Made by a program: the position numbers and the translations under genes. This document shows positions 1-64,000 of a DNA stretch of 64,000 nucleotides, piece by piece; the stretch's first letter is position 1, and the number at the start of each line of letters is the position of its first letter. The stretch covers positions 15,916 through 79,915 of the forward strand of contig CAYLJX010000004.1 of NCBI GenBank assembly GCA_964384235.1, given 5' to 3'. The notes under the pieces are model-generated. The model made no database searches, had not been told where the DNA came from, and saw nothing but the letters and a program-made list of their open reading frames with translations. The stretch comes from an uncultured Bdellovibrionales bacterium. Its GTDB lineage: Bacteria > Patescibacteriota > Minisyncoccia > Moranbacterales > UBA1568.

Positions 1-652
1 CGAAGTATGCGCCCGCGACCGGCCGCACGTCAAGCATCCGTTTCTCCAGATAGTGCTTGTGCATGTCGACGATCTCGAGCTCGCCGCGATCCGACGGCGT
101 GAGACCCTTGGCCACCTGCGGTGCCTCCCCGTCGAAGATGTAGATACCGGGAATGGCGAAATTGCTTTTCGGATTTTTCGGTTTCTCCTCGATGGAAACG
201 ACGTTATGATTACTGTCGAACTCGACGACACCGAAGCGCTCCGGATCCGGCACCTCCTTGGCGAAGATCCGTCCACCCTTTTCAAACGTCCGGATGGCCT
301 CACTGAAATCATCCTCGAAGATATTGTCCCCGAGGATGAGGGTCGACGGACCGCCATCAAGAAAATCCTCCGCCAGGATGAATGCGTCCGCGAGTCCCCG
401 CGGTGACGACTGCACGACGAAGGAGATGTTGATGCCGTGTTTGCGGAACATCGAACCCAGGAGGTTGAGGAAATTTCCCGAATAGTGCGGCGCCACGATG
501 ATGAGGATGTCGGTGATCCCCGCCTGGATCAGGGTATTGAGCGGATAGAAAATCATCGGCCGGTCATAGACAGGCAGGAGCTGTTTGGATGCGATGGCGG
601 TGATGGGGAGGAGCCGCGTGCCGTTCCCCCCGGCCAATATTATTCCTTTCAT
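1..652 (-). CDS. rmlA: glucose-1-phosphate thymidylyltransferase, partial (C-terminus beyond left window edge)
   Basis: Minus-strand ATG at 650-652 translates MKGIILAGGNGTRLLPIT..., the canonical RmlA N-terminus. The frame stays open to position 1; it is absent from the ORF track because there is no in-window stop. Confidence 0.85.
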   Translation of the reverse strand, partial: MKGIILAGGNGTRLLPITAIASKQLLPVYDRPMIFYPLNTLIQAGITDILIIVAPHYSGNFLNLLGSMFRKHGINISFVVQSSPRGLADAFILAEDFLDGGPSTLILGDNIFEDDFSEAIRTFEKGGRIFAKEVPDPERFGVVEFDSNHNVVSIEEKPKNPKSNFAIPGIYIFDGEAPQVAKGLTPSDRGELEIVDMHKHYLEKRMLDVRPVAGAYF

Positions 653-731
653 ACTGATTCAGTTATCCGGTTAAAAGGTTCACGAGTTAACGGGTTTGAA
701 CTTTTTAACCTGTAACTTGTTAACCCTTAAA

Positions 732-1973
732 CTATCTGTAGACAGGAAACTGCTTGCACAATCTCTTCACTTCTTTTCTGATGCTTGCGAGGACTTTTTC
801 GTTTCCTTCGGAGCGCAATGTTTCGTCGATCCAACCGGCGATCACCTTCACTTCCTGTTCCTTGAGGCCGCGCGTGGTGATGGCCGGCACGCCGATACGC
901 ACGCCGGACGGGTCCATCGGTCCGCGCGGATCGTCAGGAATCATGTTCTTGTTGATGGTGATGCCGACTTCGTCGAGGAGTTTCTCGGCCTCCTTGCCCG
1001 TGACAGAGTAGCTCTTGACCGTGTCGATGACGATCATGTGGTTCTCCGTCCCGCCGAAGAGAAGCGTCGCACCGCGCTTTTCCATTTCTTTCTGGAGTGT
1101 CTTGGCGTTCTTGAGGATCTGCTTGGCGTACTTCCTGAATTCCGGCTTCAACGCCTCGCCGAAGGCCACGGCCTTGGCTGCGATCACGTGCATGTGCGGA
1201 CCGCCCTGTGTCCCAGGGAAGATCGCCTTGTCGATCGCAGTCGCGTACTTTTCCCGACAGAGGATGAGACCGCCGCGCGGACCGCGGAGCGTCTTGTGCG
1301 TCGTCGCGGTCACGATATCGAAGTGTTCCACCGGATTGGGAAGTGCTTTCCCGGCGATGAGCCCGGCGATGTGCGCCATGTCCATCATCGTCATCGCGCC
1401 GACTTTCTTGGCAATGGCTGCGAATTTTTTGTAATCGATCTGGCGCGTGTACGACGAGAATCCCGCGAGCATGAGCTTGGGCTTTTCCTTCTTGGCGAGC
1501 GCCTCGAGCTTCTTGTAGTCGATGGTGCCGTCCGCTTCGGTCTTGTACCGGACGAAACGGTACACCTTGGCCGGGAGCGTCACCGGATGTCCGTGGGTGA
1601 GGTGTCCACCGTGCGAGAGATCCATACCAAGGACCGTGTCACCGGGATCGAGGATACCTGCGTACACCGCGAGGTTCGCCTGCGCGCCCGAGTGCGCCTG
1701 GACATTGGCGTGCTGCGCACCGAAAAGTTTCTTCACCCGCTCGATCGCGAGTGTTTCCACCTGGTCGGTGAATTCTTGTCCACCGTAATAGCGTCGTCCG
1801 GGATAGCCTTCGGAGTATTTATTGGTGAACACCGTACCGAGCGCCTCGAGCACCGCCATGGAGACATAGTTCTCCGACGCGATCATCTCGAGTCCTTCTT
1901 CCTGCCGCTTCTCCTCGCCCATCACCGTCTCGTACACCGCCTTGTCCGCCTTCTTTAGGATGTCGTGTTTCAT
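732..1973 (-). CDS. glyA: serine hydroxymethyltransferase
   Basis: 413-aa ORF. SHMT hallmarks are present: MIASENYVS, GYPGRRYYGG, TTHKTLRGPRGG. Confidence 0.9.
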   Translation of the reverse strand: MKHDILKKADKAVYETVMGEEKRQEEGLEMIASENYVSMAVLEALGTVFTNKYSEGYPGRRYYGGQEFTDQVETLAIERVKKLFGAQHANVQAHSGAQANLAVYAGILDPGDTVLGMDLSHGGHLTHGHPVTLPAKVYRFVRYKTEADGTIDYKKLEALAKKEKPKLMLAGFSSYTRQIDYKKFAAIAKKVGAMTMMDMAHIAGLIAGKALPNPVEHFDIVTATTHKTLRGPRGGLILCREKYATAIDKAIFPGTQGGPHMHVIAAKAVAFGEALKPEFRKYAKQILKNAKTLQKEMEKRGATLLFGGTENHMIVIDTVKSYSVTGKEAEKLLDEVGITINKNMIPDDPRGPMDPSGVRIGVPAITTRGLKEQEVKVIAGWIDETLRSEGNEKVLASIRKEVKRLCKQFPVYR

Positions 1974-2171
1974 AGATTTCAGAATTTGTTCAGCTAACGA
2001 GTTAACGCGTTAACGGGACTAAAACACTCAAAACTCACGAACAACTCGTGAACTCGCCAACCCGTTAACTAGAAAACTCATCTACACCATATTCGTTCCC
2101 TGATTCACAAATTCCCCCGTATTTCGGGAGGAATGTCTCCATGATACCAAAAAACCGCCCCTCCCGCACCA

Positions 2172-2200
2172 TTGACAAAAACTCTAAAAAGGTGTATACT
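2172..2200 (+). promoter_or_regulatory. sigma70-type promoter: TTGACA (2172-2177), 17-nt spacer, TATACT (2195-2200)
   Basis: Consensus -35 and near-consensus -10 with 17-nt spacing, about 90 nt upstream of the first of two tandem small membrane-protein genes. Confidence 0.5.
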
Positions 2201-2288
2201 ATATGGTTCAGTCAAACTGGACTTGTAGTACCCGAACAATTTAACCCATTCCAGAGGGTCGGATCTGGAGAGTCATAGGAGATAAAAG

Positions 2289-2573
2289 ATGTACACCATC
2301 GTCCTCAGCATCGTCATTCTCATTGCGCTCGCCATCATTTTCATCTGCGGCATGCGCACCGAGCGATCCGAAAGGATCGACGACCATGTGAACCCGAACT
2401 GGGCTTACCTGGCCGCTGCGCTGTGGTTCGTCACGATGTTTGCCTCATTGACGTTTGACGATCAGCGAACCATCGACCTCGCGGTCGCGGTCACGATGTT
2501 CGGCGGTATCGTCATCTTCGTGGCCGGCTACTGGTTCCCTAAGATCCGCAGCCGCATCCTGTTCCGGGTGTAA
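2289..2573 (+). CDS. small membrane protein (3 predicted TM helices), hypothetical
   Basis: 94-aa ORF. AGGAG RBS sits 7 nt upstream of the ATG. The protein is hydrophobic, and its size and topology resemble the next gene. Confidence 0.55.
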   Translation: MYTIVLSIVILIALAIIFICGMRTERSERIDDHVNPNWAYLAAALWFVTMFASLTFDDQRTIDLAVAVTMFGGIVIFVAGYWFPKIRSRILFRV

Positions 2574-2590
2574 CTACAAAGGAGAACTCC

Positions 2591-2857
2591 ATGAGAACAT
2601 CCGTCATTGTGCTTGCCGCATTGGCCATCAGCCTGCTCTGCGGGTGGATGATCCAGCGACCGATAACGGTGACTCGCTCGCGGACTATCGGAACAGTAGA
2701 TGTCCGCTGGTTCTTCATAGCGATCGCCGTATGGATCGTCGGCATGGTATCGGTCTCCGGTGCTTTTGCCTTGACATCCATCATCTTCGGCGTCCCAAGC
2801 GCATTCGTCGCCGGGTTCGTCCATCCGCTCATTCGGAAAACCCGGAGGAGTCGATAG
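2591..2857 (+). CDS. small membrane protein (3 predicted TM helices), hypothetical; tandem partner of 2289-2573
   Basis: 88-aa ORF. AAGGAG RBS sits 6 nt upstream of the ATG. Hydrophobic segments are present. Confidence 0.55.
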   Translation: MRTSVIVLAALAISLLCGWMIQRPITVTRSRTIGTVDVRWFFIAIAVWIVGMVSVSGAFALTSIIFGVPSAFVAGFVHPLIRKTRRSR

Positions 2858-2884
2858 GACAATCGACCGCCGACCCACCCATCG

Positions 2885-2940
2885 CCGCCCGAGATACCAC
2901 GCGTAACAGCGCGAACGTATCTGGGCGGTTTTCATTTTTC
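2885..2940 (+). terminator. rho-independent terminator
   Basis: Stem ccgcccgagatac (2885-2897) pairs with gtatctgggcgg (2917-2928) with one bulge, followed by ttttcatttttc. Confidence 0.55.
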
Positions 2941-3120
2941 TTAAAGTCGTTTCCCAGGGTGACCCCATCACCAGCAACCTTTTCTCTTTCCTCCCAAACT
3001 CGAACTGCTTTCAGTTACCGAAAAAAATCGCACCCGGTCAACGGCGGAAAAGCCATTTTTTTCGAACCGAAATCAGTTCTCAGACAGTGTGAGGATGCGA
3101 GAAAAGGTTCTGGCGAGAAG

Positions 3121-3999
3121 TCACTTGAATGTTTCTCGTGTTTCCAAAAATTCCTCCAGCGCTTCGGTGTAGGGACGAAGCGGGATGAACTTGGTATTGC
3201 GAAGCGCGGAATACTTCGGGCGCTTGGCGGGACGAGGAAAGGCGTCGGGCGACACCGGCTGCACGGTGACGTCCATGCCGGCCAGTCGGAACAGTTCCTT
3301 GGCCGCCTCGTACCACGTCACCGCTCCTTCGTTGATAATATGATAGACACCGTAGGGTTTCTGATACATCTCGAGCACCTTGCTCGCAAGCGCGAGATCC
3401 GGCGCATAGGTGAAACAGCTCTTCTCGTCGTCGATGACGGTAAGTTCTTTCTTTTCCTTTGTCACTTCAAGCATCTTTTCAAAAAAACTTTTCTTTCCCG
3501 TCGCGGATGTCGCCGGTTTTCCAAACAGTTTGGAAAGACGAACAAGATACTGTTTGCAACCAGATGCGATCACGTTCTTCTCTCCTTCCCGCTTGCTCGT
3601 CCCGTACTTCGATATCGGATTCGGTTCGGCATCCTCCGCATAGCCTTCCTGACCCTCCCCGTCAAAGACGTAGTCCGTCGAATAGTGAATGAGCGTCGCA
3701 TCGAGATCCTTAGTCAGGCGTGCGAGAAATCCTGGCACCTCGGCATTAAGGAGCATCGCCTTGTGAAACTCTTCTTCGCTCTCTTCGCACAAATCGACGG
3801 CGTTGTACGCCACGGCGTTTATGATGAGCGCCGGACCGAAACTCCGGATCTTCCCTTCCGCTGTGACAAAGTCCGCGAGGTCTATATCCTCGACATCCCA
3901 CGCCGCGACCTCGTATCCCTCGTCTTCCCGGTACACGCGTGCGAGCTCCTGCCCCAGCATCCCCTTGGCTCCCAGTATCAGCACTTTCTTTCTTTCCAT
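3121..3999 (-). CDS. rmlD: dTDP-4-dehydrorhamnose reductase
   Basis: The Rossmann N-terminus MERKKVLILGAKGMLG and the rest match RmlD. The ORF track extends to 4020 (MRKITLSM...), but the start is placed at the internal ATG at 3997-3999; 4020 is the alternative. Confidence 0.85.
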   Translation of the reverse strand: MERKKVLILGAKGMLGQELARVYREDEGYEVAAWDVEDIDLADFVTAEGKIRSFGPALIINAVAYNAVDLCEESEEEFHKAMLLNAEVPGFLARLTKDLDATLIHYSTDYVFDGEGQEGYAEDAEPNPISKYGTSKREGEKNVIASGCKQYLVRLSKLFGKPATSATGKKSFFEKMLEVTKEKKELTVIDDEKSCFTYAPDLALASKVLEMYQKPYGVYHIINEGAVTWYEAAKELFRLAGMDVTVQPVSPDAFPRPAKRPKYSALRNTKFIPLRPYTEALEEFLETRETFK

Positions 4000-4270
4000 A
4001 GATAAAGTAATTTTTCTCATTATACCATCATTCTTTCAAGTTCTCTCCTGATTTCTTTCCCTCAATCTTCCTCTCTCGACCACACTCATTTCCCCAGCGA
4101 GTCACTCGTTCCTAAAATTCCTCGCTCTCCCGACTTTCAGTCGGGAACCGTGCCCGCTCGGAATTTTAAGTGTCTCGATGAGAAAGATTTTCGGGAAAGA
4201 ATCTTTCTTCCGAACGAAAGATAAATCGTGTTCGAGGAGTCGTACAGCGAGAAAAGGGAGAGGGAGCGGA

Positions 4271-4325
4271 GGAAAAAAGAAAAAAATTTAAAGCGGATAC
4301 CTTGATGAGTCAAAGTTCCGCTTGC
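4271..4325 (-). terminator. rho-independent terminator (minus strand) downstream of gene 4479-5438
   Basis: On the minus strand, stem AAGCGGA/TCCGCTT (plus coords 4292-4298 and 4318-4324) is followed by a U-rich tract (plus-strand A-run 4271-4290). Confidence 0.45.
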
Positions 4326-4478
4326 TTTCCGAAAAAACCTTCTTCGATGCCGGATCGGTCGAGGGTGCATTCACCCCGCCGGTAAGATGCGGTGCCCGAT
4401 TCCGTTGCCCGCTCTTTTGTATCCCTTTTTATGCTCATCGAAGCCATCTGTTCCGTACGATTCCTGTCCGAGACCGCT

Positions 4479-5438
4479 CTACGTGATCTCGACGAGACTC
4501 CCGTCATCGAGCGCCCGCGCCACTGCACGCAAAAGATCGGCGTTCTCACGGGAAAATGGCGCATTGAGACATCGCCCCAGAGTCGCGTGTACATCCGAGA
4601 GGAGCTCATTTTCAGGAAGATATATGACTCCGCCTGAAACATCGCGACGAAGCGACGGGCATTTCCCGTCAGGACCCGGCTGTACCGTGTACTGGAACTT
4701 CCGAACATTCACATTCAGGTTATCCACATGCACCGTCGCCTGGACCATATCACCGATGCGTCTGACAACGTCATGCTCCTCCTGTGGCATAGCACCCCAC
4801 TCCTCCGGTCTCCCGGTGGAGACGACCGATGAGACGCGGACAGGTACTGATCCTCGACGCATGGCCGTCATTCCTGCCCGGCCGAGCGCCTCGAGCACCC
4901 AGACGAGAAGCAAGATGATGGCACAGAAAAAGACATACTGCCAGAAGCGGTGACTCTTGAGGAAAGACCACCACTCTTCCGGACTCGTCGCGCCCGACAC
5001 CACCGCGATCCGATCCGTGACGACCACCACGTGCTCGAAACGTCCCTTCATCTCCCTGACCGATGTTTCCAACGTATCGATCTTTCCCTGGAGCTGGTCG
5101 AGGTACTCTTTGGCTGCCGGACTCAAGTGACCGGCCGACTTCCATGACTCTTTGAGTTCCCGACACCGCACGTCGATCGCCTTGCCGGCCTGCATCAGCC
5201 GGTCGCTTCGGATACGGTTGGGCGTCAGGATGGAAGTCCGGACATTCGCAAGCGTCATCGGCTCCGCGCAGTAACGGGCATGCACCCCTCCCGGCGTCTC
5301 GCCGCGTTTAGGAACATCCCGTACCGCGGTCGGCACGCCCGAGGTATCGGTGACATACCCCGCGACGAGCGCCCATACCGGTACCGGCACCGACGCCAGA
5401 AGAAACAACAGGAACAACCGGATGATCCTTCTCATCAC
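4479..5438 (-). CDS. hypothetical secreted/membrane protein (N-terminal signal peptide, one internal TM segment)
   Basis: 319 aa. Strong RBS GGAGGAAAGGAG upstream. N-terminus MMRRIIRLFLLFLLASVPVPVWA. No recognisable catalytic motif. Confidence 0.55.
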   Translation of the reverse strand: MMRRIIRLFLLFLLASVPVPVWALVAGYVTDTSGVPTAVRDVPKRGETPGGVHARYCAEPMTLANVRTSILTPNRIRSDRLMQAGKAIDVRCRELKESWKSAGHLSPAAKEYLDQLQGKIDTLETSVREMKGRFEHVVVVTDRIAVVSGATSPEEWWSFLKSHRFWQYVFFCAIILLLVWVLEALGRAGMTAMRRGSVPVRVSSVVSTGRPEEWGAMPQEEHDVVRRIGDMVQATVHVDNLNVNVRKFQYTVQPGPDGKCPSLRRDVSGGVIYLPENELLSDVHATLGRCLNAPFSRENADLLRAVARALDDGSLVEIT

Positions 5439-5697
5439 ATACTCCTTTCCTCCATTGAACAGCGTTGGACAACGACGATATTCTTTTGTAAAGAACCTCC
5501 CCGCCCTTGTAATACACCGTTCGGCGTCATTTCACTCCACACGAAACCTCCCTCGTCAAACCCAAGAAAATCCCCTCCTTTTTCGTCTTTTACCTATCCA
5601 TCTTATCCATCTGCACACTATAACATACGGTCGGATAGTATAATGCGCATGAAAGAAAAACAAAAAAAGAGGCTACGGAAAGTATGAGAGTGTTTTG

Positions 5698-6354
5698 CTA
5701 TTCCAAGACAGCGGAGAAATCATGTGTCGAACCCTCAGTCATATCGACATACCTGATGCCGAGCGGCTCGAGGAGTGCTGTCGGGACGCGACGTGTCGGA
5801 CCGAGCTCGATCCCCTGCCGGAGCATGCCGTCATGCACCGGAAAGACTACCTTCGGCTTGATCGCTTTGGCGTATTCGACCGCCTCCTCCAACCGCATCC
5901 ACGGACCCGAGACCGGGAGAGCTAAGATCGAAATCTCTTTTTGCGGATCATGAAACGAATCGCCGGGATAAAAAAGTTTCTTGTCGATCAGAAACCCGGT
6001 GTTCTGCACCGGCGGCAAATCATGATGAATACAGGCGTGCTTGGTACCGGAGCTCTGTACAGATACTCCCTTCACGGTTTTCTCCTCCCCATCAGCGATC
6101 GCCTCCCATACGATACCGGCCTCATCCAGAATTTTCCCCACTCCCGCATGAGTAATGATCTTCGCTTCGGGATTCTTGGCGAGAACGATCGAGAGACTGT
6201 CTACATGACAATGGTCCTGGTGCTCATGAGTGATAAGGACCGCATCCACTCCCGTTACCATCGGCGTCTCGTTGTAATTCCCCGGATCAGTCAGGATCCG
6301 CACTCCTCCCGTCTCGATAAGGAGGCAACAGTGCCCGAATTTGGTGATATTCAT
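5698..6354 (-). CDS. metallo-beta-lactamase-fold hydrolase
   Basis: 218 aa with the HxHxDH motif (THEHQDH) and downstream His/Asp ligands. Confidence 0.8.
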   Translation of the reverse strand: MNITKFGHCCLLIETGGVRILTDPGNYNETPMVTGVDAVLITHEHQDHCHVDSLSIVLAKNPEAKIITHAGVGKILDEAGIVWEAIADGEEKTVKGVSVQSSGTKHACIHHDLPPVQNTGFLIDKKLFYPGDSFHDPQKEISILALPVSGPWMRLEEAVEYAKAIKPKVVFPVHDGMLRQGIELGPTRRVPTALLEPLGIRYVDMTEGSTHDFSAVLE

Positions 6355-6355
6355 A

Positions 6356-6817
6356 TCAAATCTTGAAGAACGAATTTAATACTTGTTCAAAACCAGGAAG
6401 GAGCTTGAGTCTCTTGGCGGCTTTCGGGGCGATCCATCGAAAATTCTGTGCCTCCCAGTCCAGGTGGACCGTGTCGGTGGCGACCGTCACCAGTACCGGG
6501 TGCACGATCCACGTCTTCTTGTACTTCGGAGCTTCCTGGTCGAAGATCTGTCCCAGACGGATGGAGAGGATATCTTTCTTCCTGAGACCGAGTTCTTCCC
6601 GCAGTTCGTCCCGCACCTTTTGTTCCAGGCTTCTCCGGTCGTCCAAAAATCCGGAGATGCCGTTCCAGTGGTTTGGATAGAGACGCATCCCGGCGCTCCT
6701 CTCCACGACCAGGATCTTTTGCTTGTACTTCACCACGCAGTTGATCACCGGACAGTAGCGCACGTCCGTAAAATCCACCTGCCCTGGCTTCGGTACGAAT
6801 TTTTCTTCTTTTCTCAT
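6356..6817 (-). CDS. NUDIX hydrolase
   Basis: 153 aa carrying the Nudix box GFLDDRRSLEQKVRDELREELG. Confidence 0.8.
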   Translation of the reverse strand: MRKEEKFVPKPGQVDFTDVRYCPVINCVVKYKQKILVVERSAGMRLYPNHWNGISGFLDDRRSLEQKVRDELREELGLRKKDILSIRLGQIFDQEAPKYKKTWIVHPVLVTVATDTVHLDWEAQNFRWIAPKAAKRLKLLPGFEQVLNSFFKI

Positions 6818-6920
6818 ACTTTACTTCTTCAGTTCCAGAAACTCTCCCTCGCTCACTATCTCGATATGATCATCGACAACCTTCAGGGCCGAATCATCAT
6901 CGAGAGAATATACCATCGGT

Positions 6921-7487
6921 CTATACCACTTTTACTTCTTTCAAATATGGAAAATCTTCCGGTGTCACCCGTAAGCGAGCCGCTGGAGTGACGGATTCAT
7001 AGGAAACCCATTCACTCGTCGACTTACCCTGATTATCCGTGGTTTGCACGAAATTTTCTTTCGGCAAGATATATACCACTCCATTTTTCCATGGATCTTT
7101 TTCCGATAATGTACCATCGATTTCGAAACTGTACGTTTTCACTCCCTGATCATCCGTACTATACCCGGAACGAACCATTCCATGAAGTCGATTCCGATCC
7201 TTAATGGCATAAAACAGCGGTAGTATCGGATCAGATACCGCATAGACTGCCTTTTGGTTTCCTGATTTTTTCGATGCGTCATTCGCTTGACGAGGCTCAA
7301 GCGCTTCCGTATCTTCGACCGAAGACCCATGAAGCAGATAGCCGTTCTCCAACAAGTAAGCTAAGAACTTATGTTTCGGGGAGTCGATACTATACTCGAC
7401 GTCTCCACCAAGACTCGCCCTCATTTCGTTCAGCAATTTCAAAAACTTTTCTTGCTCTGGATCTGAAACCGGATGTTCAAAACTCAT
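6921..7487 (-). CDS. hypothetical protein, translationally coupled downstream of rmlB
   Basis: 188 aa. The start is 9 nt after the rmlB stop. No recognisable motif. Confidence 0.5.
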   Translation of the reverse strand: MSFEHPVSDPEQEKFLKLLNEMRASLGGDVEYSIDSPKHKFLAYLLENGYLLHGSSVEDTEALEPRQANDASKKSGNQKAVYAVSDPILPLFYAIKDRNRLHGMVRSGYSTDDQGVKTYSFEIDGTLSEKDPWKNGVVYILPKENFVQTTDNQGKSTSEWVSYESVTPAARLRVTPEDFPYLKEVKVV

Positions 7488-7496
7488 AAGAGTCTC

Positions 7497-8501
7497 TTAG
7501 CGTTTTTCGTACTGCGTTTCGTAGTATTTCTGGTACTCTCCCGACTTTACGTTTCGCCACCAGGATTTGTTTTCCTGAAACCACGCGACGGTCTTCGCCA
7601 AACCCTCCTCGAGAGTCACCTGCGGTTCCCAACCGAGCTCGTTCTTGATCTTCGTATAGTCGATGGCGTAGCGGCGGTCGTGGCCGGCGCGGTCTTTGAC
7701 GAACTCGATTCTGTCTTCGCCTTTGCCGAGGAGTTTCAGAATTTCCTTGACGACGGAGAGGTTGGTCGGCTGGTTGCCGCCGCCCACGCAGTACGTCTCG
7801 CCGATCGTTCCCTTGCGCAGGACGAGATCGATCGCACGGCAGTGATCCTCGACGTAGAGCCAGTCGCGCACCTGGCCACCATCGCCGTAGACCGGGACTT
7901 TTTTTCCTTCCAGAAGGTTGGTGATGACCAACGGAAAGAGTTTCTCCGGAAAATGATAGGGCCCGTAGTTGTTGGTGCAGTTGGAAATCGTCACCGGCAA
8001 ACCGAAGGTGTGGAAGTACGCTCGCACGAGATGATCCGAAGCGGCCTTGGAAGCACTATAGGGACTCCTCGGGTCGTACGGCGTCGACTCGTCAAACGGC
8101 GGATCATCCGGCTCCAAGGCACCGAACACCTCGTCGGTCGAGACATGATGGAAACGCTTGCCGTGCTTGCGAGCCGCCTCGAGAAGGACATAGGTCCCGC
8201 GCACGTTGGTATCGACGAACGCTCCCGGATCGAGGATCGAGCGGTCCACATGCGACTCCGCCGCGAAGTGCACCACCGCGTCGCACTCCGCGACGAGCGG
8301 CTCCACCAGCTCGGCGTCCGTGATACTCCCCTTCACGAACCGGTGCCTCGGGTCGTCCTGATACGTGGCGACGTTCCCGAGATTTCCGGCATAGGTGAGC
8401 GCGTCGAGATTGATCACGCTGTCCTGTGGATAGTTATCCAGGATGTAGTGGACGAAATTCGATCCTATAAAACCAGCGCCTCCTGTTATAAGTAATTTCA
8501 T
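7497..8501 (-). CDS. rmlB: dTDP-glucose 4,6-dehydratase
   Basis: MKLLITGGAGFIGSNFV... with YxxxK; the start is placed at the internal ATG 8499-8501. The ORF track's 33-aa N-terminal extension is judged spurious. Confidence 0.9.
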   Translation of the reverse strand: MKLLITGGAGFIGSNFVHYILDNYPQDSVINLDALTYAGNLGNVATYQDDPRHRFVKGSITDAELVEPLVAECDAVVHFAAESHVDRSILDPGAFVDTNVRGTYVLLEAARKHGKRFHHVSTDEVFGALEPDDPPFDESTPYDPRSPYSASKAASDHLVRAYFHTFGLPVTISNCTNNYGPYHFPEKLFPLVITNLLEGKKVPVYGDGGQVRDWLYVEDHCRAIDLVLRKGTIGETYCVGGGNQPTNLSVVKEILKLLGKGEDRIEFVKDRAGHDRRYAIDYTKIKNELGWEPQVTLEEGLAKTVAWFQENKSWWRNVKSGEYQKYYETQYEKR

Positions 8502-8515
8502 AAAATAGAGATCAG

Positions 8516-9067
8516 CTATATATGGAATTCGGAAACAATATCCTTGAGAAGCGGCAACGCGGCATCCTTTTCCGAAACGAGCGCTTCCGAAGCCGGCCAC
8601 GCTATGCCCAAATCAGGATCATTCCAACAAACACCTCGGTCGGACGCCTTGTCATAGACATTTGTCACCTTGTACGTGAACACCGTATCATCCTCGAGTG
8701 CCATGAACGCATGCGCGAATCCTTCCGGAATCCAGAACTGCGCGTGATTTTCTTCGGAAAGTTCCACCATCACATGCTTCCCATAGGTGGGCGATCCTGT
8801 CCGGATATCCACCGCGACATCAAGGACTCGACCCCGAAGCACCGAGACGAGTTTCCCCTGCGCGAACGGCGGGGCCTGATAGTGTAATCCACGCACGACG
8901 CCCTTCTTCGATTTGGAAACGTTGTCCTGGACGAACCGTTCCGCGGGAATACCGAGTTCCTGGTACTTCTTGAGGCTGTACGACTCGAAAAAATACCCCC
9001 GGTCATCGGCATACACGTCAGGCACCAAAAGCATCGGCCCCTCGATATCGAACCGTTTCGTTTCCAT
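8516..9067 (-). CDS. rmlC: dTDP-4-dehydrorhamnose 3,5-epimerase
   Basis: 183-aa cupin with RmlC motifs: VRGLHYQ, FWIPEGFAHAF. Confidence 0.9.
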   Translation of the reverse strand: METKRFDIEGPMLLVPDVYADDRGYFFESYSLKKYQELGIPAERFVQDNVSKSKKGVVRGLHYQAPPFAQGKLVSVLRGRVLDVAVDIRTGSPTYGKHVMVELSEENHAQFWIPEGFAHAFMALEDDTVFTYKVTNVYDKASDRGVCWNDPDLGIAWPASEALVSEKDAALPLLKDIVSEFHI

Positions 9068-9104
9068 ACCGGTTTTCTCAAAAGTTATGTCCTTCCTATC
9101 CTAA

Positions 9105-9140
9105 CACAAAAGAAAGCCGCCCCACAGGGCGACTTTCTTG
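9105..9140 (-). terminator. rho-independent terminator for the KH-protein gene
   Basis: 12-bp stem (agaaagccgccc / gggcgactttct, one mismatch) with loop caca. A U-tract follows on the minus strand. Confidence 0.55.
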
Positions 9141-9160
9141 ATTCGCACACAAGAAAACTT

Positions 9161-9517
9161 TTACAGTTTGATGTCGTTCATCACGTCGTCGAGCGACCGC
9201 TTCTCCTCCTCGGCCGGGCGCTCCTCGCGAGCCTCACGCGGTTCGCGCGGCGGGCGCTCAGAACCTTCCGGTTCGTTGATCTTGAGATTGACACGGGCGT
9301 TGTTCCTCGCACCGATGACACGAAGGAGCGTTCGCAGGGCCTTGGCGGTCATGCCTTCGCGGCCGATCACCATACCCATATCCTTGGGATTGACATCGAG
9401 GGTGATGAGCACGCCCATCTCGTCGATCTTGCGTTCCACTTTCACGTCGTCGGGATTGTCGACGAGCATCTTCACGACATATTCGATAAACTCCTGGTCT
9501 CTTACATTGTCCGTCAT
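9161..9517 (-). CDS. KH-domain RNA-binding protein (KhpA/YlqC-like) with charged C-terminal tail
   Basis: Carries the KH motif VIGREGMTAKALRTLLRV, followed by an acidic/basic low-complexity tail. Confidence 0.7.
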   Translation of the reverse strand: MTDNVRDQEFIEYVVKMLVDNPDDVKVERKIDEMGVLITLDVNPKDMGMVIGREGMTAKALRTLLRVIGARNNARVNLKINEPEGSERPPREPREAREERPAEEEKRSLDDVMNDIKL

Positions 9518-9601
9518 AGACGTATTCGTTACAGGTTAACAGGAAGTCCCTCCTTCCACTCCCATATCATACTCTTTTTCCGAACCACCCGCAAGATGGG
9601 T

Positions 9602-10537
9602 TTACGGCGAGACCGTTTCCGGCATATCCCCCATCCTTCGACGCGACAGCCAGAAAAAATAACCGATGATGGCGATGGTTACAAGAGGCGAAAACCATTC
9701 CGGCACATGGTATCCGAAGCCTCCGGAAATCATCACCGCGCCGAGAATAAGGATCGAATACATGGCGCCGTTCTTGAGATAGGCGTAGCGCTTGACGCGC
9801 TCGATATTGGAGACGGTGAGCTGCCGCACCACGATCGCCCCGATGCCGTTCCCGAGAAGGATGAGCGGGACCGAGAGCGTGAAGGCGAAGGCCCCGAGCA
9901 CTCCGTCGATGGAGAAGCTCATATCGATGACTTCCAAGTAGAGGATCTTGCTCACATCGGAGAGATGGCTGTTGTGTACCATCTTCTGTTCCGCTTCCTC
10001 GGCGTGCTGACGGAAACCATGCGTGATGAAGAAAGCCGTCGAACCCACCACGGCCCCGAACGCGAGCATGGGATCGATCTTCATGGCAAACCAGACGATG
10101 ACCGAAAGTGCCACCGAGACGATGGCATAAAACCAGGCGCCCTGCTCGATGAAGAAGCATTCGGCCCGCAGTCCGATCTTCTTGGGCTCGAGAAAGAGCC
10201 AGTGGAGGAACAGGAAGAGGAGGAAGATACCGCCCCCCATGAGGAGGATCGGCGCGGAAGACTGGATAATCGCCGAGACATAGGGATCGTTGGAAAACGT
10301 GGCCGTGAGCGATCCGAACAATCCGAGCTCCGGCGCCGTCGCAAAGACGATGACCCATGGCAGAACGCCGCGCACCAGAAAGACCGCGAAGAAGATTCCC
10401 CACGTCAGGAAGAACCGCCGTGCCTTCTCCCCCATGGTGGAGAGCACTTCGGCGTTGATGACGGCGTTGTCGATGCTCGAGACCGTCTCAAAGAGGATCA
10501 GTCCCAGCACGATGAGTATCATTGAAAAGACATCCAT
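9602..10537 (-). CDS. DUF475/TerC-like integral membrane protein
   Basis: 311 aa with multiple TM helices. The N-terminal ILFETVSSIDNAVINA pattern is typical of the DUF475/TerC superfamily. Frame-shifted and antisense overlapping ORFs (9567-10403 minus, 9596-10525 plus) are judged spurious. Confidence 0.6.
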   Translation of the reverse strand: MDVFSMILIVLGLILFETVSSIDNAVINAEVLSTMGEKARRFFLTWGIFFAVFLVRGVLPWVIVFATAPELGLFGSLTATFSNDPYVSAIIQSSAPILLMGGGIFLLFLFLHWLFLEPKKIGLRAECFFIEQGAWFYAIVSVALSVIVWFAMKIDPMLAFGAVVGSTAFFITHGFRQHAEEAEQKMVHNSHLSDVSKILYLEVIDMSFSIDGVLGAFAFTLSVPLILLGNGIGAIVVRQLTVSNIERVKRYAYLKNGAMYSILILGAVMISGGFGYHVPEWFSPLVTIAIIGYFFWLSRRRMGDMPETVSP

Positions 10538-10540
10538 TCT

Positions 10541-10640
10541 GAAGAATCAGGAATTACGAATCATGAATCAAGAATAGACAAACAAGGGAAGAAATGCAAT
10601 TCCTCGCTCTTGATTCTCAATTCTTGATTCTTTATTCTGC
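10541..10640. repeat. inverted pair of 7-bp tandem-repeat arrays: (NNNGAAT)x5 at 10541-10577, 26-bp spacer, (ATTCNNN)x4-5 at 10604-10640
   Basis: Read directly from the sequence: gaagaat caggaat tacgaat catgaat caagaat ... ctcttg attctca attcttg attcttt attctgc. The element fills the gap between the murF stop and the DUF475 start. Confidence 0.6.
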
Positions 10641-10641
10641 T

Positions 10642-11949
10642 TTACTCAGTCCACTCGGCAGGCGGTACGAAGGGTTTCTTCCGCCATTCTTCCGTCTGTC
10701 GGCAGAGCAGAGCCGGCGCCTCTTTCGGATTGATGAGCAGCTGTTCGACGATCGTCTCCATGCGGAGTCCCTGCGAACCCTTGATGAGGATGAGGTCTTC
10801 CGGATGCACGATGTGGAGAAGCATCTGGATCGCCGAGAGCGGATCGGGAAGCCACAGGACCTGGAGCGGCGGAAAACCGGATGTCATGAGGGCGTCATAC
10901 AGCGCCCGACTGTGTTTGCCCACCGTCACCACCATATGAGCCCCGGAACCGAGGACGGCATCCTTGAGGGCGGCATGTTCCCGATCGGAGTCGGGGCCGA
11001 GCTCCAGCATATCCCCCAAAACTGCGATCTTGCGCGGAGCGGACAGTTCCCGAAGCGTTTCGAGAGCAGCGACTGTCGATACCGGCGAGGCGTTGTACGT
11101 ATCGTCGATCAGGATGGTACCTTCCCTTCCCGGCAAGAGCCGCAACCGTCCCGGGAGCGGTTCGAAGCGCTCCAATGTTCCGGCGATCTCGACCAGGTTC
11201 ATCTTGAGCGCGAGTCCCACGGACACCGCCGAGAGCGCCGCCGGGATATGATGACGTGCGATGAGCTTCGGCAGACGAAGCGGAATCGTCTTGCCGTCGA
11301 AGTTGAGCTTCAGACTGTACCCTTCGACCCGCTTGGCTTCTCGATGAAAAAGAATGTTATCCGCCCGTACTGCCGCACCCTCGGAAAATCCGTACGACAG
11401 CACTTTGGCCTTGGTCTTCTCCGCCATCTTCAGCGTACGCTTGTCATCCGCGTTCACGACAGCGAACCCGTCTTCTGGAAGTCCGACGATCAGGCGTCCT
11501 TTTTCTTTGGCGATATTGGTGATCGATCCGAAAAATTCCATGTGGCTCGACGACACCCCCGTCGCGACACCGACCTTCACCGGCACGAACGACAGGAGAT
11601 AGTCCATATCTCCCGGCCGATCGATTCCCATTTCCAGTACCAGTACCTGGGGATACCGCGTCGGAACCAGCATGAGCCAGAGGAAACGGAAACCCACTCC
11701 CGCCCAGCGAAAGAGGGAACTATTGCCGCTCCTGGCACCCAGGATAGTGAGCGGGATACCGACCTCGTTGTTGTAGTTCCCTTCGGATTTCCGGACATGG
11801 AACTGCGAAGAGAGCACGAGCGCGATCGCTTCCTTGGTCGAGCTTTTTCCCACCGAACCGGTCACTCCCACCACAAGCGGCTCATATTTCCGGAGTACCG
11901 CCTGGGCCATGAAGCGCAGGATCTGTTCCAACAGTTTTCTTTTTGTCAT
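10642..11949 (-). CDS. murF: UDP-N-acetylmuramoyl-tripeptide--D-alanyl-D-alanine ligase
   Basis: Mur ligase motifs are present (GVTGSVGKSSTKE, DDTYNASP). The start is placed at ATG 11949 (MTKRKLL...), giving a 4-nt overlap with the ftsI stop. The ORF track's 34-aa extension is unlikely to be real. Confidence 0.85.
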   Translation of the reverse strand: MTKRKLLEQILRFMAQAVLRKYEPLVVGVTGSVGKSSTKEAIALVLSSQFHVRKSEGNYNNEVGIPLTILGARSGNSSLFRWAGVGFRFLWLMLVPTRYPQVLVLEMGIDRPGDMDYLLSFVPVKVGVATGVSSSHMEFFGSITNIAKEKGRLIVGLPEDGFAVVNADDKRTLKMAEKTKAKVLSYGFSEGAAVRADNILFHREAKRVEGYSLKLNFDGKTIPLRLPKLIARHHIPAALSAVSVGLALKMNLVEIAGTLERFEPLPGRLRLLPGREGTILIDDTYNASPVSTVAALETLRELSAPRKIAVLGDMLELGPDSDREHAALKDAVLGSGAHMVVTVGKHSRALYDALMTSGFPPLQVLWLPDPLSAIQMLLHIVHPEDLILIKGSQGLRMETIVEQLLINPKEAPALLCRQTEEWRKKPFVPPAEWTE

Positions 11950-13724
11950 AACGGCTTTTTCTTCACTTCTTCCGTCGGCTGCACCTTGGAATACTCTAAC
12001 AGGAATTTCATGATCTGGCCAAAGGTCGGCGCGGCGCTCGACTCCGCCCATTCCACGTCCTTAGGGTTGTCGATCTTGACCAGGACGACGAACTTCGGAT
12101 CATCGATCGGAGCGTACCCGACGAACGAACCGATCGACACACCCTCCTCATACCCCTTGGCATCGCTCTTGGCTACCTGCGCCGTGCCCGTCTTGCCCCC
12201 GACGAGATATCCCGGCACATCGGCCCGCTTGCCATGGCCGTTCACGACGACGTTCCGGAGCATTTTGCCGATCTTCCGGCTCGTTTCCTCGCTTAAGACC
12301 TGGCGGATCGTCTCCGGTCGCACGTCCTCCACATCGCCGTCCGCATGGACGACACGGCTCACCAGATGGGGGCGCATGAGTCTGCCGCCGTTCGCGAGCG
12401 CCGCATAGGCCGTCACGAGCTGCAGGGGCGTCACCGTGATGCCCTGACCGAACGAGGCGGTGTAGAACTGGATATCACGCCGCGTATCCTCGAGATGGCG
12501 GATATTTCCGGAGAGCTCCGCCGGCAACTGCACGCCGGTCTTCTCACCGAAACCGAAACGTTTGAAATAATTCCTGAAGGCCGTGTTGCCGACGAGCTTT
12601 TCCACATAGATGACACCCGTATTGATGGATTCCTCCAGGACCTTGGTCATCGAGCTTTTCCCATACACCTTGTCTTCCGAGTTACGGATATGGTACCCGC
12701 CGATGCTCACCACGCCCGTATCGACATATTCCGTGTCCGGCGAGACTTTCCCTTCCTCCAGACCGATAGCCATCGTGATCGGCTTGATCACCGAGCCGGG
12801 TTCGTAGGAGAGGCTCACGGCCGGGTTGAGGAAGCGCGAGTAATCCGTCTCCTCGGAATACCGGTTCGGGTCGAACTGCGGCAGGGACGCCATCGAGAGG
12901 ACGTTCCCGGTCCCGGGATCCATGACGATCGCCGTCACCCGGTCGGCCCGGAATTTTTCCAGCGCCTCCTTGAGGATCTTTTCCGTCTCGTACTGGATGA
13001 CCCGGTCGAGCGTCAGTACGAGAGAGTCGCCGTTTTTCGCGCCGACGACCTCCCGGTCGGAAAACGGGATCCAGCGACCGGCCGCATCCTTCTCCTGGGA
13101 GAGTCGCCCGTCCTGCCCCTTGAGCGCGGCATCGAAAGACGTCTCTATGCCGTACCCGCCGGCCCCCCGCTCATCCAGACTCGCGAACCCGATCACCTGC
13201 GAAGCGAGCTCTCCCGCCGGATAATACCGGTACTTCTCGGGAAGAAGCGCCACTCCGCGGAGTCGCAGCTCTTTCACGCGCGACACCTCGTCGTCACTCA
13301 AGCGTTTCTTGACGATCTCGAACGGATCGTCGGGGCGATCGAGTTTCTCCCGGATGGTCCCGGCATCCAAGGAAAGGACCCGGGACAGTTCGATGGCGGT
13401 CCGGTCCTTCTCGGTCACGTCCTTGGGGACGACGTAGACCGTCTCGTACTCGCGATTGATGGCTATAGGATACGTTCCCTCGCTGTCGCGTATGGATATC
13501 TCTCCCCGGTCGGCGATGATGTCCTGAAAGAGGAAATGCTGGTCGCCGGCAAGCGCCGTCCACTTGTCATGCCCGTATACCTGGAGGAAATACAGCCGGA
13601 CCGTGAGTGCCGCTCCGATCAGAAGAAAAAAGACAAAAAAAAGACGAAGTCTCGTCCCTTCCCCTAATGTCCACCCGGATACCGTTTGCGGTTTGGAGCG
13701 TGAGTGAAAGGAGATCTTGCGCAT
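11946..13724 (-). CDS. ftsI: peptidoglycan D,D-transpeptidase (class B PBP, FtsI-like)
   Basis: 592 aa. N-terminal TM segment. Motifs SxxK (GSVIKP) and KTG (GKTGTA) are present. The gene sits at the ftsI position of the division/cell-wall cluster. Confidence 0.85.
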   Translation of the reverse strand: MRKISFHSRSKPQTVSGWTLGEGTRLRLFFVFFLLIGAALTVRLYFLQVYGHDKWTALAGDQHFLFQDIIADRGEISIRDSEGTYPIAINREYETVYVVPKDVTEKDRTAIELSRVLSLDAGTIREKLDRPDDPFEIVKKRLSDDEVSRVKELRLRGVALLPEKYRYYPAGELASQVIGFASLDERGAGGYGIETSFDAALKGQDGRLSQEKDAAGRWIPFSDREVVGAKNGDSLVLTLDRVIQYETEKILKEALEKFRADRVTAIVMDPGTGNVLSMASLPQFDPNRYSEETDYSRFLNPAVSLSYEPGSVIKPITMAIGLEEGKVSPDTEYVDTGVVSIGGYHIRNSEDKVYGKSSMTKVLEESINTGVIYVEKLVGNTAFRNYFKRFGFGEKTGVQLPAELSGNIRHLEDTRRDIQFYTASFGQGITVTPLQLVTAYAALANGGRLMRPHLVSRVVHADGDVEDVRPETIRQVLSEETSRKIGKMLRNVVVNGHGKRADVPGYLVGGKTGTAQVAKSDAKGYEEGVSIGSFVGYAPIDDPKFVVLVKIDNPKDVEWAESSAAPTFGQIMKFLLEYSKVQPTEEVKKKPL

Positions 13725-13756
13725 AAGGGGGAAAAGTCAGGAAACAGGAAAGGGAT

Positions 13757-14107
13757 CTACCGCAAGGCGACCTTGCCGCGCTCCTCGAGATAGATGACGT
13801 TATCGGGTTTCTGCATGTTCCCCACCTCGCCCGACGACTCCAACCGATAGAGCGAACGCAGGTCGGCTTCCGTGATCTTGAGCTCGGCATTCTCCTCCTT
13901 GAGCCGGTCAATCTCCTTTTCCAGAGTACGGATATGATAACCCTGTACCGCGCTTTGGTTGACCGAATACAGATACCACCCTCCCATGACGAAACAGGTC
14001 ATCAATACACCGATGAGGTACGGATGCACCGAACCGGAGACACTCTTCTTAGGAGACCTCGCGGGAACGGTCGGCTGGTTGTGCTGTACCATACGGCGCA
14101 TACGCAA
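13757..14107 (-). CDS. ftsL: cell division protein FtsL-like (TM anchor plus coiled coil)
   Basis: 116 aa. One TM helix followed by a heptad region (LEKEIDRLKEENAELK). Lies between rsmH and ftsI. Confidence 0.55.
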   Translation of the reverse strand: MRMRRMVQHNQPTVPARSPKKSVSGSVHPYLIGVLMTCFVMGGWYLYSVNQSAVQGYHIRTLEKEIDRLKEENAELKITEADLRSLYRLESSGEVGNMQKPDNVIYLEERGKVALR

Positions 14108-14163
14108 AAAGGATTCGATCAGGTTGTATATTGGTTTTTCTTTTCGGTCCGAAGCTTTCTGCT

Positions 14164-15171
14164 TCAGATCTTTTCCGCGACACGGAGCTTGGCGCTCCGG
14201 GCCCGTGGATTGTCCTCGATCTCTTTCTTGGTCGGAATGATCGGGCGTTTCGTGATGATCTTCAATCGCGGAGACTGCCCGCAGCGACAGACCGGGAACT
14301 CAGGGGGGCAGACGCAGCCGCGAGCCTCTTCCTGAAAGAACCGCTTCACCGCCCTGTCCTCGCCGGAATGAAACGTGATGACCGCCAACCGGCCGCCGGA
14401 TCGAAGCATCCGCATCGCCGCCGGCAGGAACCGCTCCAGACGTTCCTCCTCACGATTGACCGCGATACGGAGTGCTTGGAACGTTTTCGTCGCCGGATGG
14501 ATGCTCATCCGGAAACGCCGTCGTTTCGGATAGGCGCTCTCGATGAGATCCGCGAGCGCTCTGGTCGTCGCGATCGGTTTCTCTGTTCTCGCCGCGACGA
14601 TCGCTTTCGTAATGCGACGACTCTCCGGTTCCTCGCCGTAGTCGTGAAAGATCTTTTCGAGCTCTTCCGGAGCGTACGTATTGACAATTTCGTCCGCCGT
14701 CAACGTTTCGCTTCGATCGAGACGCATGTCGAGCGGCCCGTCCTTCTGAAAAGAAAGTCCGCGCGCATCACTCTCGATCTGATCCGACGAAAACCCCAGG
14801 TCGGCGAGGATCGCATCGACACTCGACACGCCGATCGCCGTCAATCGTTCCTCGAGATCGGCGAAGTTGCTCCGCAGCATGAGAAGTGTTCCCTCCTTGA
14901 ACGCTTCCCGTGCATACGGGACATCCGCGAGCCGATCCTGGAAACGATCGATGGCTTCCTGGTCGGTATCGAATGCGATGAGTCGACCTTCCGGCCTGCC
15001 CGAATCGCAACGCTTCGCTTGCGAATCGTTGCGGGCGGGACGGACGCGCTCGAGCATGGCGAGCGTATGCCCGCCACCGCCCAAGGTCGCATCCACCACC
15101 GTCATTCCTTTGGCAAGGTGCAGCCCTTCCACTGTCTCTTTCAGCAATACCGGAATATGTTTCGTCTTCGA
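14164..15171 (-). CDS. rsmH: 16S rRNA (cytosine1402-N4)-methyltransferase
   Basis: MSKTKHIPVLLKETVEGL..., DATLGGGGH, and the conserved RsmH/MraW C-terminus. The start is placed at ATG 15171. Confidence 0.85.
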   Translation of the reverse strand, partial: SKTKHIPVLLKETVEGLHLAKGMTVVDATLGGGGHTLAMLERVRPARNDSQAKRCDSGRPEGRLIAFDTDQEAIDRFQDRLADVPYAREAFKEGTLLMLRSNFADLEERLTAIGVSSVDAILADLGFSSDQIESDARGLSFQKDGPLDMRLDRSETLTADEIVNTYAPEELEKIFHDYGEEPESRRITKAIVAARTEKPIATTRALADLIESAYPKRRRFRMSIHPATKTFQALRIAVNREEERLERFLPAAMRMLRSGGRLAVITFHSGEDRAVKRFFQEEARGCVCPPEFPVCRCGQSPRLKIITKRPIIPTKKEIEDNPRARSAKLRVAEKI

Positions 15172-15180
15172 CATACAACC

Positions 15181-15290
15181 CAAAACTCAAAAGTCAAAAG
15201 AAATGTCACGCCTGAAAACTTTTTTCACTTTTGATTTTTGACTTGTACTTGTCTTTCGGTTTTCCCTGTTGCCTATCGCCTACTGCCTAT
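15181..15290. repeat. inverted heptamer arrays (CAAAAGT)x3 at 15181-15201, 18-bp spacer, (ACTTTTG-type)x4 at 15227-15254, then (YGCCTAY)x3 at 15270-15290
   Basis: Read directly from the sequence. The arrays fill the mraZ-rsmH intergenic gap, which is normally very short. Confidence 0.55.
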
Positions 15291-15300
15291 ATTTCCTGTC

Positions 15301-15735
15301 CTAATACACTCCCAGCTTCCCAAGCTCCTCCGCGATCTTGCCCGTGTTCTTCTCGGCGGACTGCTTGTACTTCTTCCACTTCTCTTCGCTCCAGATTTCC
15401 AATCGGTTATAGAGTCCCACCACGACCACGTCCTTCCTGAGTCCCGCGTACGACTTGAGGTATTCCGGCACGAGCACGCGGCCCTGACTGTCGAGATCGA
15501 CGTCCGTCGCGCCCGCGAGCATGAGCCGGATGAAACTGCGCGTCCCCGCCTCGCCGACCGGGAGATTGCCGAGCTTCTCGGCGAGTCCCTCCCACACCTT
15601 CATCGGATAGACAAAGAGACAGTCATCGAGACCGCGCGTCACCACCACGCGGCTCCCGAGCTCCCCGCGGAACTTCGAAGGAAGCGCGAGGCGCTTCTTG
15701 GGATCGATGGTATGTGAGTATTCGCCGATGAACAT
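15301..15735 (-). CDS. mraZ: transcriptional regulator MraZ
   Basis: MFIGEYSHTIDPKKRLALPSKFR matches the MraZ N-terminus. The start is placed at the internal ATG 15735. The ORF track's 42-aa extension to 15861 is judged spurious. Confidence 0.85.
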   Translation of the reverse strand: MFIGEYSHTIDPKKRLALPSKFRGELGSRVVVTRGLDDCLFVYPMKVWEGLAEKLGNLPVGEAGTRSFIRLMLAGATDVDLDSQGRVLVPEYLKSYAGLRKDVVVVGLYNRLEIWSEEKWKKYKQSAEKNTGKIAEELGKLGVY

Positions 15736-15931
15736 GACGCTCGGAAAAGGAATTACTCCGCGACGAAAACCAAAATGAAGAAACTTCAGAGAAAACATTT
15801 TCCCCCTGAAATGTTTCAAAGAAGATAGTGGTGCCTTTTCAAGTTCCCCACTTTCACCCACTTTGGTTCACCGTATCCCCATTGTACGCCACCCCTCCAC
15901 CCCCGTCAACATTCCGACTTATCCACAACAA

Positions 15932-15953
15932 AAACGGCTCTGCAGAGCCGTTT
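15932..15953 (-). terminator. perfect 22-bp palindrome aaacggctctgcagagccgttt; likely intrinsic terminator of pepA (minus strand)
   Basis: 11-bp perfect stem. On the minus strand it is followed by UUUUGUUGUGG. Lies about 200 nt downstream of the pepA stop. Confidence 0.45.
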
Positions 15954-16159
15954 ACCAACAAACCAAGAGTTTTCAAAACTTTCATTTTCTTTCTCCGTGT
16001 GACGTCGGTAACATTTCTCACGAACGAGCCGGTAACGGTCGAGCGTGACAGATGGTCTCGACAGGACAGCTCCCCGTTCGGCAGAGTGAGTAAGAAATGT
16101 TCGACGGAACGAAAGGGAAAGAAAATGCAAAGATTTTGAAAACGTTCCGTTAAATCTAA

Positions 16160-17563
16160 TCAGAACTTTTCTAGCAACTTCACTAATAGTCGTACCGGGG
16201 CGCCGGCAGAACCCTTGGAGAGGAACTCGTCGGGAAGCGTTTCCATGCGCGGCGCGATATCGAGATGCACCCACGGGTACGCTTTGTCCACGAACTGTTT
16301 GAGAAACGCGGCGGCCGTGATCGCTCCGCCCCATCTGGTCTTGCCAAAGTTGGAAATATCGCCGAAGGTACCCTTGATATCCTGATCGTACTCGTCCCAG
16401 AGCGGAAGCGGCCAGACATAGTCACCGCTCTCCTCGCCGAGATGACGGAAACGCCGTTCGAGTTCCTCGTTCTCCGTAAAGAGCGCGCTCGCCCGTTCGC
16501 CGAGCGCCACCATCGCCGCACCGGTAAGTGTCGCCACGTCCACGACGAGTGACGGCTTGTACCGCTTGGCATAGTGAAGCGCGTCGGCCAAGATGATGCG
16601 GCCCTCCGCATCGGTATTGTCCACCTGGATGGTCTTGCCGCTCATGGAGCGGAGCACATCACCGGGCCGGTAGCTCGATCCGGACGGCATGTTCTCGACT
16701 GCCGGAATGAGCGCGACGATATTCTTCTTCAGTTTCAGACGCGCCGCCGCCGCGAGCGCGTGGATGACCGCTGCGCCCCCTGACATGTCCATGTTCATCC
16801 CGAGGACGGCCTCGCTCGGCTTGAGGTTGATACCGCCCGTATCAAACGTCACGCCCTTGCCGACCAACACGATGGATTTTTCCTTTGCATTTTTTGCACC
16901 GAAATATTCGAGAATGATGAATCGTGGTTTCGCCTCCGATCCCTTACCGACACCGAGCACGCCACCCATCTTGAGTTTTTTCATGGCTTCCTCGTCAAGC
17001 ACCGTGAGCTTCACCGGCAGCCCCTTGACCGATGCCCTGACGTGCTTGGCCAGGAGCTCCGGCGTCATCTCGCCGCCAGGCATGGTCGCGATGTGACGCG
17101 AACGGTTCGTCTCTTCCCCGACGACTTGCCCCCGCTCGATGCCGTCACGCACTTCCTTGCCGGCCGCGTTCACCAGGACGATTTCCTCGACATGCACGAA
17201 CCCCTCCTTCGGCTCGGAGAGAAAATCCTCGAACGCGAAATCCGCCAGAAAACAATTGACTGCCAGGAGCTCCGCAAGGTCTCTATCGCTCATTCCAAGA
17301 TGCGGGAAGCGAAACGATGAAAAATCGATGACAATCGTCTTGTATTTCCTGGCGATAGCCTCACGCACGATGCGCCGCGCGAGAAGGATGAGTTTCCGTC
17401 GTGTCATCTCGTCACTCTTGCCAACGACGAGCGAGATCGTCGCCCGACCACCCTGTTCACGGAGCACTCCGTCTTTTCCTTCTTCCGCGAGTACGGCCGC
17501 AAGCGTGCCTTTCTTCTGCCAGTACGATACATTTTCCCGAGAGATCTTGAAACGCATAGGCAA
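16160..17563 (-). CDS. pepA: leucyl aminopeptidase (M17 family)
   Basis: 467 aa carrying the M17 signature NTDAEGRIILADAL and metal-binding residues. Confidence 0.85.
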   Translation of the reverse strand: MPMRFKISRENVSYWQKKGTLAAVLAEEGKDGVLREQGGRATISLVVGKSDEMTRRKLILLARRIVREAIARKYKTIVIDFSSFRFPHLGMSDRDLAELLAVNCFLADFAFEDFLSEPKEGFVHVEEIVLVNAAGKEVRDGIERGQVVGEETNRSRHIATMPGGEMTPELLAKHVRASVKGLPVKLTVLDEEAMKKLKMGGVLGVGKGSEAKPRFIILEYFGAKNAKEKSIVLVGKGVTFDTGGINLKPSEAVLGMNMDMSGGAAVIHALAAAARLKLKKNIVALIPAVENMPSGSSYRPGDVLRSMSGKTIQVDNTDAEGRIILADALHYAKRYKPSLVVDVATLTGAAMVALGERASALFTENEELERRFRHLGEESGDYVWPLPLWDEYDQDIKGTFGDISNFGKTRWGGAITAAAFLKQFVDKAYPWVHLDIAPRMETLPDEFLSKGSAGAPVRLLVKLLEKF

Positions 17564-17714
17564 AACCTTATCCGTTTATGGAAGTAGTATCCTACCATGT
17601 TTTAAAAAAAAGAAAAACCCGGGGCCATGTTGGACCGCCGGGGAAACCCGTCGAAGGTGGGAGGTTCCTTCACCAGGAAAGGGCTCGTTACATGCTTCTC
17701 AATACGAGAGACGG

Positions 17715-17861
17715 TTACTAGGAACCGTCTTCCTCGTGATCGTCGTCTCCGCCCCTTACCGGTTCATCGAGCTTCTCTTCGCTCGTTTCCGGATTCTCCG
17801 AAAAGTAACGATGACTGGTCAGCATGAACACCAGCCTTACAACAGTATCCGACACCTGCAT
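17715..17861 (-). CDS. possible small acidic protein (48 aa), speculative
   Basis: ATG preceded by GGAGAGAG. The stop codon lies in the loop of an 8-bp hairpin (17710-17731). The ORF is below the track's length cutoff. Confidence 0.25.
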
Positions 17862-18054
17862 ACTCTCTCCTTCCCATTCCAGTTGTTAAGATCCTAAAAA
17901 ACAAAAACGGCCGCGCGCAACGGTGGGTCGTTTTTCTCTGTGCCAAAATCCCCTCAGGCACCAAGAGAGTCTAGCACGGATTCCTCCCCATGTCAATTCT
18001 CACAAGAAAAGCAAAAGACCCGCGAGCAGATCTTCTGCTTACGAGCCATAGCTC

Positions 18055-18405
18055 TCACGAAACTCCCAGAAACGGGAAGATCTGGACACGTACCGGGAGA
18101 TCACGCCCACCGTCCGGAAGATGCTTCCGTACCTCCTGCACGATGAAATCCTCGCATTCAGCATGCCGCTCATGGTGTTCCGAGGAACCGCTCGTCCAAA
18201 TGACGATCTCGACGGCGGACATATTGACGTCCGCCGGCCCGGCCGCTTGCACCGCTACCCTGACATCGGACGATGCGACGCGCTTGCCCGCACCTTTCCC
18301 TTCCGGATCGAACAGTGCCGAAACGATACCGGGAAGAGCGCCCGCAAGACGCCTCAGCTGGTCGCTTTTCAATCCGTTCTTGTACCACAGCATCACCAAC
18401 GGCAT
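18055..18405 (-). CDS. tautomerase-superfamily-like protein (Met-Pro N-terminus), hypothetical
   Basis: AAGGAG RBS sits 7 nt upstream of the internal ATG 18405, giving MPLVMLWYKNG... The Pro1 position and the overall beta-alpha-beta pattern resemble 4-OT/DUF1904-type tautomerases. The ORF track's 20-aa extension is unlikely to be real. Confidence 0.45.
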   Translation of the reverse strand: MPLVMLWYKNGLKSDQLRRLAGALPGIVSALFDPEGKGAGKRVASSDVRVAVQAAGPADVNMSAVEIVIWTSGSSEHHERHAECEDFIVQEVRKHLPDGGRDLPVRVQIFPFLGVS

Positions 18406-18481
18406 GATTTCTCTCCTTGTTAAGTTTCTGTCCAAATGGACTCCCGACGATACCATGTATCCCATCTTTTGTCCGCTTCCG

Positions 18482-19705
18482 TCACTTGAAATCGATGTAC
18501 TTCCTCCCTTTCAGTCTGTCGGGGAAGTATTCCTGTTTCGTGTCTTCGGCGGTCTTGAAATCGGGAGTATATTTGTATCCTTTTCCGTATTCCAGTTCCT
18601 TCATAAGCTTCGTCGGGGCGTTGCGAAGGTGGAGCGGCACCGGTTCGTTGGGAAACTTCCGCACGTCGTCCTTGACCTGGCCGTAGGCGACATAGAGGGC
18701 GTTACTTTTCTTGGACTCGGCGAGATAGACGACCGCCTGGGCGAGATGTACCTCACATTCCGGCATACCGAGCATCTGACACGCCTGAAACGCCGCTACC
18801 GCCTGCGGCAGCGCGAACGAATTGGCCAGTCCGACATCCTCCGATGCGAAGCGCACCAGCCGACGTGCGACGTAGAGCGGATCCTCCCCTGCCTCGAGCA
18901 TCCGCCCGAGCCAGTAGAGCGCGGCATTCCCGTCGCCACCGCGCATGGATTTGTGCAGGGCCGAGATGATATTGTAGTGTTCCTCGCCGCCCTTGTCATA
19001 GAGGATGTGCGAGCGCTTCACCACCTGCTCGACGGAGCGCGTATCGATACGGTCATACTGGAGCGCACAGGCTTCCAGGGTATTGAGCGCCGTGCGCGCG
19101 TCGCCGCCGGACACCGCCGCGATGAAGGCGAGCGCCTCGTCATCGGCCGTCACGTCCTTTCCGAAATATTCCTGCGACTCAGCAAGCGCGCGCCGCAGAA
19201 GCGAGATGAGTGCCTTCTCGGAGTGTTTCTCAAGGACGAGCACACGCGTACGTGACAACAAGGCGGCGTTCACCTCGAAGCTCGGGTTCTCCGTCGTCGC
19301 CCCGATGAGAATGATCGTGCCACACTCCACGTGCGGCAGAAGCGCATCCTGCTGGGCCTTGTTCCAACGATGGATCTCATCGATGAAGAGGATGGATTTC
19401 CGACCGGCTTCCTTGTTGGCCGCGGCTTTTTCCAGAACGGATCGGAGATCCTTCACGCCGCTTCCCACGGCGGAGAGCTGGAAAAACTCCGCCTCGGTTT
19501 CTCGTGCGATGAGCAAAGCGAGCGTCGTCTTGCCGCTCCCGGGCGGTCCCCAGAAGAGAAGCGACGGTACACGATCCGAAGCGATCGCCTCGCGCAAAAA
19601 CGCCCCCTCACCGAGGATCTTCTCCTGTCCCAGAAATTCTTCCAGCACCTTCGGCCGCATCCGCTCCGCAAGCGGGATGCGCGTTTCATTTCGGTTATTC
19701 TTCAT
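18482..19705 (-). CDS. rarA: replication-associated recombination protein A (AAA+ ATPase)
   Basis: Walker A GPPGSGKTTLA, Walker B ILFIDEIHR, and the MgsA C-terminal domain. Confidence 0.9.
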   Translation of the reverse strand: MKNNRNETRIPLAERMRPKVLEEFLGQEKILGEGAFLREAIASDRVPSLLFWGPPGSGKTTLALLIARETEAEFFQLSAVGSGVKDLRSVLEKAAANKEAGRKSILFIDEIHRWNKAQQDALLPHVECGTIILIGATTENPSFEVNAALLSRTRVLVLEKHSEKALISLLRRALAESQEYFGKDVTADDEALAFIAAVSGGDARTALNTLEACALQYDRIDTRSVEQVVKRSHILYDKGGEEHYNIISALHKSMRGGDGNAALYWLGRMLEAGEDPLYVARRLVRFASEDVGLANSFALPQAVAAFQACQMLGMPECEVHLAQAVVYLAESKKSNALYVAYGQVKDDVRKFPNEPVPLHLRNAPTKLMKELEYGKGYKYTPDFKTAEDTKQEYFPDRLKGRKYIDFK

Positions 19706-19711
19706 AGCAGG

Positions 19712-19990
19712 CTATCCGGTTATTTGAAATCCCTTTTCATCCGGTATCGGTTCGATGAACTCGACTGAGATCTTTTTCACTCGTGAGAGACGCGGCCCCC
19801 GCATCATAAAGAGCACGAACTGCTCCGTCATCACCCGCTCTCCCTGCGCCTCGCACAGGACATCCTCCCCTTCGTTCTTCACCCAGCCCGAAAGACCGAG
19901 CGCATGAGCGATCTTCCGGGTCGTGTGACGGAAGAACACCTTCTGCACCCGGCCGCCGACGAGGATACGCATGCGGACGATGTGCGACAT
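19712..19990 (-). CDS. acyP: acylphosphatase
   Basis: 92 aa. VQKVFFRHTTRKIAHALGLSGWVKNEGEDV matches the acylphosphatase signatures. Confidence 0.8.
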   Translation of the reverse strand: MSHIVRMRILVGGRVQKVFFRHTTRKIAHALGLSGWVKNEGEDVLCEAQGERVMTEQFVLFMMRGPRLSRVKKISVEFIEPIPDEKGFQITG

Positions 19991-20037
19991 GGGAAAAGAT
20001 GTAAATACTTAAAGAGTGAGAGTGTATATTTACATTT

Positions 20038-20847
20038 TTAAATCTGTAGGGTGATCCCGATAGGACAGTGGTCCGAGCCGGTGACTTCGGGCAGGATGAA
20101 GGCGTCTTTGACATGCTTCCGCAGGCTCCCACTCACGAAGAAATAATCGATACGCCAACCGATATTCCGCGCCCGGGCATTGGCGAAATGGGACCACCAA
20201 GTGTAATACCCCGTTCCCTCGTGAAATATTCGGAAGGTGTCGACGAAACCGCTTGCTATTACCCTGTCGATGCCCTCGCGCTCCTCGTCCGTGAACCCGT
20301 GTTTCCCGACGTTGTCCTTGGGCCGGGCCAGATCGTCTTCCGTATGGGCCACGTTGAGGTCGCCGCAGAAGATGACGGGTTTTTTCTTTTCCAAATCCTT
20401 CACATAGGCGAGAAACGCCGGATCCCAATGCTGGTGACGAAGTTCCAACCGGCTCAGGTCCTCTTTGGAATTGGGCGTGTAGACCGTGACGACATAATAT
20501 TTCTCGAACTCAGCCGTGATGACGCGCCCTTCCCTGGCGGCATCGCGCGCCGCCCCGTCGATGAAACGGTACTTCTTGGAAAAATCGTCCGGATACCCGT
20601 TGATGACCGCGATCGGTTTCACCTTGGTAAAGATCGCCGTCCCGGAATACCCCTTCTTCTCGGCGGAGTTCCAATACTCCTCATAGCCGGAAAGATCGAT
20701 CTCCGCCTGCCCCTGAAGCGCCTTGGTTTCCTGGAGACACAGGATGTCCGGCCGGTATTTCTCGATGAACGGCAAAAAAAGACCTTTCCTATGCACGGCC
20801 CGGATGCCGTTGACATTCCAACACAAAAGCGTGAGCGGTTTGGACAT
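20038..20847 (-). CDS. xth: exodeoxyribonuclease III (AP endonuclease)
   Basis: LLCWNVNGIRA, LCLQETK and the C-terminal DHCPI motif. Confidence 0.9.
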   Translation of the reverse strand: MSKPLTLLCWNVNGIRAVHRKGLFLPFIEKYRPDILCLQETKALQGQAEIDLSGYEEYWNSAEKKGYSGTAIFTKVKPIAVINGYPDDFSKKYRFIDGAARDAAREGRVITAEFEKYYVVTVYTPNSKEDLSRLELRHQHWDPAFLAYVKDLEKKKPVIFCGDLNVAHTEDDLARPKDNVGKHGFTDEEREGIDRVIASGFVDTFRIFHEGTGYYTWWSHFANARARNIGWRIDYFFVSGSLRKHVKDAFILPEVTGSDHCPIGITLQI

Positions 20848-20859
20848 ATGATTGAAGAA

Positions 20860-20887
20860 GTGAGTAGTGGGTAGTTGGTAGTGAGTA
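20860..20887. repeat. tandem heptamer array (GTKRGTA)x4: gtgagta gtgggta gttggta gtgagta
   Basis: Read directly from the sequence, 13 nt upstream of the xth start codon. Confidence 0.5.
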
Positions 20888-20926
20888 GTCTATGAAAACC
20901 AAGGGGGCATTCCCATTGTAGCGGCA

Positions 20927-20971
20927 CGAGGAGAAAACAAAAAGGGCTAGCCGTACACGTACGCCTAGCCC
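20927..20971 (-). terminator. rho-independent terminator (minus strand) after gene 20986-21225
   Basis: Stem GGGCTAG/CTAGCCC (20944-20950 and 20965-20971). On the minus strand it is followed by CUUUUUGUUUUCUC. Confidence 0.5.
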
Positions 20972-20985
20972 CTGGCACTCTTTGA

Positions 20986-21225
20986 CTATTCGTCTAAGTG
21001 ACCCTGCAACTCCCCCAAGGTTCGGGGATTGTTAAGAGTCCGCAAATCCTCTCGGGCCTCTCTCCCTGTCAGTGCCTCCTGGAGACACCTCTGAATCTCA
21101 GCATCCAGGAGGAGACAGACGATACAACCTGCAATTGCCTGCCCCACGGGAAGATCGAGCCACATCGGCGCCGTCATGAAAAACAACAGCCCGATTGCCA
21201 CAGCAACCCAAGTATGGTCCTTCAT
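20986..21225 (-). CDS. small membrane protein, hypothetical
   Basis: 79 aa with one or two hydrophobic helices. A terminator lies immediately downstream. Confidence 0.45.
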   Translation of the reverse strand: MKDHTWVAVAIGLLFFMTAPMWLDLPVGQAIAGCIVCLLLDAEIQRCLQEALTGREAREDLRTLNNPRTLGELQGHLDE

Positions 21226-21462
21226 GATGCGCCTCCACGAGATGTAGATAAAAGGAACCGTAGTCCCCCTATGCCGTAATCATACCACTTTTCATTACAG
21301 CAACCAAGTATTATACTCCTAAAAACTCCCTCTGTCAAGGGTGATTGAGTATTTTTTGCTTTATAAAAGCCATTTTTAAGGAAAAGTAAAGCCGGCAAGT
21401 GGGTACTTGTCGGCAGGAAAGAGAAAAATGGACGTTGTCCCTCTTCCTCAAATGCTGTCTGG

Positions 21463-21933
21463 TCAGTGCAGCGACGGCTCGCGATGAAAATCTTCGGGGT
21501 AAATATTGAACAGCGCACCCCTCGACTGCAATCCCCAGGCCCGCTTTGCGATGCGAACAAACAATCTGAACTCGTCCGGATGCTGTTTTTGAAAAAGCTT
21601 CAGTATCTCTACACCGAGTTTCGGAGACACGTAGGATACGCGCTGATGAGGTATTCTGGCACGCGACCCCCCATTCCGATACCACCACGATGTCGTCTCT
21701 TTTGGAAACCCTCTCTCGGCCAGGGTTTTCAAGAGATCCTCCTTGAAAGTAAATTTCAGTACGAAATCATCTATCCTTCCATCCTCACCACGGCGCCAGC
21801 TACCCCTGAACCGGACGATATCGAACAGGCTGCCGATGCACGGCACCCGATTGTCTTCGGACGATGAAACACCTACAGCATAATTGCGTCCAAGAACCAA
21901 AACCCTCCCTTTCTGTATTGAAATATCCGTCAT
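21463..21933 (-). CDS. hypothetical protein
   Basis: The start is placed at ATG 21933 (MTDISIQKG...), which has a GGAG RBS 9 nt upstream. The AT-rich 31-aa extension in the ORF track is unlikely to be real. No motif was recognised. Confidence 0.5.
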   Translation of the reverse strand: MTDISIQKGRVLVLGRNYAVGVSSSEDNRVPCIGSLFDIVRFRGSWRRGEDGRIDDFVLKFTFKEDLLKTLAERGFPKETTSWWYRNGGSRARIPHQRVSYVSPKLGVEILKLFQKQHPDEFRLFVRIAKRAWGLQSRGALFNIYPEDFHREPSLH

Positions 21934-22067
21934 GCGGTCTCTCCTCTCTGTCAGGAAAATTTTCAGGCTTGTTTTGTTAAAGGCCTTTTTTGGGTCCGTA
22001 TATACAGACTCCCAAATATTATACACCGTATCATGATATTTTCTTCACCCCTACCGCTTCGACAGCC

Positions 22068-23225
22068 TTACTGACCAGAAAACCCCTTGAATGTCACGGC
22101 GTCAAGCTCCCGGAAGCGACGCTGCTTCTCCTCGATCGGCACGTCGTCTTGCATCCCCTTGGTCGCGGCTGTTCCGGGCCGAGGTGAATACCAGGCGATA
22201 AAGGCTTTCTCGAAATCGACGCGTTTAGCCAAGTCGATCGTCTCCTCGAACTGCTCCCTCGTCTCTCCAGGAAACCCGACGATGATATCCGTCGTAAACC
22301 GCGCGTCAGGGACACAGGCACGGATCTTGTCGACGAGCGCCATGTATTCCTCACGTGTGTACCAGCGGTTCATCCGCTTGAGCACCTCGTCGCTCCCTGC
22401 CTGGATAGGCAGGTGGAGCAGACGGTCGATATTCGGATATTTCGCGATCACATCGATGAGCTCGTCGGAAAAGTCCCATGGGTTGGAAGAGATGAAGGAA
22501 ACTTTTTTCAGTCCCTTGATCTGTGCGACACGCTCCAGGAGATACGGGAAGAGCGTCGGGATACGGTGACGGTTGAGGTGTTTCACCATGACGGGCTTCA
22601 CCTTCTTTCCGTCAGGCAAGACATACTCCCCACCTTCCTTCAAAGTGCCTAAGAGAAAGTCCGCGCCGTACGAATTGACGTTCTGACCGAGGAGCATCAC
22701 TTCCTCATAGCCCTCCCCGGCCACACGCTCCGCTTCGGCGACGATCTCCTCGAACGAACGCGAGCGTTCCTTTCCGCGGGAGAACGGCACGATACAGAAG
22801 GCGCAGTAGTTGTTGCAGCCGTTGGAGATGACGATGGACGCTATCTTCCCCTTGGCACGTCTCGGCTCGTGCTCGAAGCCGACATCCTCCATGGGGAGAA
22901 ACTCAACATCTGGGAGCCGCGCCTGCATGCGCTTCATCATCTTGCCATCCGGGACGCGGGCCGCCGCTCCCACGAGACAGCCCGTCACGACGATGTGCTG
23001 CTTCCGGCCGGTTTTCCCGAGCCTCAGACGGATATTCTTGACGAGACCGTAGACCTTTTCCTCCGCCCGATCACGCACCACGCAGGTATTGAGGATGACC
23101 GTATCCGCCTCCTCCATCGTCTCGGCCCGCCCGAAGCCGCGCGCCTCATACAGGCTCGCGATCCGCTCCGAATCCGCCACGTTCTGCTGACACCCGAACG
23201 TCTTGATGAAATATTTCTGAGACAT
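22068..23225 (-). CDS. MiaB-family radical-SAM tRNA methylthiotransferase (C-terminal TRAM domain apparently absent)
   Basis: FIKTFGCQQNVADSE (MTTase N-terminal domain) and the radical-SAM cluster CNNYCAFC. The protein ends shortly after the radical-SAM core. Confidence 0.8.
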   Translation of the reverse strand: MSQKYFIKTFGCQQNVADSERIASLYEARGFGRAETMEEADTVILNTCVVRDRAEEKVYGLVKNIRLRLGKTGRKQHIVVTGCLVGAAARVPDGKMMKRMQARLPDVEFLPMEDVGFEHEPRRAKGKIASIVISNGCNNYCAFCIVPFSRGKERSRSFEEIVAEAERVAGEGYEEVMLLGQNVNSYGADFLLGTLKEGGEYVLPDGKKVKPVMVKHLNRHRIPTLFPYLLERVAQIKGLKKVSFISSNPWDFSDELIDVIAKYPNIDRLLHLPIQAGSDEVLKRMNRWYTREEYMALVDKIRACVPDARFTTDIIVGFPGETREQFEETIDLAKRVDFEKAFIAWYSPRPGTAATKGMQDDVPIEEKQRRFRELDAVTFKGFSGQ

Positions 23226-23230
23226 ATTCT

Positions 23231-24277
23231 TTATGCCTTGTTTTTTTCTACAATTAACTGTCCGCAGGCGGCAGCAATATCGTCCCCCATGGTGCGGCGG
23301 CGGGTCACCGTCACTCCCGCCGTTTCGAGTCGTTCCTGGAACCTCGCAAAATCCCCTGGCAGACTGTCACGGTAGACCGCTCCGGTGAAATTGTACGGGA
23401 TGAGGTTGATACGGACCTTCCCGACTTTTCTCGCGAATTTGATAAGTGCCTGCGCATGCATCTCGGTATCGTTCACCTTGGAGAGCATGACGTACTCAAA
23501 GGTGAGGTGTCGGCGGCGACTGTCGAACTTCTCGAAATAGTCGGCAGTCCACGCGGCGAGCACGTCGAGGAAACCGTCATACGAACTCGGCATCATGCGC
23601 TTCCTGGTATCATTGTCCGCGCTGTGAAGCGACACCGCGAGACGCACCGGCGGCCAGTCCGGGTCATTGAGAAGTTTCTTGAGCATCGGCACGAGCCCTA
23701 CCGTCGAGACCGTGATGCGCGTCGCCCCGATATCGGTATGCGCGAGGATGGTTTTGATCACCTCTTTGACATTGTCATAGTTGGCCAAGGGTTCCCCCAT
23801 CCCCATGAAGACGATGTTACTGATGCGCTGCGGCAATTTCGGATGTTCCCGCAGGAAAATATTCCAAAATCTGTACTGATCGACGATCTCGTCGGAAGAG
23901 AGATTCCTCGTGAAGCCCATCGTACCGGTCGCACAGAACGTACAGGCCATGGCACACCCGACCTGTGACGACACGCAGACCGTCCACTGACCGCGGGCAT
24001 TTTGCATGAGCACCGTCTCGACACGCTTGCCGTCAGAGAGTTCGACTATCGCCTTGTAGGTGTCTTTCTTCTTGCTTTCGAGGATATGTGCCGGCCGAAC
24101 GGACAGCCACGGCAGTTCTTTGGCGAGCGTCTCGCGCATGGACTTCGGCATCACCGTCACATCGGAAAAACCGCCGAAGCTTTCCGAAAACAAAGCTTCC
24201 TCCATCTGCCTGAGACGGAATGCAGGAGCATCAGGAAAAAGATTCCGGAACTGCGCCCGGCGGGTAAGAGGTATCAT
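23231..24277 (-). CDS. rlmN: 23S rRNA (adenine2503-C2)-methyltransferase, radical SAM
   Basis: CAMACTFCATG cluster and the C-terminal GDDIAAACGQL with the conserved cysteine. Confidence 0.9.
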   Translation of the reverse strand: MIPLTRRAQFRNLFPDAPAFRLRQMEEALFSESFGGFSDVTVMPKSMRETLAKELPWLSVRPAHILESKKKDTYKAIVELSDGKRVETVLMQNARGQWTVCVSSQVGCAMACTFCATGTMGFTRNLSSDEIVDQYRFWNIFLREHPKLPQRISNIVFMGMGEPLANYDNVKEVIKTILAHTDIGATRITVSTVGLVPMLKKLLNDPDWPPVRLAVSLHSADNDTRKRMMPSSYDGFLDVLAAWTADYFEKFDSRRRHLTFEYVMLSKVNDTEMHAQALIKFARKVGKVRINLIPYNFTGAVYRDSLPGDFARFQERLETAGVTVTRRRTMGDDIAAACGQLIVEKNKA

Positions 24278-24326
24278 AGTCCCGATACTCTACCACGAAG
24301 ATGAGCGGATGTCCACCCGCCCCCTG

Positions 24327-24638
24327 TCACCGGAAGATATCCCGCTTCACCGAAAAGTCCTCCTTGTAGGAATCCTCGCGGGCCTTCAGCCGTTCCACGA
24401 TGTCCTGGAACTGGACTTCCTTGAAGTGCGTCTCCTTGACGTACGAGTCGAGATATTTCTTCTTCTCCTCCTCGCTCCACTGGTAGCGATAGAGGCTCTG
24501 ATACCAGTTCCATCCCCCCATCCCGAGCACGACCAGAAACAGGAAGAAAAAGAGAATCTTGTAATTCCGGTACCATGCGGAGAGCCACTCCCGCGAAGAG
24601 AAATATTTTTTCCAGTTCCTAAACGATGAGAGTTCCAT
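24327..24638 (-). CDS. hypothetical membrane protein at the distal end of the pilus block
   Basis: 103 aa. One TM helix followed by a charged coiled region. Confidence 0.5.
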   Translation of the reverse strand: MELSSFRNWKKYFSSREWLSAWYRNYKILFFFLFLVVLGMGGWNWYQSLYRYQWSEEEKKKYLDSYVKETHFKEVQFQDIVERLKAREDSYKEDFSVKRDIFR

Positions 24639-24649
24639 AAGACATCCGG

Positions 24650-25384
24650 CTATTCATTGGTTTTTTCGAGATAAACGACCGTTTCCAAGACCGCTTCCAA
24701 TCTCGCCTGCGGCGCCGATACGGATGCCGAGGCCTCGGTCCCCGAAGACGAGAACGGGTTTACCCCGCTTCCGACCGGCAGATCGGCCCGTTGTTCGCGG
24801 CTTTCCCCCTGCTGCAAGGAAACCGAGACGACATCGAGCGCGACCGGCAATTTCTCGAGTTTGTGAAGGAACGAGAGGACGTCGCGATACTCGCCGGTCA
24901 GACGGATGGAGAGCGAAAGATACGGATTGAACGGCAGGTTGCCGAGAATGGACATGTCTTTCTTTTCCTGGGCAGCGGTCGCTTCTGCGGCATCGCCCTC
25001 ATTCGCCGGTTTCGCGGCGGGCTTTTTCTTGGCCGGAGCCATGCTCATACTGTCTCCCTTGGATTCGATGGCGATCGCTACCTCCGTATCCGCCGCCACA
25101 CCCTCGAGGGTCTTGACGAAATCGACGATGCGATCCTTGGAAACGAGGATATTGAGCTTCGCCTCGTCCTTGGCGATACTCTCGAACTGGTCGCGAAGCT
25201 CCGGCAGGGTCTGGATCTGTCGCTCACGGTATTCGCGGTTGGCATGGAACTTCTGGATATCGTCCATTTTCCCTTTCAGGACGGCCTGAAGCGGCAGGAT
25301 GCCGTACCAGAGGATGGCTCCCATCCCGATGACGAGGACGCCCATGAGGACGGCCGGGATATGTTTCTTGTACTCGGTATTCAT
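24650..25384 (-). CDS. PilO-like pilus assembly protein
   Basis: The start is placed at ATG 25384 (MNTEYKK...), giving a 4-nt ATGA overlap with the upstream gene. N-terminal TM segment, coiled coil, then a C-terminal domain. Positioned after PilM/PilN. Confidence 0.5.
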   Translation of the reverse strand: MNTEYKKHIPAVLMGVLVIGMGAILWYGILPLQAVLKGKMDDIQKFHANREYRERQIQTLPELRDQFESIAKDEAKLNILVSKDRIVDFVKTLEGVAADTEVAIAIESKGDSMSMAPAKKKPAAKPANEGDAAEATAAQEKKDMSILGNLPFNPYLSLSIRLTGEYRDVLSFLHKLEKLPVALDVVSVSLQQGESREQRADLPVGSGVNPFSSSGTEASASVSAPQARLEAVLETVVYLEKTNE

Positions 25385-25944
25385 AGTCCGTTCTTCTTGA
25401 GACACTCCTGTTTCAGCGTGAAGTCGACCTGGAACTCCACGTCCTTCTGCGAGAACAGGTTCGAGATCGGCACGTTGACACCGGCGACACACGGGAGATC
25501 CTTCAGGCGGTCTTCGAAGAGGAGCAGGTCGTCGCGTGTCTTGGCATTGCCGGAAAGCAGTACCGTATAGTCCTTGGTCGAAAGACGATCGAGACGGACG
25601 TCTTCCGGAAGCGTCTCGTCCAGCAGGAGAAAGATCTCCGAAAAAAGCAGATGGTTGCGGTCGATCTGCGAAACGACCGCGATGCGTTCGTTGGTCTCCC
25701 GGAATTTCCGCTCGTACTGGTCGAGCGACCGCCCCTCCTGATAGAAAGATCCCTCGGCAGCACCCATCATCTCCAGGTTCTTGGCCTGGACATCCAGGAT
25801 GAGATAGATCCCGACGAGGATGCTCACATAGAAGAGCTCCAGCATGAGGAGGAGGAACACCTGCCAGAGAAGAAAACGGAAACGCAGCCTCCGCTGGAGG
25901 ATACCTTTCTCTTCTTCCGGCAACAGATTAAGCAAAGTCTTCAT
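25381..25944 (-). CDS. PilN-like pilus assembly protein
   Basis: 187 aa. Short cytoplasmic N-terminus, one TM helix, then a periplasmic domain. Overlaps the pilM stop. Confidence 0.5.
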   Translation of the reverse strand: MKTLLNLLPEEEKGILQRRLRFRFLLWQVFLLLMLELFYVSILVGIYLILDVQAKNLEMMGAAEGSFYQEGRSLDQYERKFRETNERIAVVSQIDRNHLLFSEIFLLLDETLPEDVRLDRLSTKDYTVLLSGNAKTRDDLLLFEDRLKDLPCVAGVNVPISNLFSQKDVEFQVDFTLKQECLKKNGL

Positions 25945-27019
25945 ATTCGTCCAAACCTCTTAGCGCGAGACCGATAGCCGTCGAATACTGCACCGAACGC
26001 TTGCGGTCGATGAGCGGAAGCGTCTTGCCGAGACGGACATTCACCCACGGATTGCCGAACTCGATGGGCCGTCCGAGACGCCGCGACAGGTACGGGAGCA
26101 ACCCGTTCATGTTCGCGCCGCCGCCGCACAGGATGATGGAATCGACCCCTTCCGAATACCCGAGATTGTTGAGATAGAAGTCGATCGATTTCTCGACTTC
26201 CACCGCGAGATTTTCCAGGACCGGCTGGGCCGCCTTGAGCACCGGACTCTTCATGGCAAGCGACCCCAGACCCTGCTTGATCTTGATGGCCTCGGCTTCC
26301 TGGAACGAGATGTGCAGTTCCTTGGAAATGGCGTCCGTAATCATCTGCGACGAGAGCGGCACGCTCGACGTGAAACACGGCGTGCTCCCCACCGAGATGA
26401 GGAAGCTCGACCGACGGTCGCCGATATCGACGATGAGCGTGGTATTCTTCTCCTTCTCCTCGGGCAAAAGACTTCTCGCCTGCGCGATGGACTCGGTCTC
26501 GAGACCCACCACTTCCAGACCGGCACTCTCGAGCACCGCCTGGAACTGATCGACGACGCTCCGCGCCACCGCCACGACGAGCACGTTGAGTTTCTTGTCC
26601 TGGGTCAACGTGAAGTCGAGCACCTGATAATCATAGTACACCTGGTCGAGCGTGAGCGGGATGTTCGCCTCGATCTCCCACTTGATCGCCTCCTTCACTT
26701 CGTCCTCGGCCATCGCCGGCAGCTTGATGACACGCAGGAACGCCTTCGTCTCAGGAAGGGAACACATCACTTTTCTGGTTTTCAGTTTCTTCGGTCCGGA
26801 CATCTTGAGGAGCTTGACGATGGCGTCGCGCACCGCGTCCGCATTGACGATCTCCCCGTCCACCACGCTCCCCTGGGCGAGCGGCACCGAGCCGAAACTC
26901 ACGAGACTGTCCTTCTTGCCTTCGCGGTCCAGCCAGACGAGCTTGATCGACAAGTCGCTCAAGTCCAATCCGAACGATCCCGGAAACAGGTCGAAGATTT
27001 TTTTCTGCAGAAAGCTCAT
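25928..27019 (-). CDS. pilM: type IV pilus assembly ATPase-like protein PilM (actin fold)
   Basis: 363 aa with an actin-like ATPase fold and PilM N-terminal pattern. GGAGG RBS sits 8 nt upstream. Confidence 0.8.
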   Translation of the reverse strand: MSFLQKKIFDLFPGSFGLDLSDLSIKLVWLDREGKKDSLVSFGSVPLAQGSVVDGEIVNADAVRDAIVKLLKMSGPKKLKTRKVMCSLPETKAFLRVIKLPAMAEDEVKEAIKWEIEANIPLTLDQVYYDYQVLDFTLTQDKKLNVLVVAVARSVVDQFQAVLESAGLEVVGLETESIAQARSLLPEEKEKNTTLIVDIGDRRSSFLISVGSTPCFTSSVPLSSQMITDAISKELHISFQEAEAIKIKQGLGSLAMKSPVLKAAQPVLENLAVEVEKSIDFYLNNLGYSEGVDSIILCGGGANMNGLLPYLSRRLGRPIEFGNPWVNVRLGKTLPLIDRKRSVQYSTAIGLALRGLDEYEDFA

Positions 27020-27101
27020 TTTGTTTTTCCTCCTTTTTTTCCTTCTTATTGTATCATACCCTCCCCTTCATCCTCTCGTCTCCCCTCTCCTCCCTCCTCA
27101 T

Positions 27102-27129
27102 TCCTGTCTCCTACTTCCTATCTCCTACC
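27102..27129. repeat. tandem heptamer array (TCCTRYY)x4: tcctgtc tcctact tcctatc tcctacc
   Basis: Read directly from the sequence. Overlaps the 3-prime end of gene 27125-28531. Preceded by a CT-rich tract (27061-27100). Confidence 0.45.
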
Positions 27130-28531
27130 TTTCCTCCCACAGGTCCATCTCGTACTGCGTCCCGGTGGGGAAGAACGGCGGCGGACAGTACAGGAGATTA
27201 TTGTCATAGGAGAGATTGCGCGTGGCATATCCGGTCCCGTCCGTCCAGGCGAATCCGTACCGCTGGTTGGTCGCGATCGCGCCGTAGACGGTGATGACGC
27301 TTTTCGTTATCCCTCCGCTATAGTGCGCCCGTCCGACACGCCCGGTCTGAGCCAGGAGCGCACCGTCGATCCGCAGATCGTCTTCGCTTCCCTTGTATAT
27401 CTCTATATCGTCCTGCCCGATGATACCGACGACGTCCGGGCAATCATTGCCGGTGATGTCGTAGTCGGTATAGCGGATGTCCTTGCCGATGTAGATACTC
27501 TTGAGCGATGACGAAATGAGATTGGCCGCCACGATCGTCACCCGCTTGTCACTCACCGTCCCCTCGAGCCAGACGTTGTTCTCGACGAAGATGACCCCCT
27601 CATCAGGAATGGTGTAGGTCGACCAGCCGCCCTGATAGTTGTTGATCTCGTTGGTAGAGGAGACGAAACTCCGCACCGTCCGGATACTGAACGTACCGTC
27701 GGCATTGAGAATGATATGCCGTCCCTGGTGCACATTGTCAAAATAGAGACTCCCGTTCGTTCCGGCCTGGGCCTCGCTCTTGATATAGGAAAGATCGCCG
27801 AGCACCCCGTTGAAGTCGGTCGAGGCGACCGGAAAGGTCCGTCCGCTCTCGAAGACGTCCGGGCGGTCCGGAACGGCCGTCGGAGGCAGAGGATCGGTCG
27901 GACTGTCATGCGTATGCACGCCGAACTCGTTCCCGCCGGTATGATCCTGATCGTTGTAGTCCGAGACGGCGCTTGAGACGACGTTGTGCGCCAACCCGTC
28001 GAACCGGATGCCCTGGTTGGAATGGATCTTGCCGAAGACTTCCGTCCCTGCCCCGAAACGGAGGTAATCATTGGCGAGCACGATATGCTCGCTCCAGGCC
28101 GGTTTGCGCAGACGCACCTCGATGATACGCGTCACGTCCGGATACCGGTAGGTCCAGCCGGTCGCCCTGACGATGACCACCGACGACCCCGTCGGCGGCG
28201 GGGTCACTTCGAGCCGGTACTTGCCGATAGCGCTTCCTCCCGGATCCTGGTATTCCACCTCATAGGGCGTGGCGACACCGTAGGGATTGCCCGTCTCCCA
28301 GAAATCAGCCACCTGCTGCGCGGTGCGGCCCTCCACCTGGTGCGCCAGGTACCAGCGGTAGAAATGGATGCCGGACTCCGCGATCTGGAAGGCCTGTTCC
28401 CTGGCGTGCACCGTGAGGGCATACTTGGTCTGCGACGCGATAAAGCTCACGATGGCCGTCAGGATGATCGCCACCATCGTCATGATGATGATCCCGTACG
28501 GCAGGATGGATCCCTTGAGCGCTCTATTCAT
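27125..28531 (-). CDS. pilus-associated large protein with N-terminal TM anchor (PilX/PilY-like role conjectural)
   Basis: The start is placed at ATG 28531 (MNRALKGSILPYGIIIMTMVAIILTAIV...), which overlaps the upstream stop by 8 nt. 469 aa. Lies between the pilin genes and pilM. Confidence 0.5.
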   Translation of the reverse strand: MNRALKGSILPYGIIIMTMVAIILTAIVSFIASQTKYALTVHAREQAFQIAESGIHFYRWYLAHQVEGRTAQQVADFWETGNPYGVATPYEVEYQDPGGSAIGKYRLEVTPPPTGSSVVIVRATGWTYRYPDVTRIIEVRLRKPAWSEHIVLANDYLRFGAGTEVFGKIHSNQGIRFDGLAHNVVSSAVSDYNDQDHTGGNEFGVHTHDSPTDPLPPTAVPDRPDVFESGRTFPVASTDFNGVLGDLSYIKSEAQAGTNGSLYFDNVHQGRHIILNADGTFSIRTVRSFVSSTNEINNYQGGWSTYTIPDEGVIFVENNVWLEGTVSDKRVTIVAANLISSSLKSIYIGKDIRYTDYDITGNDCPDVVGIIGQDDIEIYKGSEDDLRIDGALLAQTGRVGRAHYSGGITKSVITVYGAIATNQRYGFAWTDGTGYATRNLSYDNNLLYCPPPFFPTGTQYEMDLWEER

Positions 28532-29156
28532 AGAGATGGAGGTTACGTAGGTCGACAAAAGACTCGATATTGACGTTGTTCGGGGCGCGCACCGGATCGA
28601 TGTTGACGAGGAGGTGCACCTTGACCAGCTGGATGTTGCCGACGCTCGTCGGCGTGGCAAGCGGATTGTTCACCGTATCGCCGGGATAATCGTCGTTGTA
28701 ATAGTAGAACACCGGGTCGTCGCTCTCGTTCACGATATACTCGGCCATGACGGTGACGGACTGGTCGCCGGCAGGATAACTGGGCGGGACCGAGCTGTCC
28801 GGTTCGGTCACGCCGACCTTCAGCTGATCGGTGGCAAGGTCGAGGAAATAGTGCACCCGTTCCGTCACACCGTCGTCATCGATATCGATATAGGCCGTCA
28901 GGTCGAAATCGTCCGCGGACTCGACGGGGTAGTCCCCGTTGTCCGCCTGCTTCGTCCCGCGGAGACCGATGACGACTTTGTTCGTCGCGCGCGAGGCCGT
29001 GGCCGAGGCCATGCCTTCCTCGAGGATGAACTTGTTGGCATCCCAGGTCCGGACGAAGAGCAGCGTGAATCCCTCCATGGCGATGAGTGCCACCGAGATG
29101 GCGACAAGCATCTCCATGAGCGTCATCCCCTTCAGTCGTTTTCGTGAGACAGGCAT
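28524..29156 (-). CDS. prepilin-type N-terminal cleavage/methylation domain protein (pilin/pseudopilin, 210 aa)
   Basis: Leader MPVSRKRLKG followed by MTLMEMLVAISVALIA (G-1, hydrophobic, E5). Confidence 0.7.
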   Translation of the reverse strand: MPVSRKRLKGMTLMEMLVAISVALIAMEGFTLLFVRTWDANKFILEEGMASATASRATNKVVIGLRGTKQADNGDYPVESADDFDLTAYIDIDDDGVTERVHYFLDLATDQLKVGVTEPDSSVPPSYPAGDQSVTVMAEYIVNESDDPVFYYYNDDYPGDTVNNPLATPTSVGNIQLVKVHLLVNIDPVRAPNNVNIESFVDLRNLHLYE

Positions 29157-29157
29157 A

Positions 29158-30567
29158 TCAATTGGGAGTCATCTGGATATTTTCCGTCACCAAGGCACTA
29201 CCGACACCGACGGTCTTCGTCTCGGTACCGAATCCCGAAGCGGTCACCTCGACATCGTATGAACCGTTGACCAGGGCCGGGAGCGACGTCGGGAAATACG
29301 CGATACCGTACTGGTCCGTCGTGACCGTCGCATCATATGGGACGGACGTATTGGTCAGCCGGACGCTCGCCCCGGAAACGGGAGAATCGTCCGCCGAGCT
29401 CTTCACCGTCACCTTCACGGAACCGATGTTCTTGTCGAGGAGGATCGCTTCCATCGTGCCGGACGATCCCGGGACGAGATCCATGACATCGGCCGTCGAC
29501 GATGTTTCCGGATGCATCTTGTAAAACTCGTAATCAGCGTCGGAAACGGTCAGCGTATACTGACCGTAACTCTGGTCGGAGTAGGTCTTCTCGCCGGAGC
29601 TGTCCGTGGTTGACGTATCGGAAAAACCATAGACGTTCGCTCCGGTACCCGCATCCGTCCCAAGGACCCGGCCGCCGGAGAGCGTGAAGCCGATATCCGG
29701 GACATCCGTACCGAACGGATCCTTGGTCCGGAGCGGGATATCGACGTTTTGGTCCATGACGATCGTCTTCTGATTGAGGGTAGCTTCCACGACCGAGGCA
29801 TGAACATCGACCGGGTTGTACGCGGACGTCGGATAGGACGCGTATGTGGTCGCACCGTAATAGCCGCCCTTGGAAACGGTGAGAGTATAGGCTTCGACAC
29901 CGGCCGGCGCACCGGGAAGCATCACGTTGCCGGTCGAATCGGTCGTGGCGGTCGTGTCGATGCTCGCACCCGAATTGACGATGCGCACGCTCGCGCCCGA
30001 TACCCCGCTCCCGGTCGCATCCAGGACATTGATGGAAAGCGTCCCGCCGCCGCCGGACGTCTCCACGCCGTTGGGAGAGAAATTTCCGAAGATGACGACT
30101 TTCTGGTCATCCCCTCCCCCTCCCCACTCGACCGTGAGGCGGACGCGCTTATAATCGGTCGAAACCGTGTCATTGGGCGAGCCGCCGATCGTTCCGTCGA
30201 ACGAGTCGTCGACGTACTGCACGAAGGTATGCACGTCGTATCTCACCGTGTTGACACTGATCGTCTCGTCCTCCAGGAGTTCGCCGCCCGGGATACCATA
30301 GAGCCACGCCGACCCGTTCCAGCGCTTGGTACCGATGTCGTCATAGGCGATGCTCCGGATGATCTCCATCTTCTGGTTAGCGAGAGCCGTCGCGCCGAGA
30401 CGGTTCTTGGACTCGATGATCATACGCGTCCCCGTAGCATACACCTGAAAGAAGACCACCCCAATCAGAGCGAAGATGAACAGGAAAACGAGGGATTCAA
30501 TCAGGGTGAAGCCCTTTAACTTTGTATCTTGTATTTTGTATCTTGTATTTTGTATTGAAGAATTCAT
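29158..30567 (-). CDS. large prepilin-type protein (about 470 aa)
   Basis: The start is placed at ATG 30567 with leader MNSSIQNTRYKIQDTKLKG, then FTLIESLVFLFIFALIGVV. The GGAG RBS is about 10 nt upstream. The ORF track start at 30588 is less likely. Confidence 0.7.
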   Translation of the reverse strand: MNSSIQNTRYKIQDTKLKGFTLIESLVFLFIFALIGVVFFQVYATGTRMIIESKNRLGATALANQKMEIIRSIAYDDIGTKRWNGSAWLYGIPGGELLEDETISVNTVRYDVHTFVQYVDDSFDGTIGGSPNDTVSTDYKRVRLTVEWGGGGDDQKVVIFGNFSPNGVETSGGGGTLSINVLDATGSGVSGASVRIVNSGASIDTTATTDSTGNVMLPGAPAGVEAYTLTVSKGGYYGATTYASYPTSAYNPVDVHASVVEATLNQKTIVMDQNVDIPLRTKDPFGTDVPDIGFTLSGGRVLGTDAGTGANVYGFSDTSTTDSSGEKTYSDQSYGQYTLTVSDADYEFYKMHPETSSTADVMDLVPGSSGTMEAILLDKNIGSVKVTVKSSADDSPVSGASVRLTNTSVPYDATVTTDQYGIAYFPTSLPALVNGSYDVEVTASGFGTETKTVGVGSALVTENIQMTPN

Positions 30568-30618
30568 AAAAGTCCGTCTCCGCATCATACGAGATACTTG
30601 ATACAGGATACGAAATAC
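30522..30618. repeat. inverted heptamer arrays: (TTGTATY)x5 at 30522-30556, 34-bp spacer, (NNGATAC)x4 at 30591-30618
   Basis: Read directly from the sequence. The first array encodes the prepilin leader residues IQNTRYKIQDTK. The second lies immediately after the pilC stop. The spacer holds the pilin RBS and ATG. Confidence 0.55.
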
Positions 30619-31839
30619 TTACTTTATGTTCTCGAGGACGGAATACATCGGTTGGAGCATAGCGACCGCGAAAAATCCCACGCCGCCACCGATGAGGAGC
30701 ATGAGGATCGGTTCGATGATGGAGGACATGTTCTTGGTGATCTGGGAGACTTCCTCCTCGTAGAATTCCGCCAGACGCTGCAGGACGACATCCGTCTTTC
30801 CCGTCTCCTCGCCCACCTCGAGGATCTGCGGCACGAGGATGGGGAAGATGCGCGGGTACTTGGCGATGATCTTGGAAAGGTCGACACCCTTCTGGATCTC
30901 CGCGATGGCTTCGGCCAGGGCATCCTTGTAATAGACGTTCCCCAGGGTCTTGGATACGATGGTAAGGCCGTTCACGACCGATATGCCGGATTTGAGGAGC
31001 GAACTGTAGATGCGGGCGAACCGGGCGCAATTCACCTTGATGACGATGTTGCCGACGATCGGCATCCGCACGAAGAGCATACCGAAGAAGCGTTTCCCTG
31101 CCGGCGTCCCGGCGAACATCTTGACGCCGATAATCGCCGCCGCGACGATAGCGACGCTCAGGATGGCATGCTCCCGAAGGAAATCGCTCAGCTTCATGAT
31201 GAACTGCGTCGTGGCCGGCAACTCGACGTTCATGTCCTTGAAGACGCCGGTGATCTTGGGCAGGATGTAGGTGAGCATGAGGATACCGATGCCGATCATC
31301 GCCACCACGATGACCGCCGGGTAGATGAGCGCGCCGCGCACCTTGGAGAGGAGGTCGTTTTCCTTCTCGAGCTGCAGGGCCAGGATGTCGAGCACTTCCT
31401 CGAGGTTGCCGGAGACCTCGCCGACCGAGATCATGTTGACGAAGAGTTCGTTGAAAACGCCCGGGAACTTGGCGAGTCCCTCGGAAAGCTGCTTGCCGCC
31501 CTGCACGTCCTCATAGACGCTTTCCAGGACCTTCTGGAAACGGACGTTCTTGGTCTGAAGGCTCAGGTTGTGTATGGCGCGCGATACCGTGAGACCCGAC
31601 GACACCATCACGGCGAGGTTCCGGGTAAAGACCATCTTCTCCTTGAGCGGCACCGTCTTGAAACGGTCGAAGAACTTGATTTGGATGCCGGTCGACTCTT
31701 CCAGAAGACGCTGCGACGTGAGCAAGAGCCCCTCGGCGCGGAGTTCCTGCGCCAGAGCCTTCTCGTCCTTGGCGTTCATCTCTCCACCCTTGGTCTCACC
31801 GGTGGAGATGTTTTTTGCAGTATATAAATATTTCGGCAT
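30619..31839 (-). CDS. pilC: type IV pilus / type II secretion platform protein (GspF/PilC family)
   Basis: 406 aa with the two GspF-domain repeats and three TM segments. The start is MPKYLYTAKNI. Confidence 0.85.
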   Translation of the reverse strand: MPKYLYTAKNISTGETKGGEMNAKDEKALAQELRAEGLLLTSQRLLEESTGIQIKFFDRFKTVPLKEKMVFTRNLAVMVSSGLTVSRAIHNLSLQTKNVRFQKVLESVYEDVQGGKQLSEGLAKFPGVFNELFVNMISVGEVSGNLEEVLDILALQLEKENDLLSKVRGALIYPAVIVVAMIGIGILMLTYILPKITGVFKDMNVELPATTQFIMKLSDFLREHAILSVAIVAAAIIGVKMFAGTPAGKRFFGMLFVRMPIVGNIVIKVNCARFARIYSSLLKSGISVVNGLTIVSKTLGNVYYKDALAEAIAEIQKGVDLSKIIAKYPRIFPILVPQILEVGEETGKTDVVLQRLAEFYEEEVSQITKNMSSIIEPILMLLIGGGVGFFAVAMLQPMYSVLENIK

Positions 31840-31859
31840 AGCCGATTTGGTATGTGTTT

Positions 31860-31900
31860 TTGTGTGATTCCATTATATCACACACGCCGGTTCCCTTGTC
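31860..31900 (-). promoter_or_regulatory. candidate pil promoter: extended -10 TGATATAAT (plus coords 31871-31879 as attatatca) overlapped by inverted repeat gtgtgat/atcacac
   Basis: The -10 is seen on the minus strand 25-35 nt upstream of the pilC ATG. The 7-bp inverted repeat 31861-31867 and 31877-31883 flanks it. Confidence 0.4.
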
Positions 31901-31917
31901 TCTTGTCGTTTGATCCC

Positions 31918-32841
31918 TTACGCGCCGAGACGCGCCTTGAACTGCTCGAACACCCTCGGGCCACGAGGCTTGGGAAGAAAGATGAGCGCGCGATCGTGCG
32001 CCTCGATGTGACTCCCCTCGAGAGCCGTCTTGGGATTGCGACGGATCTTTTCCTTCTGCCACGAGCCGAGCCAGTCTTCGACCGGGAAGAAATCCAGCAC
32101 CTGCTCGAGGAATCGCTGCACACTCACGGCCAGACGGGACGACGGCACCGACCACGTGCTCGCAATGAGCGTCGGAGCGAAGTTCGGCTGGTATTCGCGG
32201 ATCCAGCGGTTCTTGCGTTCGAACGTCTGATAAAGCGGAAAATTGATGAGTGGGATGAGGAAGCGGTACTCATGGGCCGAGTAGAGATCCTTGATCCCGA
32301 TCTCGAGATGATCGTCCGTCACGAAGTAGTTGAGACAGGCGCGATCGGTCACCTTGTTTCCGTGACGGCGCTTGCCGATCATATGGAGGAAGCCTGTGAG
32401 AACCGTCCGTCCCGTCCAGATCCTCCCCGACTTGAGCACGACGAACATGTCCCAGTCGCTCTTTTTGCTTCCGTGCTTCATCGAGAGGCTCCCGGTCGCT
32501 CCTACCATCCGGACATACGGCACGAAGGCGAGCAATCGCGCGAGGCGACGCTCCCGCTTGAGTTTCCGGACGGAGATCTTTTCCAGGCGGATGCGTTCTT
32601 CCACCAGTCGGTCGCGACCCTTGAGAAAAAAGAAGCCGTCTTTCCGTCCGAGTTTCTCCCGGCAAAAGTCGGAATCGAGGAGTGTGACGATATCGGACAG
32701 CTTGGATGGCACGGCGCACAGGTCGTTGTCACGCTCGTATACGATGAGGTGCCGCCATATCTCGAACGCCGTGAGCGGCATATCCATCACGTCGTAGTAC
32801 GTCACCGTCGCGAGAATATTTTTGGAAAGCTGGTACGACAT
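31918..32841 (-). CDS. pol-beta-superfamily nucleotidyltransferase-like protein (orphan)
   Basis: 307 aa. GATGSLSMKHGSKKSDWDMFVV fits the G[GS]-x(9-13)-DxD NTase motif. A later VTDDHLEIG may supply the third acidic residue. Confidence 0.5.
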   Translation of the reverse strand: MSYQLSKNILATVTYYDVMDMPLTAFEIWRHLIVYERDNDLCAVPSKLSDIVTLLDSDFCREKLGRKDGFFFLKGRDRLVEERIRLEKISVRKLKRERRLARLLAFVPYVRMVGATGSLSMKHGSKKSDWDMFVVLKSGRIWTGRTVLTGFLHMIGKRRHGNKVTDRACLNYFVTDDHLEIGIKDLYSAHEYRFLIPLINFPLYQTFERKNRWIREYQPNFAPTLIASTWSVPSSRLAVSVQRFLEQVLDFFPVEDWLGSWQKEKIRRNPKTALEGSHIEAHDRALIFLPKPRGPRVFEQFKARLGA

Positions 32842-32845
32842 AAGA

Positions 32846-32933
32846 GAGGCAATAGGCAGAAGGCAGAAGGCGGTCCAGAAAGAGCATTCTTATCTCATCC
32901 CTACTGCCTCAGTATCTATTGCCTACTGCCTAT
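32846..32933. repeat. inverted heptamer arrays: (NAGGCRR)x4 at 32846-32873, 28-bp spacer, (TGCCTNN) units at 32902-32933
   Basis: gaggcaa taggcag aaggcag aaggcgg ... tgcctca ... tgcctac tgcctat. The element fills the gap between the uvrA stop and the NTase start. It shares the gcctactgcctat 13-mer with 15278-15290. Confidence 0.5.
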
Positions 32934-35735
32934 CTACAAGTATTTCGAAGTAAAGCTCTTCTTGCAAGATTTCAGTTTGTTCGGCGGACCGGCGAAGATG
33001 AGCTCGCCGCCTTTTTCACCACCCTCGGGACCGAGTTCCAGAACCCAGTCCGCCGAGCGGATGACATCGGTGTTGTGCTCCACCACAAGGACGGTATTGC
33101 CTTTATCGACGAGCGCTTCGAGCACTTCGAGCAGTCGCCGCACGTCCTCGAAGTGCAGCCCGATGGTCGGTTCGTCGAGGATGTAGAGCGTCTTGCCGGT
33201 CGATTTGCGAGCAAGCTCGGTGGCAAGCTTGATACGCTGCGCCTCACCGCCGGAGAGGTTGGTCGCACTCTGACCGAGGACGAGGTAACCGAGGCCAACT
33301 TCTTCGAGCACGCGGAGTTTCTCCTCGATCATCGGCTGATCAAGGAAAAAGCGTCTCGCCTCCGTCACGGTCATGCGCAGGATCTGGGCGATGTTCATCC
33401 CGCGGTACTCGATGGAGAGCGTCTTCATGTTGTAACGCGTCCCCTGACAGACCTCGCACGGGATATAGACGTCCGGTAGGAGGTACATCTCGATCTTTTT
33501 CAGTCCCCCACCCTGGCACGTCTCACAGCGTCCGCCGCGCATATTGAAGGAAAAGTGGCTGGCGGAATACTTTTCCCGTTCAGCCTCCGGCGTCGCGGCG
33601 AAGAGGTCGCGGATGAGCCCAAAGACCCCGGTGTAGGTGGCAGCGTTGGAGCGCGGCGTGCGACCGATCGGATCCTGCGTCACGGCGATCACCTTGTCGA
33701 TATGGTCGAGACCCGTGATCTTCTTGTGCGCGCCCGGCTCGGCCTTGGCATGATAGAAATGCTTGGAGAGCGCCCTCGAGAGGATGTCATGGACGAGGCT
33801 CGACTTGCCGGAGCCGGAGACTCCGGAGACCGCGACGAGCATCCCGAGAGGGATCTTAGCATCGACGTTTCGGAGGTTATGCTCCGTCGCGCCGACGATC
33901 TCAATGGACTTGCCGGATCCTTTGCGGACTTTTTTCTTGGAAGAGACGCTTCGCTTACCGGAGAGGTACTGGCCGGTCAGGAGTTTGGAACGCATGAGCT
34001 TTTCCGGCGTCCCTTCGAAGATGACCTCGCCGCCCTCGCTCCCCGCACCGGGACCCATGTCGATGATATAGTCCGCTCGGCGCATGATGGCGACATCGTG
34101 CTCCACGACGACGAGGGAGTTGTTGGCCGAGCGCAGTTCCTCGAGTGCATTGATGAGCTTCTCCGTATCGCGGCTATGCAGCCCCACCGACGGTTCGTCC
34201 AGGACATAGATGATGCCGGAGAGTCCCGACTTCATCTGGACCGAGAGACGGATACGCTGCGCCTCGCCGCCGGAAAGGGTGTCAGCTCCGCGGGAAAGTT
34301 CGAGATAACCGAGACCCACCTTTTCCACCGAACGCACACGCATCTCCATCTCACGGAAGAGCGGATCGACGATGTCTTTCTCCCCGACTTTGAGAAGCGC
34401 CTCGCGCAGGGGTTTCAGTTCCGTGAGAAATTTCTCGACACTCCGGTCGACGATCTCGTTCATGGAGAGGCCGTTCACCTTGACCGACAACGATTCGGGC
34501 TTGAGCCGCTTGCCCTGGCAGTCCGGGCACGTCTTGGAAAGCATGTAGGTCTCGATCTCGGCGCGCAGATGGTCGGATTTGGTATCGCGGTATTTCTGCT
34601 CGAGGATCGGGATGACGCCGGGAAAAACATTTTCTTTCCCTCCCTCCTCTCCGAAGAGGACGAGCTTCATCTGCTTCGCGGACAGTTTCTTAACCGGGAT
34701 GTCGAGGGAAAATTTAGATTTCTTGGCGAGCTCACGAAGGAGCAACATCGGACCGCTCTGGGCGTGCCGATCACCGTTCATTTTGCTCCAGGGACGGATG
34801 GCACCTTCGGAAAACGAGAGGTTCTTGTTGGGGATGACGAGCTCCGGATCGAATTCCAGTGTCCGCCCGAGACCCGAACACTTTGGACAGGCCCCTTCGG
34901 GAGAGTTAAAGGAAAAATGACTCGGGGTGAACTCGGGCAGATGCACGTCGCACTCCTCGCAGCGGTACTCCTCGTTGTAGACGCGTTCCTCACCAGAACC
35001 GTTGATGCGAAGCGTGAGCGTCCCCTGTCCGACACGAAAAGCAGTCTGCAGGGAATCCAGGATGCGCTCCTTGTCCGGACGGACGGCGGAGAGCGCCATG
35101 CGATCGATGACGATACCGATGGTCGAGATATCCGAAGGAGAGGCTTCCGCAATAGCCTCGGCGATGGGGCGGATCTCGCCATGGAAGAGCACCCGAACAT
35201 ACCCCCACCCGTCGATCTGTGAGAGCACTTCTTTCTCCGTCTTTTCCACGAGGAGCGGACTGTAGGCCAAAAACGCGAGCGGCGTCTCATCGGGCAGAAG
35301 CAGGATCTCGTCGAGGATTTCCCGCACGCTCTTGCGTGAGAGCGTCTTGCCACACTGAGGACAATGTGGGACACCAAGCTTGGCGAAGAGGATACGCAGG
35401 TAGTCGTAGACCTCGGTCATGGTGCCGACCGTCGAGCGCGGAGAGCGCGACACGCTCTTCTGATCGATGGAGATGGCCGGCGAGAGGTTGTGAATGGCGT
35501 CCACGTCCGGCTTGTCGAAGCCTTCCATGAAGTTTCTCGCGTACGAGGAGAGCGATTCGACATAACGGCGGTTGGCCTCTGCAAAGAGCGTATCGAAGGC
35601 GAGCGATGACTTGCCCGAACCGGAGAGTCCCGTGATGACGACAAGCGAATCACGCGGGATATCGACCGAAACGTTCTTGAGATTATTGACACGCGCTCCC
35701 CGGACTTCGATCACCGACTTCTTGTTGTTTGGCAT
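32934..35735 (-). CDS. uvrA: excinuclease ABC subunit A (canonical, with insertion domain)
   Basis: 933 aa. Two ABC modules ([19 protein letters not shown]), zinc-finger cysteine pairs, and about 100 aa of insertion-domain region between CPKCSGLG and CPDCQGKRL. Confidence 0.9.
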
Positions 35736-35757
35736 ACCACCTTTATGCGCTAAAAAA

Positions 35758-35774
35758 GAGAAACATTGTTTCTC
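35758..35774. promoter_or_regulatory. perfect palindrome GAGAAACA-T-TGTTTCTC, 23 nt upstream of the uvrA start codon
   Basis: 8-bp arms with a 1-nt centre. Preceded by an A-run, and followed on the minus strand by a U-tract. Candidate operator or attenuator between uvrC and uvrA. Confidence 0.4.
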
Positions 35775-35828
35775 AGTCTACTCCCTTTTCCGAGCGTGGT
35801 CAATACGAGAAGGTATGTGGATAACCTG

Positions 35829-37166
35829 CTACCGCAGGAATTCCTTACCGCGACGGCGGCGATGAAAGACGATGGCAAAACGGTGGGCTTCGCCGTTCGC
35901 GAGGAGGATGTCTTTTTTGAAACGCTTGACGAGCGACTGGTCGCCGACGAAACTTTTCGGCTGGTGTCGCTCGTCCTTGACGACACCGAGCACGGGAATG
36001 GTGAGGTGCACTTGTCGCAGGACCGAGAGCGCGACGCTCCGCTGCAGTTCCCCTCCGTCTACCACTATCATATCCGGAAGCGACCATTCGGTATGCCCGA
36101 GACGCCGCGTGAGGATTTCCCTGAGAGCCGTGAGGTCGTTTCCTTGGTGATCGCCTCGCAGACGGAATTGCCGATATTCGTCCTTGTCCGGTCGACTCCC
36201 CTCCACTACTGTCATGACCCCGACGCTCGCCACTCCCTGGAGATGTGCCACGTCATACGCCTCAATCCGAATTCTTGATTCTTGATTCTCAATTCTTGAT
36301 TCTTCCTTGATGAGCGCTATATCCTGGATATGTTGCAACCCGTAGAGGGTGTTGCGAAGCTCGGCCGCCCGTTCGAATTCCATCGCCTTCGCCGCCGCCT
36401 TCATTTCCCGCTCGAGACCCTTCACGAGTTTCTGCTTGTGCCCCTCGAAGAAGAGTCGGATATGCTGGATGGTCCGGCCGTACTCCCGTACGCTCACCTC
36501 TCCCGTACACACCCCGGGACACAGTCCGATCTGCCTGTTGAAACACGGGCGCACGCCTGTGTCCCGGACTCGATCCGGGACCCTCCCGTTACCACGAGAT
36601 CCCGAATCGCGCTTCGCTTGTCCGGGATGCTTCGCCGTTCTTTCGAACGGCTCGCATTTGTCCCTATACGGAAACAGTTTTCGCACGATCTTCATCGCCT
36701 CTTTCAGTCCCAGTCCCGAGAGGAACGGACCGAACATGTATTTCACTTTCGCGTCGAACTTCCCCTGCTCGATGTCTCGGCCGCGAACGATGAGCACCCG
36801 CGGGAACGGCTCGTCCGTGATGACGACATGGTTGTAGCTCTTGTCGTCCTTGGCGTCGGTGTTGTAGGGCGGCTGATGCTCCTTGATGAGACGCGATTCG
36901 AGGATGAGCGCCTCAAGGACCGAATCGGTCTGCCGGTAGGCGATGTACGAGACCTTGGGCAGCATGAGCGCGATCTTGGGGCCTCTCGTCTCCATCAGGT
37001 CGCTTGCGAAATAGCTCCGCACCCGGTCGCGCAAGGACGTCGCCTTGCCGATATAGAGGAGCGTTTTGGTCTCATCCAGGAAGAAGTACACCCCTGGATG
37101 CTCCGGCAGGGCGTTCTTCTTCTGAAACGACAGAAGCGTATGCGATTTTTCCCACAGTGTAGCCAT
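35829..37166 (-). CDS. uvrC: excinuclease ABC subunit C (short form, no C-terminal HhH pair evident)
   Basis: GIY-YIG motif (GVYFFLDE...[13 protein letters not shown]), UvrBC-interaction region and endonuclease domain. The start is placed at ATG 37166 (MATLWEK...). The ORF track's 24-aa extension would overlap the divergent gene. Confidence 0.8.
36271..36305. repeat. tandem heptamer array (ATTCTTG)x5 embedded in frame in uvrC coding sequence
   Basis: attcttg attcttg attctca attcttg attcttc on the plus strand encodes ...[16 protein letters not shown]... in UvrC. It is the same unit family as the 10541-10640 intergenic element. Confidence 0.5.
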
Positions 37167-37214
37167 AAATCGTGTCAGTACTATTGACTTCCAAGATAAA
37201 AAGGAGTATAATGT

Positions 37215-37583
37215 ATGAAAGTTAATTTTACAACTCACTCACAAAGAAGGAGGTTGGTTGTGGGAAACAATGTCAACACTTACGACATGATGGCGAACGA
37301 AGTGTACACCGTCATGAAGTCACCGAAGGAATTTGATCTACAACTCTACCGGGGAGCATTCGCCACCGTGGCACATAGGCACGGGATATGGCATCATCAA
37401 TACGCTCCGACGTACAACCGCTATTTCAAGCAAGTGATGGACCGGGTAAAGAACCTCATCCAAAATCCTCGCGGACTACAACCGGTGACACCCTCCGCTA
37501 CTCTCACACCTCCCCCGACACATGTCTACCACCGGCAATATGTCGATAACAAGATGCTTGCCGCCGGCGACTACGACGACTGA
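37215..37583 (+). CDS. hypothetical protein
   Basis: 122 aa. AAAAGGAG RBS sits 8 nt upstream of the ATG. A clean intrinsic terminator lies downstream. An alternative GTG start lies at about 37259 after AAGGAGG. Confidence 0.5.
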   Translation: MKVNFTTHSQRRRLVVGNNVNTYDMMANEVYTVMKSPKEFDLQLYRGAFATVAHRHGIWHHQYAPTYNRYFKQVMDRVKNLIQNPRGLQPVTPSATLTPPPTHVYHRQYVDNKMLAAGDYDD

Positions 37584-37621
37584 CCTCCCCTCGCGCAACA
37601 CCACCTCCCTGCGAGGGATTC

Positions 37622-37663
37622 ACGGATACCAAGGACCACGTGCCATGGTATCCGTCTTTTTTT
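37622..37663 (+). terminator. rho-independent terminator
   Basis: 10-bp stem acggatacca / tggtatccgt (37622-37631 and 37646-37655) followed by ttttttt. Confidence 0.6.
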
Positions 37664-37734
37664 ATTGAATTTTTTCAAAAAGAAATCGGGTCGGGAACAT
37701 TCGCTCCCGACCCTTGTTTCATACCTACGCCGTT

Positions 37735-38175
37735 TCACAGTTTTTCCTTCGGGATTCCCTCAAACACCCTCCTTGCCTCCCCGTTTCCGTCGGAAAGTTT
37801 CGTCTTGGATCCCTTGAAGGAAAAATCCGTTCGCTCGACCGCCTTATAACCGATATGCCGGCTGAACACCGTGAATGCGATTCGCATATCCGCGTTGCTC
37901 CACATGAACCTGTACAGATCGGGTATCAGATCATGCCGTATCTGCCACACATCATGAGGCATTCCTTCTCCGTCGCACACCTCGAGCAGGTCTTCGTCCG
38001 CCAGGCCGTGTTCCGCAAGCCAGACCGCCGCATGGACACTGACCGGGACATCGTTGATTTCGATAAACCATTCACATCTTTCCGGCATCGGCAGCTGCTG
38101 CCGAAGCCAGGCTTCCCCGAACAACCGACTCATCATTATGCTCCTTCTTGTTGGAAAAAATGTTAAACAACCCAA
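37735..38175 (-). CDS. hypothetical protein
   Basis: 146 aa. GGAG RBS sits 8 nt upstream of the ATG at 38175. No recognisable motif. Confidence 0.5.
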   Translation of the reverse strand: MGCLTFFPTRRSIMMSRLFGEAWLRQQLPMPERCEWFIEINDVPVSVHAAVWLAEHGLADEDLLEVCDGEGMPHDVWQIRHDLIPDLYRFMWSNADMRIAFTVFSRHIGYKAVERTDFSFKGSKTKLSDGNGEARRVFEGIPKEKL

Positions 38176-38199
38176 GACACAAGCCTACTCCGAATATAC

Positions 38200-38240
38200 A
38201 TGAAAAAACAAGAGGGTGCACCCCCTCTGATCTTTTTCTC
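38200..38240 (-). terminator. bidirectional-looking intrinsic terminator (used on minus strand after the PEBP gene)
   Basis: Stem AGAGGG/CCCTCT (38211-38216 and 38223-38228). Flanked by an A-run on the left and a T-run on the right. Confidence 0.6.
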
Positions 38241-38242
38241 TG

Positions 38243-38707
38243 TCATCTCTTCCGGTCGTAGCGACCCATCAGTTCCGCGAGACCGATGACATGCCCCTCC
38301 ATCGCCTGTTCCAGATCGATCTCGATCGCCGTCTCCGGGAGCGCGAGCGTCGTATCCAAGGCGTAGAGCTTGAAGAAATACCGATGCTCCCGATCGGGCG
38401 GACAGGGGCCACCGTACTTGGTCACGCCCGCAGTGGTCGTCCCCTGCACGGCTCCCGGCGGTACGGAATCCTCATCGATACCGGCGATTTCCGGATCGAT
38501 GTTCCACATCACCCAGTGTACCCAGAGTCCGTCTTCCCGGACGCTTCTCGGCACATCCGGATCGTCCACGAGGAGGACCAGGCTCTGCGCCGCTTCCGGT
38601 ACGCCGGCTATGACAAGCGGCGGGCTGATATCTTCCCCGTCACAGGTGTACCGTGCCGGAATCACCCCGCCCGATTCGAACGCCGGACTGGTAAGCTTGA
38701 GAGACAT
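38243..38707 (-). CDS. YbhB/YbcL-family phosphatidylethanolamine-binding protein (PEBP/Raf kinase inhibitor-like)
   Basis: MSLKLTSPAFESGGVIPARYTCDGEDISPPL..., DDPDVP and GPCPPDREHRYFFKLYALD. The start is placed at ATG 38707; the ORF track start at 38743 is a TTG codon. Confidence 0.8.
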   Translation of the reverse strand: MSLKLTSPAFESGGVIPARYTCDGEDISPPLVIAGVPEAAQSLVLLVDDPDVPRSVREDGLWVHWVMWNIDPEIAGIDEDSVPPGAVQGTTTAGVTKYGGPCPPDREHRYFFKLYALDTTLALPETAIEIDLEQAMEGHVIGLAELMGRYDRKR

Positions 38708-38761
38708 ACGCGTGCGAAAAAAATCTGGCACGCTGTAATACAACGCAAACTCCCCGGCTTT

Positions 38762-39154
38762 TCAGTGGAGCACCTCGCGGACCAGTCCGGCCACCTTGTC
38801 CGGGGTCGTGAGCGACTTGATGGCGTAGAAACGCGTCTCGAACTTCCCGACTTCCTTGAAAATCGCTTCGTCGTCGACGTTGCTCAGGACGATGACGGGA
38901 ATTCGCGAAAGCTCAGGATCCTGTTTGAGCTCCGCGAGCACATCCAGCCCGTTCTTGACCGGCATCTGGATATCCAAAAGGATGACTTCGGGCCGCGTCT
39001 CACGGACCACTCTCATTCCGACCTCCCCGTTTTCGGCGGTCGAGACCTCAAAGCCCTCCAGACTCAGTTTCATCCGGTAGATTTCCCGGATATCGTCGTC
39101 ATCGTCGATGACGCATACCTTTCTTCTTTCCCACGGACTTTCGTTTCCTGTCAT
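38762..39154 (-). CDS. stand-alone response-regulator receiver (CheY-like REC) domain protein
   Basis: KVCVIDDDDDIREIY...ILLDIQMPVKNGLDVL...IVLSN...K. The start is placed at ATG 39154. The upstream 48 codons in the ORF track are AT-rich and unlikely to be coding. Confidence 0.7.
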   Translation of the reverse strand: MTGNESPWERRKVCVIDDDDDIREIYRMKLSLEGFEVSTAENGEVGMRVVRETRPEVILLDIQMPVKNGLDVLAELKQDPELSRIPVIVLSNVDDEAIFKEVGKFETRFYAIKSLTTPDKVAGLVREVLH

Positions 39155-39330
39155 AGGCTCGATTTGTATGTTATGCCTTTCAATAGTATCATACTGATGA
39201 AAGCCTTCAGAACGGAGAGTGATGAGCCTCGCAAGAGACTCTAATTGAAACCCACCTTGATTTTCAGGGAAAAAATGTAATTTTTTTCCGTTACTCATTT
39301 TTACGGGATTCAGCCGCTTTCCTGCATTGA

Positions 39331-39435
39331 CCCCGTTACATTGTCCTCGTTTCTCTAGAAGACGTCCTCTGTAACGGGGACGGGCTTTTTTATTATGACC
39401 AAAGCTACCTGGGTCATCGAGGAATGTAACCGGGG
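39331..39435. repeat. three copies of TGTAACGGGG-type motif: ccccgttaca 39331-39340 (inverted), tgtaacgggg 39370-39379, tgtaaccgggg 39425-39435, each direct copy followed by GGGC-T-run
   Basis: Read directly from the sequence. The first two form a 10-bp stem with a 29-nt loop. Possible structured RNA or protein-binding site in the 380-bp leader region of the REC-PEBP genes. Confidence 0.35.
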
Positions 39436-39475
39436 TTGAGGGCTTTTTGTATTTTCATGACTGATGGTCCGAGGC

Positions 39476-39520
39476 CAAGAAAAAACATTCCCCCTCATCG
39501 CAGACCGCGAAGGGGGGAAA
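39476..39520 (-). terminator. rho-independent terminator (minus strand) after gene 39537-40043
   Basis: Stem ttccccc / gggggaa (39488-39494 and 39513-39519). On the minus strand it is followed by UGUUUUUUCUU. Confidence 0.55.
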
Positions 39521-39536
39521 TACATCGAAAGATACT

Positions 39537-40043
39537 TCAGGGAGGAAGGTGTTCTTCATCGCAGCCGACGTGTGTCATCGCCATCCTGACCGGCCGATAG
39601 ATACCGTAACGGAGTAAAAAATCCCGCTGTACCTTGTAGGCCTCACGTTCCAGATCGATGATCTTACCGCAACCCACGACCGCTCCGTCACTTGCTGCCA
39701 ATCCATCCCGACCGACACACTGCTTTCCGGAACTGCATTGCAGATAGTGCGTCATCTCATGGACTACGGCCGACGCTGGAAAGGTCTCGAAGTAGTCGAT
39801 CTCCTCGAGCAGATACACCTCCCGGCCGCCGCGATACCACCCGTACACCCTGCATTCCTTTCCGTTGCAGGCGTTCTGCACGAAGAACTCGTGCGGGACA
39901 AATACCACTTGCGGCAGCTCATCGGGTTTTGAGTACCCCGAAAGCGTCACAGCCCATGACAACAGGACTACGAACAGGTCTTCCACGGCAATACTCCTTC
40001 CAAAGAAAAAGAACCGGAAAAATATCTTTATGCGATACGGCAC
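39537..40043 (-). CDS. hypothetical protein with HExxH motif (putative zinc metallopeptidase-like), likely secreted
   Basis: 168 aa with a GTG start. Hydrophobic N-terminus. VVHEMTHYLQ and several cysteines are present. Confidence 0.45.
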   Translation of the reverse strand: MPYRIKIFFRFFFFGRSIAVEDLFVVLLSWAVTLSGYSKPDELPQVVFVPHEFFVQNACNGKECRVYGWYRGGREVYLLEEIDYFETFPASAVVHEMTHYLQCSSGKQCVGRDGLAASDGAVVGCGKIIDLEREAYKVQRDFLLRYGIYRPVRMAMTHVGCDEEHLPP

Positions 40044-40123
40044 GGGATTCCCCGTACCATCTCCTCTGCCAACACTCTATCGCCAAGCGACCTTTTCGTC
40101 AAAGAGAACGGGCTTGGGAGATA

Positions 40124-40735
40124 TCAGGTCTTACTCTTTCCGATCTGGGGTTTGCGGAGGACGAAGAAAGCGACAGTAGCAACGATCGCTCCGAGCGTGT
40201 CGGCGAGCATGTCTTTCTGCGCGTCCCAGACGTCGCCCTGGCTCCCGAGGTAGGCTGCGCCGGCCGCCGGATCGTTCATGATGGCAAAGATCCACTCGAC
40301 GAGCTCGTAGCCCATGGCCACCGTCGCGATGACAAAGACCGGGTAAGTAAACAAAAGAAAACGGTTCGCCACCAGACGTTTGGCGAGCAGCCACTCGGCG
40401 ATGGCAAAGGCGTAAAACCCGACCGTGAAGTGTGCCATACGGTCGTAATGGTTGCGCTCGAAGCCGAAGAAGTCCGTCACATAGTCGAACGGTACCAGGG
40501 CGAACGTCCAGTGCCCGCCGATGGTGTGGAGATAGACGAGGACGAACATAAGCGCGTAGGCCGTCCGACTGAAGCGGATCCCCGACACGTAGAGTCCGAG
40601 AATGGCCGCGAGAATAATCCATACCGTGAGATTTTCCGCGAACCACGTCGCCCGATCGACCGGATCGATGGCCAGAACAAGAAACAATACCGCATATATC
40701 ACAAGCAGCACAAACAAAAATTTGTTTTTGAACAT
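40124..40735 (-). CDS. DUF2238-like multi-pass membrane protein
   Basis: 203 aa with about 6 TM helices. The pattern resembles the YjdF/DUF2238 family. Confidence 0.5.
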   Translation of the reverse strand: MFKNKFLFVLLVIYAVLFLVLAIDPVDRATWFAENLTVWIILAAILGLYVSGIRFSRTAYALMFVLVYLHTIGGHWTFALVPFDYVTDFFGFERNHYDRMAHFTVGFYAFAIAEWLLAKRLVANRFLLFTYPVFVIATVAMGYELVEWIFAIMNDPAAGAAYLGSQGDVWDAQKDMLADTLGAIVATVAFFVLRKPQIGKSKT

Positions 40736-40799
40736 AGCGTTTGAATATTCAAAAAAGAACCGTCTCCTCGGCCCCTTATGGACATTATACCCGATTTCG

Positions 40800-41261
40800 T
40801 CACTCCTCGAACAGCTTCAGATATTCGCCGTAGCCTTCGCGTTCGAGGTCCTCTTTGGGGATGAACCGGAGCGCGGCGGAGTTCATGCAATAGCGCTTGC
40901 CGCCTTGTTCCGGCGGACCGTCATCAAACACGTGCCCCAGATGCGAGTCCGCGACGGCCGAACGTACTTCCGTCCGCGTCGAAAAGAGCCGGTCGTCCTC
41001 ATGCAGGGTCACGCTCTCCGGACGGATCGGTTGCGTAAACGACGGCCACCCCGTACCGGAGTCATACTTGTCCCGCGACGAATAGAGCGGCTCGCCTGAG
41101 ACGACATCGACATAGAGGCCCTCGGCATGATTGTCGGCATATTCGTTCGTAAACGGCGGCTCCGTCCCCTCCTCTTGCGTCACCTCATACTGCAAGGGCG
41201 TGAGCTCCGCTTCCAGCTCGGTTTCTGAGGGTTTAATAAATTTTTTCCAATCCTTTTTCAT
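40800..41261 (-). CDS. msrB: peptide-methionine (R)-S-oxide reductase
   Basis: GTGWPSF, HLGHVF and RYCMNS motifs are present. It is the form lacking the zinc-binding CxxC pairs. Confidence 0.85.
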
Positions 41262-41279
41262 AACGACCTGATTATATCC

Positions 41280-42002
41280 CTAAAAATCCCACCCCGTCTT
41301 GGGGACCTCGAAAACAAGAAAGGTCGCGTCGGAAAGCGCTTGGATCGAGACAGTTTCAGATTTCTCTATGCCGATGGCATCGCGATCAGAAAGCGTCTCA
41401 CCTTCGATCTCGACACTACCGGAAACGACGAGGATATAGAGACCGTTTTGAGGGACATGTACCGTATAATCCAACGACTGCCCTTCCTCGAGAGCGCCAC
41501 GAGAGACAAACGCATCCTGATGGATCATGAGCGACCCCTCCCGACCGTCAGGCGATACCAGGAGCTCGAGCGTATTCTTGTTCCATGTTGTCCCGAACGA
41601 TTTCTGATCGTACCGTGGCACGATGTTTCGTTCGCGCGGGAGGATCCATATCTGGAACAACTTGAGTGTGGCGTCTTTGGAGCGATTGTATTCGGCATGC
41701 GTCACGCCGGTCCCGGCCGACATGACCTGTACATCCCCGGCCGGCACGGCATACCGGTTACCCATACTGTCCTCATGCGTCACCGCCCCTTCCATCACGA
41801 GGGTGATGATTTCCATGTTGTCATGCTGGTGCGGACCAAAACCCGAATCCGGCGCGATCGTATCATCGTTTATCACCCGAAGCGTCCCGAAACCCATCCG
41901 TTCCGGATCATACCAGTGAGCGAAGCTGAAACTGAACCGCGTAGACAACCATCCGTGTTCTCCTCTGCCTCTCTCCTTCGCCCTATGAACGATGTATGAC
42001 AT
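41280..42002 (-). CDS. pirin-family bicupin protein
   Basis: N-terminal cupin with the HQHDNMEIITLVMEG metal motif, followed by a second cupin. Confidence 0.85.
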   Translation of the reverse strand: MSYIVHRAKERGRGEHGWLSTRFSFSFAHWYDPERMGFGTLRVINDDTIAPDSGFGPHQHDNMEIITLVMEGAVTHEDSMGNRYAVPAGDVQVMSAGTGVTHAEYNRSKDATLKLFQIWILPRERNIVPRYDQKSFGTTWNKNTLELLVSPDGREGSLMIHQDAFVSRGALEEGQSLDYTVHVPQNGLYILVVSGSVEIEGETLSDRDAIGIEKSETVSIQALSDATFLVFEVPKTGWDF

Positions 42003-42035
42003 ATCTCTCCTCTTTTCCTTGCTCCTTTCTACAAG

Positions 42036-42470
42036 TTACTTATCGCTCGTCTCCATATGTTCCCCTCTCTCCACTGCGGCGGGATCCATCCAAAAGTATT
42101 CCCAGATGTGACCGTCGAGGTCGCGAAGGGCCCGACCGTACATGAAGCCCATGTCCTGCGTCTCGCGTGCCTCCGTCCCGCCGGCCGCCAACCCTTTCTC
42201 GACGATCGCGTCCACCGCTTCCTTGCTCTCACATGAGAGCGCGGTCAGCACCTCCGTCACCTTGGACGTGTCGGCGATGTCGGTACCGCGCAAGAAACTC
42301 TTGAAGAACGGCTCCGTGAGAAGCATCGCGTAGATATCCTCGCCGATCACCATGCAGGTCGCCTTGTCATCAGTGAACTGCGGGTTGAACGAATAGCCCA
42401 GGCTTCCGAAAAACGCTTTCGTCTTTTCCAGATCTTTCACCGGCAGATTCACGAATATCTTCGTGGTCAT
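42036..42470 (-). CDS. VOC-family (glyoxalase/bleomycin-resistance fold) protein
   Basis: 144 aa with a paired beta-alpha-beta-beta-beta pattern and conserved E/H positions. Confidence 0.7.
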   Translation of the reverse strand: MTTKIFVNLPVKDLEKTKAFFGSLGYSFNPQFTDDKATCMVIGEDIYAMLLTEPFFKSFLRGTDIADTSKVTEVLTALSCESKEAVDAIVEKGLAAGGTEARETQDMGFMYGRALRDLDGHIWEYFWMDPAAVERGEHMETSDK

Positions 42471-42640
42471 ATGACTTTATCATCCCGAACTTACCTGTCC
42501 GCCCCAGGAGGAATCCGGGAACCTTTATGAAATTACACACGTACTACATTACGATACAACAAATCATTTCAGGAAAGAAATCAGGGAAGACGGTAGTGTC
42601 TTCCCTTGAGTATGGAGCGTGGCTCCCTGTCGTATTGTCA

Positions 42641-42994
42641 TCAGCCCTCCTGCGGTTTGGCGGCCGGCTTGGTAGGCTTCTTGACCGGCTTGTCGGCCAC
42701 TGTCGTCTTGACCGGCTTGTCGGCCACTGTCGTCTTGGCCGGCTTGGTAGGCTGGGTCGCCGGAGGGGGGACCGGCTTCTCCGCGGCTGCCTCCTGCGCG
42801 TCCTTGGCTTCCCGCTTCGCGGCGTGCTTGTCCAGCACGTCAGCGGATCCACTGGCAGCCTTGGCGCCGACCCGGGCCATGTCCGCCGACAGACTCATCA
42901 TGCTGGCACAGCCGCCGAGACCAAGGGAAATGACTGTCACCGCAAGAACGGTAAGAACTTTGTTCACGATAAACCCCCTTCGTAAAAAACGCAC
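42641..42994 (-). CDS. lipoprotein with proline/lysine-rich repetitive C-terminus
   Basis: Signal peptide plus lipobox LGLGGC. Carries the tandem KTTVADKPV repeat. Confidence 0.6.
   Translation of the reverse strand: MRFLRRGFIVNKVLTVLAVTVISLGLGGCASMMSLSADMARVGAKAASGSADVLDKHAAKREAKDAQEAAAEKPVPPPATQPTKPAKTTVADKPVKTTVADKPVKKPTKPAAKPQEG
42681..42746. repeat. exact 27-bp tandem duplication (ttgaccggcttgtcggccactgtcgtc x2) plus partial third copy inside the lipoprotein gene
   Basis: Copies at 42681-42707 and 42708-42734 are identical, followed by the partial ttggccggcttg. Confidence 0.7.
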
Positions 42995-43095
42995 TGACGG
43001 ATTGCCAGTGCTTCCCTTATACCATTTTTTTCTGAAACTGTCAACCGTTTTTACCGGTAAACAGATTATTTATGGCTTGAAAAAGGGAAATTCCA

Positions 43096-43626
43096 TCACC
43101 GGAAACGAATCGGGATGCGGATTTCAGCGGCGTTTTCCGGGAGACCGGAGGGATTGTCTTTTTCGAGGACGAGCGTGCCGGTCGCGGTTTCGGATTCCGG
43201 AAACGTGAGCACTGTTTCGAACGGGACGAATTCCGTCGTCATCCACTCGGCCAAAGCCTGGGCCGGCATGACGGCGAGCTCCTTACCATTGCCATCAAGG
43301 AGACGCACCGGAAAGGACGCCTCGAAATACCACGTTCCCCTCGCTTCCCCCGTGACCCGGAGCGGGCTCGTCACGACGCTCTCCGGGAGAGGAGAACTCA
43401 GACGGACATTGTCATCGGCGTACGGTGTAGGCGTGGCTGTCACCGGAACTGTCGGACACGATGTGAACTCGCACCGGGGCGGCACCCGTCCCACGTACGA
43501 CCCATCGGGACAGAGCCTCGCCTCCATCGTACATGCGACCTCCTGCCCCGAGAGCCGTTGATACACGAAAAACCCTATCCCCCCGATCACCAAGAGACAG
43601 AATATGACGACGAAAGAACGTTTCAT
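43096..43626 (-). CDS. Gmad2 immunoglobulin-like domain protein, membrane-anchored
   Basis: N-terminal TM segment and a cysteine-rich linker. GEARGTWYFEASFPVRLLDGNG resembles the Gmad2 pattern. Confidence 0.5.
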   Translation of the reverse strand: MKRSFVVIFCLLVIGGIGFFVYQRLSGQEVACTMEARLCPDGSYVGRVPPRCEFTSCPTVPVTATPTPYADDNVRLSSPLPESVVTSPLRVTGEARGTWYFEASFPVRLLDGNGKELAVMPAQALAEWMTTEFVPFETVLTFPESETATGTLVLEKDNPSGLPENAAEIRIPIRFR

Positions 43627-44108
43627 ACTTTCGGTTTCAATGCTGTAAGGTCCGCGAGGATGGCTTCGGCGTGAGCATCCGGTTTGACGTTCTCATAGAT
43701 TTTGGCGATCTTGCCCGCGGGATCGATGAGAAATGTCGTGCGAAGCGTCCCCATGTACTCGCGTCCCATGAATTTCTTCTTGGCCCACACGTGGTACTTC
43801 AAGACGACGGTCCTGTCCTCGTCGGAAAGCAACGTAAAGGGAAGCGAGTACTTCTCCACGAACTTGGCATGCTTCTTCACCGGATCGACCGACACTCCGA
43901 GCACTACCATACCCTGACGCTTCAGCCGCGCGAAGTTATCCCGGAACGAACAGGCCTCCGCCGTGCACCCCGGCGTATCGTCCTTGGGATAGAAATACAA
44001 GACGACCCACTTGCCGAGATAGTCTTTGAGCGCATGCGTCTTCCCCTCCTGATCCGGGAGCCGAAACCCCGGCGCCTTCGATCCGACTTTGAGCATAAGT
44101 AAAATCAT
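43623..44108 (-). CDS. bcp: thioredoxin-dependent peroxiredoxin Bcp/PrxQ
   Basis: FYPKDDTPGCTAEAC active site. The start is placed at ATG 44108 (MILLMLKVG...), which has a GAGGGA RBS. The ORF track's 65-aa extension is unlikely to be real. Confidence 0.85.
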   Translation of the reverse strand: MILLMLKVGSKAPGFRLPDQEGKTHALKDYLGKWVVLYFYPKDDTPGCTAEACSFRDNFARLKRQGMVVLGVSVDPVKKHAKFVEKYSLPFTLLSDEDRTVVLKYHVWAKKKFMGREYMGTLRTTFLIDPAGKIAKIYENVKPDAHAEAILADLTALKPKV

Positions 44109-44149
44109 TTTCGGATTATCCCTCGCTTGTTTCCTTACACTCCGAAAGA

Positions 44150-44395
44150 CTACTTCTTCCAACGCGGGGCGAAGCGGATGAGGAAGGTGAAGAATTTCGC
44201 CTTGAGCGGATTCATCCCGCCCTTTATCATGTTCTCGTAGGCGCGCTTTTGAAATTCTTTGAGGTCGTTCCCCTCGTAGCAGAGCTTGCCGTCGCGGAAA
44301 CACAGGTTACAGTACCGTTCGTTCTCCCGAGTCATCTGCCCGTGCGCCTCATCCAGCGGCATCATGCAGCTCTCGCAGTGTTTGTGCTTCGCCAT
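44150..44395 (-). CDS. putative zinc-ribbon domain protein
   Basis: 81 aa with MAKHKHCESCMMPL...CNLCF providing a Cys4 arrangement. Confidence 0.5.
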   Translation of the reverse strand: MAKHKHCESCMMPLDEAHGQMTRENERYCNLCFRDGKLCYEGNDLKEFQKRAYENMIKGGMNPLKAKFFTFLIRFAPRWKK

Positions 44396-44461
44396 AGTTT
44401 TTGCTTTATTATTACTTTTTCAGTATACACCCGAACGAAAACCGGTCCTGTTTCCGGGACT

Positions 44462-45232
44462 CTAGCGTCTTCGTTTGGCGGAGAGATCCCACACCATATC
44501 GAACTGGAGCCGCATCAGACGGGCGAAGTCCGCGCTCTGCACGACAAACCCGAAGGCCTCGGCCGCCGAACTGACGAACAGCACCTTGTCGCCATAGACC
44601 GTGTAGGCCATGTCCGGAGCGAATCCCGCCGGAGCGAAACGCCGTTCCACGTCGGCATCGCGGTCCTGCCACAGCAAGGCTTTGCCGGATGTGGGAGCCG
44701 GAGCCCAGATGGTCCGCAGACGAAGACCGTTGCGTATCCGTTTCTCGTTGAACGTGGCGAGCTCCTTGCTCCCCAGCGCCCGGATCATCTCATCATACGG
44801 CCAGAGCGCGCAGAGCGTCACCCGCTCGTCCCAGAGCATGTCGTGCATGGCGGTCACGATGGATCGGCGGCCCCGGAAAAACCGGATTCGCGGATCGACG
44901 GACTGATGACCTTTGACGAGCGACTCCTTCTTGCGGGCCAAAGTCTGACGGAGACCCTTGAGACGTTCCTCTTCATCGGAGAGCATCCGCTCCACGTCGG
45001 AAAGATCGCGCACCATGAACTCCGTCCGCCCGTCGATATCGCGCTCCACGATGAGCGTCCGGGCAACGAGGACCTTGAGCTGATCATACACCGACGGCCG
45101 GGTCATACCGAGACGCGTCGCGATCGTACGCGCCGAGGATGCCCCGTTCGCCACCAAGTCGCCAAAGACCACCCGGGCCGGAGCGGGTACGTCGAGCGCC
45201 CCCAAGATGTCGTCGAGAAGACGGTTTGCCAT
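44462..45232 (-). CDS. TrmB-family transcriptional regulator
   Basis: N-terminal wHTH (SARTIATRLGMTRPSVYDQLKVL) plus a C-terminal TrmB-like sensor domain. Confidence 0.6.
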   Translation of the reverse strand: MANRLLDDILGALDVPAPARVVFGDLVANGASSARTIATRLGMTRPSVYDQLKVLVARTLIVERDIDGRTEFMVRDLSDVERMLSDEEERLKGLRQTLARKKESLVKGHQSVDPRIRFFRGRRSIVTAMHDMLWDERVTLCALWPYDEMIRALGSKELATFNEKRIRNGLRLRTIWAPAPTSGKALLWQDRDADVERRFAPAGFAPDMAYTVYGDKVLFVSSAAEAFGFVVQSADFARLMRLQFDMVWDLSAKRRR

Positions 45233-45349
45233 ATTTGTCGAAATTCGTCGACAGTATAACAGACTGAAAAGAATCTGGCAAGATGCGGGTACAGCAGTCA
45301 GGACCGTTCATTCACAACCTTGTTCCTAACCCTTTCACAGGAGGCCATC

Positions 45350-45880
45350 ATGGCAAAGAAACCCGTCCTCGCCGTACCCAAAAACACGCTGGAAGCCAAC
45401 GCTTCCCTCTACCGGATCGGCACCATCGATCGCGACATCACCGACATCGAAGCCTCGCTCGCGGCGGCCATCGCCACCCTGCAGAACGAGGCGGTCGCGA
45501 AGCTCAAGTCGCTCGTCAATGAGCGCAAGGATCGGCTCGCCGGTCTCGAGCAGTTCGCCGTCGACAACCGTACGGACATCCTCGCAGGCGGCCGGAAGTC
45601 CGTCGAGCTCGCCGCCGGTGTCATCGGCTGGAAGATGACTCCCCCGAAGGTCGTGCTCGCCCGCGGAGGAGAAAAGAAGGCGCTCGAAACGCTCAAGCGC
45701 CTGAGACTCCAGAAGTACATCCGGACCAAGGAATCCCTCGACAAGCAGTCGCTCCTGCGCGAGCGTCCCGAGATCACAGGTATCCGGTACGTCCAGCGCG
45801 AAGCGTTCTTTGCCGAGGCCAAGACGGATACTCCTCCAGAAGCGGCCGCAAACGTCATCGCCCTGGCGCGCCCCGCCTAG
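45350..45880 (+). CDS. gam: phage Mu Gam-like host-nuclease inhibitor (Ku-like DNA-end-binding) protein
   Basis: GGAGG RBS sits 5 nt upstream. IGWKMTPPKVVLARGGEKKALETLKRLRLQKYIRTKESLDKQSL aligns closely by eye with Mu Gam (VSWRVRPPSVSIRGMDAVMETLERLGLQRFIRTKQEINKEAIL). Confidence 0.7.
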   Translation: MAKKPVLAVPKNTLEANASLYRIGTIDRDITDIEASLAAAIATLQNEAVAKLKSLVNERKDRLAGLEQFAVDNRTDILAGGRKSVELAAGVIGWKMTPPKVVLARGGEKKALETLKRLRLQKYIRTKESLDKQSLLRERPEITGIRYVQREAFFAEAKTDTPPEAAANVIALARPA

Positions 45881-45944
45881 GCACCCCACCACTACCCCGA
45901 CAGACATCGTTCTGTCGGGGTTTTCTTGTAAAAAGAATGAAGTG

Positions 45945-46430
45945 CTACAAAATCACCTTTGCAAGAAAAACGATGATCATGATGAGGCCGAGGAGGAATT
46001 TAAGAACGGTGCCACCAAGGAAACCGATGACGCTCCCCCATCCGGCCTTGAGCGAATGCTCCGTGCTCTTGCCAGCGAAGAGGAGTTCCGCGAACGCCGC
46101 ACCGAAAAAAACGCCGAGGATGAGTCCGATGACGTTGAAGACAACCATGCCGACGAGACCGCCGAGGATCGACCCCGTCACGCCCCATCTGGTCGAGCCG
46201 TACCTCTTGGCACCATAGGCACTCCCGAGATAGTCGAAAAGGAGCGACAGCGCGGCTGCGATTCCCAGCACGACGAGCGTCACCACTCCAACCGTCTCGA
46301 TGCCGAACGAAAGGGCGTAGATGAGAATCCCAAGAAAGATGAGTCCCGTCCCAGGAAGCACCGGGAGTACCGTCCCCGCCAACCCAACGAGGAGAAGTGT
46401 CGCGACAAGGATGATGACGAGAGCGGACAT
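45945..46430 (-). CDS. DUF456-family membrane protein
   Basis: 161 aa with 4 TM helices and glycine-rich helices typical of DUF456. Confidence 0.6.
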   Translation of the reverse strand: MSALVIILVATLLLVGLAGTVLPVLPGTGLIFLGILIYALSFGIETVGVVTLVVLGIAAALSLLFDYLGSAYGAKRYGSTRWGVTGSILGGLVGMVVFNVIGLILGVFFGAAFAELLFAGKSTEHSLKAGWGSVIGFLGGTVLKFLLGLIMIIVFLAKVIL

Positions 46431-46524
46431 GAGATATGAGGTATATGAGATAGGAGATATGAAATCCGTATTGCATCAGACGATGACGAACGAAACGGTG
46501 ACGAGGTCGCCGTCGGAAAATAAG

Positions 46525-46968
46525 CTATTCCAAATCGAGAGAGCGGGTCGGGCGCATGATGGATTTCGGGTCGGTCTTCCAAGCGTCGGAAACGTCGGCG
46601 TAAAGCTCGAGCTGGTTACCGTCCGGGTCGAGGATGTAGAGGCTGTGCGTCACCGCGTGGTCGCCTGAGCCGACGATGGCGACATTCCCCTTTTCCTTGA
46701 GCTCCCGGTACGCCTCTTTCACCGCATCCGGTCCGTCGCCGATCTTGAAGCCGATGTGGTACAGGCCCGGCTCCGGCAAATGCGCATCCCTCGGCTTCCC
46801 ACCCACCTCCAAGAGCATGAGTTCGTGATGCGTGCGCCCGGCAGAATAGACCGCGTATCCGCGGCCACGGTCGATCTCGTGAAAGCCGAGCGTGTCACGG
46901 TAGAAATCCGCCGACCGTGCGAGATCAGTGACATAGAGCACGACATGTCCAAGTTCGTGAATACGCAT
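46525..46968 (-). CDS. VOC-family protein (glyoxalase/extradiol dioxygenase-like)
   Basis: HVVLYVTDLARSADFYRDTLGF and a second module carrying H/E ligands. Confidence 0.7.
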   Translation of the reverse strand: MRIHELGHVVLYVTDLARSADFYRDTLGFHEIDRGRGYAVYSAGRTHHELMLLEVGGKPRDAHLPEPGLYHIGFKIGDGPDAVKEAYRELKEKGNVAIVGSGDHAVTHSLYILDPDGNQLELYADVSDAWKTDPKSIMRPTRSLDLE

Positions 46969-46973
46969 AGCAG

Positions 46974-47216
46974 TTATTGCAGCGGTATGCCGTTATCGCG
47001 TATGTCGATGATTTGGTTGATTTCCTCTTCGCGTCTTTTCTCTTCCTCTTCTTCCCTTTTGATCCTTTCCAGGTTGCCTTCGATCTGATACTCAGTATCG
47101 ATTTCCGGTGTCGGGGCGACCTCTCCTACTTCCGGTTGAACATCAGGATGTTCCGGCTTCTCAGGCTCCGGCTGATCCTCTTCCTTCCGCGGAACGAATT
47201 TTTCGATGAAATTCAT
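46974..47216 (-). CDS. small acidic hypothetical protein
   Basis: The start is placed at ATG 47216 (MNFIEKF...). This avoids an overlap with the upstream gene that the ORF track start at 47327 would create. The protein is rich in E/K/P. Confidence 0.4.
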   Translation of the reverse strand: MNFIEKFVPRKEEDQPEPEKPEHPDVQPEVGEVAPTPEIDTEYQIEGNLERIKREEEEEKRREEEINQIIDIRDNGIPLQ

Positions 47217-47265
47217 AGATGATAAGGAGTAAGAGACAAGGGACAAGTAACAAGAAAAGGGGGAG

Positions 47266-47703
47266 TCACGATTTTTTTCTTGTTTTCCACCATTCCCAAG
47301 CAAACATCGCAAGGCTGATGACAACAAAAAGCTCGCTCATCGCGATGGAAACCGACAATTTTGTCGGGCCGATACCAAGCCAACCCCCCACAGAAACCGG
47401 AACCAACGAAATCAAAACAACAGAAACAAAAAACCAACCCAAAGCGAATCGAAACCACTTTATGAAGAGTCCGTCTCGAACAAAAAAGAGAAAAAAAGAA
47501 ACAATAATCAATGCAATAGACAGCCAGTAGAGTGGCTTTCCTACAGTTTGTGAGCTCTTATCAAGACATCCTTGATAATCACCAAAATTATATTGGTTAT
47601 CACAAATACCAAACATCAGCTGATTACGAGTAATGTAGGATATTCCAAACAGCACAACGGCCAACAAAAGAACCGTTATCCTCCACCAATATGTCTTTTG
47701 CAT
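47266..47703 (-). CDS. hypothetical multi-pass membrane protein (lower-GC gene)
   Basis: 145 aa with 4 hydrophobic helices. The local GC content is clearly below the window average. Confidence 0.5.
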   Translation of the reverse strand: MQKTYWWRITVLLLAVVLFGISYITRNQLMFGICDNQYNFGDYQGCLDKSSQTVGKPLYWLSIALIIVSFFLFFVRDGLFIKWFRFALGWFFVSVVLISLVPVSVGGWLGIGPTKLSVSIAMSELFVVISLAMFAWEWWKTRKKS

Positions 47704-47712
47704 ATTTTTCTT

Positions 47713-50700
47713 TTAGTAACTTATTTTCACCTTCCCCTGCCCTGTCTGCATGAAGGGCACTACGAGTCCTGAGAGCTCCTTCTTCATCGGTCGAGTATCG
47801 ACTCTGTCATCGTCTTCTTCCTCGTCCAATTCTTCCGGTTTTTCCATGATCACTGTCACGTCTTTCTTGGGACGATAGTGCGATTCGACCTTCATCTCGC
47901 CGCTTCGGAAGAACGAGGCAAGGATGAGGTATTTCTTCTCCTTCTCATTATATACCCATTTGTACCGGAAGGCCGTATCAGAGAGCTTGGTCACTTGGCC
48001 ATCGTATGAGATGGATTCGAGCGTACGAACGATACGGTGCTCTTTATCCTTGACATCGGAGAACGTGAGCAACGTGACATGACCAGCTTCATCGATGAGG
48101 GAAACAGTCGTCTCGTCTTTTTTCTTGCGGTCTTTCTTATTGTCTTTTTTCGAAGATTCCGGATCAGAGTCCGGGACGACCACTGAGACAGTGGTCAGAT
48201 TGTCCGTACCGGTGATATCGAGCTTCTGGGTATCCTTGTTAAACTGAATCTTGGCTTCGGGAACAGTCTTGTCGATTTTGATCGTTACCGTCTTTTTCTC
48301 TTCTTTGTTCTCTTCTTTGTCGGTGGAGAAATACTGAAGTGTATCCGTGCCCTCCTTGGAAAGGATAATCGGTTCGTCATATTCCTTCCATGTCTTGCCA
48401 TCATCGAGGGAGTATTCCGTCTTGTCGATACCGCTGCCTCCTTCGTCATCCGTGGCAGTAAGCGTAACCGTGACATCGCTCACGTACCAGCCATTCTTGC
48501 CTTCCGTACCAGAAAGGAAGTGTTCCGTAACCGGAGGAACGATATCGCCGAGCGTCGCGGTACCATCCGGTACCGGGACGACCCGATAGTCTTTCCCATC
48601 ATCGCCGTCCACGTCGGCTTCCAACGGTTCGAGGTCGTCCAGACCACTCTCCGGAATATCCAACGAAACGACCGTATCGGCAGTGGTCGGCAAGTTCTCG
48701 AACGTCGTATAGGAAACGATTTCCTCGTCAGTCGCCGTCGGTTTCACTTCCTGGAGTTTGAGCGTATACGATCCGGTCGCATAGCCGTCCATCCGGACGC
48801 GGATATGCTCGCCACCGCCGAATCCGACATACTTTCGGTCGCCGAACTGGTAGTAGTAGCTGTTGGGAATACCCTCCTCGAAAGCGATGCGTTCCTCTCC
48901 ATCGATCGTCACCTTCTTTGGTCCGGTATGGCGCCCCTCATCATCGTAGAGATGGATGTCGAGCGGTGAGTAGAGAGACATACGAAGACGGGATTCATTG
49001 TCATCAGTCTCCGGTCGAGCGCTTCTTATAAACACAGATGAATAGCTGTCCTCACTGTTAGTGACAATGTTTGCAAGTAACTGCTGAACTGGACCTACTT
49101 CGGTAAGATTTCTATGCGTATAATTCTTCTCCTCTTGAGAATTAATGTAGCCATTAAGATCCACCCAATACCTCTTCACGTTTTCAGACCCTGAAAACAT
49201 GAGTGCACTCGGTGTGACTACCACTTCGTCGCCATCCACGGTGAACTTCGGTTCATAGACCGGCTCGTACTCGGTGGTCTCACCACAGAGAGGGATGAAT
49301 CCGCCATCATCATCACATTCCACCATTTTCTTTTCCGTATATTCCACACCGCTCACCGTGTCCAATCCCCAACCGGCGATCTGGATCACCTGGATATCCA
49401 AGGGCGGTGTCCATGCATCCAGACGTGCGTGCATCCCGGCCGCCTTATCCAGCAGGTCGTCGTCCAAGACGTTTTCCAGATCCGTCTCGTTCTTGCCCGG
49501 TTCGTCACGTCCATCCTCCGTCCCGAGGAGGAATTTCTTGAACTCATCGTAGTCCCCGATAGTGTCGCCGTACGCATTCTTGAAATCCTCATAGCGTGTC
49601 CGCTCCGATGAGAAGCGTATGAACGGATCGTTCATCCGGTCGAAATACGTGGCCGAAGGAAGGAGTCCGTACGCGCCCGGCATATTCTCCGCGAGCTCGC
49701 GCGCCTCTCCCTGAGACATGAGGGTCGGAATCGGCTCGTCATAGCCGTAGAGCAGCGAAAGAACCGAGAGCGGCGTGCCCATCTGTGGCGAACCGACGAA
49801 GACGATCTTGTCCACGAGACCCGTCTTGCCCTGCCGGTCGAGTTCGAGCATGATCGCCTTGGCGAGGAGGCCGCCGTTGGAATGAGCGATGATTGTCACT
49901 TTGTCACTCTTGGAACTCTCGGAGAGAGCCTGGAGCCTCTCGAGAGCGGAGCGTATCTCGCCATCAGGATACGGCGTTCCGTCCCTCGCTATGTCTTCCA
50001 CGTCCATCCGCCAGTCATAGGCAAACGCTTCGTAGTCATTGATGGTACCACCTGATTTGAGCTCAGCGAGCTTGTCGAGGAATCCTTTGTAGAGAGGCCC
50101 CCCGACCACCAGGTAATCGATTGACTTCAAGACGTCTCTCGTATACACGCTCTCGATGCTCTTGCCATCCTCATCGAGTGAGAGTTCTTCGATGTCATCA
50201 CCGAACTGGTTCGGGAGCCACAGTTGGTCCTCCGTACCGAGAGCACCGTTCTTGTAGAGCTTGCTCGCCTTGATACCAGGAAGAAAGAAGACGTTGGAAT
50301 GACAATTTTCAACGCATCCCGCAAACGGATCCTCGGTCAGAAAGTTTTCCGTATCCACGCCGTTGAAGAACTTCGTCCAATCCGGACCCTCGGGGCGCCC
50401 CCACCAGTTGGACTGAAAGTTCCAGCGGATCTGGCCGGTGAGGTTCGCGACATCGAACTTGGTGTTATTGAAAAAGCGGGAACGGTTCACCCGGATATTC
50501 GTCCCGCGTTCCGAGTAGATATCGGAAATCATGATCCCGACGGCGACCAGGCTGTCATGGAAACTCGAATGCTCCACGGTGAGATAGGCCGTATCATAGA
50601 CCATCAACGTCCCTGTGATTTCCTGGTACCAGTTGTCGAGACCGGGTACCATGACGATCCGACCGCCACCGCTCACGTCGGCATAGTCGAGATCGATCCA

Positions 50701-51042
50701 TCCCTGCTGCGTGGCTCTGAAAAAATATGTCTCGTCGGAGTTTCCGGGATTCTCTTTCCTGAAAACGATCTGCTCATCGTACGTTCCCTGCGCATCGAGC
50801 TTGCCCTGGACATCGAGGATGGCATTGTTGACGAATGAGATGACGGATCCTTTGGCGACCGTCAGCGTCACGCCGGGAGCCACCCGGACCGTCCCTGCGA
50901 TGGTCCGATTACCGGACCAGACTGTGTCCTCGGTAATCATCTGAACATCTTCAGCCTGAGCGGATTTCAGACTGAAAAGACCGAGCGTCAATACGAAAAC
51001 AACCATCCCTCCCAGGACAATCTTCCGGAGCATACCTCTCAA
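47713..51042 (-). CDS. large secreted multidomain protein with central alpha/beta-hydrolase (lipase class 2 / PGAP1-like) domain
   Basis: 1109 aa. Signal peptide, an N-terminal beta-helix-like region, and the GxSxG nucleophile elbow IIAHSNGGLLAK inside a VFVGSPQMGTP-type lipase fold. Long C-terminal beta-rich domains follow. Confidence 0.65.
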   Translation of the reverse strand: MRGMLRKIVLGGMVVFVLTLGLFSLKSAQAEDVQMITEDTVWSGNRTIAGTVRVAPGVTLTVAKGSVISFVNNAILDVQGKLDAQGTYDEQIVFRKENPGNSDETYFFRATQQGWIDLDYADVSGGGRIVMVPGLDNWYQEITGTLMVYDTAYLTVEHSSFHDSLVAVGIMISDIYSERGTNIRVNRSRFFNNTKFDVANLTGQIRWNFQSNWWGRPEGPDWTKFFNGVDTENFLTEDPFAGCVENCHSNVFFLPGIKASKLYKNGALGTEDQLWLPNQFGDDIEELSLDEDGKSIESVYTRDVLKSIDYLVVGGPLYKGFLDKLAELKSGGTINDYEAFAYDWRMDVEDIARDGTPYPDGEIRSALERLQALSESSKSDKVTIIAHSNGGLLAKAIMLELDRQGKTGLVDKIVFVGSPQMGTPLSVLSLLYGYDEPIPTLMSQGEARELAENMPGAYGLLPSATYFDRMNDPFIRFSSERTRYEDFKNAYGDTIGDYDEFKKFLLGTEDGRDEPGKNETDLENVLDDDLLDKAAGMHARLDAWTPPLDIQVIQIAGWGLDTVSGVEYTEKKMVECDDDGGFIPLCGETTEYEPVYEPKFTVDGDEVVVTPSALMFSGSENVKRYWVDLNGYINSQEEKNYTHRNLTEVGPVQQLLANIVTNSEDSYSSVFIRSARPETDDNESRLRMSLYSPLDIHLYDDEGRHTGPKKVTIDGEERIAFEEGIPNSYYYQFGDRKYVGFGGGEHIRVRMDGYATGSYTLKLQEVKPTATDEEIVSYTTFENLPTTADTVVSLDIPESGLDDLEPLEADVDGDDGKDYRVVPVPDGTATLGDIVPPVTEHFLSGTEGKNGWYVSDVTVTLTATDDEGGSGIDKTEYSLDDGKTWKEYDEPIILSKEGTDTLQYFSTDKEENKEEKKTVTIKIDKTVPEAKIQFNKDTQKLDITGTDNLTTVSVVVPDSDPESSKKDNKKDRKKKDETTVSLIDEAGHVTLLTFSDVKDKEHRIVRTLESISYDGQVTKLSDTAFRYKWVYNEKEKKYLILASFFRSGEMKVESHYRPKKDVTVIMEKPEELDEEEDDDRVDTRPMKKELSGLVVPFMQTGQGKVKISY

Positions 51043-51122
51043 GCGTCAATAATTAACGTTTTAGGATACAGGGGAAATATGGCTTCAGTCAAGGAACAGC
51101 CGATGTGTGGTAAAGTGAGAGC

Positions 51123-51812
51123 ATGGATACGTCTTTTCGGGAAAATCAGAATAAAAATCCTCTCTCGCTTGGAACGCTTCTGCCGTCGGTCATAGGGATC
51201 GGCATACTGTTCGGATTGGGACTTTTGTTCACGCGCGTGTTCCGGGAAGACATCCTCGCCACGCTTGCGGGACATGCGTACCTCGGAATCCTCGTTTTCG
51301 TAAGTACTACCGCACTCGCGGTCGTTCTCCCCTTTTGGAGCAACTTGCCCCTCATACCGGTCGCGACACTCCTCTATGGTCCGCTTGCGACGACCGGACT
51401 CCTCATCCTCGGGTGGACCATCGGGTCGGTCGTCTCGTTCGCGTTCGCACGCGGCTACCAGCACTGGATGATTCGTCGTTTTCCCACGCTCTCGCGCTAT
51501 GCTTTCGTCGACAGCCTGGTCCATCCGCGACATCCGTTCCTTTCGCTCGTGATTTTGCGCATGACGCTGCCGGTCGACATTCTTTCCTATGCTCTCGGAT
51601 GTTTCAGTTTGCGTGTCTCTCCACGGATGAACCTTTTTTCGACTCTCGTCGGTATCGCGCCGTTCTCCTTTGTCTTCGGATACTTCGGCGCGCTCTCGCC
51701 CGAGACTCAAGTCTTGGTGTCCGTGCTCGCCGCCGCCGGGTTTCTCACGTATTACTTCATGTTTCTCAAACGAATGAGAGGAAACATAGACAAAAGAGAG
51801 AAAATTCAATAA
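51123..51812 (+). CDS. TVP38/TMEM64 (DedA-superfamily) membrane protein
   Basis: 229 aa, multi-TM. The glycine-rich re-entrant pattern is typical of DedA/TVP38. The 270-aa antisense ORF 51039-51851 is low-complexity and judged spurious. Confidence 0.6.
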   Translation: MDTSFRENQNKNPLSLGTLLPSVIGIGILFGLGLLFTRVFREDILATLAGHAYLGILVFVSTTALAVVLPFWSNLPLIPVATLLYGPLATTGLLILGWTIGSVVSFAFARGYQHWMIRRFPTLSRYAFVDSLVHPRHPFLSLVILRMTLPVDILSYALGCFSLRVSPRMNLFSTLVGIAPFSFVFGYFGALSPETQVLVSVLAAAGFLTYYFMFLKRMRGNIDKREKIQ

Positions 51813-51825
51813 TGTAAAAGTACTG

Positions 51826-51857
51826 GATTCCCGCCTTCGCGGGAATGACATTTTTTA
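51826..51857 (+). terminator. rho-independent terminator
   Basis: Stem attcccgc / gcgggaat (51827-51834 and 51839-51846), loop cttc, then gacatttttt. Confidence 0.65.
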
Positions 51858-51863
51858 GGACAC

Positions 51864-52469
51864 ATGACCAAAGACAACAATCCACAATCCGAGGTGAAGC
51901 CTCTCCTTGAAAGAGTGGCGCTCGGGGCACCGAAATATGTCGGGTCGCCTGTTTCGCTCGTCCTCCACACGATCTTCTTCGTGGGGATTTTCGGCTTGCA
52001 GTTCGTCGGCTTCGGCTTCGACCAGATCATGCTCATCCTCACCACGGTCGTCTCGCTCGAGGCCATCTACCTCTCCATCTTCATCCAGATGACGGTCAAC
52101 CACCAGGCCAAGCAGATCGAGGAAGTGAGCGAGGACGTCGAGGAGATCAGCGAGGACGTGGAAGGCATCTCTGAGGACGTCGAGGAAATTTCCAAGGACA
52201 TTGATGACATCCAGGAGGACGTGGAGGACATTTCGGAAGACGTGGAAGAGATTTCCAAGGACATTGATGACATCCAGGAGGACGTCAAGGAAATCGGTGA
52301 GGACGTGGAGGAAATATCGGAAGACGTGGAAGATATCGGCGAGGAAATCGAAAAGGATGACAAGGAGTATACCGCCGACCGCACGCAGGACGTCCAAAAG
52401 ATCCAAAAAATCGAGGGCGTCCTCGAAGAGCTTCTGAAAGAGATCAGGGAGATGAAGGTACGCAAGTAG
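51864..52469 (+). CDS. DUF1003-family membrane protein with C-terminal acidic heptad-repeat tail
   Basis: The N-terminal two-TM core with LILTTVVSLEAIYLSIFIQMTVNHQ matches the DUF1003 pattern. The C-terminus carries (SEDVEEI)-type 7-aa repeats x11. Confidence 0.65.
   Translation: MTKDNNPQSEVKPLLERVALGAPKYVGSPVSLVLHTIFFVGIFGLQFVGFGFDQIMLILTTVVSLEAIYLSIFIQMTVNHQAKQIEEVSEDVEEISEDVEGISEDVEEISKDIDDIQEDVEDISEDVEEISKDIDDIQEDVKEIGEDVEEISEDVEDIGEEIEKDDKEYTADRTQDVQKIQKIEGVLEELLKEIREMKVRK
52118..52355. repeat. 21-bp (7-codon) tandem repeat x11 with a 63-bp higher-order duplication, inside gene 51864-52469
   Basis: EEVSEDV EEISEDV EGISEDV EEISKDI DDIQEDV ... The 35-nt string atttccaaggacattgatgacatccaggaggacgt occurs at both 52187-52221 and 52250-52284. 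Confidence 0.75.
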
Positions 52470-52486
52470 TCAAAAATATCTGTGTA

Positions 52487-52528
52487 AAAAAATCTCCGTG
52501 GAGAGAACGATCCTCTCCACGGATTTTC
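52487..52528. terminator. bidirectional intrinsic terminator between convergent genes
   Basis: Perfect 11-bp stem tccgtggagag / ctctccacgga (52495-52505 and 52513-52523). A-run on the left, T-run on the right. Confidence 0.6.
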
Positions 52529-52546
52529 ATTGCCTGACTGTGTGGT

Positions 52547-53638
52547 TCAGGGAGACGAGGACTGCACCACGAACTCACGCGTATCGTGATCGAAGCGAAG
52601 TTTCTTCTTCCTGTCCTCGAACGGCATATCCCACTTGTACAGCCGACCCCGTTCATCGGCGGCACGGATGATTTCCCGCATCCGCCATGGCCGCAGGAGC
52701 GCGACCGTCCCGATAGCGATGCCGCTCGCCCCGGCATGCCAGAGCTCCGCTACGTTGGCGGCATCCTGGATGCCGTTGCCGGCGATGATGGGGATCCTGA
52801 TACCGGCCTCGCGTGCCTCCCTCGCCTTTTCGCGGGTGAGGTGAAAGCACATCGGCCCGGAGAGACCTCCTTTCTTGGTAGACGTGACAGGATCCTCGTC
52901 GAAACGCCTCGGCAATGCCGAGAGGCCCCCTTGTTCCAGATAGCCCCAGTCGATCTCCGGCGTCGAACCCCACGGAATCGCGTTCGCGATCCAGAAGGCG
53001 TCCGCCAGATGTTCGACCGTCGTCAGGACTTTCACCGGAACCAGCGCATTGAGATTGACGATGAGCGGGATGCCGAGGTACCGAAGCGCTTGCAGCACTG
53101 CGCCTATCATGCCGTAAAGCGTGGCAGGATCGATGCCGGTGTTGGGACAGGCGAAGTTCACATGAAGCGCCACCGGTCCCTTGAAATGTCCGAGATGCGG
53201 TTGGAACCGCCGGACAAATTCCTCCGCCTGGAGAACCATATCCGATGAAAAATCTCCCTTGGGCATAAAGGAAAGCATGATCGGATCGGTCCGCCGCTGC
53301 CATACCCCCTTCTTGAGAAGCGCGTCCATACCGGGATTGGTCAACCCTACCGTGTTTACGATGTGGCCGCTCTTGGGATACGCCTTGATACTCCTCGGGA
53401 GCCACTCCTTAGGATGAAGGTCCGGCCGTAACGGGGTGTTGCCGACGTTTGGCTCGAGCGTCATGGTCTTGGCCACGAAACTGCAGCCGCCCCACGTATA
53501 TCCGAGAAACAACTTCCAGAGCCACGAGTACCAGTACTCATTCTCGCAGAAAAACCCACGGGCTCCGGGAGCGTTGAATGCGTATCCGAATTCCACGTCG
53601 ACGCCCGCATATCTTCCACTTCTTGGTTTCAGTTTCAC
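52547..53638 (-). CDS. dihydroorotate-dehydrogenase-like TIM-barrel flavoprotein (divergent, with N-terminal extension)
   Basis: NTVGLTNPG, FACPNTG, and the C-terminal IIAGNGIQDAANVAELWHAGASGIAIGT FMN-binding pattern. Confidence 0.55.
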   Translation of the reverse strand: MKLKPRSGRYAGVDVEFGYAFNAPGARGFFCENEYWYSWLWKLFLGYTWGGCSFVAKTMTLEPNVGNTPLRPDLHPKEWLPRSIKAYPKSGHIVNTVGLTNPGMDALLKKGVWQRRTDPIMLSFMPKGDFSSDMVLQAEEFVRRFQPHLGHFKGPVALHVNFACPNTGIDPATLYGMIGAVLQALRYLGIPLIVNLNALVPVKVLTTVEHLADAFWIANAIPWGSTPEIDWGYLEQGGLSALPRRFDEDPVTSTKKGGLSGPMCFHLTREKAREAREAGIRIPIIAGNGIQDAANVAELWHAGASGIAIGTVALLRPWRMREIIRAADERGRLYKWDMPFEDRKKKLRFDHDTREFVVQSSSP

Positions 53639-53732
53639 TGCCTGCTCCTTTCTCTTCAGGTTGTCGAGGAACTACGCCAAAACGAACGTTCTCGTTTCGA
53701 CGCAGTGTAGTACGGAAGCCGAAAAGCGTCAA

Positions 53733-53780
53733 CACAAAAAAGACGAAAGCGGGCCGTGATGTTCTACGAGCCCGCTTTTG
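53733..53780 (-). terminator. rho-independent terminator (minus strand) ending the ogt-ydjC-uvrA2-small-gene transcription unit
   Basis: Stem agcgggc / gcccgct (53748-53754 and 53770-53776). On the minus strand it is followed by UUUCGUCUUUUUUGUG. Confidence 0.55.
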
Positions 53781-53792
53781 CTACCAACTGGA

Positions 53793-54140
53793 TCAGGAAG
53801 ATAGGAAGCGTCGTTCCTTGGTATAAAGTCGTCCCTCCAACGTATCCCGCTGGAAAACGATATAGAACTCGTGTTTGCATCTGTCTCCCCTGAAACGATA
53901 GGTGACCCTTGCCAAGTACACACCCGGATGTGTTTCCGGTTTGATGGGAAACCTCCCGAAGGATATTTCCCTTCTTGCTTCCGGATCAGTCCGGCCGTAA
54001 TGATATTCCAGAACGATGGCGAGTATCTTTTCACGGAGAATTCTCTCGCACGTTTTCCTGCAGGAAGAACTCTTCTTCCGAAACTCCACTTTCTCTTCCG
54101 GAGTAAAGGAAATTCTCACGCCAGCAATTTCACGTTGCAC
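53793..54140 (-). CDS. hypothetical small protein (GTG start) downstream of uvrA paralog
   Basis: Strong RBS GGAAGGAGG sits 6 nt upstream of the GTG at 54138-54140. 115 aa. No motif was recognised. Confidence 0.5.
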   Translation of the reverse strand: MQREIAGVRISFTPEEKVEFRKKSSSCRKTCERILREKILAIVLEYHYGRTDPEARREISFGRFPIKPETHPGVYLARVTYRFRGDRCKHEFYIVFQRDTLEGRLYTKERRFLSS

Positions 54141-54202
54141 GATAGACCTCCTTCCTTGTCGCGTTGTTCAAGAACCGCCCCCAACCTATTAGTCCCCAGT
54201 CT

Positions 54203-56797
54203 CTACCCTCTTTTCCCTGTTGTCAACACCTTCTTGAGATACATACCGGTATACGAGCCGGTTTTGCGGGCGACTTCCTCGGGCGTGCCATGGGCGACGA
54301 GCTTGCCGCCGCCCGATCCGCCTTCCGGTCCGATATCGATGACATAGTCGGCGCTCTTGATGAGATCCATGTTGTGCTCAATGACGAGGACGGTATTACC
54401 CTTCACCACGAGACGTTCGAGGATCTCGATCAGTTTCTTGACATCCTCGTAGTGGAGCCCGATGGTCGGCTCATCGAGGAGATAGATGGTGCGCTCGATG
54501 TGCTGGCGGTAGAGCTCGCTCGCGATTTTCACGCGCTGCGCTTCGCCGCCGGAGAGCGTGGTCGCGGATTGGCCGAGCTTGAGATAACCGAGACCCACTT
54601 CGTTGAGCGTCTTCAGCCGGTCGGCGATGGCCGGGATGTCATGGAAGAACGCGTAGGATTCCTCGATGGTCATCTCGAGCACCTCGTAGACGTTCTTGTG
54701 CTTGTACTTGACCTCGAGGGTTTCCTTGGTGAAGCGCTTGCCATCGCAGACGTCGCACGTCACGTAGACCGTCGGGAGAAAGTGCATCTCGACGGCGATG
54801 AAGCCGTTCCCCTCGCACGTCTCGCAACGCCCGCCGGGACGATTGAAGGAAAAGCGGCCGGCGCGCCACCCCCTGACCCGCGCCTCTTCCGTCGAGGCGA
54901 AGAGGTCGCGCACGTGCGTCCACGCGCCGGTGTAGGTGGCCGGATTGGAGCGAGGCGTCCGACCGATCGGACTCTGATCGATGAGGACCGCGCGGGAGAG
55001 GTACTCGCTCCCGGTGAACGTCTTGCAATGGAAGGTCTTGTTGGATTTGTAGCGGCGGTCGAAACGGGTCTGGAGGTTCTTGTGGATGATCTCGTAGAGA
55101 AGGGTCGACTTGCCCGAGCCGGACACGCCCGTGATGACGTTGAAGCGTCCGAGTGGGATGTCGACGTTCATGTTCTTGATATTGAAGAGCTCTCCGCCGC
55201 GGACCTTGAGCTCGCCCTTTTCCTTGGTCCGGCGGGTCGCCGGGACAGGCACGCGCGTCTCGTCACGCAGGTATGAGAGCGTGAGCGACCCCGATTTGTT
55301 CTTGGGCGCGGTGAGGAGCTCATCGAGAAAACCGGAAACCACGACGCTTCCGCCATGGACGCCGGCACCGGGTCCGATATCGACGATGTAGTCCGAGGCG
55401 AAGATCGTGTCCTCGTCATGCTCCACCACGATGATGGTGTTGCCGAGGCTCCGCAGGGCCTGGAGCGTCTCGATGAGCCGCTCGTTGTCACGTTGGTGCA
55501 GACCGATGGTCGGTTCGTCGAGGACGTAGAGCGCGCCCACGAGCTGGGAGCCGAGCTGCGAAGCGAGCCGGATACGCTGGGCCTCGCCGCCGGAGAGTGT
55601 GTTGGCCCGACGATCGAGGGTGAGATAGTTGAGGCCGACATTGAGGAGAAACTGCAGCCGCGAGCCGATCTCACGGAGGACCACCGCGGCGATCTCACGC
55701 TCACGCTCGGTGAGATCGAGTCCGTCGAAAAAATTCCTCGCGTCTTCGGTGGTGAGCTTGGTCAGTTCGACAATGTTTCGTTTGCCGACGAGGACGTGGA
55801 GCGCTTCCTCGCGCAGACGCGTCCCGTGACAGACCTCACACGGCTCGTCGCCGAAAAAGTGCTTGGTCCCGAGACCGTTGCAGGCCTCACAAGCACCATA
55901 GGGAGAGTTGAAGGAGAAAAGGCGCGGCTCGACCTCCGGATAGGAGAAGCCGTCATAAGGACAGGCGAACTTGGCCGAGAGGACGAACGGATCCGCACCA
56001 AGATGGATTTTCACGAGACCTTCGCTCTCCTCGATAGCGCGCTCCACCGCTTCGGAGAGACGCTCGCCGGACGTCTCGGGAAACTTCTCGAATTCGATGA
56101 GCGGCACCTCGTCGACGATGAGGTCGATGTCATGCTTCTTGTTCTTGGAGAGGATGACCTGTTCGCGCAGGCTCTTGCGCTCGCCGTCGAGGAAGATTTC
56201 CGAGAAACCTTTGCTCAGGGCATTGTAGAGGAGCTGATAGTACTCCCCTTTGCGGCCGCGCACCACCGGTGCCGTGATGATGAGCGAATCGTTTTTTTTC
56301 TTCGGCGAAACAAGAGCTTTCTTCATCCGTTCGCGCACGATCTCGAGCATCTCCTCGGTGGAGAGCTTTTGGATCTCGCGGTTGCAGACGAGACAGTGCG
56401 GCCGGCCCAACCGTGCGAAGAGCACGCGCAGGTAGTCATAGATCTCCGTCACGGTAGCGACCGTCGACCGAGGGTTCCTGCTCGCGGACTTCTGGTCGAT
56501 GGAGATGGCCGGTGAGAGACCGACGATCTCGTCCACGTCCGGCTTCTGCATGGTATTGAGGAATTGCCTGGCATACGCAGAAAGCGACTCGACGTAGCGG
56601 CGCTGCCCCTCGGCGAAGATCGTATCGAAGGCCAGGGAGGACTTGCCGGAACCAGAAAGACCGGTGAAGACGACCATCTTGTTCCGTGGCATCTCGACGG
56701 TGATGTTCTTGAGATTGTGAGTGCGCGCGCCCTTCACGACGATCCACTCAGAGGGTTCGTGTTTCATTGGGGTCATGTTTTTCGATGATTTGGACAT
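54203..56797 (-). CDS. uvrA: excinuclease ABC subunit A paralog lacking the insertion-domain segment
   Basis: 864 aa with both ABC modules and zinc-finger cysteines. After CEACNGLG...CEVCHGTRL the sequence continues directly into the signature region. The paralog at 32934-35735 has about 100 extra residues at this position. The N-terminal start is uncertain (56797, 56776 or 56767). Confidence 0.85.
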
Positions 56798-56858
56798 ACA
56801 AAAAAAGAAGCTATTGGTCCGTCAGTATACCCCGAAGCGAGGAAAGAATCAATGTTCG

Positions 56859-57554
56859 TCAGAAATACTCTCGGATCAGACGGTACTCGTCTTCACGCTC
56901 GGGATGGACGACGAGTTCGACCGTTCCAGCGGGAACCGTCTCGAAAAAACGCTTCGGATCGGAAAGCCAATCGAGACTCATCATATAGTCGGAAGTAGGA
57001 AGCGGCATCTTTGCATGCATATCCCGTGTGCGTCGCCACAGGACTGAGAGAATTCTTCCTACGAAAGTATTCGTGTGATTGAACATGCCCTGCCGTCCGA
57101 ACCGCACATATCCTATGCCGTATTGCTCCGCCAGCCCGAGAAACACGCGAAAGAATTTCGGAAAGTAATGGATATGCTCATGGGAGTTCAATCCGTCCGG
57201 CAGACGGCCGAAGAGTTCGCGGAAACGCTCTATCTGTACCTGCCACTGCTCTTCGGCGTGCCGAGCCGTCACCTGACCGGTGAGATAGCGCCAGGTAAAA
57301 CTCATGCCACGGAAAAAAGCGCTCCCCCGGACGTTCGTTCCGCTCTTCAGGAAATCGATGAGTTCCAGATGGAGATCGATCTTGACGCCTGTCTCGAGGA
57401 GATCAGCCGCCTCTTCGGGTGTCGTGAAATGGATGAGCACCGCCACACGGTCCAGTTTTCCTTCGCGAGCCAAATGCAAAATCGGCCGGGAAGTCTCCCG
57501 GATACCGTAATCGTCCGCCGTAAGGATGAGTTTGGAACGGATGTCTGCTGTCAT
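56859..57554 (-). CDS. ChbG/YdjC-family carbohydrate deacetylase
   Basis: LILTADDYGIRETSRPILHLAREGKLDRVAVL matches the YdjC N-terminal metal site. 231 aa. Confidence 0.75.
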   Translation of the reverse strand: MTADIRSKLILTADDYGIRETSRPILHLAREGKLDRVAVLIHFTTPEEAADLLETGVKIDLHLELIDFLKSGTNVRGSAFFRGMSFTWRYLTGQVTARHAEEQWQVQIERFRELFGRLPDGLNSHEHIHYFPKFFRVFLGLAEQYGIGYVRFGRQGMFNHTNTFVGRILSVLWRRTRDMHAKMPLPTSDYMMSLDWLSDPKRFFETVPAGTVELVVHPEREDEYRLIREYF

Positions 57555-57871
57555 GAGGTAAACGTTACCCTCCCATTCTCTATCCTTACTCCCTCCTTGG
57601 CAAGACGGCGTGCCTTTTCTGTGGAACCACCGCGATTGTACTCGCCGATACGCCCGTCAGACCGGACGACCCGGTGACACGGCACCGATTCGTCGAAGTT
57701 GTCCCTCATGACGGTCCCGACGGCGCGGGCCGCTCCGGGAAAACCGGCGCGCTTCGCGACTTCTCCATAGGAGAGTGTTTGGCCGCGTGGAATCTTTCGC
57801 ACGGTATCCCGCACTGCTTCCGCGAAATCCTTCTTATTCAGTTTTTTGATATGACTTTTCATATTTTCCAC
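57551..57871 (-). CDS. MGMT-family protein (O6-alkylguanine-DNA alkyltransferase DNA-binding/active-site domain only)
   Basis: 106 aa with VPCHRVVRSDGRIGEY (active-site Cys retained) and the HTH region. 4-nt overlap with the ydjC-like gene. Confidence 0.75.
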   Translation of the reverse strand: MENMKSHIKKLNKKDFAEAVRDTVRKIPRGQTLSYGEVAKRAGFPGAARAVGTVMRDNFDESVPCHRVVRSDGRIGEYNRGGSTEKARRLAKEGVRIENGRVTFTS

Positions 57872-58018
57872 TTCAATATACGTAATACAACAGTATCATA
57901 CGGTTTTTCCGTTTGTACATAATTTCTAACGACCGCGACAAATTATGTACAGGCTTCAAGAAACAAAAAACAAAAGAGGACTCCCTCTGAAGGAAGTCCT
58001 CTTTGAAGACCTGGCTTG

Positions 58019-58870
58019 CTAATTGGTCGTTTCGGTCTCACCGAAAGCCTTCTTGAGCTCAGCTCGGGCGGCTGCGACCGTCACCTTGAAGTCATCGAGT
58101 GCCTTCTTGACAGCCGTGCGGCGCGTCTCGGCGAGCTTCTTCACCTGCTCCCCGACCTTCTCGGCATCCTGCCGATCGGCATTGAGCGTCTTTCGGGCGG
58201 ACTCGAGACTGGACTTGAACGTCGAACGGACAGTCTCGGGGTCGGTACCGGCCTCACAGTCGGACTTGGCCTTGGCGATGGCCGCATCGACCGCCGTCTT
58301 GAACTTGTCGGCGGCACTCTCCATCGAAGACTTGCGACCGGAGATGGCACTGTCTACGCCGGTCCGGAACGCAGCGATCGCCGCGTCCACGGCGGCACGC
58401 CTCGTTTCCACCGCCTTGTCGACGGTTTCCTTGAATTTCGCTACGGCAGCCTTTTGCTCATCGGTCGTCGCTTTCTCATCAAGCTTGGTATACCATCCGC
58501 TCCGCCTGGAGTCCTGATTGTCGCGCTTTTCCTCAAGCTTGCCGGTGCGCTCCTCGCGACGCTCTCCGATCTTGGCGACACGCTCCGTCTTGCGCTCCTC
58601 GAACTTGGTGTGCTTCTCACTGAGCTTCTCGGAGATGTTGGCCGCGTGTTCGGTGAAACGGGTACAGAACGCTTCCTGGCGTTTCTCCTGGCGCTCCGCC
58701 ATCCTCTCCTCTTTCTTTTCCTGGAATTCCGCCATGCGCTCCTGCTGCTTGGCTTTGACCGCCTCGGCACGCTCCTTGGCATCCGTGGCCCAATTGGCCG
58801 ATGCGGTTCCCGGCACGAGCATCACCCCGACACCGAGCACGGCAAAAAACTTATAGGCTGTTTTCATCAT
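58019..58870 (-). CDS. secreted alpha-helical coiled-coil protein, hypothetical
   Basis: Signal peptide MMKTAYKFFAVLGVGVMLVPGTASA followed by 250 aa of K/E/A-rich heptads. Confidence 0.55.
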   Translation of the reverse strand: MMKTAYKFFAVLGVGVMLVPGTASANWATDAKERAEAVKAKQQERMAEFQEKKEERMAERQEKRQEAFCTRFTEHAANISEKLSEKHTKFEERKTERVAKIGERREERTGKLEEKRDNQDSRRSGWYTKLDEKATTDEQKAAVAKFKETVDKAVETRRAAVDAAIAAFRTGVDSAISGRKSSMESAADKFKTAVDAAIAKAKSDCEAGTDPETVRSTFKSSLESARKTLNADRQDAEKVGEQVKKLAETRRTAVKKALDDFKVTVAAARAELKKAFGETETTN

Positions 58871-59195
58871 AAGAATTTCCTAAATCATTAACACTCTCGC
58901 TGTCGCTCTCGATATCGGACATTTCTCCGGCCTCCTCGTCATCGAGCGCCGAACCGTCAGCAGCCGCCTGCGCCTCGATGTTGGCAGCGACCTCGTCGAT
59001 GTTCTTCGGTTCCGGATTCTGGACCGGCGTCTGGGAAGCACCCGAAGGCATCGTCTGTTTCTTCATGGGAGCGGTCTGGGTTACCGGATTCGCAACTCCC
59101 CGCTCCGGCATCGTGAATTGTCGATAGACCAACACGAACGCCAGCACGGCTACAGCCACGCCAGCCACCACTCCTATGGCTTGTTTTTGTGACAT
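58851..59195 (-). CDS. membrane-anchored hypothetical protein with acidic C-terminus
   Basis: 114 aa. One TM helix (AIGVVAGVAVAVLAFVLVY) followed by a Pro/Gln-rich then acidic tail. Confidence 0.4.
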   Translation of the reverse strand: MSQKQAIGVVAGVAVAVLAFVLVYRQFTMPERGVANPVTQTAPMKKQTMPSGASQTPVQNPEPKNIDEVAANIEAQAAADGSALDDEEAGEMSDIESDSESVNDLGNSYDENSL

Positions 59196-59410
59196 ATCTT
59201 AAAAATGATTACGTTTGTTTAGTACGGGGGACGACCCTTTCCTCCCTGTTCGTACAGTATACCACACGATTTTTTTCCTTTTCTGAAGCGTTTTTATACC
59301 ATATTGACAAATTCTGTAGGAGGAGTATGCTCGCGGCAGAGGGGGCGGTGCCCCTTTTGTGTTTGTGTATTACAGGTCCTTAAAAACCTGGCAGCTTATG
59401 GAGGTTCGAA

Positions 59411-59761
59411 ATGAAACTGCGACTCTGCCAAACTCTCCCATCCCCTGAAGTTCCTCCCTTGCGGAGATTCGTCAGGAAATTCCACCTCAAGATCATTCCG
59501 CCAAGCATTGAACCGGGTCCCGCCCGACACTCCTGTTGGGAAGACGATATCATGGGTTTCGATGAGAACGATGCCATCATCAGAGGTATCGCCATCTGGA
59601 TCATGCAACAATACGGCGAAATAAGGCTCAGCCTGCGGCGCAATGACCGAACCGTGACAAAGCTTGGGTTCGCAAAAGAAGGACTCCCGGATGGAACGGT
59701 ATTCGACTGCCGACCGATCGGAATGTTGGAAATCCCGAAACTTGTCCTGGTACGGAACTAG
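59411..59761 (+). CDS. hypothetical protein
   Basis: GGAGG RBS sits 6 nt upstream of the ATG. Convergent with uvrB, and a hairpin plus T-run (59812-59847) lies downstream. The competing minus-strand ORF 59396-59860 would span that terminator. Confidence 0.4.
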   Translation: MKLRLCQTLPSPEVPPLRRFVRKFHLKIIPPSIEPGPARHSCWEDDIMGFDENDAIIRGIAIWIMQQYGEIRLSLRRNDRTVTKLGFAKEGLPDGTVFDCRPIGMLEIPKLVLVRN

Positions 59762-59866
59762 AACCGAACCAGAGGAGGAGACATCATGACCCCTCAACCC
59801 CAATACAGTAAGGCCCGAGTCCGCCAAAGAGCAGACCGGGCCTTTTTCTTCATCCTTCAAAATTTT

Positions 59867-61906
59867 TCAACCCCGTTTGCGGTGCGAACGTTTGCCGCCG
59901 AGACTTTCCTCCAGTGCGCGGATCTCATCGCGCAGGATAGCGGCCGTCTCGAAATCGAGCACTTTGACCGCCGCCTGCATCTCCTTTTCCTTCAGACGGA
60001 TGAGTTTCTGCGGATCCTTAGCAAAGATCTCCTGGTCCAGGACGACATTGGCACGAACCGCCTTGTCATGCTCGCTCTCGAGATGCTCGGTGATATCGTG
60101 GATGTTCTTCTTGATCGTCTGCGGCGTGATGCCGTGTTCTTGGTTGTATGCCATCTGAAGCGCCCGACGACGATTGGTCTCGTCGAGGGCATAGCGCATC
60201 GATCCGGTGACCGAATCGGCATAGAGTGTCACCCGTCCGGCGACGTTTCGCGCGGCGCGGCCGATGATCTGGATGAGTGACGTCTCGGAACGGAGAAACC
60301 CTTCCTTGTCCGCGTCGAGGATCCCGATGAAGGACACTTCCGGCAGGTCCAGTCCCTCGCGCAAGAGATTGACGCCGACGAGACAGTCGAATTCGCCCTT
60401 GCGGAAGGCGGTGAGGATCTTGATCCGTTCGATCGTCTTGATATCGCTGTGGAGGTACTCGGCTTTGAGATGTTTTTCCTTAAGATAGGTGCTCAGGTCT
60501 TCGGCCATCTTCTTGGTGAGCGTCGTCGCAATGACACGACCACCCTTTTGTATTTCCCGTTCTGCTTCCGCGATGAAGTCCTGGATCTGACCAGGATACA
60601 CTCCCTGTTCACGGATGGGGCGTACCACGACCTCCGGATCGAGGAGTCCCGTCGGACGGATGACTTGTTCGACGATCCGTGTGCTCGTTTCACGCTCCTC
60701 TTGTGAAGGCGTCGCCGAAGTGAAAACTATCTGTCCCACCCGCTCGACGAATTCCTCATAGCGGAGCGGCCGGTTGTCGAGAGCGCTCGGCAGGCGGAAT
60801 CCGTACTCGACAAGCGTCTTCTTGCGCGACTGATCGCCGGCATACATGCCCCGAAGCTGCGGCAGCGTCACGTGCGACTCGTCGATGACCGTGAGAAAAT
60901 CCGGCCGACCGTCGCTCGTGTGCGGGAAGTAGGAGAGAAGCGTCTCGGGAGGATCGCCCTGGTTCTTTCCGGAGAGGTGACGGGAATAGTTTTCGATACC
61001 GTTGCAGTAGCCGATCTCCTGGATCATGGCGAGGTCATAGTTGGTGCGACGCTTGAGGCGCTCGACTTCGAGGATCTTGCCTTCGGCTTCCAGAACCTTG
61101 AGCCGTTCGTCGAGCTCGAGACGGATCGATAGGATGGCGCGTTCCTGCTCGGCCTTGTCCGTGATGAAGTGCTTGGCCGGGAAGAGAAAGACGTTCTCGA
61201 GCGTGCCAAGGATCTTCTGTGAGACAGGATCGATCTTGGTGATCATCCCCAACTTTCCACCGACGATCTCGAGGAGGTAGATGAACTTCTCCGAGACCGG
61301 CATGATCTCGATACGGTTGCCGAGACTGCGGAACTGACCAGGACTGAGATCCGCATTGGTGCGCTCGAAGAAAATGGAGACAAGCTTGTGCAGGAGTTCA
61401 GTGCGCGAGCACGCCATCCCGACCTCGAGGTGAAGGTTTTCCTTCTTGTATTCCTCCGGGCTCCCCAATCCGTAGATGCACGACACCGACGCGACGATAA
61501 TGACATCCTGACGCGTGAGCAGGGACTGCGTGGAGGCGTGCCGCAACCGGTCGATCTCCTCGTTGATGGCGGCGTCCTTCTCGATGTAAGTATCGGTCAC
61601 GGGGAGATAGGCTTCCGGCTGGTAGTAGTCGTAGTAGGAGACGAAGTAGTGCACGGCATGATCGGGAAAGAATTCCTGGTACTCCTGGGCGAGCTGGGCG
61701 GCGAGCGTCTTGTTGTGAGCGATGACGAGGGTCGGTTTACCGACGGCCACGATGACATTGGCCATGGTGAACGTCTTGCCGGAGCCAGTGACACCGAGAA
61801 GTGTCTGACGCGGCTCGCCTTTCTTCAGGCCGTCGACGAGCGACGCGATCGCCTGAGGCTGATCACCAGAAGGACTGAACTTGTTGTGAAGATTAAACAC
61901 GGACAT
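59867..61906 (-). CDS. uvrB: excinuclease ABC subunit B
   Basis: 679 aa. GDQPQAI, Walker A GVTGSGKTFT, the helicase motifs and the C-terminal UVR domain are present. Confidence 0.9.
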   Translation of the reverse strand: MSVFNLHNKFSPSGDQPQAIASLVDGLKKGEPRQTLLGVTGSGKTFTMANVIVAVGKPTLVIAHNKTLAAQLAQEYQEFFPDHAVHYFVSYYDYYQPEAYLPVTDTYIEKDAAINEEIDRLRHASTQSLLTRQDVIIVASVSCIYGLGSPEEYKKENLHLEVGMACSRTELLHKLVSIFFERTNADLSPGQFRSLGNRIEIMPVSEKFIYLLEIVGGKLGMITKIDPVSQKILGTLENVFLFPAKHFITDKAEQERAILSIRLELDERLKVLEAEGKILEVERLKRRTNYDLAMIQEIGYCNGIENYSRHLSGKNQGDPPETLLSYFPHTSDGRPDFLTVIDESHVTLPQLRGMYAGDQSRKKTLVEYGFRLPSALDNRPLRYEEFVERVGQIVFTSATPSQEERETSTRIVEQVIRPTGLLDPEVVVRPIREQGVYPGQIQDFIAEAEREIQKGGRVIATTLTKKMAEDLSTYLKEKHLKAEYLHSDIKTIERIKILTAFRKGEFDCLVGVNLLREGLDLPEVSFIGILDADKEGFLRSETSLIQIIGRAARNVAGRVTLYADSVTGSMRYALDETNRRRALQMAYNQEHGITPQTIKKNIHDITEHLESEHDKAVRANVVLDQEIFAKDPQKLIRLKEKEMQAAVKVLDFETAAILRDEIRALEESLGGKRSHRKRG

Positions 61907-62104
61907 AGCAGTTTCAATTGTTCCTTAGCTGCTCTCGCCCCGCACCAATGCGAAGCATTCGGTGCTGGGGTCGCCAGAAGGCTTGAATTTTCCACTGAGA
62001 GTAAAAACAGACATAACTGGTATTACCCGCGGGGCAAGCCCCGCTCCCAATCCCCACGCGGCAAGCCGCGGGGTATCGACCCGATTTTACCTGCGCTCCG
62101 CTCG

Positions 62105-62128
62105 GAAACGAAAGCATGCTTTCGTTTC
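62105..62128. promoter_or_regulatory. perfect 24-bp palindrome GAAACGAAAGCA|TGCTTTCGTTTC in the uvrB / ICMT divergent promoter region
   Basis: Read directly from the sequence. Lies 28 nt upstream of a TATACT -10 (62157-62162) for the plus-strand gene, and about 200 nt upstream of uvrB. Neither side has a U-tract, so it is not a terminator. Confidence 0.5.
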
Positions 62129-62171
62129 GCTCGCTACGCTTGGTAATGAAAAATGATATACTATTGGATAT

Positions 62172-62615
62172 ATGCGCTCCCCTATCCTTTCATTTTCGCT
62201 CGTCGGTGTCCAGTTCGCGACGTTCCTGTATCTCCTCCTGACGATCCCTCTTCCTTTTGCTTCGATGGGTGCTTTGGCGTTATTCGTCGCGGGTGTGGTT
62301 GTGAGTCTCTCCGGCGTCTACGCCATACGCAAGAGCCGTTTCTCGATCATCCCCGACGTGGCCCGAGGCGCGACCCTCGTCACGAGCGGTCCTTACCAGC
62401 TTATCCGCCATCCGATGTACTCGGGCGTGCTGCTCTCCGCACTCGGACTCCTCATCGCGTCGCCGATCATGCCGCGCCTCGTCACCTTTGCGATCCTCCT
62501 CATCAATCTCAATATCAAATACCGTTACGAGGAGCGCCTCCTCTCACAGGCCTTCCCCAAGGAATACCCCGCCTATCGGAAGCGTACCAAAGCGCTCATT
62601 CCTTTTCTTTACTAG
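62172..62615 (+). CDS. isoprenylcysteine carboxyl methyltransferase (ICMT/PEMT-family) membrane methyltransferase
   Basis: 147 aa, multi-TM, with the GPYQLIRHPMYSG signature. Confidence 0.75.
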   Translation: MRSPILSFSLVGVQFATFLYLLLTIPLPFASMGALALFVAGVVVSLSGVYAIRKSRFSIIPDVARGATLVTSGPYQLIRHPMYSGVLLSALGLLIASPIMPRLVTFAILLINLNIKYRYEERLLSQAFPKEYPAYRKRTKALIPFLY

Positions 62616-63306
62616 AAAGCCGGTCCAGGAACTTCCGGCACTGTGCCCCGCAGTAACGCATGAACCGTTGCCCGCGGCCGCGATGCATATACAGGAAGAA
62701 CAGGAAAGCGACGATGCCGATCGCCACGGCGATATCGGCTCCGAATTTCAGCGGCATGAGCGTGTGCCAGAGCTTGCGAAGTGACGCGAGACCGGCATAC
62801 CCGGCGTAGATATAGAAAAGGTCCTTCACAAAATTGCCGGCATACGTCGCCACGAGGAATATCCGCAGGTCGAGCTTGATGATACCGGCGGCAAGGGAGA
62901 CCGGGGTCGTCGGGACGAAGGGAATGACCCGCAGGAAAAACAGGAGACCGCCGTCCTTCCAGTGATGTCCCTGAAACCGCTTCCCGATGCTCTCGATCTC
63001 CTTGTGCGTGACGCCCAGGAACCGGCCGATCCGACCGATGAGCAGGTCCTCGAGCTTGTCACCGAGGAAATAGTAGAGCCAGGCGCCGAGCGTCTTGCCG
63101 ATATTGCCGAAAGCAGCCAGAAAGACGAGGAACCAGAGCGGCTCACCGTGCATGAGCGCAAGCGACCCGGCCGTCCCCATGATGAGGGCCGAGGGAATGG
63201 GACTCACCACCTCCTCAAAGAACGATCCGAAAAACACGAACCATTCGAGCGGCATCTGCAGGGCGGCATCCCTCACGAAATGTTCGATGGCCTTGAAGAA
63301 ATGCAT
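62596..63306 (-). CDS. DedA-family membrane protein
   Basis: 236 aa with the DedA pattern (FFGSFFEEVVSPIP, GRFIP-like VIPFVPTTPVSLAAG). Confidence 0.75.
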   Translation of the reverse strand: MHFFKAIEHFVRDAALQMPLEWFVFFGSFFEEVVSPIPSALIMGTAGSLALMHGEPLWFLVFLAAFGNIGKTLGAWLYYFLGDKLEDLLIGRIGRFLGVTHKEIESIGKRFQGHHWKDGGLLFFLRVIPFVPTTPVSLAAGIIKLDLRIFLVATYAGNFVKDLFYIYAGYAGLASLRKLWHTLMPLKFGADIAVAIGIVAFLFFLYMHRGRGQRFMRYCGAQCRKFLDRLSSKEKE

Positions 63307-63809
63307 CAGCGGAGCATTGCCTTACCGAATCCGACTGAAAACCGTTTGCACCAGATCCAGACTTCGTCGTACTGTGTGACATCGATGCTTGACGGTACCG
63401 CGTAGTTCTGTCCGCCCGAGTTCCCTTTGAGCGGCGCGAGCAACCCCTCCGATCGATACTCTCCGGCCCTACCGAAAGACACGTAGAGGTCCGGTCCGTT
63501 GGTCACGTCAAAATCGTCATCAAGACGGACAAAGTATTTCTCCCCGTCCCGGACCAGGAGCGCCGTCCCCTTGGCACTGTGCGCTCCCACCCCTTCGAAG
63601 CTTCCTCGTTTGAGGATTTCGGGTTCGGCCGCTTTCGACATGACCGATTCCGCAGGCATAGACGTTTCCGTCGCAGGCAGAGCGTTCTGCTGTAAGACGA
63701 TGTCTTCAAGCTTCTCCGATGCTTTCTTCTGCGTGAAAAACGGATGAAAGAAATACGCGAGCGCGGAGGCGATCAGCACTCCGACGACAATCACTATGGC
63801 TTTTTTCAT
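63306..63809 (-). CDS. DM13-domain protein, membrane-anchored
   Basis: N-terminal TM segment. GSFEGVGAHSAKGTALLVRDGEKYFVRLDDDFDVTNGPDLYVS matches the DM13 consensus. Confidence 0.6.
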   Translation of the reverse strand: MKKAIVIVVGVLIASALAYFFHPFFTQKKASEKLEDIVLQQNALPATETSMPAESVMSKAAEPEILKRGSFEGVGAHSAKGTALLVRDGEKYFVRLDDDFDVTNGPDLYVSFGRAGEYRSEGLLAPLKGNSGGQNYAVPSSIDVTQYDEVWIWCKRFSVGFGKAMLR

Positions 63810-63885
63810 ATTTTCAACGTGAAGTATTACATCCTCAGATGTACTACCATCATACCACTTTCTTTCTTCGGATTCCTTCCGACCG

Positions 63886-64000
63886 TCAATCTATGAACGT
63901 GAGCGCGTTGCCGGTCTTGTGGCCGCGGCCGGTCCGGCCGATGCGATGGACGTAGTCCTCGTAGTTTTCCGGAACGTCGTAGTTGATGACGTGCGTCACG
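63886..64000 (-). CDS. DEAD-box RNA helicase, partial (C-terminal end only; N-terminus beyond right window edge)
   Basis: The minus-strand translation ends ...[37 protein letters not shown], which carries motif [10 protein letters not shown]. Confidence 0.75.

Follow-up and report, generated by a model that had tools for sequence, protein, structure and literature searches.

The start of a prepilin-type gene in the 64,000-nucleotide stretch of DNA analysed here (the window) lies between two arrays of heptanucleotides, one of which belongs to the coding sequence itself, and the question is what such arrays do at the front of a pilus gene. The original prediction offered two answers: a phase-variation switch driven by slippage of 7-bp units, or pairing of the two arms in the RNA with occlusion of the ribosome binding site. 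What we find where pilC meets the pilin gene in Candidatus Moranbacteria is a cis-acting nucleic-acid element that is fixed and conserved: its existence, its conservation, its constant copy number, the translation of one of its arms and its membership of a larger class of arrays are all shown. It has the appearance of a fixed control element, of a hitherto undescribed kind found throughout the lineage.

Both pilC and the pilin gene are carried by the minus strand, and the earlier description has been corrected accordingly. Read 5' to 3' on this strand, the locus consists of the pilC stop, five GTAT-N3 units, a 31-nt spacer with GGAG and ATG, and five ATAC-N3 units. The pilC-like gene (30619..31839, minus strand) codes for a type II secretion / type IV pilus platform protein F, matched by Pfam T2SSF in two stretches (E=5e-58), and its TAA stop (30621-30619) immediately adjoins the upstream array. 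This non-coding arm (30587..30618, minus strand) reads GTATTTC, GTATCCT, GTATCAA, GTATCTC and GTAT in the sense direction; its ATAC/GTAT cores start at 30587, 30594, 30601, 30608 and 30615 on the plus strand, so five upstream units are present where four had been counted. The spacer (30556..30586, minus strand; GATGCGGAGACGGACTTTTATGAATTCTTCA) holds an SD-like GGAGA at 30581-30577, the ATG at 30567-30565 and codons 2-4. It is followed by the downstream arm (30524..30555, minus strand), composed of ATACAAA, ATACAAG, ATACAAA, ATACAAG and ATAC and translated as leader residues I5 to T15/K16.

An inverted-repeat search recovered exactly these two arms (30524-30555 and 30587-30618) as 32-nt sequences, 75% complementary and 31 nt apart. 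An inverted array facing the coding array across the RBS and ATG is therefore really there, at 31 rather than 34 nt. TRF describes the tract 30521-30556 as 5.1 copies of a period of 7 (score 58) or, taken as a 14-mer, as 2.5 copies with 100% identity (score 70). The pattern GTATN3GTATN3GTAT has six overlapping matches in the window, all of them at the pilin locus, against 0.01 expected. The heptamer arrays at the pilin start are thus real and non-random.

The pilin gene (29158..30567, minus strand) encodes a prepilin-type protein with two CarboxypepD_reg-like domains, whose relatives are named PulG/PilV-like pseudopilins in the sources. Its product is 469 aa long, one residue shorter than first stated, when read from the ATG at 30567-30565, a start shared by gene callers and orthologues; a 476-aa product results only if translation is read from an ATG at 30588. 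The first 19 residues, MNSSIQNTRYKIQDTKLKG (30511..30567, minus strand), form the prepilin leader, with cleavage predicted between G19 and F20 (FTLIES...). The pattern of a class III signal peptide is present: a hydrophilic leader ending in KLKG, the cleavage point and then FTLIESLVFLFIFALIGVVF, with F at +1, E at +5 and a hydrophobic helix. G19, T21, L22 and E24 do not vary across 34 orthologues. Precomputed Pfam N_methyl matches exist for several orthologues; the window pilin itself scores below the N_methyl threshold. The downstream array encodes residues 5-16 and accounts for 35 of the 57 leader nucleotides, which bears out the claim that the leader preceding FTLIE is largely heptamer-encoded. 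Since no in-frame ATG, GTG or TTG lies between the array and the G/FTLIE cleavage motif, the array is necessarily translated.

Over a range of pilin identity from 38 to 100%, the coding arm has exactly five cores in every one of the 11 distinct genomes with the element (the five-unit downstream arm is found in L035, L041, L044, L053, L060, L063 and L184-L188). The upstream arm is present in eight of these 11 genomes, always with five units (L035, L053, L063, L184, L185, L187 and L188 have it behind the pilC stop, as the window does) and with one core substituted once, to CTAT in L184. Over eight genomes the cores are intact in 159 of 160 units while N3 varies. Arm identity is 75-98%, above that of the pilC 3' end (60-88%) and of the pilin 5' end (55-85%) in 28 out of 28 genome pairs, and the AT-rich cores are maintained even where the genome has 56% GC. 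High-GC relatives share a conserved spacer (GATGCGGAATGCGGGG..ATG..TTTCCT), and the distance from arm to arm takes values of 31, 32, 35, 36, 61 and 68 nt with no helical phasing. As the non-coding arm is conserved as much as the coding one and no synonymous change disrupts a core, the constraint acts on the nucleotides and not on the peptide.

The peptide deserves attention nevertheless, because IQNTRYKIQDT could itself be under selection, e.g., as a sequence recognised by the prepilin peptidase or used in export, with the DNA periodicity incidental. Similar peptides do recur in P0054, P0074, P0094, P0097, L041, L044 and L063. However, the same invariant cores are found in the non-coding arm, permitted synonymous changes of the cores (ATA to ATT/ATC, TAC to TAT) do not occur in a gene that is otherwise saturated with changes, the amino acids determined by N3 vary freely (R/K, Q/H/R/L, D/N), and 61% of the orthologues have unrelated leaders. 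We consider selection on the peptide very improbable. Because the leader is removed by cleavage and almost any hydrophilic sequence can serve in it, IQNTRYKIQDT is best seen as a by-product of the DNA element. An additional argument, from the differing reading-frame register among orthologues, was dropped, since a heptamer array gives the same cyclic peptide in all three frames.

Fixed copy number bears directly on the phase switch that had been proposed, i.e., a contingency locus where the pilin is toggled on and off by frameshifts as single heptamers are gained or lost. Five copies of a 7-nt unit inside codons 5-16 have a length that is not a multiple of three and would shift the frame, surface pilins are typical targets of such switching, and PMC8262952 ascribes phase-variable expression of the HMW1A adhesin of Haemophilus influenzae to 7-bp repeats. 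At this locus, however, the units are imperfect (AAA/AAG alternation) and few, there are exactly five of them in 11 of 11 genomes, and the non-coding arm is just as fixed. The array is identical in five independent assemblies, and a related sixth contig with 99.5% identity over 11 kb differs by 60 SNPs and no indel; genome pairs at 85-87% identity also have arrays free of indels, and all these comparisons, like the count in the 11 genomes, are at the level of consensus sequences. No frameshifted allele was found in about 130 orthologues, and every leader in the 120 listed homologues and the 58 genome loci reads in frame. Three orthologues that seemed leaderless were rejected as frameshifts, being gene-caller mis-starts at TTG.

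In Neisseria, a poly-G tract in the signal-peptide region of pilC constitutes an SSR contingency locus. The pilin element resembles loci of this type (Haemophilus hmw1A/hmw2A with 7-bp repeats upstream, Neisseria pilC) in that a surface-protein gene carries at its 5' end a short tandem repeat whose unit length is not divisible by three, but they are hypervariable in copy number within and between strains, whereas the pilin element is invariant at five. With a constant copy number and arms that are better conserved than the genes on either side, the element looks like a fixed control element, and we regard an on/off switch working by slippage as extremely improbable. An inversion switch, with recombination between the arms flipping the spacer that carries SD and ATG, was also discarded, as the spacer points the same way in all eight two-arm genomes and, at 31 nt, is very short.

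The pilin element is one member of a Moranbacteria-wide class of heptamer arrays at gene starts. In 1.03 Mb we counted 50 period-7 arrays, compared with 0-7 for any period not divisible by 7; the window alone contains four, against none for other periods and none in shuffled sequences. A start codon is found within 40 nt of 47% of the arrays in the 1.03 Mb (7% for random positions). No single unit dominates: GTATNNN, AAGAATC, AGGCAGT, ACTACYC, TTAGAAA, GCTACAR, CAACATT and others were seen. The arrays are often inverted pairs that fill entire stop-to-start gaps and fold strongly into long hairpins. An AGGCAGT/CTGCCTT pair (32842..32933, minus strand) extends over the entire interval that separates the uvrA stop from the ATG of a 307-aa gene without an SD (-39 kcal/mol, z -3.8); in a related strain contig (L005) the architecture is kept with both arms swapped to the unit GAATGAT. 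An AGAATCA/TGATTCT pair (10538..10641, minus strand) fills the gap between the stop of a murF-like gene and the ATG of a TerC/DUF475 gene (-36.7 kcal/mol, z -2.7). The window also contains a single array of 4.4 copies of ACTACYC in the sense direction (20855..20889, minus strand), which ends 7 nt ahead of the start codon (ATG) of an Exo_endo_phos gene without an SD, and an in-frame array of five AAGAATC units (36266..36305, minus strand) which encodes a UvrC linker just before the RIEAYD motif.

At the orthologous pilin loci, a period-7 array stands just before the G/F codon in 23 out of 59 distinct cases (39%), compared with 0.4% of control windows, and these arrays use differing units. In 1 Mb of sequence from Moranbacteria loci, GTAT-N3 repeated four or more times was found at this pilin gene only, with exactly five units in every arm that is present. 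A metagenome scan for five GTAT-N3 units gave matches which, as listed, are dominated by unrelated heptamer satellites; among them, GTAT/ATAC pairs on other contigs are located upstream of infA, a YbaK-like gene and pgk, so the GTAT unit is not pilin-specific outside the lineage.

Another possibility is that the arrays are functionless, a tolerated by-product of lineage-specific generation of heptanucleotide SSRs by polymerase slippage in unconstrained sequence such as intergenic gaps, cleavable leaders and linkers. Heptanucleotide repeats are the commonest class of long SSRs in many prokaryotes, and slippage has been proposed as their cause (Mrazek, 2007, as summarised in PMC4679880). The occupation of one position by arrays of many different units, among orthologous leaders as well as in the UvrC linker, fits this explanation, as does a 7+2-nt indel adjoining an array in the comparison of L019 with L032. 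Against it, the arms are the most conserved nucleotides of their neighbourhood in 28 of 28 comparisons, AT-rich cores persist despite 56% GC, the copy number is unchanged down to 38% protein identity, and neither an inverted partner nor arm-matched swaps of the unit would be expected from slippage alone. We think it unlikely that the element is just tolerated.

An invariant 4-bp core with a free N3 is a classic mark of recognition by a protein and not of a helix. The arrays could accordingly serve as an operator for a heptad-reading DNA-binding protein, each GTAT-N3 of the duplex DNA being one putative site and the two arrays flanking and controlling the pilin promoter or initiation region. 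The strict 7-bp period, five sites in each arm and their inverted orientation agree with this, and so does the fact that N3 positions of the two arms are non-complementary, which means that no helix is maintained there in the high-GC lineage. A precedent is provided by the ribbon-helix-helix protein omega, whose sites are contiguous 7-bp heptads in both orientations, direct and inverted, and whose full activity requires four or more contiguous repeats (PMC9499535). The operators/parS of this ParB protein of plasmid pSM19035 share with the pilin element contiguous 7-bp units with a conserved core, both orientations and a number of units of at least four (5 + 5 in our case). They differ in that the omega unit is WATCACW with both orientations contiguous, whereas the pilin element consists of two pure five-unit blocks 31-68 nt apart, is chromosomal, overlaps a coding region and has no ribbon-helix-helix partner in the 18 neighbouring ORFs.

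Other observations speak against a protein operator. Pfam detected no DNA-binding domain of any kind in these 18 ORFs and no candidate protein emerged; the 307-aa gene upstream of pilC, tried as a regulator, gave only a sub-threshold nucleotidyltransferase-like match. The distance between the arms varies without helical phasing, and a scan of the locus for sigma-70 promoters found none (two terminator-like matches are located inside the pilin coding sequence). Many other units precede other genes of the same genomes, so many such proteins would be needed in a genome of ~1 Mb, and the GTAT pairs on other contigs are, among the matches listed, fully complementary hairpins. We regard a heptad-binding protein, the chief competitor of the RNA stem proposed below, as possible but doubtful.

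Our preferred explanation, to which we give a probability of about 0.35, is a conserved cis element made of convergent five-heptad arrays around the RBS and start, a member of the heptamer class, which may act through a weak RNA stem that tunes initiation. On the pilC-pilin transcript the two arms would pair into a stem in which 4-bp GUAU/AUAC helices alternate with 3x3 internal loops, and which is weak by design and tolerant of register. The loop closed by this stem would hold the SD and AUG, with codons 5-16 buried, and the stem would damp or condition initiation on the pilin message.

Pairing of the arms had been foreseen in the original prediction, and that part stands to the extent that the cores pair and that the minimum free energy fold of the window copy pairs the arms, with GGAGA paired to UCUUC. 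Occlusion of the RBS by such a hairpin is weakly supported: only 34% of the N3 positions are able to pair on the sense strand, and covariation was found in none of the 32 arm-arm pairs. Folding energies in the high-GC lineage of the window are -21 to -23 kcal/mol, with z from -1.8 to -2.7 (for the window copy, -1.78 over 131 nt and -2.71 over 104 nt against shuffled sequence). Orthologues are mixed: the low-GC L063 reaches z -5.1, and the fold of L035 leaves the arms unpaired to each other. The consensus fold that RNAalifold derived from six orthologues was weak (-15 kcal/mol), with the arms not paired to each other and arm 1 preferring the ATGCG repeats of the spacer. Other inverted heptamer pairs reach z from -3.8 to -7.5, and GTAT-type pairs on other metagenome contigs are near-perfect hairpins among the matches listed. 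An Rfam search of 25-38 kb at E<=1 found only a chance miRNA match (22.8 bits against a threshold of 90).

Two structural candidates were rejected. An inner helix GGAR/YUCC next to the SD looked compensatory by eye but equals slid controls and is indistinguishable from purine/pyrimidine composition. The antisense strand folds much better than the sense strand (-34.6 against -21.0 kcal/mol), but its excess of N3 pairing (70% against 34%) is present in every register and thus reflects the composition of the A-rich coding arm, so that it does not speak for an antisense RNA. RNA thermometers of the fourU and ROSE types are translational operators in which a stem sequesters the SD/AUG. The predicted fold of the pilin element is similar to these in having a weak AU-rich stem around the initiation region, but differs from them in its lack of covariation, periodic 4-bp blocks, one coding strand and weak statistical support.

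The closest known parallels are heptamers in two other groups. In Beggiatoaceae, contiguous TAACTGA repeats are found next to start codons (MacGregor, 2015; PMC4679880), and STRR-type heptamers occur near start codons in Nostoc PCC 7120 (bioRxiv 10.1101/2022.06.06.494920). The Moranbacteria arrays share with them short tandem 7-nt arrays (2-8 copies) within a few nucleotides of starts and sometimes overlapping them, downstream genes often devoid of a canonical SD, occasional arrays inside ORFs, and a suspected post-transcriptional or regulatory role. Unlike Beggiatoaceae, where TAACTGA dominates, Moranbacteria use many units; unlike both systems, their arrays commonly form inverted pairs spanning the whole stop-to-start gap, and the pilin copy has kept a fixed number of units over deep divergence and doubles as the coding sequence of a cleavable leader. 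Our full-text literature search found no published description of such arrays in Patescibacteria/CPR.

A broader proposal, which we consider quite unlikely as it stands, is that Moranbacteria, and probably other CPR, would use, throughout the genome, cassettes of ~95-105 nt (five heptads, a spacer, five inverted heptads) reaching exactly from a stop to an SD-less start. Their stem would draw the stop and the start close to each other and so provide shunt-like re-initiation over a hairpin bridge, or insulation of neighbouring genes; alternatively, a heptad-recognising factor would read the arrays, and the pilin gene would have absorbed one arm into its cleavable leader. If so, the pilin sequence would be a regulatory element and a coding sequence at once.

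Gene regulation in CPR/Patescibacteria is, to our knowledge, almost unknown, while type IV pili play a central part in DNA uptake and in the episymbiotic life that these bacteria are presumed to lead. An element that is better conserved than the surrounding genes and is placed at the start of a pilus gene, in a disposable leader, offers a handle on the control of a pilus component. The Moranbacteria arrays also add a third and very distant lineage to cyanobacteria and Beggiatoaceae, with their unexplained heptamer repeats; the fixed copy number, together with arms that change their unit in concert, provides a constraint for mechanistic models that was absent from the earlier systems.

The window holds a type IV pilus cluster, which includes PilM (25928-27019), a PilO-like gene, an N_methyl minor pilin (28524-29156), a PilX-like protein, PilC and a prepilin-type protein. 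The latter is 469 aa long (the original prediction gave 470 aa), the same start being chosen by gene callers on identical contigs. Its homologues are PulG/PilV-like, with Candidatus Moranbacteria/Moraniibacteriota (Patescibacteria) as source names. G19, T21, L22 and E24 are invariant among 34 aligned orthologues and represent the class III signal peptide signature. The pilin orthologue of one MAG (L027, ~10130-10200) is frameshifted or carries an insertion within the hydrophobic N-terminal helix, outside the arrays, which makes it a pseudogene unless the assembly is wrong. Between the PilX-like gene and pilM, the gap (27024-27130) is purine-rich on the sense strand and has repeat periods of 7, 12, 14 and 21 (GTAGGAG/ATAGGAA...), resembling a run of SD-like GGAG motifs.

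The pilC-like gene (30619-31839, minus strand; Pfam T2SSF, E=5e-58) ends in TAA and is directly followed on the same strand by the non-coding upstream arm (30618-30587), composed of GTATTTC, GTATCCT, GTATCAA, GTATCTC and a final GTAT. Next come the 31-nt spacer GATGCGGAGACGGACTTTTATGAATTCTTCA, containing GGAGA and the ATG (30567-30565), the coding arm (30555-30524; ATACAAA, ATACAAG, ATACAAA, ATACAAG and ATAC) and AAAGTTAAAG, after which GGC TTC ACC CTG ATT GAA encodes G|FTLIE. TRF scored the coding-side array at 58 as a 7-mer (x5.1) and at 70 as a perfect 14-mer (x2.5), and the inverted-repeat search returned arms of 32 nt each, 75% complementary and 31 nt apart. GTATN3GTATN3GTAT has six matches in the window, all at the element, with 0.01 expected. 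The predicted arrays are therefore real and mirrored, but the upstream arm has five cores rather than four and the gap is 31 rather than 34 nt. No in-frame start codon separates the array from the cleavage motif, so translation has to run through the array (product MNSSIQNTRYKIQDTKLKG), in agreement with the proposal that it encodes the prepilin leader.

The pilC-pilin gap of many Moranbacteria contains a conserved intergenic motif of ~110 nt that includes a hairpin (tttgg..catttctttgttctcgg.tccggtgctcgacactgtactctacgagtacagcttacggagctcctcaccgacgcctcgaact..actcaaa; loci L014 ~9860-9990, L021, L024 9860-9990, L027, L031, L041, L047, L061, L190 and L191). Second copies are located before another gene, 3-10 kb away (L014 19692, L019 13003, L025 13503, L030 10260, L032 12609, L034 18280 and L050 15724). 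The motif has no Rfam match, is not present in the window and could be a leader or a promoter motif that has not been named.

The array was originally proposed to be a phase-variation switch operated by heptamer gain or loss. Copy-number variation and out-of-frame alleles would be expected of a contingency locus; the element shows neither at the level of the consensus assemblies on which all our conservation evidence is based. We compared the surroundings of the orthologue in 58 Moranbacteria genome loci and six further metagenome contigs, where GTAT-N3 in at least four repeats occurs only at the pilin gene. The element was found in 11 distinct genomes with pilin identity of 38-100%, and the coding arm has exactly five units in 11/11. 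The upstream arm is also present in eight of these, with five units each and one core substituted once. Five contigs from independent samples share identical PilC and an identical element, and one contig with an identical element shows 60 SNPs against the window over 11.2 kb, and no indel. Arrays are free of indels even between genomes only 85-87% identical in DNA. Three homologues seem leaderless because gene callers placed their start at the TTG within FT-L-IE; the true leaders are in frame. With five units constant, leaders in frame and no indels in these assemblies, a phase switch appears to be the least probable reading of all.

The GTAT core is intact in 159/160 units (8 genomes, 10 units each), while the three positions following it vary freely. 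The arms (64 nt) are 75-98% identical between genomes, compared with 60-88% for the last 300 nt of pilC and 55-85% for the pilin (300 nt starting just after the cleavage-site codon), and score higher in 28/28 pairs; for the window and L063, a low-GC orthologous locus, the values are 84, 64 and 57%, respectively. Conservation of the non-coding arm equals that of the coding arm, in which no core-breaking synonymous change was seen, whereas residues determined by N3 are free to change. Together these observations argue that the constraint acts on nucleotides and that the leader peptide is a passenger; selection on the peptide itself is very improbable.

As for how the element acts, our first-ranked reading (probability about 0.35) is that both arms would form a weak, register-tolerant stem tuning initiation of the pilin message. 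The class is hairpin-like and the low-GC orthologues fold well (z of -5.1 for the L063 element). The RNA pairing over the RBS suggested originally is weakly supported: the stem in the window is marginal (-23.2 kcal/mol, z -1.78 for 131 nt; -21 kcal/mol, z -2.71 for 104 nt), covariation is absent from every arm-arm pair, and sense-strand pairing is possible for just 34% of N3 positions in this high-GC lineage. RNAalifold favours a local fold of the upstream arm with the ATGCG repeats of the spacer. The better fold of the antisense strand was discarded as a signal, composition alone accounting for it. Ranked second, and doubtful, is an operator for an omega/ParB-type protein (PMC9499535) that would read heptads on duplex DNA. 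The invariant 4-bp core, free N3 and strict 7-bp step would suit such a protein, but none was found among the genes near the locus, the distance between arms (31-68 nt) is neither constant nor phased, and the variety of units at other sites speaks against a tiny genome having sequence-specific readers. A mechanism outside those listed here, or a mixture, is rather unlikely.

Heptamer arrays are not limited to this gene. Short-period arrays in the window number four at lag 7 and three at lag 14, with none at lags 4-6, 8-13 or 15 and none in shuffles. In 1.03 Mb of Moranbacteria DNA, 50 arrays have period 7, 14 have period 14 and seven have period 21, compared with 0-7 for periods not divisible by 7. 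Using gene maps from a crude longest-ORF caller, 47% of arrays lie within 40 nt of a start codon versus 7% of random positions, a six- to sevenfold enrichment. That the arrays are merely a tolerated by-product of slippage seems unlikely. Two longer repeats were also noted in the window: a coding tandem repeat of period 21/42/63/84 (GAGGACGTGGAGGAAATATCG...; 52117-52351) in an acidic repeat protein (ORF 51864-52469, plus strand), and a 27-nt repeat (TCTTGACCGGCTTGTCGGCCACTGTCG; 42679-42746; x2.5, 97% identity).

Orthologous positions reuse arrays with different units. The array immediately upstream of the 306-309-aa gene preceding pilC consists of TTAGAAA, ACATTCG or, in the window, CTGCCTT. 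Pilin-leader arrays occur in 23/59 distinct loci versus 0.4% of control windows and explain leaders such as NQESRIKN, QDSRFKIQDS and ATSYKLQATSYK. The UvrC linker before the RIEAYD endonuclease motif has in-frame arrays in 4/27 genomes: (AAGAATC)x5 in the window (36266-36305, minus strand) and different units at the same spot in L026 (~4200), L035 (~3850) and L047 (~3860); the linker of about 20 orthologues is plain and of the DDLRERHAH type.

Many of the arrays are arranged as inverted pairs, and these fold strongly (z -2.7 to -7.5). Two in the window, one in the gap between the murF stop and the TerC ATG (10538-10641) and one filling that from the uvrA stop to the following ATG (32842-32933), begin 0-3 nt past the stop and end 2-4 nt before an SD-less ATG. 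No recognisable Shine-Dalgarno sequence is seen where an array directly precedes the ATG of the TerC/DUF475 (10535-10537), Exo_endo_phos (20845-20847) and 307-aa (32839-32841) genes. In L005, a contig from a related strain, the counterpart (180-281) of the 32842-32933 element keeps its layout with GAATGAT instead of AGGCAGT in both arms, a coordinated change; since SNPs cluster in the flanks (33105-32940), import by recombination is suggested. An inverted (CAAAAGT)n pair (15174-15247 and 15262-15289; z -5.1) between convergent genes has a terminator-like position without a U tract and is adjoined by a CTGCCTA-like array. Among the metagenome matches listed, pairs of 5x GTAT-N3 and 5x ATAC-N3 occur in L067 (283-365, upstream of infA), L084 (3179-3254, a YbaK-like gene), L094 (2232-2310) and L133 (6058-6290, pgk), those of L067, L084 and L094 being near-perfect hairpins (z -5.9 to -7.5). 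The five-plus-five layout thus also occurs at other genes and outside the Moranbacteria lineage.

Our full-text literature search found no description of heptamer arrays in CPR. According to Mrazek (2007), as cited in PMC4679880, long SSRs of many prokaryotes are most commonly heptanucleotide repeats. The nearest described phenomenon is the TAACTGA repeats of marine Beggiatoaceae, located just upstream of start codons, occasionally within ORFs, and often at SD-less genes (PMC4679880); lack of an SD is shared by the three genes of the window with an array directly before the ATG. Nostoc offers a similar case: deletion of its contiguous heptamers near start codons and promoters altered reporter output (bioRxiv 10.1101/2022.06.06.494920). 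The Moranbacteria arrays differ from both in their CPR host, in the many units in use and in inverted-pair cassettes spanning stop-to-start gaps, while in the pilin copy the number of units stays fixed across deep divergence, and the copy doubles as leader-coding sequence. A cleavable, loosely constrained leader can be a site where a nucleic-acid element sits inside a gene.

Follow-up and report, generated by a model that had tools for sequence, protein, structure and literature searches.

The 64,000-nucleotide stretch analyzed here (the window), from a Candidatus Moranbacteria (Patescibacteria) genome, carries a complete nucleotide excision repair (NER) gene set that includes two intact uvrA genes, both on the minus strand. 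Their coordinates in the initial annotation, 32934-35735 for the gene we call copy 1 (933 aa) and 54203-56797 for copy 2 (864 aa), proved exact, and the two are separate genes 18.5 kb apart. The upstream member of the NER cluster is uvrB (59867-61906, minus strand; 679 aa), which ends 3069 bp before copy 2, in line with the distance of about 3 kb given earlier. Its product scores 961 bits with the NCBIfam UvrB equivalog model (cutoff 743) and has the Pfam domains UvrB_inter (UvrA-binding domain 2), Helicase_C, UvrB and UVR. The uvrC gene (35829-37238, minus strand) does adjoin copy 1, as had been described, with copy 1 beginning 93 bp after it. UvrC probably starts at Met25 and would then be about 445 aa long. 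In this short form the (HhH)2 domain of the C terminus is missing, and GIY-YIG, UVR and UvrC_RNaseH_dom are the only Pfam domains; the protein scores 290 with TIGR00194 (cutoff 285), and in 35 loci the uvrC ORF measures 360-489 aa.

Copy 2 is a class I UvrA without an insertion domain

Residues 9-933 of copy 1 align end to end with Geobacillus UvrA (2r6f, chain residues 24-952), and both equivalog models are passed (NF001503, 1217 against a cutoff of 1147; TIGR00630, 1162 against 730). Pfam places UvrA_inter (PF17760) at residues 136-243 and UvrA_DNA-bind, the insertion domain (ID; PF17755), at residues 296-395 with 79.6 bits. The ID occupies residues 291-402 (34530-34865, minus strand), between CPKCSGLG from residue 283 and CPDCQGKR from residue 403, a segment that measures about 112 residues where about 100 had been estimated. 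The ID consensus of the copy 1 family shares 40% of its residues with the E. coli domain, and conservation within the family is 74%.

Copy 2 is an otherwise intact class I UvrA that lacks the ID but keeps the UvrB-binding domain (UBD). Its alignment to Geobacillus UvrA covers chain residues 21-303 and then jumps to 417-957, and relative to E. coli UvrA the gap comprises about 113 residues (approximately 285-399) between the ligands of zinc module 2 (Zn2), C277/C280 and C406/C409. These two alignments, along with the lack of any Pfam match to PF17755 in copy 2, bear out the proposal that the missing segment is the ID. In its place is a 9-residue loop within Zn module 2 (residues 303-327; 55817-55891, minus strand). 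The motif C..CNGLG-T[KR]HFFG[DN][ED]P-C..C.G.R recurs at fixed length in 109/109 ID-less sequences, and all 80 of the uvr loci described below share a Zn2 spacing of exactly 17. The UBD of copy 2 lies between the Zn1 halves at about residues 139-278 (55964-56383, minus strand), with a UvrA_inter match (PF17760) at residues 167-265 (71.9 bits); the region is thus retained as reported, although at about 141 aa (C138 to C279) it is shorter than the 165 aa or so first assigned to it. Presence of this domain and of both Zn1 halves sets copy 2 apart from class II. Its equivalog scores are 1236.5 with NF001503 (cutoff 1147) and 1174 with TIGR00630 (cutoff 730). In structural comparison, an AF2 model of copy 2 (pLDDT 83.8 overall, 79-90 at the Zn2 loop) comes closest to the UvrA of the UvrA-UvrB complex (3uwx_A, TM 0.87). 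A literature search returned no paper on a naturally ID-less UvrA.

The ID-less form is found in every Parcubacteria species examined

The ID is deleted in all 120 database clusters closest to copy 2, and an ID-less UvrA is present in 80 of the 80 Parcubacteria species representatives that we examined. These 80 loci, each taken as the uvr cluster with 10-kb flanks, cover Moran-, Lloyd-, Taylor-, Zambryski-, Nomura- and Campbellbacteria, Paceibacteria and Minisyncoccia, and identity across the lineage is 66-86%. In 55 of the 80 loci uvrB lies directly upstream of the ID-less gene, and in 56 uvrC lies directly downstream, in each case on the same strand as that gene; in the loci from outside the Moranbacteria, no other uvrA was seen in the cluster or its 10-kb flanks. 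The simple sequencing or assembly gap that the initial annotation had named as a possible refutation is excluded by the recurrence of the same deletion in these clusters and species. More generally, we regard it as vanishingly improbable that copy 2 is an artefact or a decaying pseudogene: the ORF is intact with all catalytic motifs present, its conservation extends across the lineage, the identical junction occurs in at least 109 independent sequences and 80 species, and we found no evidence pointing the other way.

Named relatives of copy 1, down to 62% identity, are Moranbacteria without exception. In that group both uvrA genes sit within one NER cluster, and the arrangement of uvrC followed by the ID-containing uvrA is repeated in loci L003, L006, L011 and L017. 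The agreement of 18 "longest contig" values between the match lists of the two copies likewise suggests that both genes reside on shared contigs. In an NJ tree, whose deep nodes are without resolution, the ID-less sequences form a clade with a bootstrap of 100 nested among class I UvrAs, and the copy 1 clade (also bootstrap 100) sits on a long stem branch of 0.22. Identity to E. coli UvrA is 54.8% for copy 2 as against 49.0% for copy 1, and within the same genome pairs identity is 64-67% for copy 1 versus 75% for the ID-less UvrA. Judged from sequence comparison, the ID-less form appears to be lineage-wide and of single origin, probably the product of one ancient deletion. The 80 loci and their flanks further suggest that it is the ancestral, standard UvrA of the Parcubacteria/Paceibacteria radiation, and copy 1 has the appearance of a derived paralog that is lineage-restricted and evolving faster.

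Copy 1 relatives have diverged at DNA-contact positions

Residues were counted at E. coli UvrA positions in 118 relatives of copy 1 and in 109 ID-less sequences. Each copy has a pair of ABC ATPase modules in which LSGGE signatures and Walker B motifs can be recognized, and the Walker A lysines K37 and K646 (E. coli numbering throughout) are invariant in both sets. So are the Zn2 and Zn3 cysteines; the fourth Zn1 ligand, C256 in E. coli, is Asp in 109/109 ID-less sequences, a variation that may be tolerated, as E. coli UvrA itself has His at 123. The UvrB contacts R216 and E222 correspond to R246 and E252 of copy 2. Position 216 is Arg in every ID-less sequence (109/109), and position 222 is Glu in 78 of them and Gln in 27. 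The copy 1 family has an invariant R216 and Gln, His or Ala at 222. A putative UvrB-binding domain (PF17760) is present in both copies, with the set of contact residues complete in copy 2.

The two families differ most plainly in the signature-II DNA-contact segment. In copy 2 (residues 630-649; 54851-54910, minus strand) all four arginines are present, and in the ID-less family R712, R722, R724 and R730 are Arg in 109, 105, 103 and 109 of the 109 sequences. The corresponding segment of copy 1 (residues 709-728; 33552-33611, minus strand) is degenerate: among its relatives R722 is replaced by Glu in 82/118, R724 by Glu in 98/118 and R730 by His or Tyr in 110/118. The segment carries a net charge of +2.86 in copy 2 and +3 in E. 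coli but only +0.15 in copy 1. Copy 1 nevertheless still has R723 and K725 beside the lost arginines, so some residual DNA contact may remain. The G502 position is Gly in 109/109 ID-less sequences and Lys in 115/118 copy 1 relatives, as it is in copy 1 itself (VQMKSGLSG, residues 499-507; 34215-34241, minus strand); an E. coli G502D mutant has been described as defective in damage recognition. By these residue counts, copy 1 seems to have lost a positively charged DNA-contact patch and G502 while keeping its ID and its ATPase sites.

Discussion

From the domain architecture and distribution of the two proteins, the synteny of their genes and their residue patterns, we infer that the ID-less 864-aa protein is probably the one that senses damage and loads UvrB for NER in this organism, and that copy 1 assists as an accessory partner, possibly acting in a heterodimer with a single ID. 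An ancient deletion would have left Zn module 2 closed by a loop fixed at 9 residues in place of the insertion domain of about 113 aa. The resulting protein would dimerize, scan DNA via the groove formed by signature II and the Zn3 hairpin, bind UvrB through its retained UBD, and pass lesions on to UvrB and the short UvrC, such that NER would run without the ID clamp. Engineered ID-less UvrAs do still support incision in vitro. Copy 1 would then pair with the ID-less protein; with one ID and one half of the DNA-binding groove intact, the heterodimer would gain discrimination that depends on the ID. [quoted passage not shown] Class II UvrA paralogs, on the other hand, act alone, which counts against a heterodimer.

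The initial annotation implied the opposite assignment, with copy 1 as the canonical protein and copy 2 as the altered paralog, and distribution, synteny, divergence and residue patterns together reverse it. In its fullest form that assignment would make copy 1 the housekeeping class I UvrA, served by a uvrC gene only 93 bp away, and copy 2 a specialized side paralog whose lesion discrimination was changed by loss of the ID. It is true that copy 1 is missing none of the domains and scores above the UvrA equivalog thresholds, and engineered ID deletions do lower damage discrimination. Yet the form flanked by uvrB and uvrC in the Parcubacteria loci is the ID-less one, present in all 80 species, and copy 1, whose named relatives are confined to Moranbacteria, is the copy further from E. 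coli UvrA and the one from which R722, R724, R730 and G502 have been lost. We consider this account quite improbable. The suggestion that the ID-less protein discriminates damage differently is plausible in its own right, if the E. coli protein engineered to lack residues 290-400 is a guide. That same deletion mutant is defective in global plasmid NER with Mfd-dependent repair relatively spared, which favors a division by pathway in which Mfd or a stalled RNA polymerase would bring the ID-less UvrA into transcription-coupled repair and copy 1 would carry out global genome repair. Transcription-coupled repair does not need damage recognition by UvrA itself, and the domain of copy 2 that would bind both Mfd and UvrB is kept. 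However, neither the window nor the 80 loci with their 10-kb flanks yielded an mfd gene, E. coli Mfd matching the UvrB homology module only, and the 1109-aa ORF between the two uvrA copies was rejected as a candidate for Mfd, being LCAT-like. Copy 1 also lacks DNA-binding arginines that a global sensor would be expected to have, and the uvr clusters outside the Moranbacteria, flanks included, show the ID-less uvrA only. We accordingly give such a division little credence.

A further alternative, which we rate as unlikely but somewhat better placed than the preceding two, leaves all of NER to the ID-less protein and has a copy 1 homodimer working alone outside the classical pathway, for instance by sensing or displacing a DNA adduct or DNA-bound molecule via its ID. 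The class II proteins UvrA2, DrrC and Ecm16 act independently with the ID setting substrate specificity, and in copy 1 the ID is well conserved and the ATPase motifs are intact. But copy 1, unlike class II proteins, keeps its UBD with an invariant R216 and is tightly linked to uvrC, and its de-charged signature-II segment would speak against a homodimer that binds DNA strongly.

If the accessory-partner reading that we prefer is extended to the lineage as a whole, the entire Parcubacteria/Paceibacteria radiation would perform NER without an insertion domain, and the Moranbacteria would in addition have hard-wired an asymmetric UvrA heterodimer, with one protomer supplying a single "recognition" ID and the other an intact DNA groove and the UvrB contacts. 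We put forward this joint proposal tentatively and judge it less likely than not. Were its first part true, the ID clamp that recent structures have led to be termed essential would be dispensable in vivo.

Close parallels exist for parts of this arrangement. Engineered ID deletions (E. coli UvrA lacking residues 290-400, and Geobacillus UvrA without its ID) remove nearly the same segment that is absent from copy 2 (about 285-399), and like copy 2 they retain the UBD, the Zn2 ligands and both ATPase modules; UvrB binding persists in these proteins, as does incision on short substrates. They are laboratory constructs, however, whereas copy 2 is natural and anciently fixed, with a conserved 9-residue replacement loop. 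The class II UvrAs (Deinococcus UvrA2, DrrC, Ecm16) resemble copy 2 in being paralogs that lack one NBD-I accessory domain and coexist with a second UvrA, but the loss is the reverse: class II proteins are without the UBD and Zn module 1 and retain the ID, which they need to bind DNA, and copy 2 has kept the former and lost the latter. Copy 1 has PF17760, the Zn1 halves and the ID, and matches of copy 2 to class II are weaker, in structure as well as in sequence, than its matches to class I.

A likeness to the pair of copies is offered by fused double UvrAs of about 1800 aa (NF001885/PRK00635 type), in which one ID-containing unit is joined to one ID-less unit with a UBD-sized segment. About 30 of 150 cluster representatives are such fusions, and named examples come from Fibrobacterales, Planctomycetota and Kinetoplastibacterium. 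Neither copy is itself a fused double UvrA (NF001885 scores of 631 for copy 1 and 609 for copy 2 against a cutoff of 3054), and the fusions, besides being single polypeptides, are not close relatives of either copy and have a variable Zn2 linker of 8-54 residues. They resemble the Moranbacteria pair partly because their ID-containing halves tend to lose R730 (kept in 3/21) and their ID-less halves tend to keep it (15/21), but the ID-less halves lose the UvrB-contact R216 (Arg in 5/21) that copy 2 keeps. Because the N-terminal halves of the fusions form one clade (bootstrap 88), they may amount to one independent precedent only; under the joint proposal above, they would have arrived at an asymmetric, one-ID solution independently of the Moranbacteria.

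Domain architecture of the two UvrA proteins

The window carries two long uvrA open reading frames on the minus strand, one for a protein of 933 aa with the insertion domain (ID) (copy 1; 32934-35735) and one for an ID-less protein of 864 aa (copy 2; 54203-56797), exactly where the initial annotation had placed them. The proteins are 46% identical to each other, both pass the curated UvrA equivalog cutoffs, and the closest relatives of both are annotated as Candidatus Moranbacteria / Moraniibacteriota (Patescibacteria). Copy 1 aligns with the Geobacillus UvrA structure over its full length, and copy 2 matches the same structure in two pieces (chain residues 21-303 and 417-957). Relative to E. 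coli UvrA, the gap in copy 2 covers approximately residues 285-399, between the Zn2 half-modules C277/C280 and C406/C409, making it nearly identical to an engineered deletion from the literature (290-400). In searches with domain models, copy 2 matched the UvrB-binding domain (UBD) model and gave no match to the ID model. The earlier observation that the second copy lacks the ID and retains the UvrB-binding region is thus borne out, and the alignment with Geobacillus UvrA that had been proposed as a check indeed maps the missing segment to the ID.

A confident AlphaFold2 model of copy 2 (mean pLDDT 83.8, 79-90 around the Zn2 loop; pTM 0.76) has its closest structural match in the Geobacillus UvrA of the UvrA-UvrB complex (3uwx_A, TM 0.87), with other class I structures next and class II proteins further behind. 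Apart from the ID, the predicted fold thus keeps the whole class I architecture, UBD included. Copy 2 therefore has the features of a class I protein with the sole exception of the ID, and copy 1 has the class I domains and departs from the class at DNA-contact residues. Class II UvrAs lack the UBD and keep the ID, and we rejected class II membership for copy 2 on both its domain and its structure matches.

Distribution of the ID-less form

The 120 best clusters of copy 2 relatives are all ID-less, and all of the ~118 full-length clusters related to copy 1 contain the ID; 18 'longest contig' lengths match between the two lists, which suggests that many genomes carry both genes on one contig. 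With copy 2 as the query, a scan of GTDB at one genome per species returned at least 587 relatives, the best 80 of which (66-86% identity) come from Moran-, Lloyd-, Taylor-, Zambryski-, Nomura- and Campbellbacteria, Paceibacteria and Minisyncoccia. The proteins of all 80 best species loci lack the ID and have a Zn2 spacing of 17 residues without exception, and a replacement loop of fixed length with the conserved motif GLG-T[KR]HFFG[DN][ED]P-C characterizes the family. Such uniformity points to loss of the ID in a single ancient event that would have been constrained ever since. It also disposes of a decaying gene and of the assembly gap that the initial annotation had allowed for: with the same deletion and conserved loop in 80 species loci and in further relatives, copy 2 is neither an artefact nor a pseudogene.

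A search of 1.84 billion representative proteins was dominated by double-length fusions, because the scores of their two units sum, and it gave no clean census of standalone ID-less proteins. It did bring those fusions to light, and it contained one standalone ID-less UvrA of 845 aa from a JGI metagenome (P0350), which is 59% identical to copy 2 and shares both its 17-residue Zn2 spacing and a Cys-to-Asp change in Zn1. Judging from this protein, the ID-less lineage may extend past the 80 loci. Among those loci, many record titles are at odds with the gene (L004, L007, L008, L012-L014, L016, L018, L072, L019-L080). Several public bins titled 'uncultured Bdellovibrionales' carry an ID-less uvrA that is 77-84% identical to the Moranbacteria gene, many Parcubacteria-like bins are titled 'uncultured Candidatus Saccharibacteria', and the name 'Undibacterium sp.' is attached to two proteins; all of these labels probably reflect a wrong taxonomic assignment of metagenome bins.

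Gene context

Directly upstream of the ID-less gene lies uvrB in 55 of the 80 loci, and directly downstream lies uvrC in 56, each on one strand with it. By its flanking genes, the ID-less protein is the UvrA encoded in the core uvrBAC cluster of this radiation. Only four loci, each from Moranbacteria, have an ID-containing uvrA within 10 kb, and in each it lies immediately 3' of uvrC. The gene order of the window is the same (uvrB, ID-less uvrA, uvrC, ID-containing uvrA), with uvrB ending 3069 bp upstream of copy 2, in agreement with the distance of about 3 kb reported before, and uvrC ending 93 bp upstream of copy 1. The initial annotation was thus right that uvrC adjoins the first copy, but the adjacency reflects an extra paralog placed behind uvrC and is no proof of an original partnership between the two.

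The window departs from those Moranbacteria loci in having ~17 kb of stress-related genes (37239-54202) between the ID-less uvrA and uvrC; the corresponding gap is only ~1.4 kb in L003, L006, L011 and L017. Encoded here are MsrB (SelR), pirin, two glyoxalase/bleomycin-resistance-like proteins, an AhpC/TSA peroxiredoxin, a response regulator, DUF2238 and DUF456 proteins, a PEBP-family protein and an LCAT-like protein, and the segment resembles a block of oxidative-stress genes that was inserted within the uvr cluster. The LCAT-like open reading frame (47713-51042, minus strand) has 1109 aa, which is unusually long by the standards of small CPR genomes, with an LCAT-like (lipase/acyltransferase) domain at residues 305-575 and no Pfam match outside it. 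A sigma-70-like promoter match (TTGATT-17-TATACT; 56824-56852, minus strand) precedes the start codon of copy 2 by ~30 bp, and a strong terminator-like hairpin (57973-58004, minus strand) separates uvrB from copy 2; the two features suggest that copy 2 has its own transcript, apart from uvrB, in this genome. Just downstream of copy 1 lie a T2SS protein F / PilC-like gene (30619-31839, minus strand) and then a gene for a protein of 476 aa with CarboxypepD_reg and prealbumin-like domains (29158-30588, minus strand); both are typical of the pilus and surface machinery of CPR bacteria and appear to have no connection with the uvr genes.

The UvrC of the window (35829-37238, minus strand) has GIY-YIG, UVR and RNase-H-like domains, lacks a C-terminal (HhH)2 domain, and barely passes TIGR00194 (290 against a cutoff of 285). 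The uvrC reading frames 3' of ID-less uvrA encode 360-489 aa in 35 Parcubacteria loci (within L003-L080), and the UvrC of model bacteria has ~600 aa. With a short UvrC beside an ID-less UvrA, the nucleotide excision repair (NER) machinery of the radiation seems to have been trimmed in two proteins.

Residue differences and phylogeny

Residues were counted in E. coli numbering across 118 relatives of copy 1 and 109 ID-less sequences. The Walker A lysines and all Zn2 and Zn3 cysteines are kept in both families, as are the UvrB-contact residue R216 and the DNA-binding residue R712 (109/109 and 118/118 in each case). A second UvrB-contact residue, E222, is Glu in 78 and Gln in 27 of the ID-less sequences, and Gln, His or Ala in the copy 1 family. 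Elsewhere the asymmetry is pronounced. G502, at which the G502D substitution is defective in damage recognition, is invariant in the ID-less family and Lys in 115 of 118 copy 1 relatives; S691 is Ser in 104 of 109 as against Asp in 112 of 118. Mutating R712, R722, R724 and R730 together abolishes DNA binding, and the last three are Arg in 105, 103 and all 109 of the ID-less sequences; in the copy 1 family R722 is Glu in 82, R724 is Glu in 98, and R730 is His or Tyr in 110. The net charge of segment 708-736 is accordingly +0.15 in the copy 1 family versus +2.86 in the ID-less family, +3 in E. coli and ~+2.1 to +2.6 in other UvrA units. Because copy 1 keeps R723 and K725 beside the lost arginine positions, it may still make some contact with DNA. 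The ID of copy 1 is well conserved: the consensus of its family shares 40% identity with the E. coli ID, and conservation within the family is 74%.

In a neighbour-joining (NJ) tree of 219 UvrA units (double proteins split into halves; 750 columns, 100 bootstraps), the Parcubacteria ID-less clade (bootstrap 100) is nested among ordinary class I UvrAs, next to P0350, an ID-containing UvrA from Blackburnbacteria (P0375) and E. coli UvrA. Copy 1 relatives also form a clade with bootstrap 100, on a long stem (0.22). The tree does not fix the deeper placement of either clade, and ancient duplication and transfer are both possible origins of copy 1. Copy 2 is closer to E. coli UvrA than copy 1 (54.8% versus 49.0% identity), and within the same deep Moranbacteria genome pairs the ID-less proteins are ~75% identical versus 64-67% for the ID-containing ones. 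A search from the deepest copy 1 relative gave only Moranbacteria-named proteins among the matches listed, down to 62% identity; the ID-less family already covers many lineages at 66-72%. The fourth Zn1 ligand (E. coli C256; window 55940-55969, minus strand, within copy 2 residues 277-286) is Asp in 109 of 109 ID-less sequences, in P0350 and in the Blackburnbacteria protein, and Cys in all copy 1 relatives. This pattern is a weak hint that copy 1 may not stem from a recent duplication, and the Asp may be a lineage marker for vertically inherited CPR UvrA.

A working model and its alternatives

In UvrA dimers, DNA binding rests chiefly on signature domain II and the Zn3 hairpin, and the IDs serve as further clamps. 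Engineered ID-less UvrAs retain UvrB binding and incision and discriminate poorly against excess undamaged DNA; deletion of the ID in E. coli cripples global repair, and one 2025 study describes the role of the ID in DNA coordination as essential. The ID-less protein described here is intact and radiation-wide, its gene lies between uvrB and uvrC, and the protein keeps every catalytic, UvrB-contact and DNA-contact residue that was tested; the UvrB of the window retains its UvrA-binding domain. On these sequence grounds, the ID-less UvrA is probably the working damage sensor and UvrB loader of the Parcubacteria. It would operate without an ID clamp, alongside a UvrB with a UvrA-binding domain and a short UvrC without (HhH)2. 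The initial annotation had instead implied that copy 1, which looks complete and adjoins uvrC, is canonical and that copy 2 is an altered paralog; synteny of the core cluster, together with distribution and residues, points to the reverse assignment.

In Moranbacteria, copy 1 would contribute an ID. The most economical model, which we offer tentatively as possible rather than probable, is that copy 1 forms a heterodimer with the ID-less protein, because its half of the DNA-binding groove is de-charged and its gene is tightly linked to the uvr genes. A heterodimer of this kind would genetically fix the 'recognition-ID / support-ID' asymmetry that has been reported for homodimers. Alternatively, copy 1 may act alone on a special substrate, or the two copies may divide transcription-coupled and global repair between them. 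The latter division found no support in a tblastn search of the window and the 80 loci with E. coli Mfd, which matched only the homology module of UvrB and revealed no mfd; the 1109-aa reading frame between the paralogs was considered as a candidate Mfd and rejected as LCAT-like.

Implications and parallels

Current accounts give the ID a central part in the clamping, unwinding and discrimination of damaged DNA by UvrA. Our literature search for natural ID-less UvrAs, a 'class III' definition and double UvrAs, in which subscription journals were thinly covered, gave only engineered deletions. The finding itself is real: class I UvrA occurs in nature without an ID, probably as the central NER sensor throughout a large CPR radiation, and Moranbacteria add a complementary, divergent ID-containing paralog. 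Conserved in hundreds of species, the ID-less form offers a ready-made test of what the ID is needed for, and of how damage discrimination can work without it in very small genomes. For annotation, the shared label 'excinuclease ABC subunit UvrA' hides the divergence of the canonical-looking copy.

A parallel comes from fused double UvrAs. About 30 of the 150 best 50%-identity cluster representatives are ~1800 aa long and consist of one unit with the ID and one without, the latter having a UBD-sized segment (among P0242-P0390, for example P0242, P0257 and P0275); the unit order is reversed in a few, and P0289 consists of two ID-less units. Named sources include Fibrobacterales, Planctomycetota and Kinetoplastibacterium. 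The fusions are not close relatives of copy 1 or copy 2 in the NJ tree, and the length of their Zn2 linkers is variable (8-54 residues). Among the 21 fusions that yielded both units, R730 is Arg in 3 of the ID-containing and 15 of the ID-less halves, so that, as in the Moranbacteria pair, an ID-containing protomer with a weakened signature-II patch accompanies an ID-less one with an intact patch. Protomer pairing of this type thus recurs elsewhere, although the N-terminal halves form one clade (bootstrap 88) and may represent just one independent precedent. The fusions differ from the Moranbacteria pair in their UvrB contacts, R216 being kept in 18 of 21 ID-containing halves but only 5 of 21 ID-less ones. 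Together, the Moranbacteria pair and the fusions suggest that a protomer asymmetry that is transient in homodimers can be genetically fixed, and thereby becomes directly testable.

Follow-up and report, generated by a model that had tools for sequence, protein, structure and literature searches.

What a gene of the Mu Gam family is doing in a bacterial chromosome is the question raised by this locus. Gam is familiar as a weapon that phages use against RecBCD, and it also serves in the laboratory to mark double-strand breaks. Bacterial copies of gam are regarded as prophage-borne (review, PMC8987985). Mu Gam is described as a protein that binds DNA ends, blocks RecBCD and is able to support non-homologous end joining (NHEJ) with a host ligase, and Gam is identified as an orthologue of Ku (PMC8987985; preprint PMC12407980). 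We have examined whether the copy found in the window (the whole 64-kb stretch of DNA that was analyzed) is a relic of a phage or a gene of the host.

The gene, on the forward strand at 45350–45880 (stop codon at 45880), codes for a 176-aa, Ku-related DNA-end-binding protein that a first-pass annotation had assigned by eye to the Mu Gam family. The assignment holds: the product scores 89.7 bits against Pfam PF07352, Phage_Mu_Gam (cut-off 28.3; E 2.3e-25), and covers positions 3–148 of the 149 of the model, such that the whole domain is present. It also matches PHROG 491, 'Mu Gam-like end protection' (3e-27), and only Gam-type families among the PHROGs; residues 4–163 align with the solved Gam-like structure 2p2u (E 9e-15; 1.5e-27 in the profile search with Gam), and a tblastn comparison with gam of phage Mu gives 29% identity over residues 34–145 (E 2e-8). 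By sequence, the product is thus a full-length member of the Mu Gam family, with a match far above chance, and does not fall into an unrelated family. The ATG at 45350 is preferred as the start over an in-frame TTG at 45320 because homologues share the MAKK/MARK N-terminus that it gives. The consensus ribosome-binding site noted in the first-pass annotation is indeed found, as a Shine-Dalgarno AGGAGG read from the forward strand at 45339–45344, 5 nt ahead of the ATG, and its AGGAGGCCATCATGGC context is kept across loci. Downstream of gam, a terminator scan finds an intrinsic-terminator-like hairpin on the same strand (45894–45921; an 11-bp stem followed by a T run), facing a convergent DUF456 gene. 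In the predicted Gam monomer, a long helix at the N-terminus precedes a C-terminal domain rich in beta-structure; a Foldseek search with this model gave no significant structural match.

The protein resembles Mu Gam and the Desulfovibrio protein 2p2u in family and in its single-domain length (176 aa here, 171 aa for the 2p2u chain) and, by analogy, is presumed to bind double-stranded DNA ends as a dimer and to block exonucleases. In contrast to Mu gam, it is monocistronic with its own terminator, lies outside a Mu-like early operon or prophage and is paired with a TrmB-type regulator, with vertical conservation in the chromosomes of uncultured lineages. With Gam of phage lambda it has in common its name and the end result, in that linear DNA is protected from RecBCD, but lambda Gam is an unrelated, RecBCD-binding DNA mimic that binds the enzyme and not DNA (PMC12407980).

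The regulator, TrmB/TrmBL2-like and 256 aa long, is encoded divergently from gam, on the reverse strand at 44462–45232. A TrmB-family gene had been noted here as a neighbour; that it is TrmB-like and divergent is borne out, but it is more than a neighbour, being a conserved partner of Gam. Its score against the Pfam TrmB model (24.7 bits) is slightly below the cut-off of 25.6, PF01978 is the precomputed annotation on all of its homologues (32/32), and its profile finds TrmB 3qph at 1.3e-5. With an AF2 model (pLDDT 86.8), Foldseek retrieves TrmBL2 5bpd over the full length (about 270 columns, E 2.6e-12), and the C-terminal domain resembles NucT, Nuc and the TrmB sugar-binding domain 2f5t (4.6e-6). 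As modeled, the protein starts with a winged helix, continues with a long coiled-coil helix and ends in a PLD-like domain, an arrangement that it shares with TrmB/TrmBL2 of the Thermococcales. It differs from those proteins in being bacterial, in being about 15% identical to them and in its tie to a palindrome at its own promoter, instead of to sugar-transport operons or genome-wide chromatin. A nuclease activity of the PLD type was considered for the regulator and rejected, as the catalytic His is not conserved and no His is invariant in the family; read by eye, the PLD motif is YGDK instead of HxK, and a catalytic role of the domain does not appear likely. The regulator gene is followed on its own strand (44150–44395) by a gene for an 81-aa zinc-ribbon protein, as annotated before, now recognized as Zn_ribbon_2 (PF12674 at 3.7e-9) and with no PHROG match. 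This gene is recurrent and not constant: it follows the regulator in loci L037 and L038 and is about 3 kb away in L026.

The palindrome, TTGTCGAAATTCGTCGACAG, is an operator-like element at 45235–45254, with arms TGTCGA/TCGACA and a 6-nt spacer. It occurs exactly once per locus in 19 of 19 loci, always between the regulator and Gam, and persists even in modules from Saccharibacteria, where protein identity is down to about 35%; the intergenic region contains a near-invariant operator/promoter block, TTGTCGnnnTTCGyCGACAGTATAAC. A promoter for the regulator is predicted on the reverse strand at 45253–45281 (-35 TTGCCA, 17-nt spacer, extended -10 TGtTATACT), with 10 of 12 consensus matches plus the TG extension in a consensus scan, and both hexamers are kept in the aligned intergenic regions of other loci. 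The operator is thus positioned at the regulator's own promoter, between the -10 element and the ATG, and precedes the presumed gam start by roughly 80 nt. On the gam side there is a GTTCATTCACAAC box (45306–45318, forward strand), which most modules have 13–31 nt ahead of the start codon and which also precedes cargo genes other than gam; it may be the gam -10 region or a second regulatory site. From the conserved divergent adjacency and the operator at the regulator's promoter, we infer that the TrmB-like protein regulates gam, and its targets appear to be its own promoter and gam. A role of the operator as the marker of a genome-wide regulon was rejected, since the window has one exact site and one further site, with three mismatches, at chance level. 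A scan of public contigs with the operator pattern, which specifies 17 positions, gave 138 matches, mostly by chance; the regulator was present at only 6 of 120 metagenome and 0 of 18 viral matches, which makes this a weak test.

How widely is the pair conserved? A word-indexed protein search returned one near-identical Gam; an exhaustive search was then used, and genomes were scanned for Gam relatives with a 6-sequence alignment. The regulator and Gam are found together in at least 12 non-redundant chromosomal contexts, mostly non-syntenic, in metagenome-assembled genomes (MAGs) labeled Bdellovibrionales, Saccharibacteria and Moraniibacteriota; the nearest MAG records are titled 'uncultured Bdellovibrionales', the remoter modules belong to Saccharibacteria and Moraniibacteriota, and the remoter Gams come from other Patescibacteria. 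Among 17 genome loci with Gam, 9 have a TrmB-like gene right beside it in divergent orientation, and these 9 include all five (5/5) loci in which Gam is at least 44% identical to that of the window. Searching from the regulator side, the pair was recovered in 8 of 9 contexts, on contigs of 33–145 kb that also bear TyrRS, SecDF, PheRS and UvrA/UvrC. Moreover, the identities of the two proteins co-vary across 12 modules (Spearman 0.76, p 0.004), and both are under purifying selection (dN/dS 0.11–0.17 for the regulator and 0.16–0.38 for Gam). The regulator and Gam, with their operator, thus form a conserved two-gene module, a feature of the locus that the first-pass annotation had not described.

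Together, these observations portray Gam here as behaving like a host gene, conserved and under purifying selection, of native composition and with its own regulator and operator. The reading that we favour, and consider on the whole probable, is that Gam has been domesticated as a Ku-like end binder under transcriptional control, with a role in protecting or repairing DNA ends. The regulator would bind the palindromic element, autoregulate, and gate the adjacent gam promoter according to a signal that its conserved C-terminal domain of the PLD-like type would sense. Gam dimers would then load onto double-stranded DNA ends, keep exonucleases away from them and perhaps hold on to them until the housekeeping NAD-dependent ligase can rejoin them, as has been reported for Mu Gam in E. 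coli; loading regulated in this manner would thus endow the cell with an inducible, minimal Ku-like handling of broken ends. The proposal has an analogue in the Ku/LigD pathway of NHEJ, with a presumed homodimeric end binder that protects ends and recruits or assists a ligase. Unlike in that pathway, the end binder does not belong to the Ku family by sequence (a Ku core domain is absent from the Gam matches by Pfam, by PDB profile search, with no Ku chain, and by fold), and no LigD-type ligase is adjacent. Neither a ligase domain of any kind nor a Ku domain is found among the 58 scanned ORFs of the window, nor a ligase domain in the called genes of related loci, and any joining would need the housekeeping ligase. 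The surroundings of the module are rich in genes for repair and stress, in the window (UvrA, UvrC, UvrB, a UvrA paralogue, an MGMT-like protein, Xth, MsrB, AhpC and glyoxalases) and elsewhere: in L012/L033 the module has UvrA and UvrC no more than 5 kb away. If this reading is correct, the locus would clearly exemplify how a DNA-end binder of phages can be recruited into host DNA-end metabolism, and would point to a minimal Ku-like pathway in bacteria whose repair repertoires are reduced.

Of the alternatives, a role in host defence or against mobile elements survives best, although we regard it as unlikely. Gam made by the host would cap linear DNA that arrives from a phage or by transformation at its ends, either blocking circularization, recombination or replication or marking the DNA for another nuclease, and the TrmB-like protein would hold gam in the off state until an infection occurs. 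Such a role would suit the surroundings of the module, which adjoins a polymorphic junction. This 109-bp segment (44387–44495, from blastn breakpoints) is replaced, in the sister strain L001, by a 7.6-kb island next to the regulator, with gene calls for Bro-N, a protein of unknown function, an M78 peptidase, Vsr, a C5-methylase, a MutH-like protein and RadC; with this restriction-modification/RadC/Bro-N island beside the module, some members of the population do have mobile DNA in this neighbourhood. Similarly, a reverse transcriptase gene adjoins the Gam genes in L035. Experimental precedents are also on record, in that expression of gam from JBD30 antagonized transduction, independently of Gabija (PMC12407980), and Ku/LigD NHEJ adds to phage resistance in mycobacteria (PMC12848934). 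Against these points, Gam has no match among the PADLOC models of defence systems, and the regulator only a weak one, to Csa3 (8.3e-5, 20.8 bits), overlapping the winged-helix region; in addition, the conserved neighbours are mostly stress, repair or housekeeping genes. The variation of the regulator may be read in both directions. Strains whose Gams are 94–100% identical have regulators that are merely 73–77% identical, and exchange of an allele by recombination between near-identical strains, as has happened to the regulator in a sister strain, is a frequent pattern at conflict loci. Positive selection on the regulator was nevertheless rejected: dS is about 1 (saturated), dN/dS is about 0.15 and the tract of divergence begins and ends abruptly, from which it follows that an old regulator allele was imported by recombination, and not that selection is diversifying the protein.

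Less probable still than defence, and already disfavoured, is a leftover or cargo of a mobile element, in which the pair would be what survives of the early region of a decayed Mu-like prophage or island and Gam would still serve that element, not the host, as an anti-RecBCD factor. The family is typically phage-borne, the genomic neighbours of the module vary between species and the L001 island is inserted next to it; the varying neighbours and the adjacent island imply that the module itself may have some mobility. Yet no other gene of a phage or mobile element is seen within the 64 kb. In agreement with the first-pass annotation, which had seen no integrase, terminase or structural genes nearby, we found no integrase, terminase, capsid, portal, tail or transposase gene among the 58 Pfam-scanned ORFs of the window, and a PHROG scan of the ten ORFs without a Pfam match in the 31.9–58.9 kb region gave zero matches. 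Nor do the flanks conceal a recognizable prophage: no att-like repeats flank the module, the tRNA and Rfam scans gave no matches, and the GC and tetranucleotide composition of the 43–47 kb segment is typical of the window (z -1.6 to +0.4). Phage collections offer no close source for either gene. No record among 50,697 phage records matches 80% or more of Gam in tblastn (the best match is partial, at 34% identity), none of them has a homologue of the regulator, which also lacks a PHROG match, and no Gam relative was found in IMG/VR by a scan that sees only sequences sharing two short peptide patterns. By gene content, att sites, tRNA targets and composition, then, the window does not resemble a prophage or mobile element, and the relatives lie in housekeeping contigs. 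The case against a prophage is stronger because the pair is conserved and under purifying selection in long housekeeping contigs of related genomes, where it is kept from 34% to 78% identity with a fixed operator. The locus is most likely a chromosomally fixed two-gene module and not a prophage remnant.

A Gam with no end-binding role, acting as a nucleoid or architectural protein or as the partner or antagonist of the TrmB-like protein in a toxin/antidote-like pair, is hardly credible: the likeness of the regulator's C-terminal domain to the nucleases NucT and Nuc, the fact that TrmBL2 is a chromatin protein and the co-evolution of regulator and Gam point in this direction, but the PLD catalytic His is missing, Gam retains the full-length architecture of its family, and the pairing of the regulator with unrelated cargo argues against an obligate protein–protein pair. 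Gam is the usual cargo of the regulator; in distant relatives (L030, L072, L080 and L102) the regulator and the operator are retained and Gam is swapped for another divergent gene, and the regulator is therefore not intrinsically a DNA-damage regulator. Returning to the domesticated end binder that we favour, a bolder form of it may be put forward tentatively for this group of uncultured bacteria (Patescibacteria-like, and MAGs labeled Bdellovibrionales), in which Gam would be the cell's Ku, providing inducible, ligase-D-independent protection and joining of ends under a dedicated, ligand-sensing TrmB-type switch, and the switch (regulator, operator and divergent promoter) would be a portable cassette that has captured different cargoes in different lineages. 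If the function inferred for the favoured reading is correct, the regulator and its operator would also constitute an experimentally tractable transcription switch for bacteria in which almost no regulation has been characterized. Divergent placement beside operons is typical of local, ligand-responsive regulators, and in Azospirillum and Cupriavidus distant homologues of the regulator are encoded divergently from metabolic operons.

Judged from its sequence, the product of gam, a 176-codon ORF with an ATG start at 45350-45880(+), is a protein of the Mu Gam family, as the first-pass annotation had proposed, and a full-length one. Pfam PF07352 scores 89.7 bits (E 2.3e-25; cut-off 28.3) and aligns from position 3 to position 148 of its 149; the match to PHROG 491, 'Mu Gam-like end protection', is at 3e-27, and that to 2p2u, the crystal structure of a Desulfovibrio Gam-like protein, spans residues 4-163 (E 9e-15; 1.5e-27 by profile search). 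Gam of phage Mu is 29% identical over residues 34-145 (E 2e-8). Membership of the Ku family failed every test run here, and no LigD-type ligase was seen among the 58 window ORFs scanned. The consensus ribosome-binding site ascribed to the gene is present as AGGAGG, 5 nt upstream of the ATG, and a hairpin with an 11-bp stem, followed by a T run, lies 3' of it (45894-45921).

Both neighbours named in that annotation were also recovered: divergent from gam, a gene coding for a TrmB/TrmBL2-type regulator of 256 residues (44462-45232(-)), and, 3' of the latter, a Zn_ribbon_2 gene identified by Pfam (44150-44395(-)). The Pfam TrmB model scores 24.7 bits against the regulator, slightly below the cut-off; a profile built from 32 homologues matches TrmB (3qph; 1.3e-5), and a structure model (pLDDT 86.8) matches archaeal TrmBL2 from end to end (E 2.6e-12). 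The C-terminal domain of the model has a PLD-like fold, as in NucT, Nuc and the sugar-binding domain of TrmB; nuclease activity seems unlikely, because no invariant His was found across the regulator family.

The 117-bp region between the two genes contains the palindrome TTGTCGAAATTCGTCGACAG (45235-45254; arms TGTCGA/TCGACA, 6-nt spacer), directly followed by GTATAAC and, 17 nt beyond, by TGGCAA. On the minus strand, the sequence reads as a good regulator promoter (TTGCCA, 17 nt, extended -10 TGtTATACT), with the palindrome positioned between the -10 element and the ATG. The palindrome/promoter block is near-invariant in all modules, including Saccharibacteria loci with proteins ~35% identical to those of the window, and occurs in exactly one copy per locus at a constant position. 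In most modules a second conserved box, GTTCATTCACAAC (45306-45318), precedes the gam start codon by 13-31 nt; it may be the gam -10 region. We infer that the regulator would bind the palindrome, autoregulate and control the divergent promoter. More distant metagenomic loci, which fit this proposal, keep the regulator, the palindrome and the GTTCwTT box facing a gene other than gam: a Gcw_chp-like protein of ~260 residues with a signal peptide at L030 7106-7885(-) and at L102 2019-2894(+) (52% identical to one another), a small membrane protein at L072 2137-2643(+), and an unknown protein at L080 1715-2287(+). Since the same elements face differing cargo, the regulatory cassette seems portable, with Gam as the cargo in the clade containing the window. 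Remote homologues of the regulator (27% identical), on Azospirillum and Cupriavidus replicons, are instead divergent from transporter or acyl-CoA operons; their placement resembles that of ordinary ligand-responsive local regulators and fits the proposed autoregulation and divergent-promoter control.

An exhaustive search returned 1282 Gam-family representatives, four of them at E<1e-30, the best being 51% identical. A genome scan with one genome per species returned 17 Gam loci, nine of which have a TrmB-like gene directly upstream of and divergent from Gam, among them all five with a Gam of 44% identity or more; the records of the nine are labelled 'uncultured Bdellovibrionales', Saccharibacteria or Moraniibacteriota. 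The remaining eight lack the regulator, most are labelled Patescibacteria, and no phage genes were present among the flanking ORFs sampled. From the regulator side, Gam is the divergent neighbour in eight of nine homologues examined (the exception is the homologue P0183), on contigs of 33-145 kb with housekeeping genes (TyrRS, SecDF, PheRS, UvrC/UvrA). The gene neighbourhood of the pair changes between species, the regulator and Gam identities covary (n = 12 modules; Spearman 0.76, p 0.004), and dN/dS ranges from 0.11 to 0.17 in the regulator and from 0.16 to 0.38 in Gam. On these sequence comparisons, neither gene is a decaying remnant; each is being maintained.

Closest to the window are MAGs that carry the title 'uncultured Bdellovibrionales' (loci L008-L012, as against L013-L022), and the next-nearest modules or Gams are nearly all from Patescibacteria (Saccharibacteria, Moraniibacteriota, Paceibacteria, Uhrbacteria and Nealsonbacteria); unless these labels are unreliable, the module crosses phyla. 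At one related locus, L035, a second, shorter Gam-like ORF (8819-9211(-); 130 aa, HMM E 3e-10) lies directly 3' of Gam and adjoins a reverse transcriptase gene (RVT_1, 350 aa).

The locus varies between strains. In a sister strain (L001/L002), Gam is 94% identical to that of the window, the genes downstream are 100% identical, and window 44387-44495 is replaced by L001 1532-9148, a 7.6-kb insertion exactly between the Zn-ribbon gene and the 3' end of the regulator gene. The island, found in the sister strain only, codes for Bro-N, a 255-aa unknown protein, an M78 (ImmA/IrrE-type) peptidase, Vsr, a C5 DNA methylase, a MutH-like endonuclease and RadC, with no integrase among its called genes, and looks like a restriction-modification/defence islet. 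At the related locus L007, nucleotide identity to the window is 100% across Gam and the intergenic region but drops, at sharp boundaries, to ~70-79% in the body of the regulator gene. Comparison of window 44584-45284 with L007 and L001, where the flanks are 94-100% identical, reveals two regulator allele classes in the population: those of L001 and L007 are 93% identical to each other and differ from the window allele with a dS of ~1 and a dN/dS of ~0.15. Rapid adaptive change of the regulator was rejected on these values and on the sharp tract boundaries; the divergence is a recombinational replacement by a long-diverged allele. Because of the insertion and the allele replacement, the pair adjoins a recombination and insertion hot spot, yet it is itself retained.

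Two papers describe Mu Gam dimers as binding dsDNA ends, blocking RecBCD loading and being able to support end joining with a host ligase (PMC8987985; PMC12407980). We think it rather probable that Gam, made under the control of the TrmB-like switch, would cap double-strand ends, conferring protection against exonucleases and possibly allowing religation, and that the cell would thereby have a minimal Ku-like function; the end-repair purpose is less certain than the notion of a domesticated, regulated module. Whereas a 2022 review has bacterial Gam/Ku homologues residing in defective Mu-like prophages (PMC8987985), the gam of the window is host-fixed and monocistronic, is coupled to a TrmB-type regulator of its own and to a conserved operator, and belongs to a module that recurs in many uncultured lineages; our literature searches turned up no account of this kind of module. 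Host defence against incoming linear DNA would accord with the island next to the pair in the sister strain, with the reported impairment of transduction by Gam expression (PMC12407980) and with reports that NHEJ limits phage (PMC12848934), but PADLOC gives it no support and we regard it as unlikely.

That the pair is a mobile-element leftover is less likely still. The window carries ordinary chromosomal functions, many related to repair (UvrA, UvrC, UvrB, a UvrA paralogue, an MGMT-type protein with a PCHR site, an ExoIII-type nuclease) or stress (MsrB, pirin, AhpC/BCP, two glyoxalase/Ble-like proteins), along with DUF456, PilM, MiaB-like radical-SAM enzymes, an M17 peptidase and MraZ. None of 58 Pfam-scanned ORFs codes for an integrase, transposase, terminase or virion protein, ten ORFs lacking a Pfam match gave no match in a PHROG scan, the window contains no tRNAs or Rfam matches, and no att-like repeats flank the pair. 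A hidden prophage would also be at odds with the composition of 43-47 kb, whose GC content and tetranucleotide usage are typical of the window (z -1.6 to +0.4). Because these checks were negative, the earlier observation of a Gam-like protein outside any prophage stands. The regulator has no homologue in 50,697 phage records, and neither phage records nor a pattern-limited scan of IMG/VR yielded a close relative of Gam; a full-length gam with its own ribosome-binding site and hairpin, in a pair conserved as a module under purifying dN/dS, likewise argues against a remnant. A role of Gam other than end binding is very improbable.

Several other features of the window were recorded. The longest AhpC/BCP peroxiredoxin ORF (43623-44303(-)) overlaps the Zn-ribbon gene; the gene calls of identical contigs give a 161-aa form with a start near 44108, so the longer version is probably an artefact of ORF calling. 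A 117-aa Ala/Pro/Lys-rich putative lipoprotein with a tandem TTVADKPVK repeat, lacking a Pfam or PHROG match, is encoded at 42641-42994(-). GC content within the window is lowest, at 0.44-0.49, in 46501-49500, where tetranucleotide usage is also atypical (z up to 3.4); this stretch, which covers a membrane protein of 145 residues and the 3' part of an LCAT-like protein of 1109 residues, is 100% identical in the sister strain. At 54203-57871, the UvrA paralogue (864 aa) adjoins a YdjC-like protein and an MGMT C-terminal-domain protein of 106 residues whose PCHR active site is intact; the genes for canonical UvrA, UvrC and UvrB lie elsewhere in the window.
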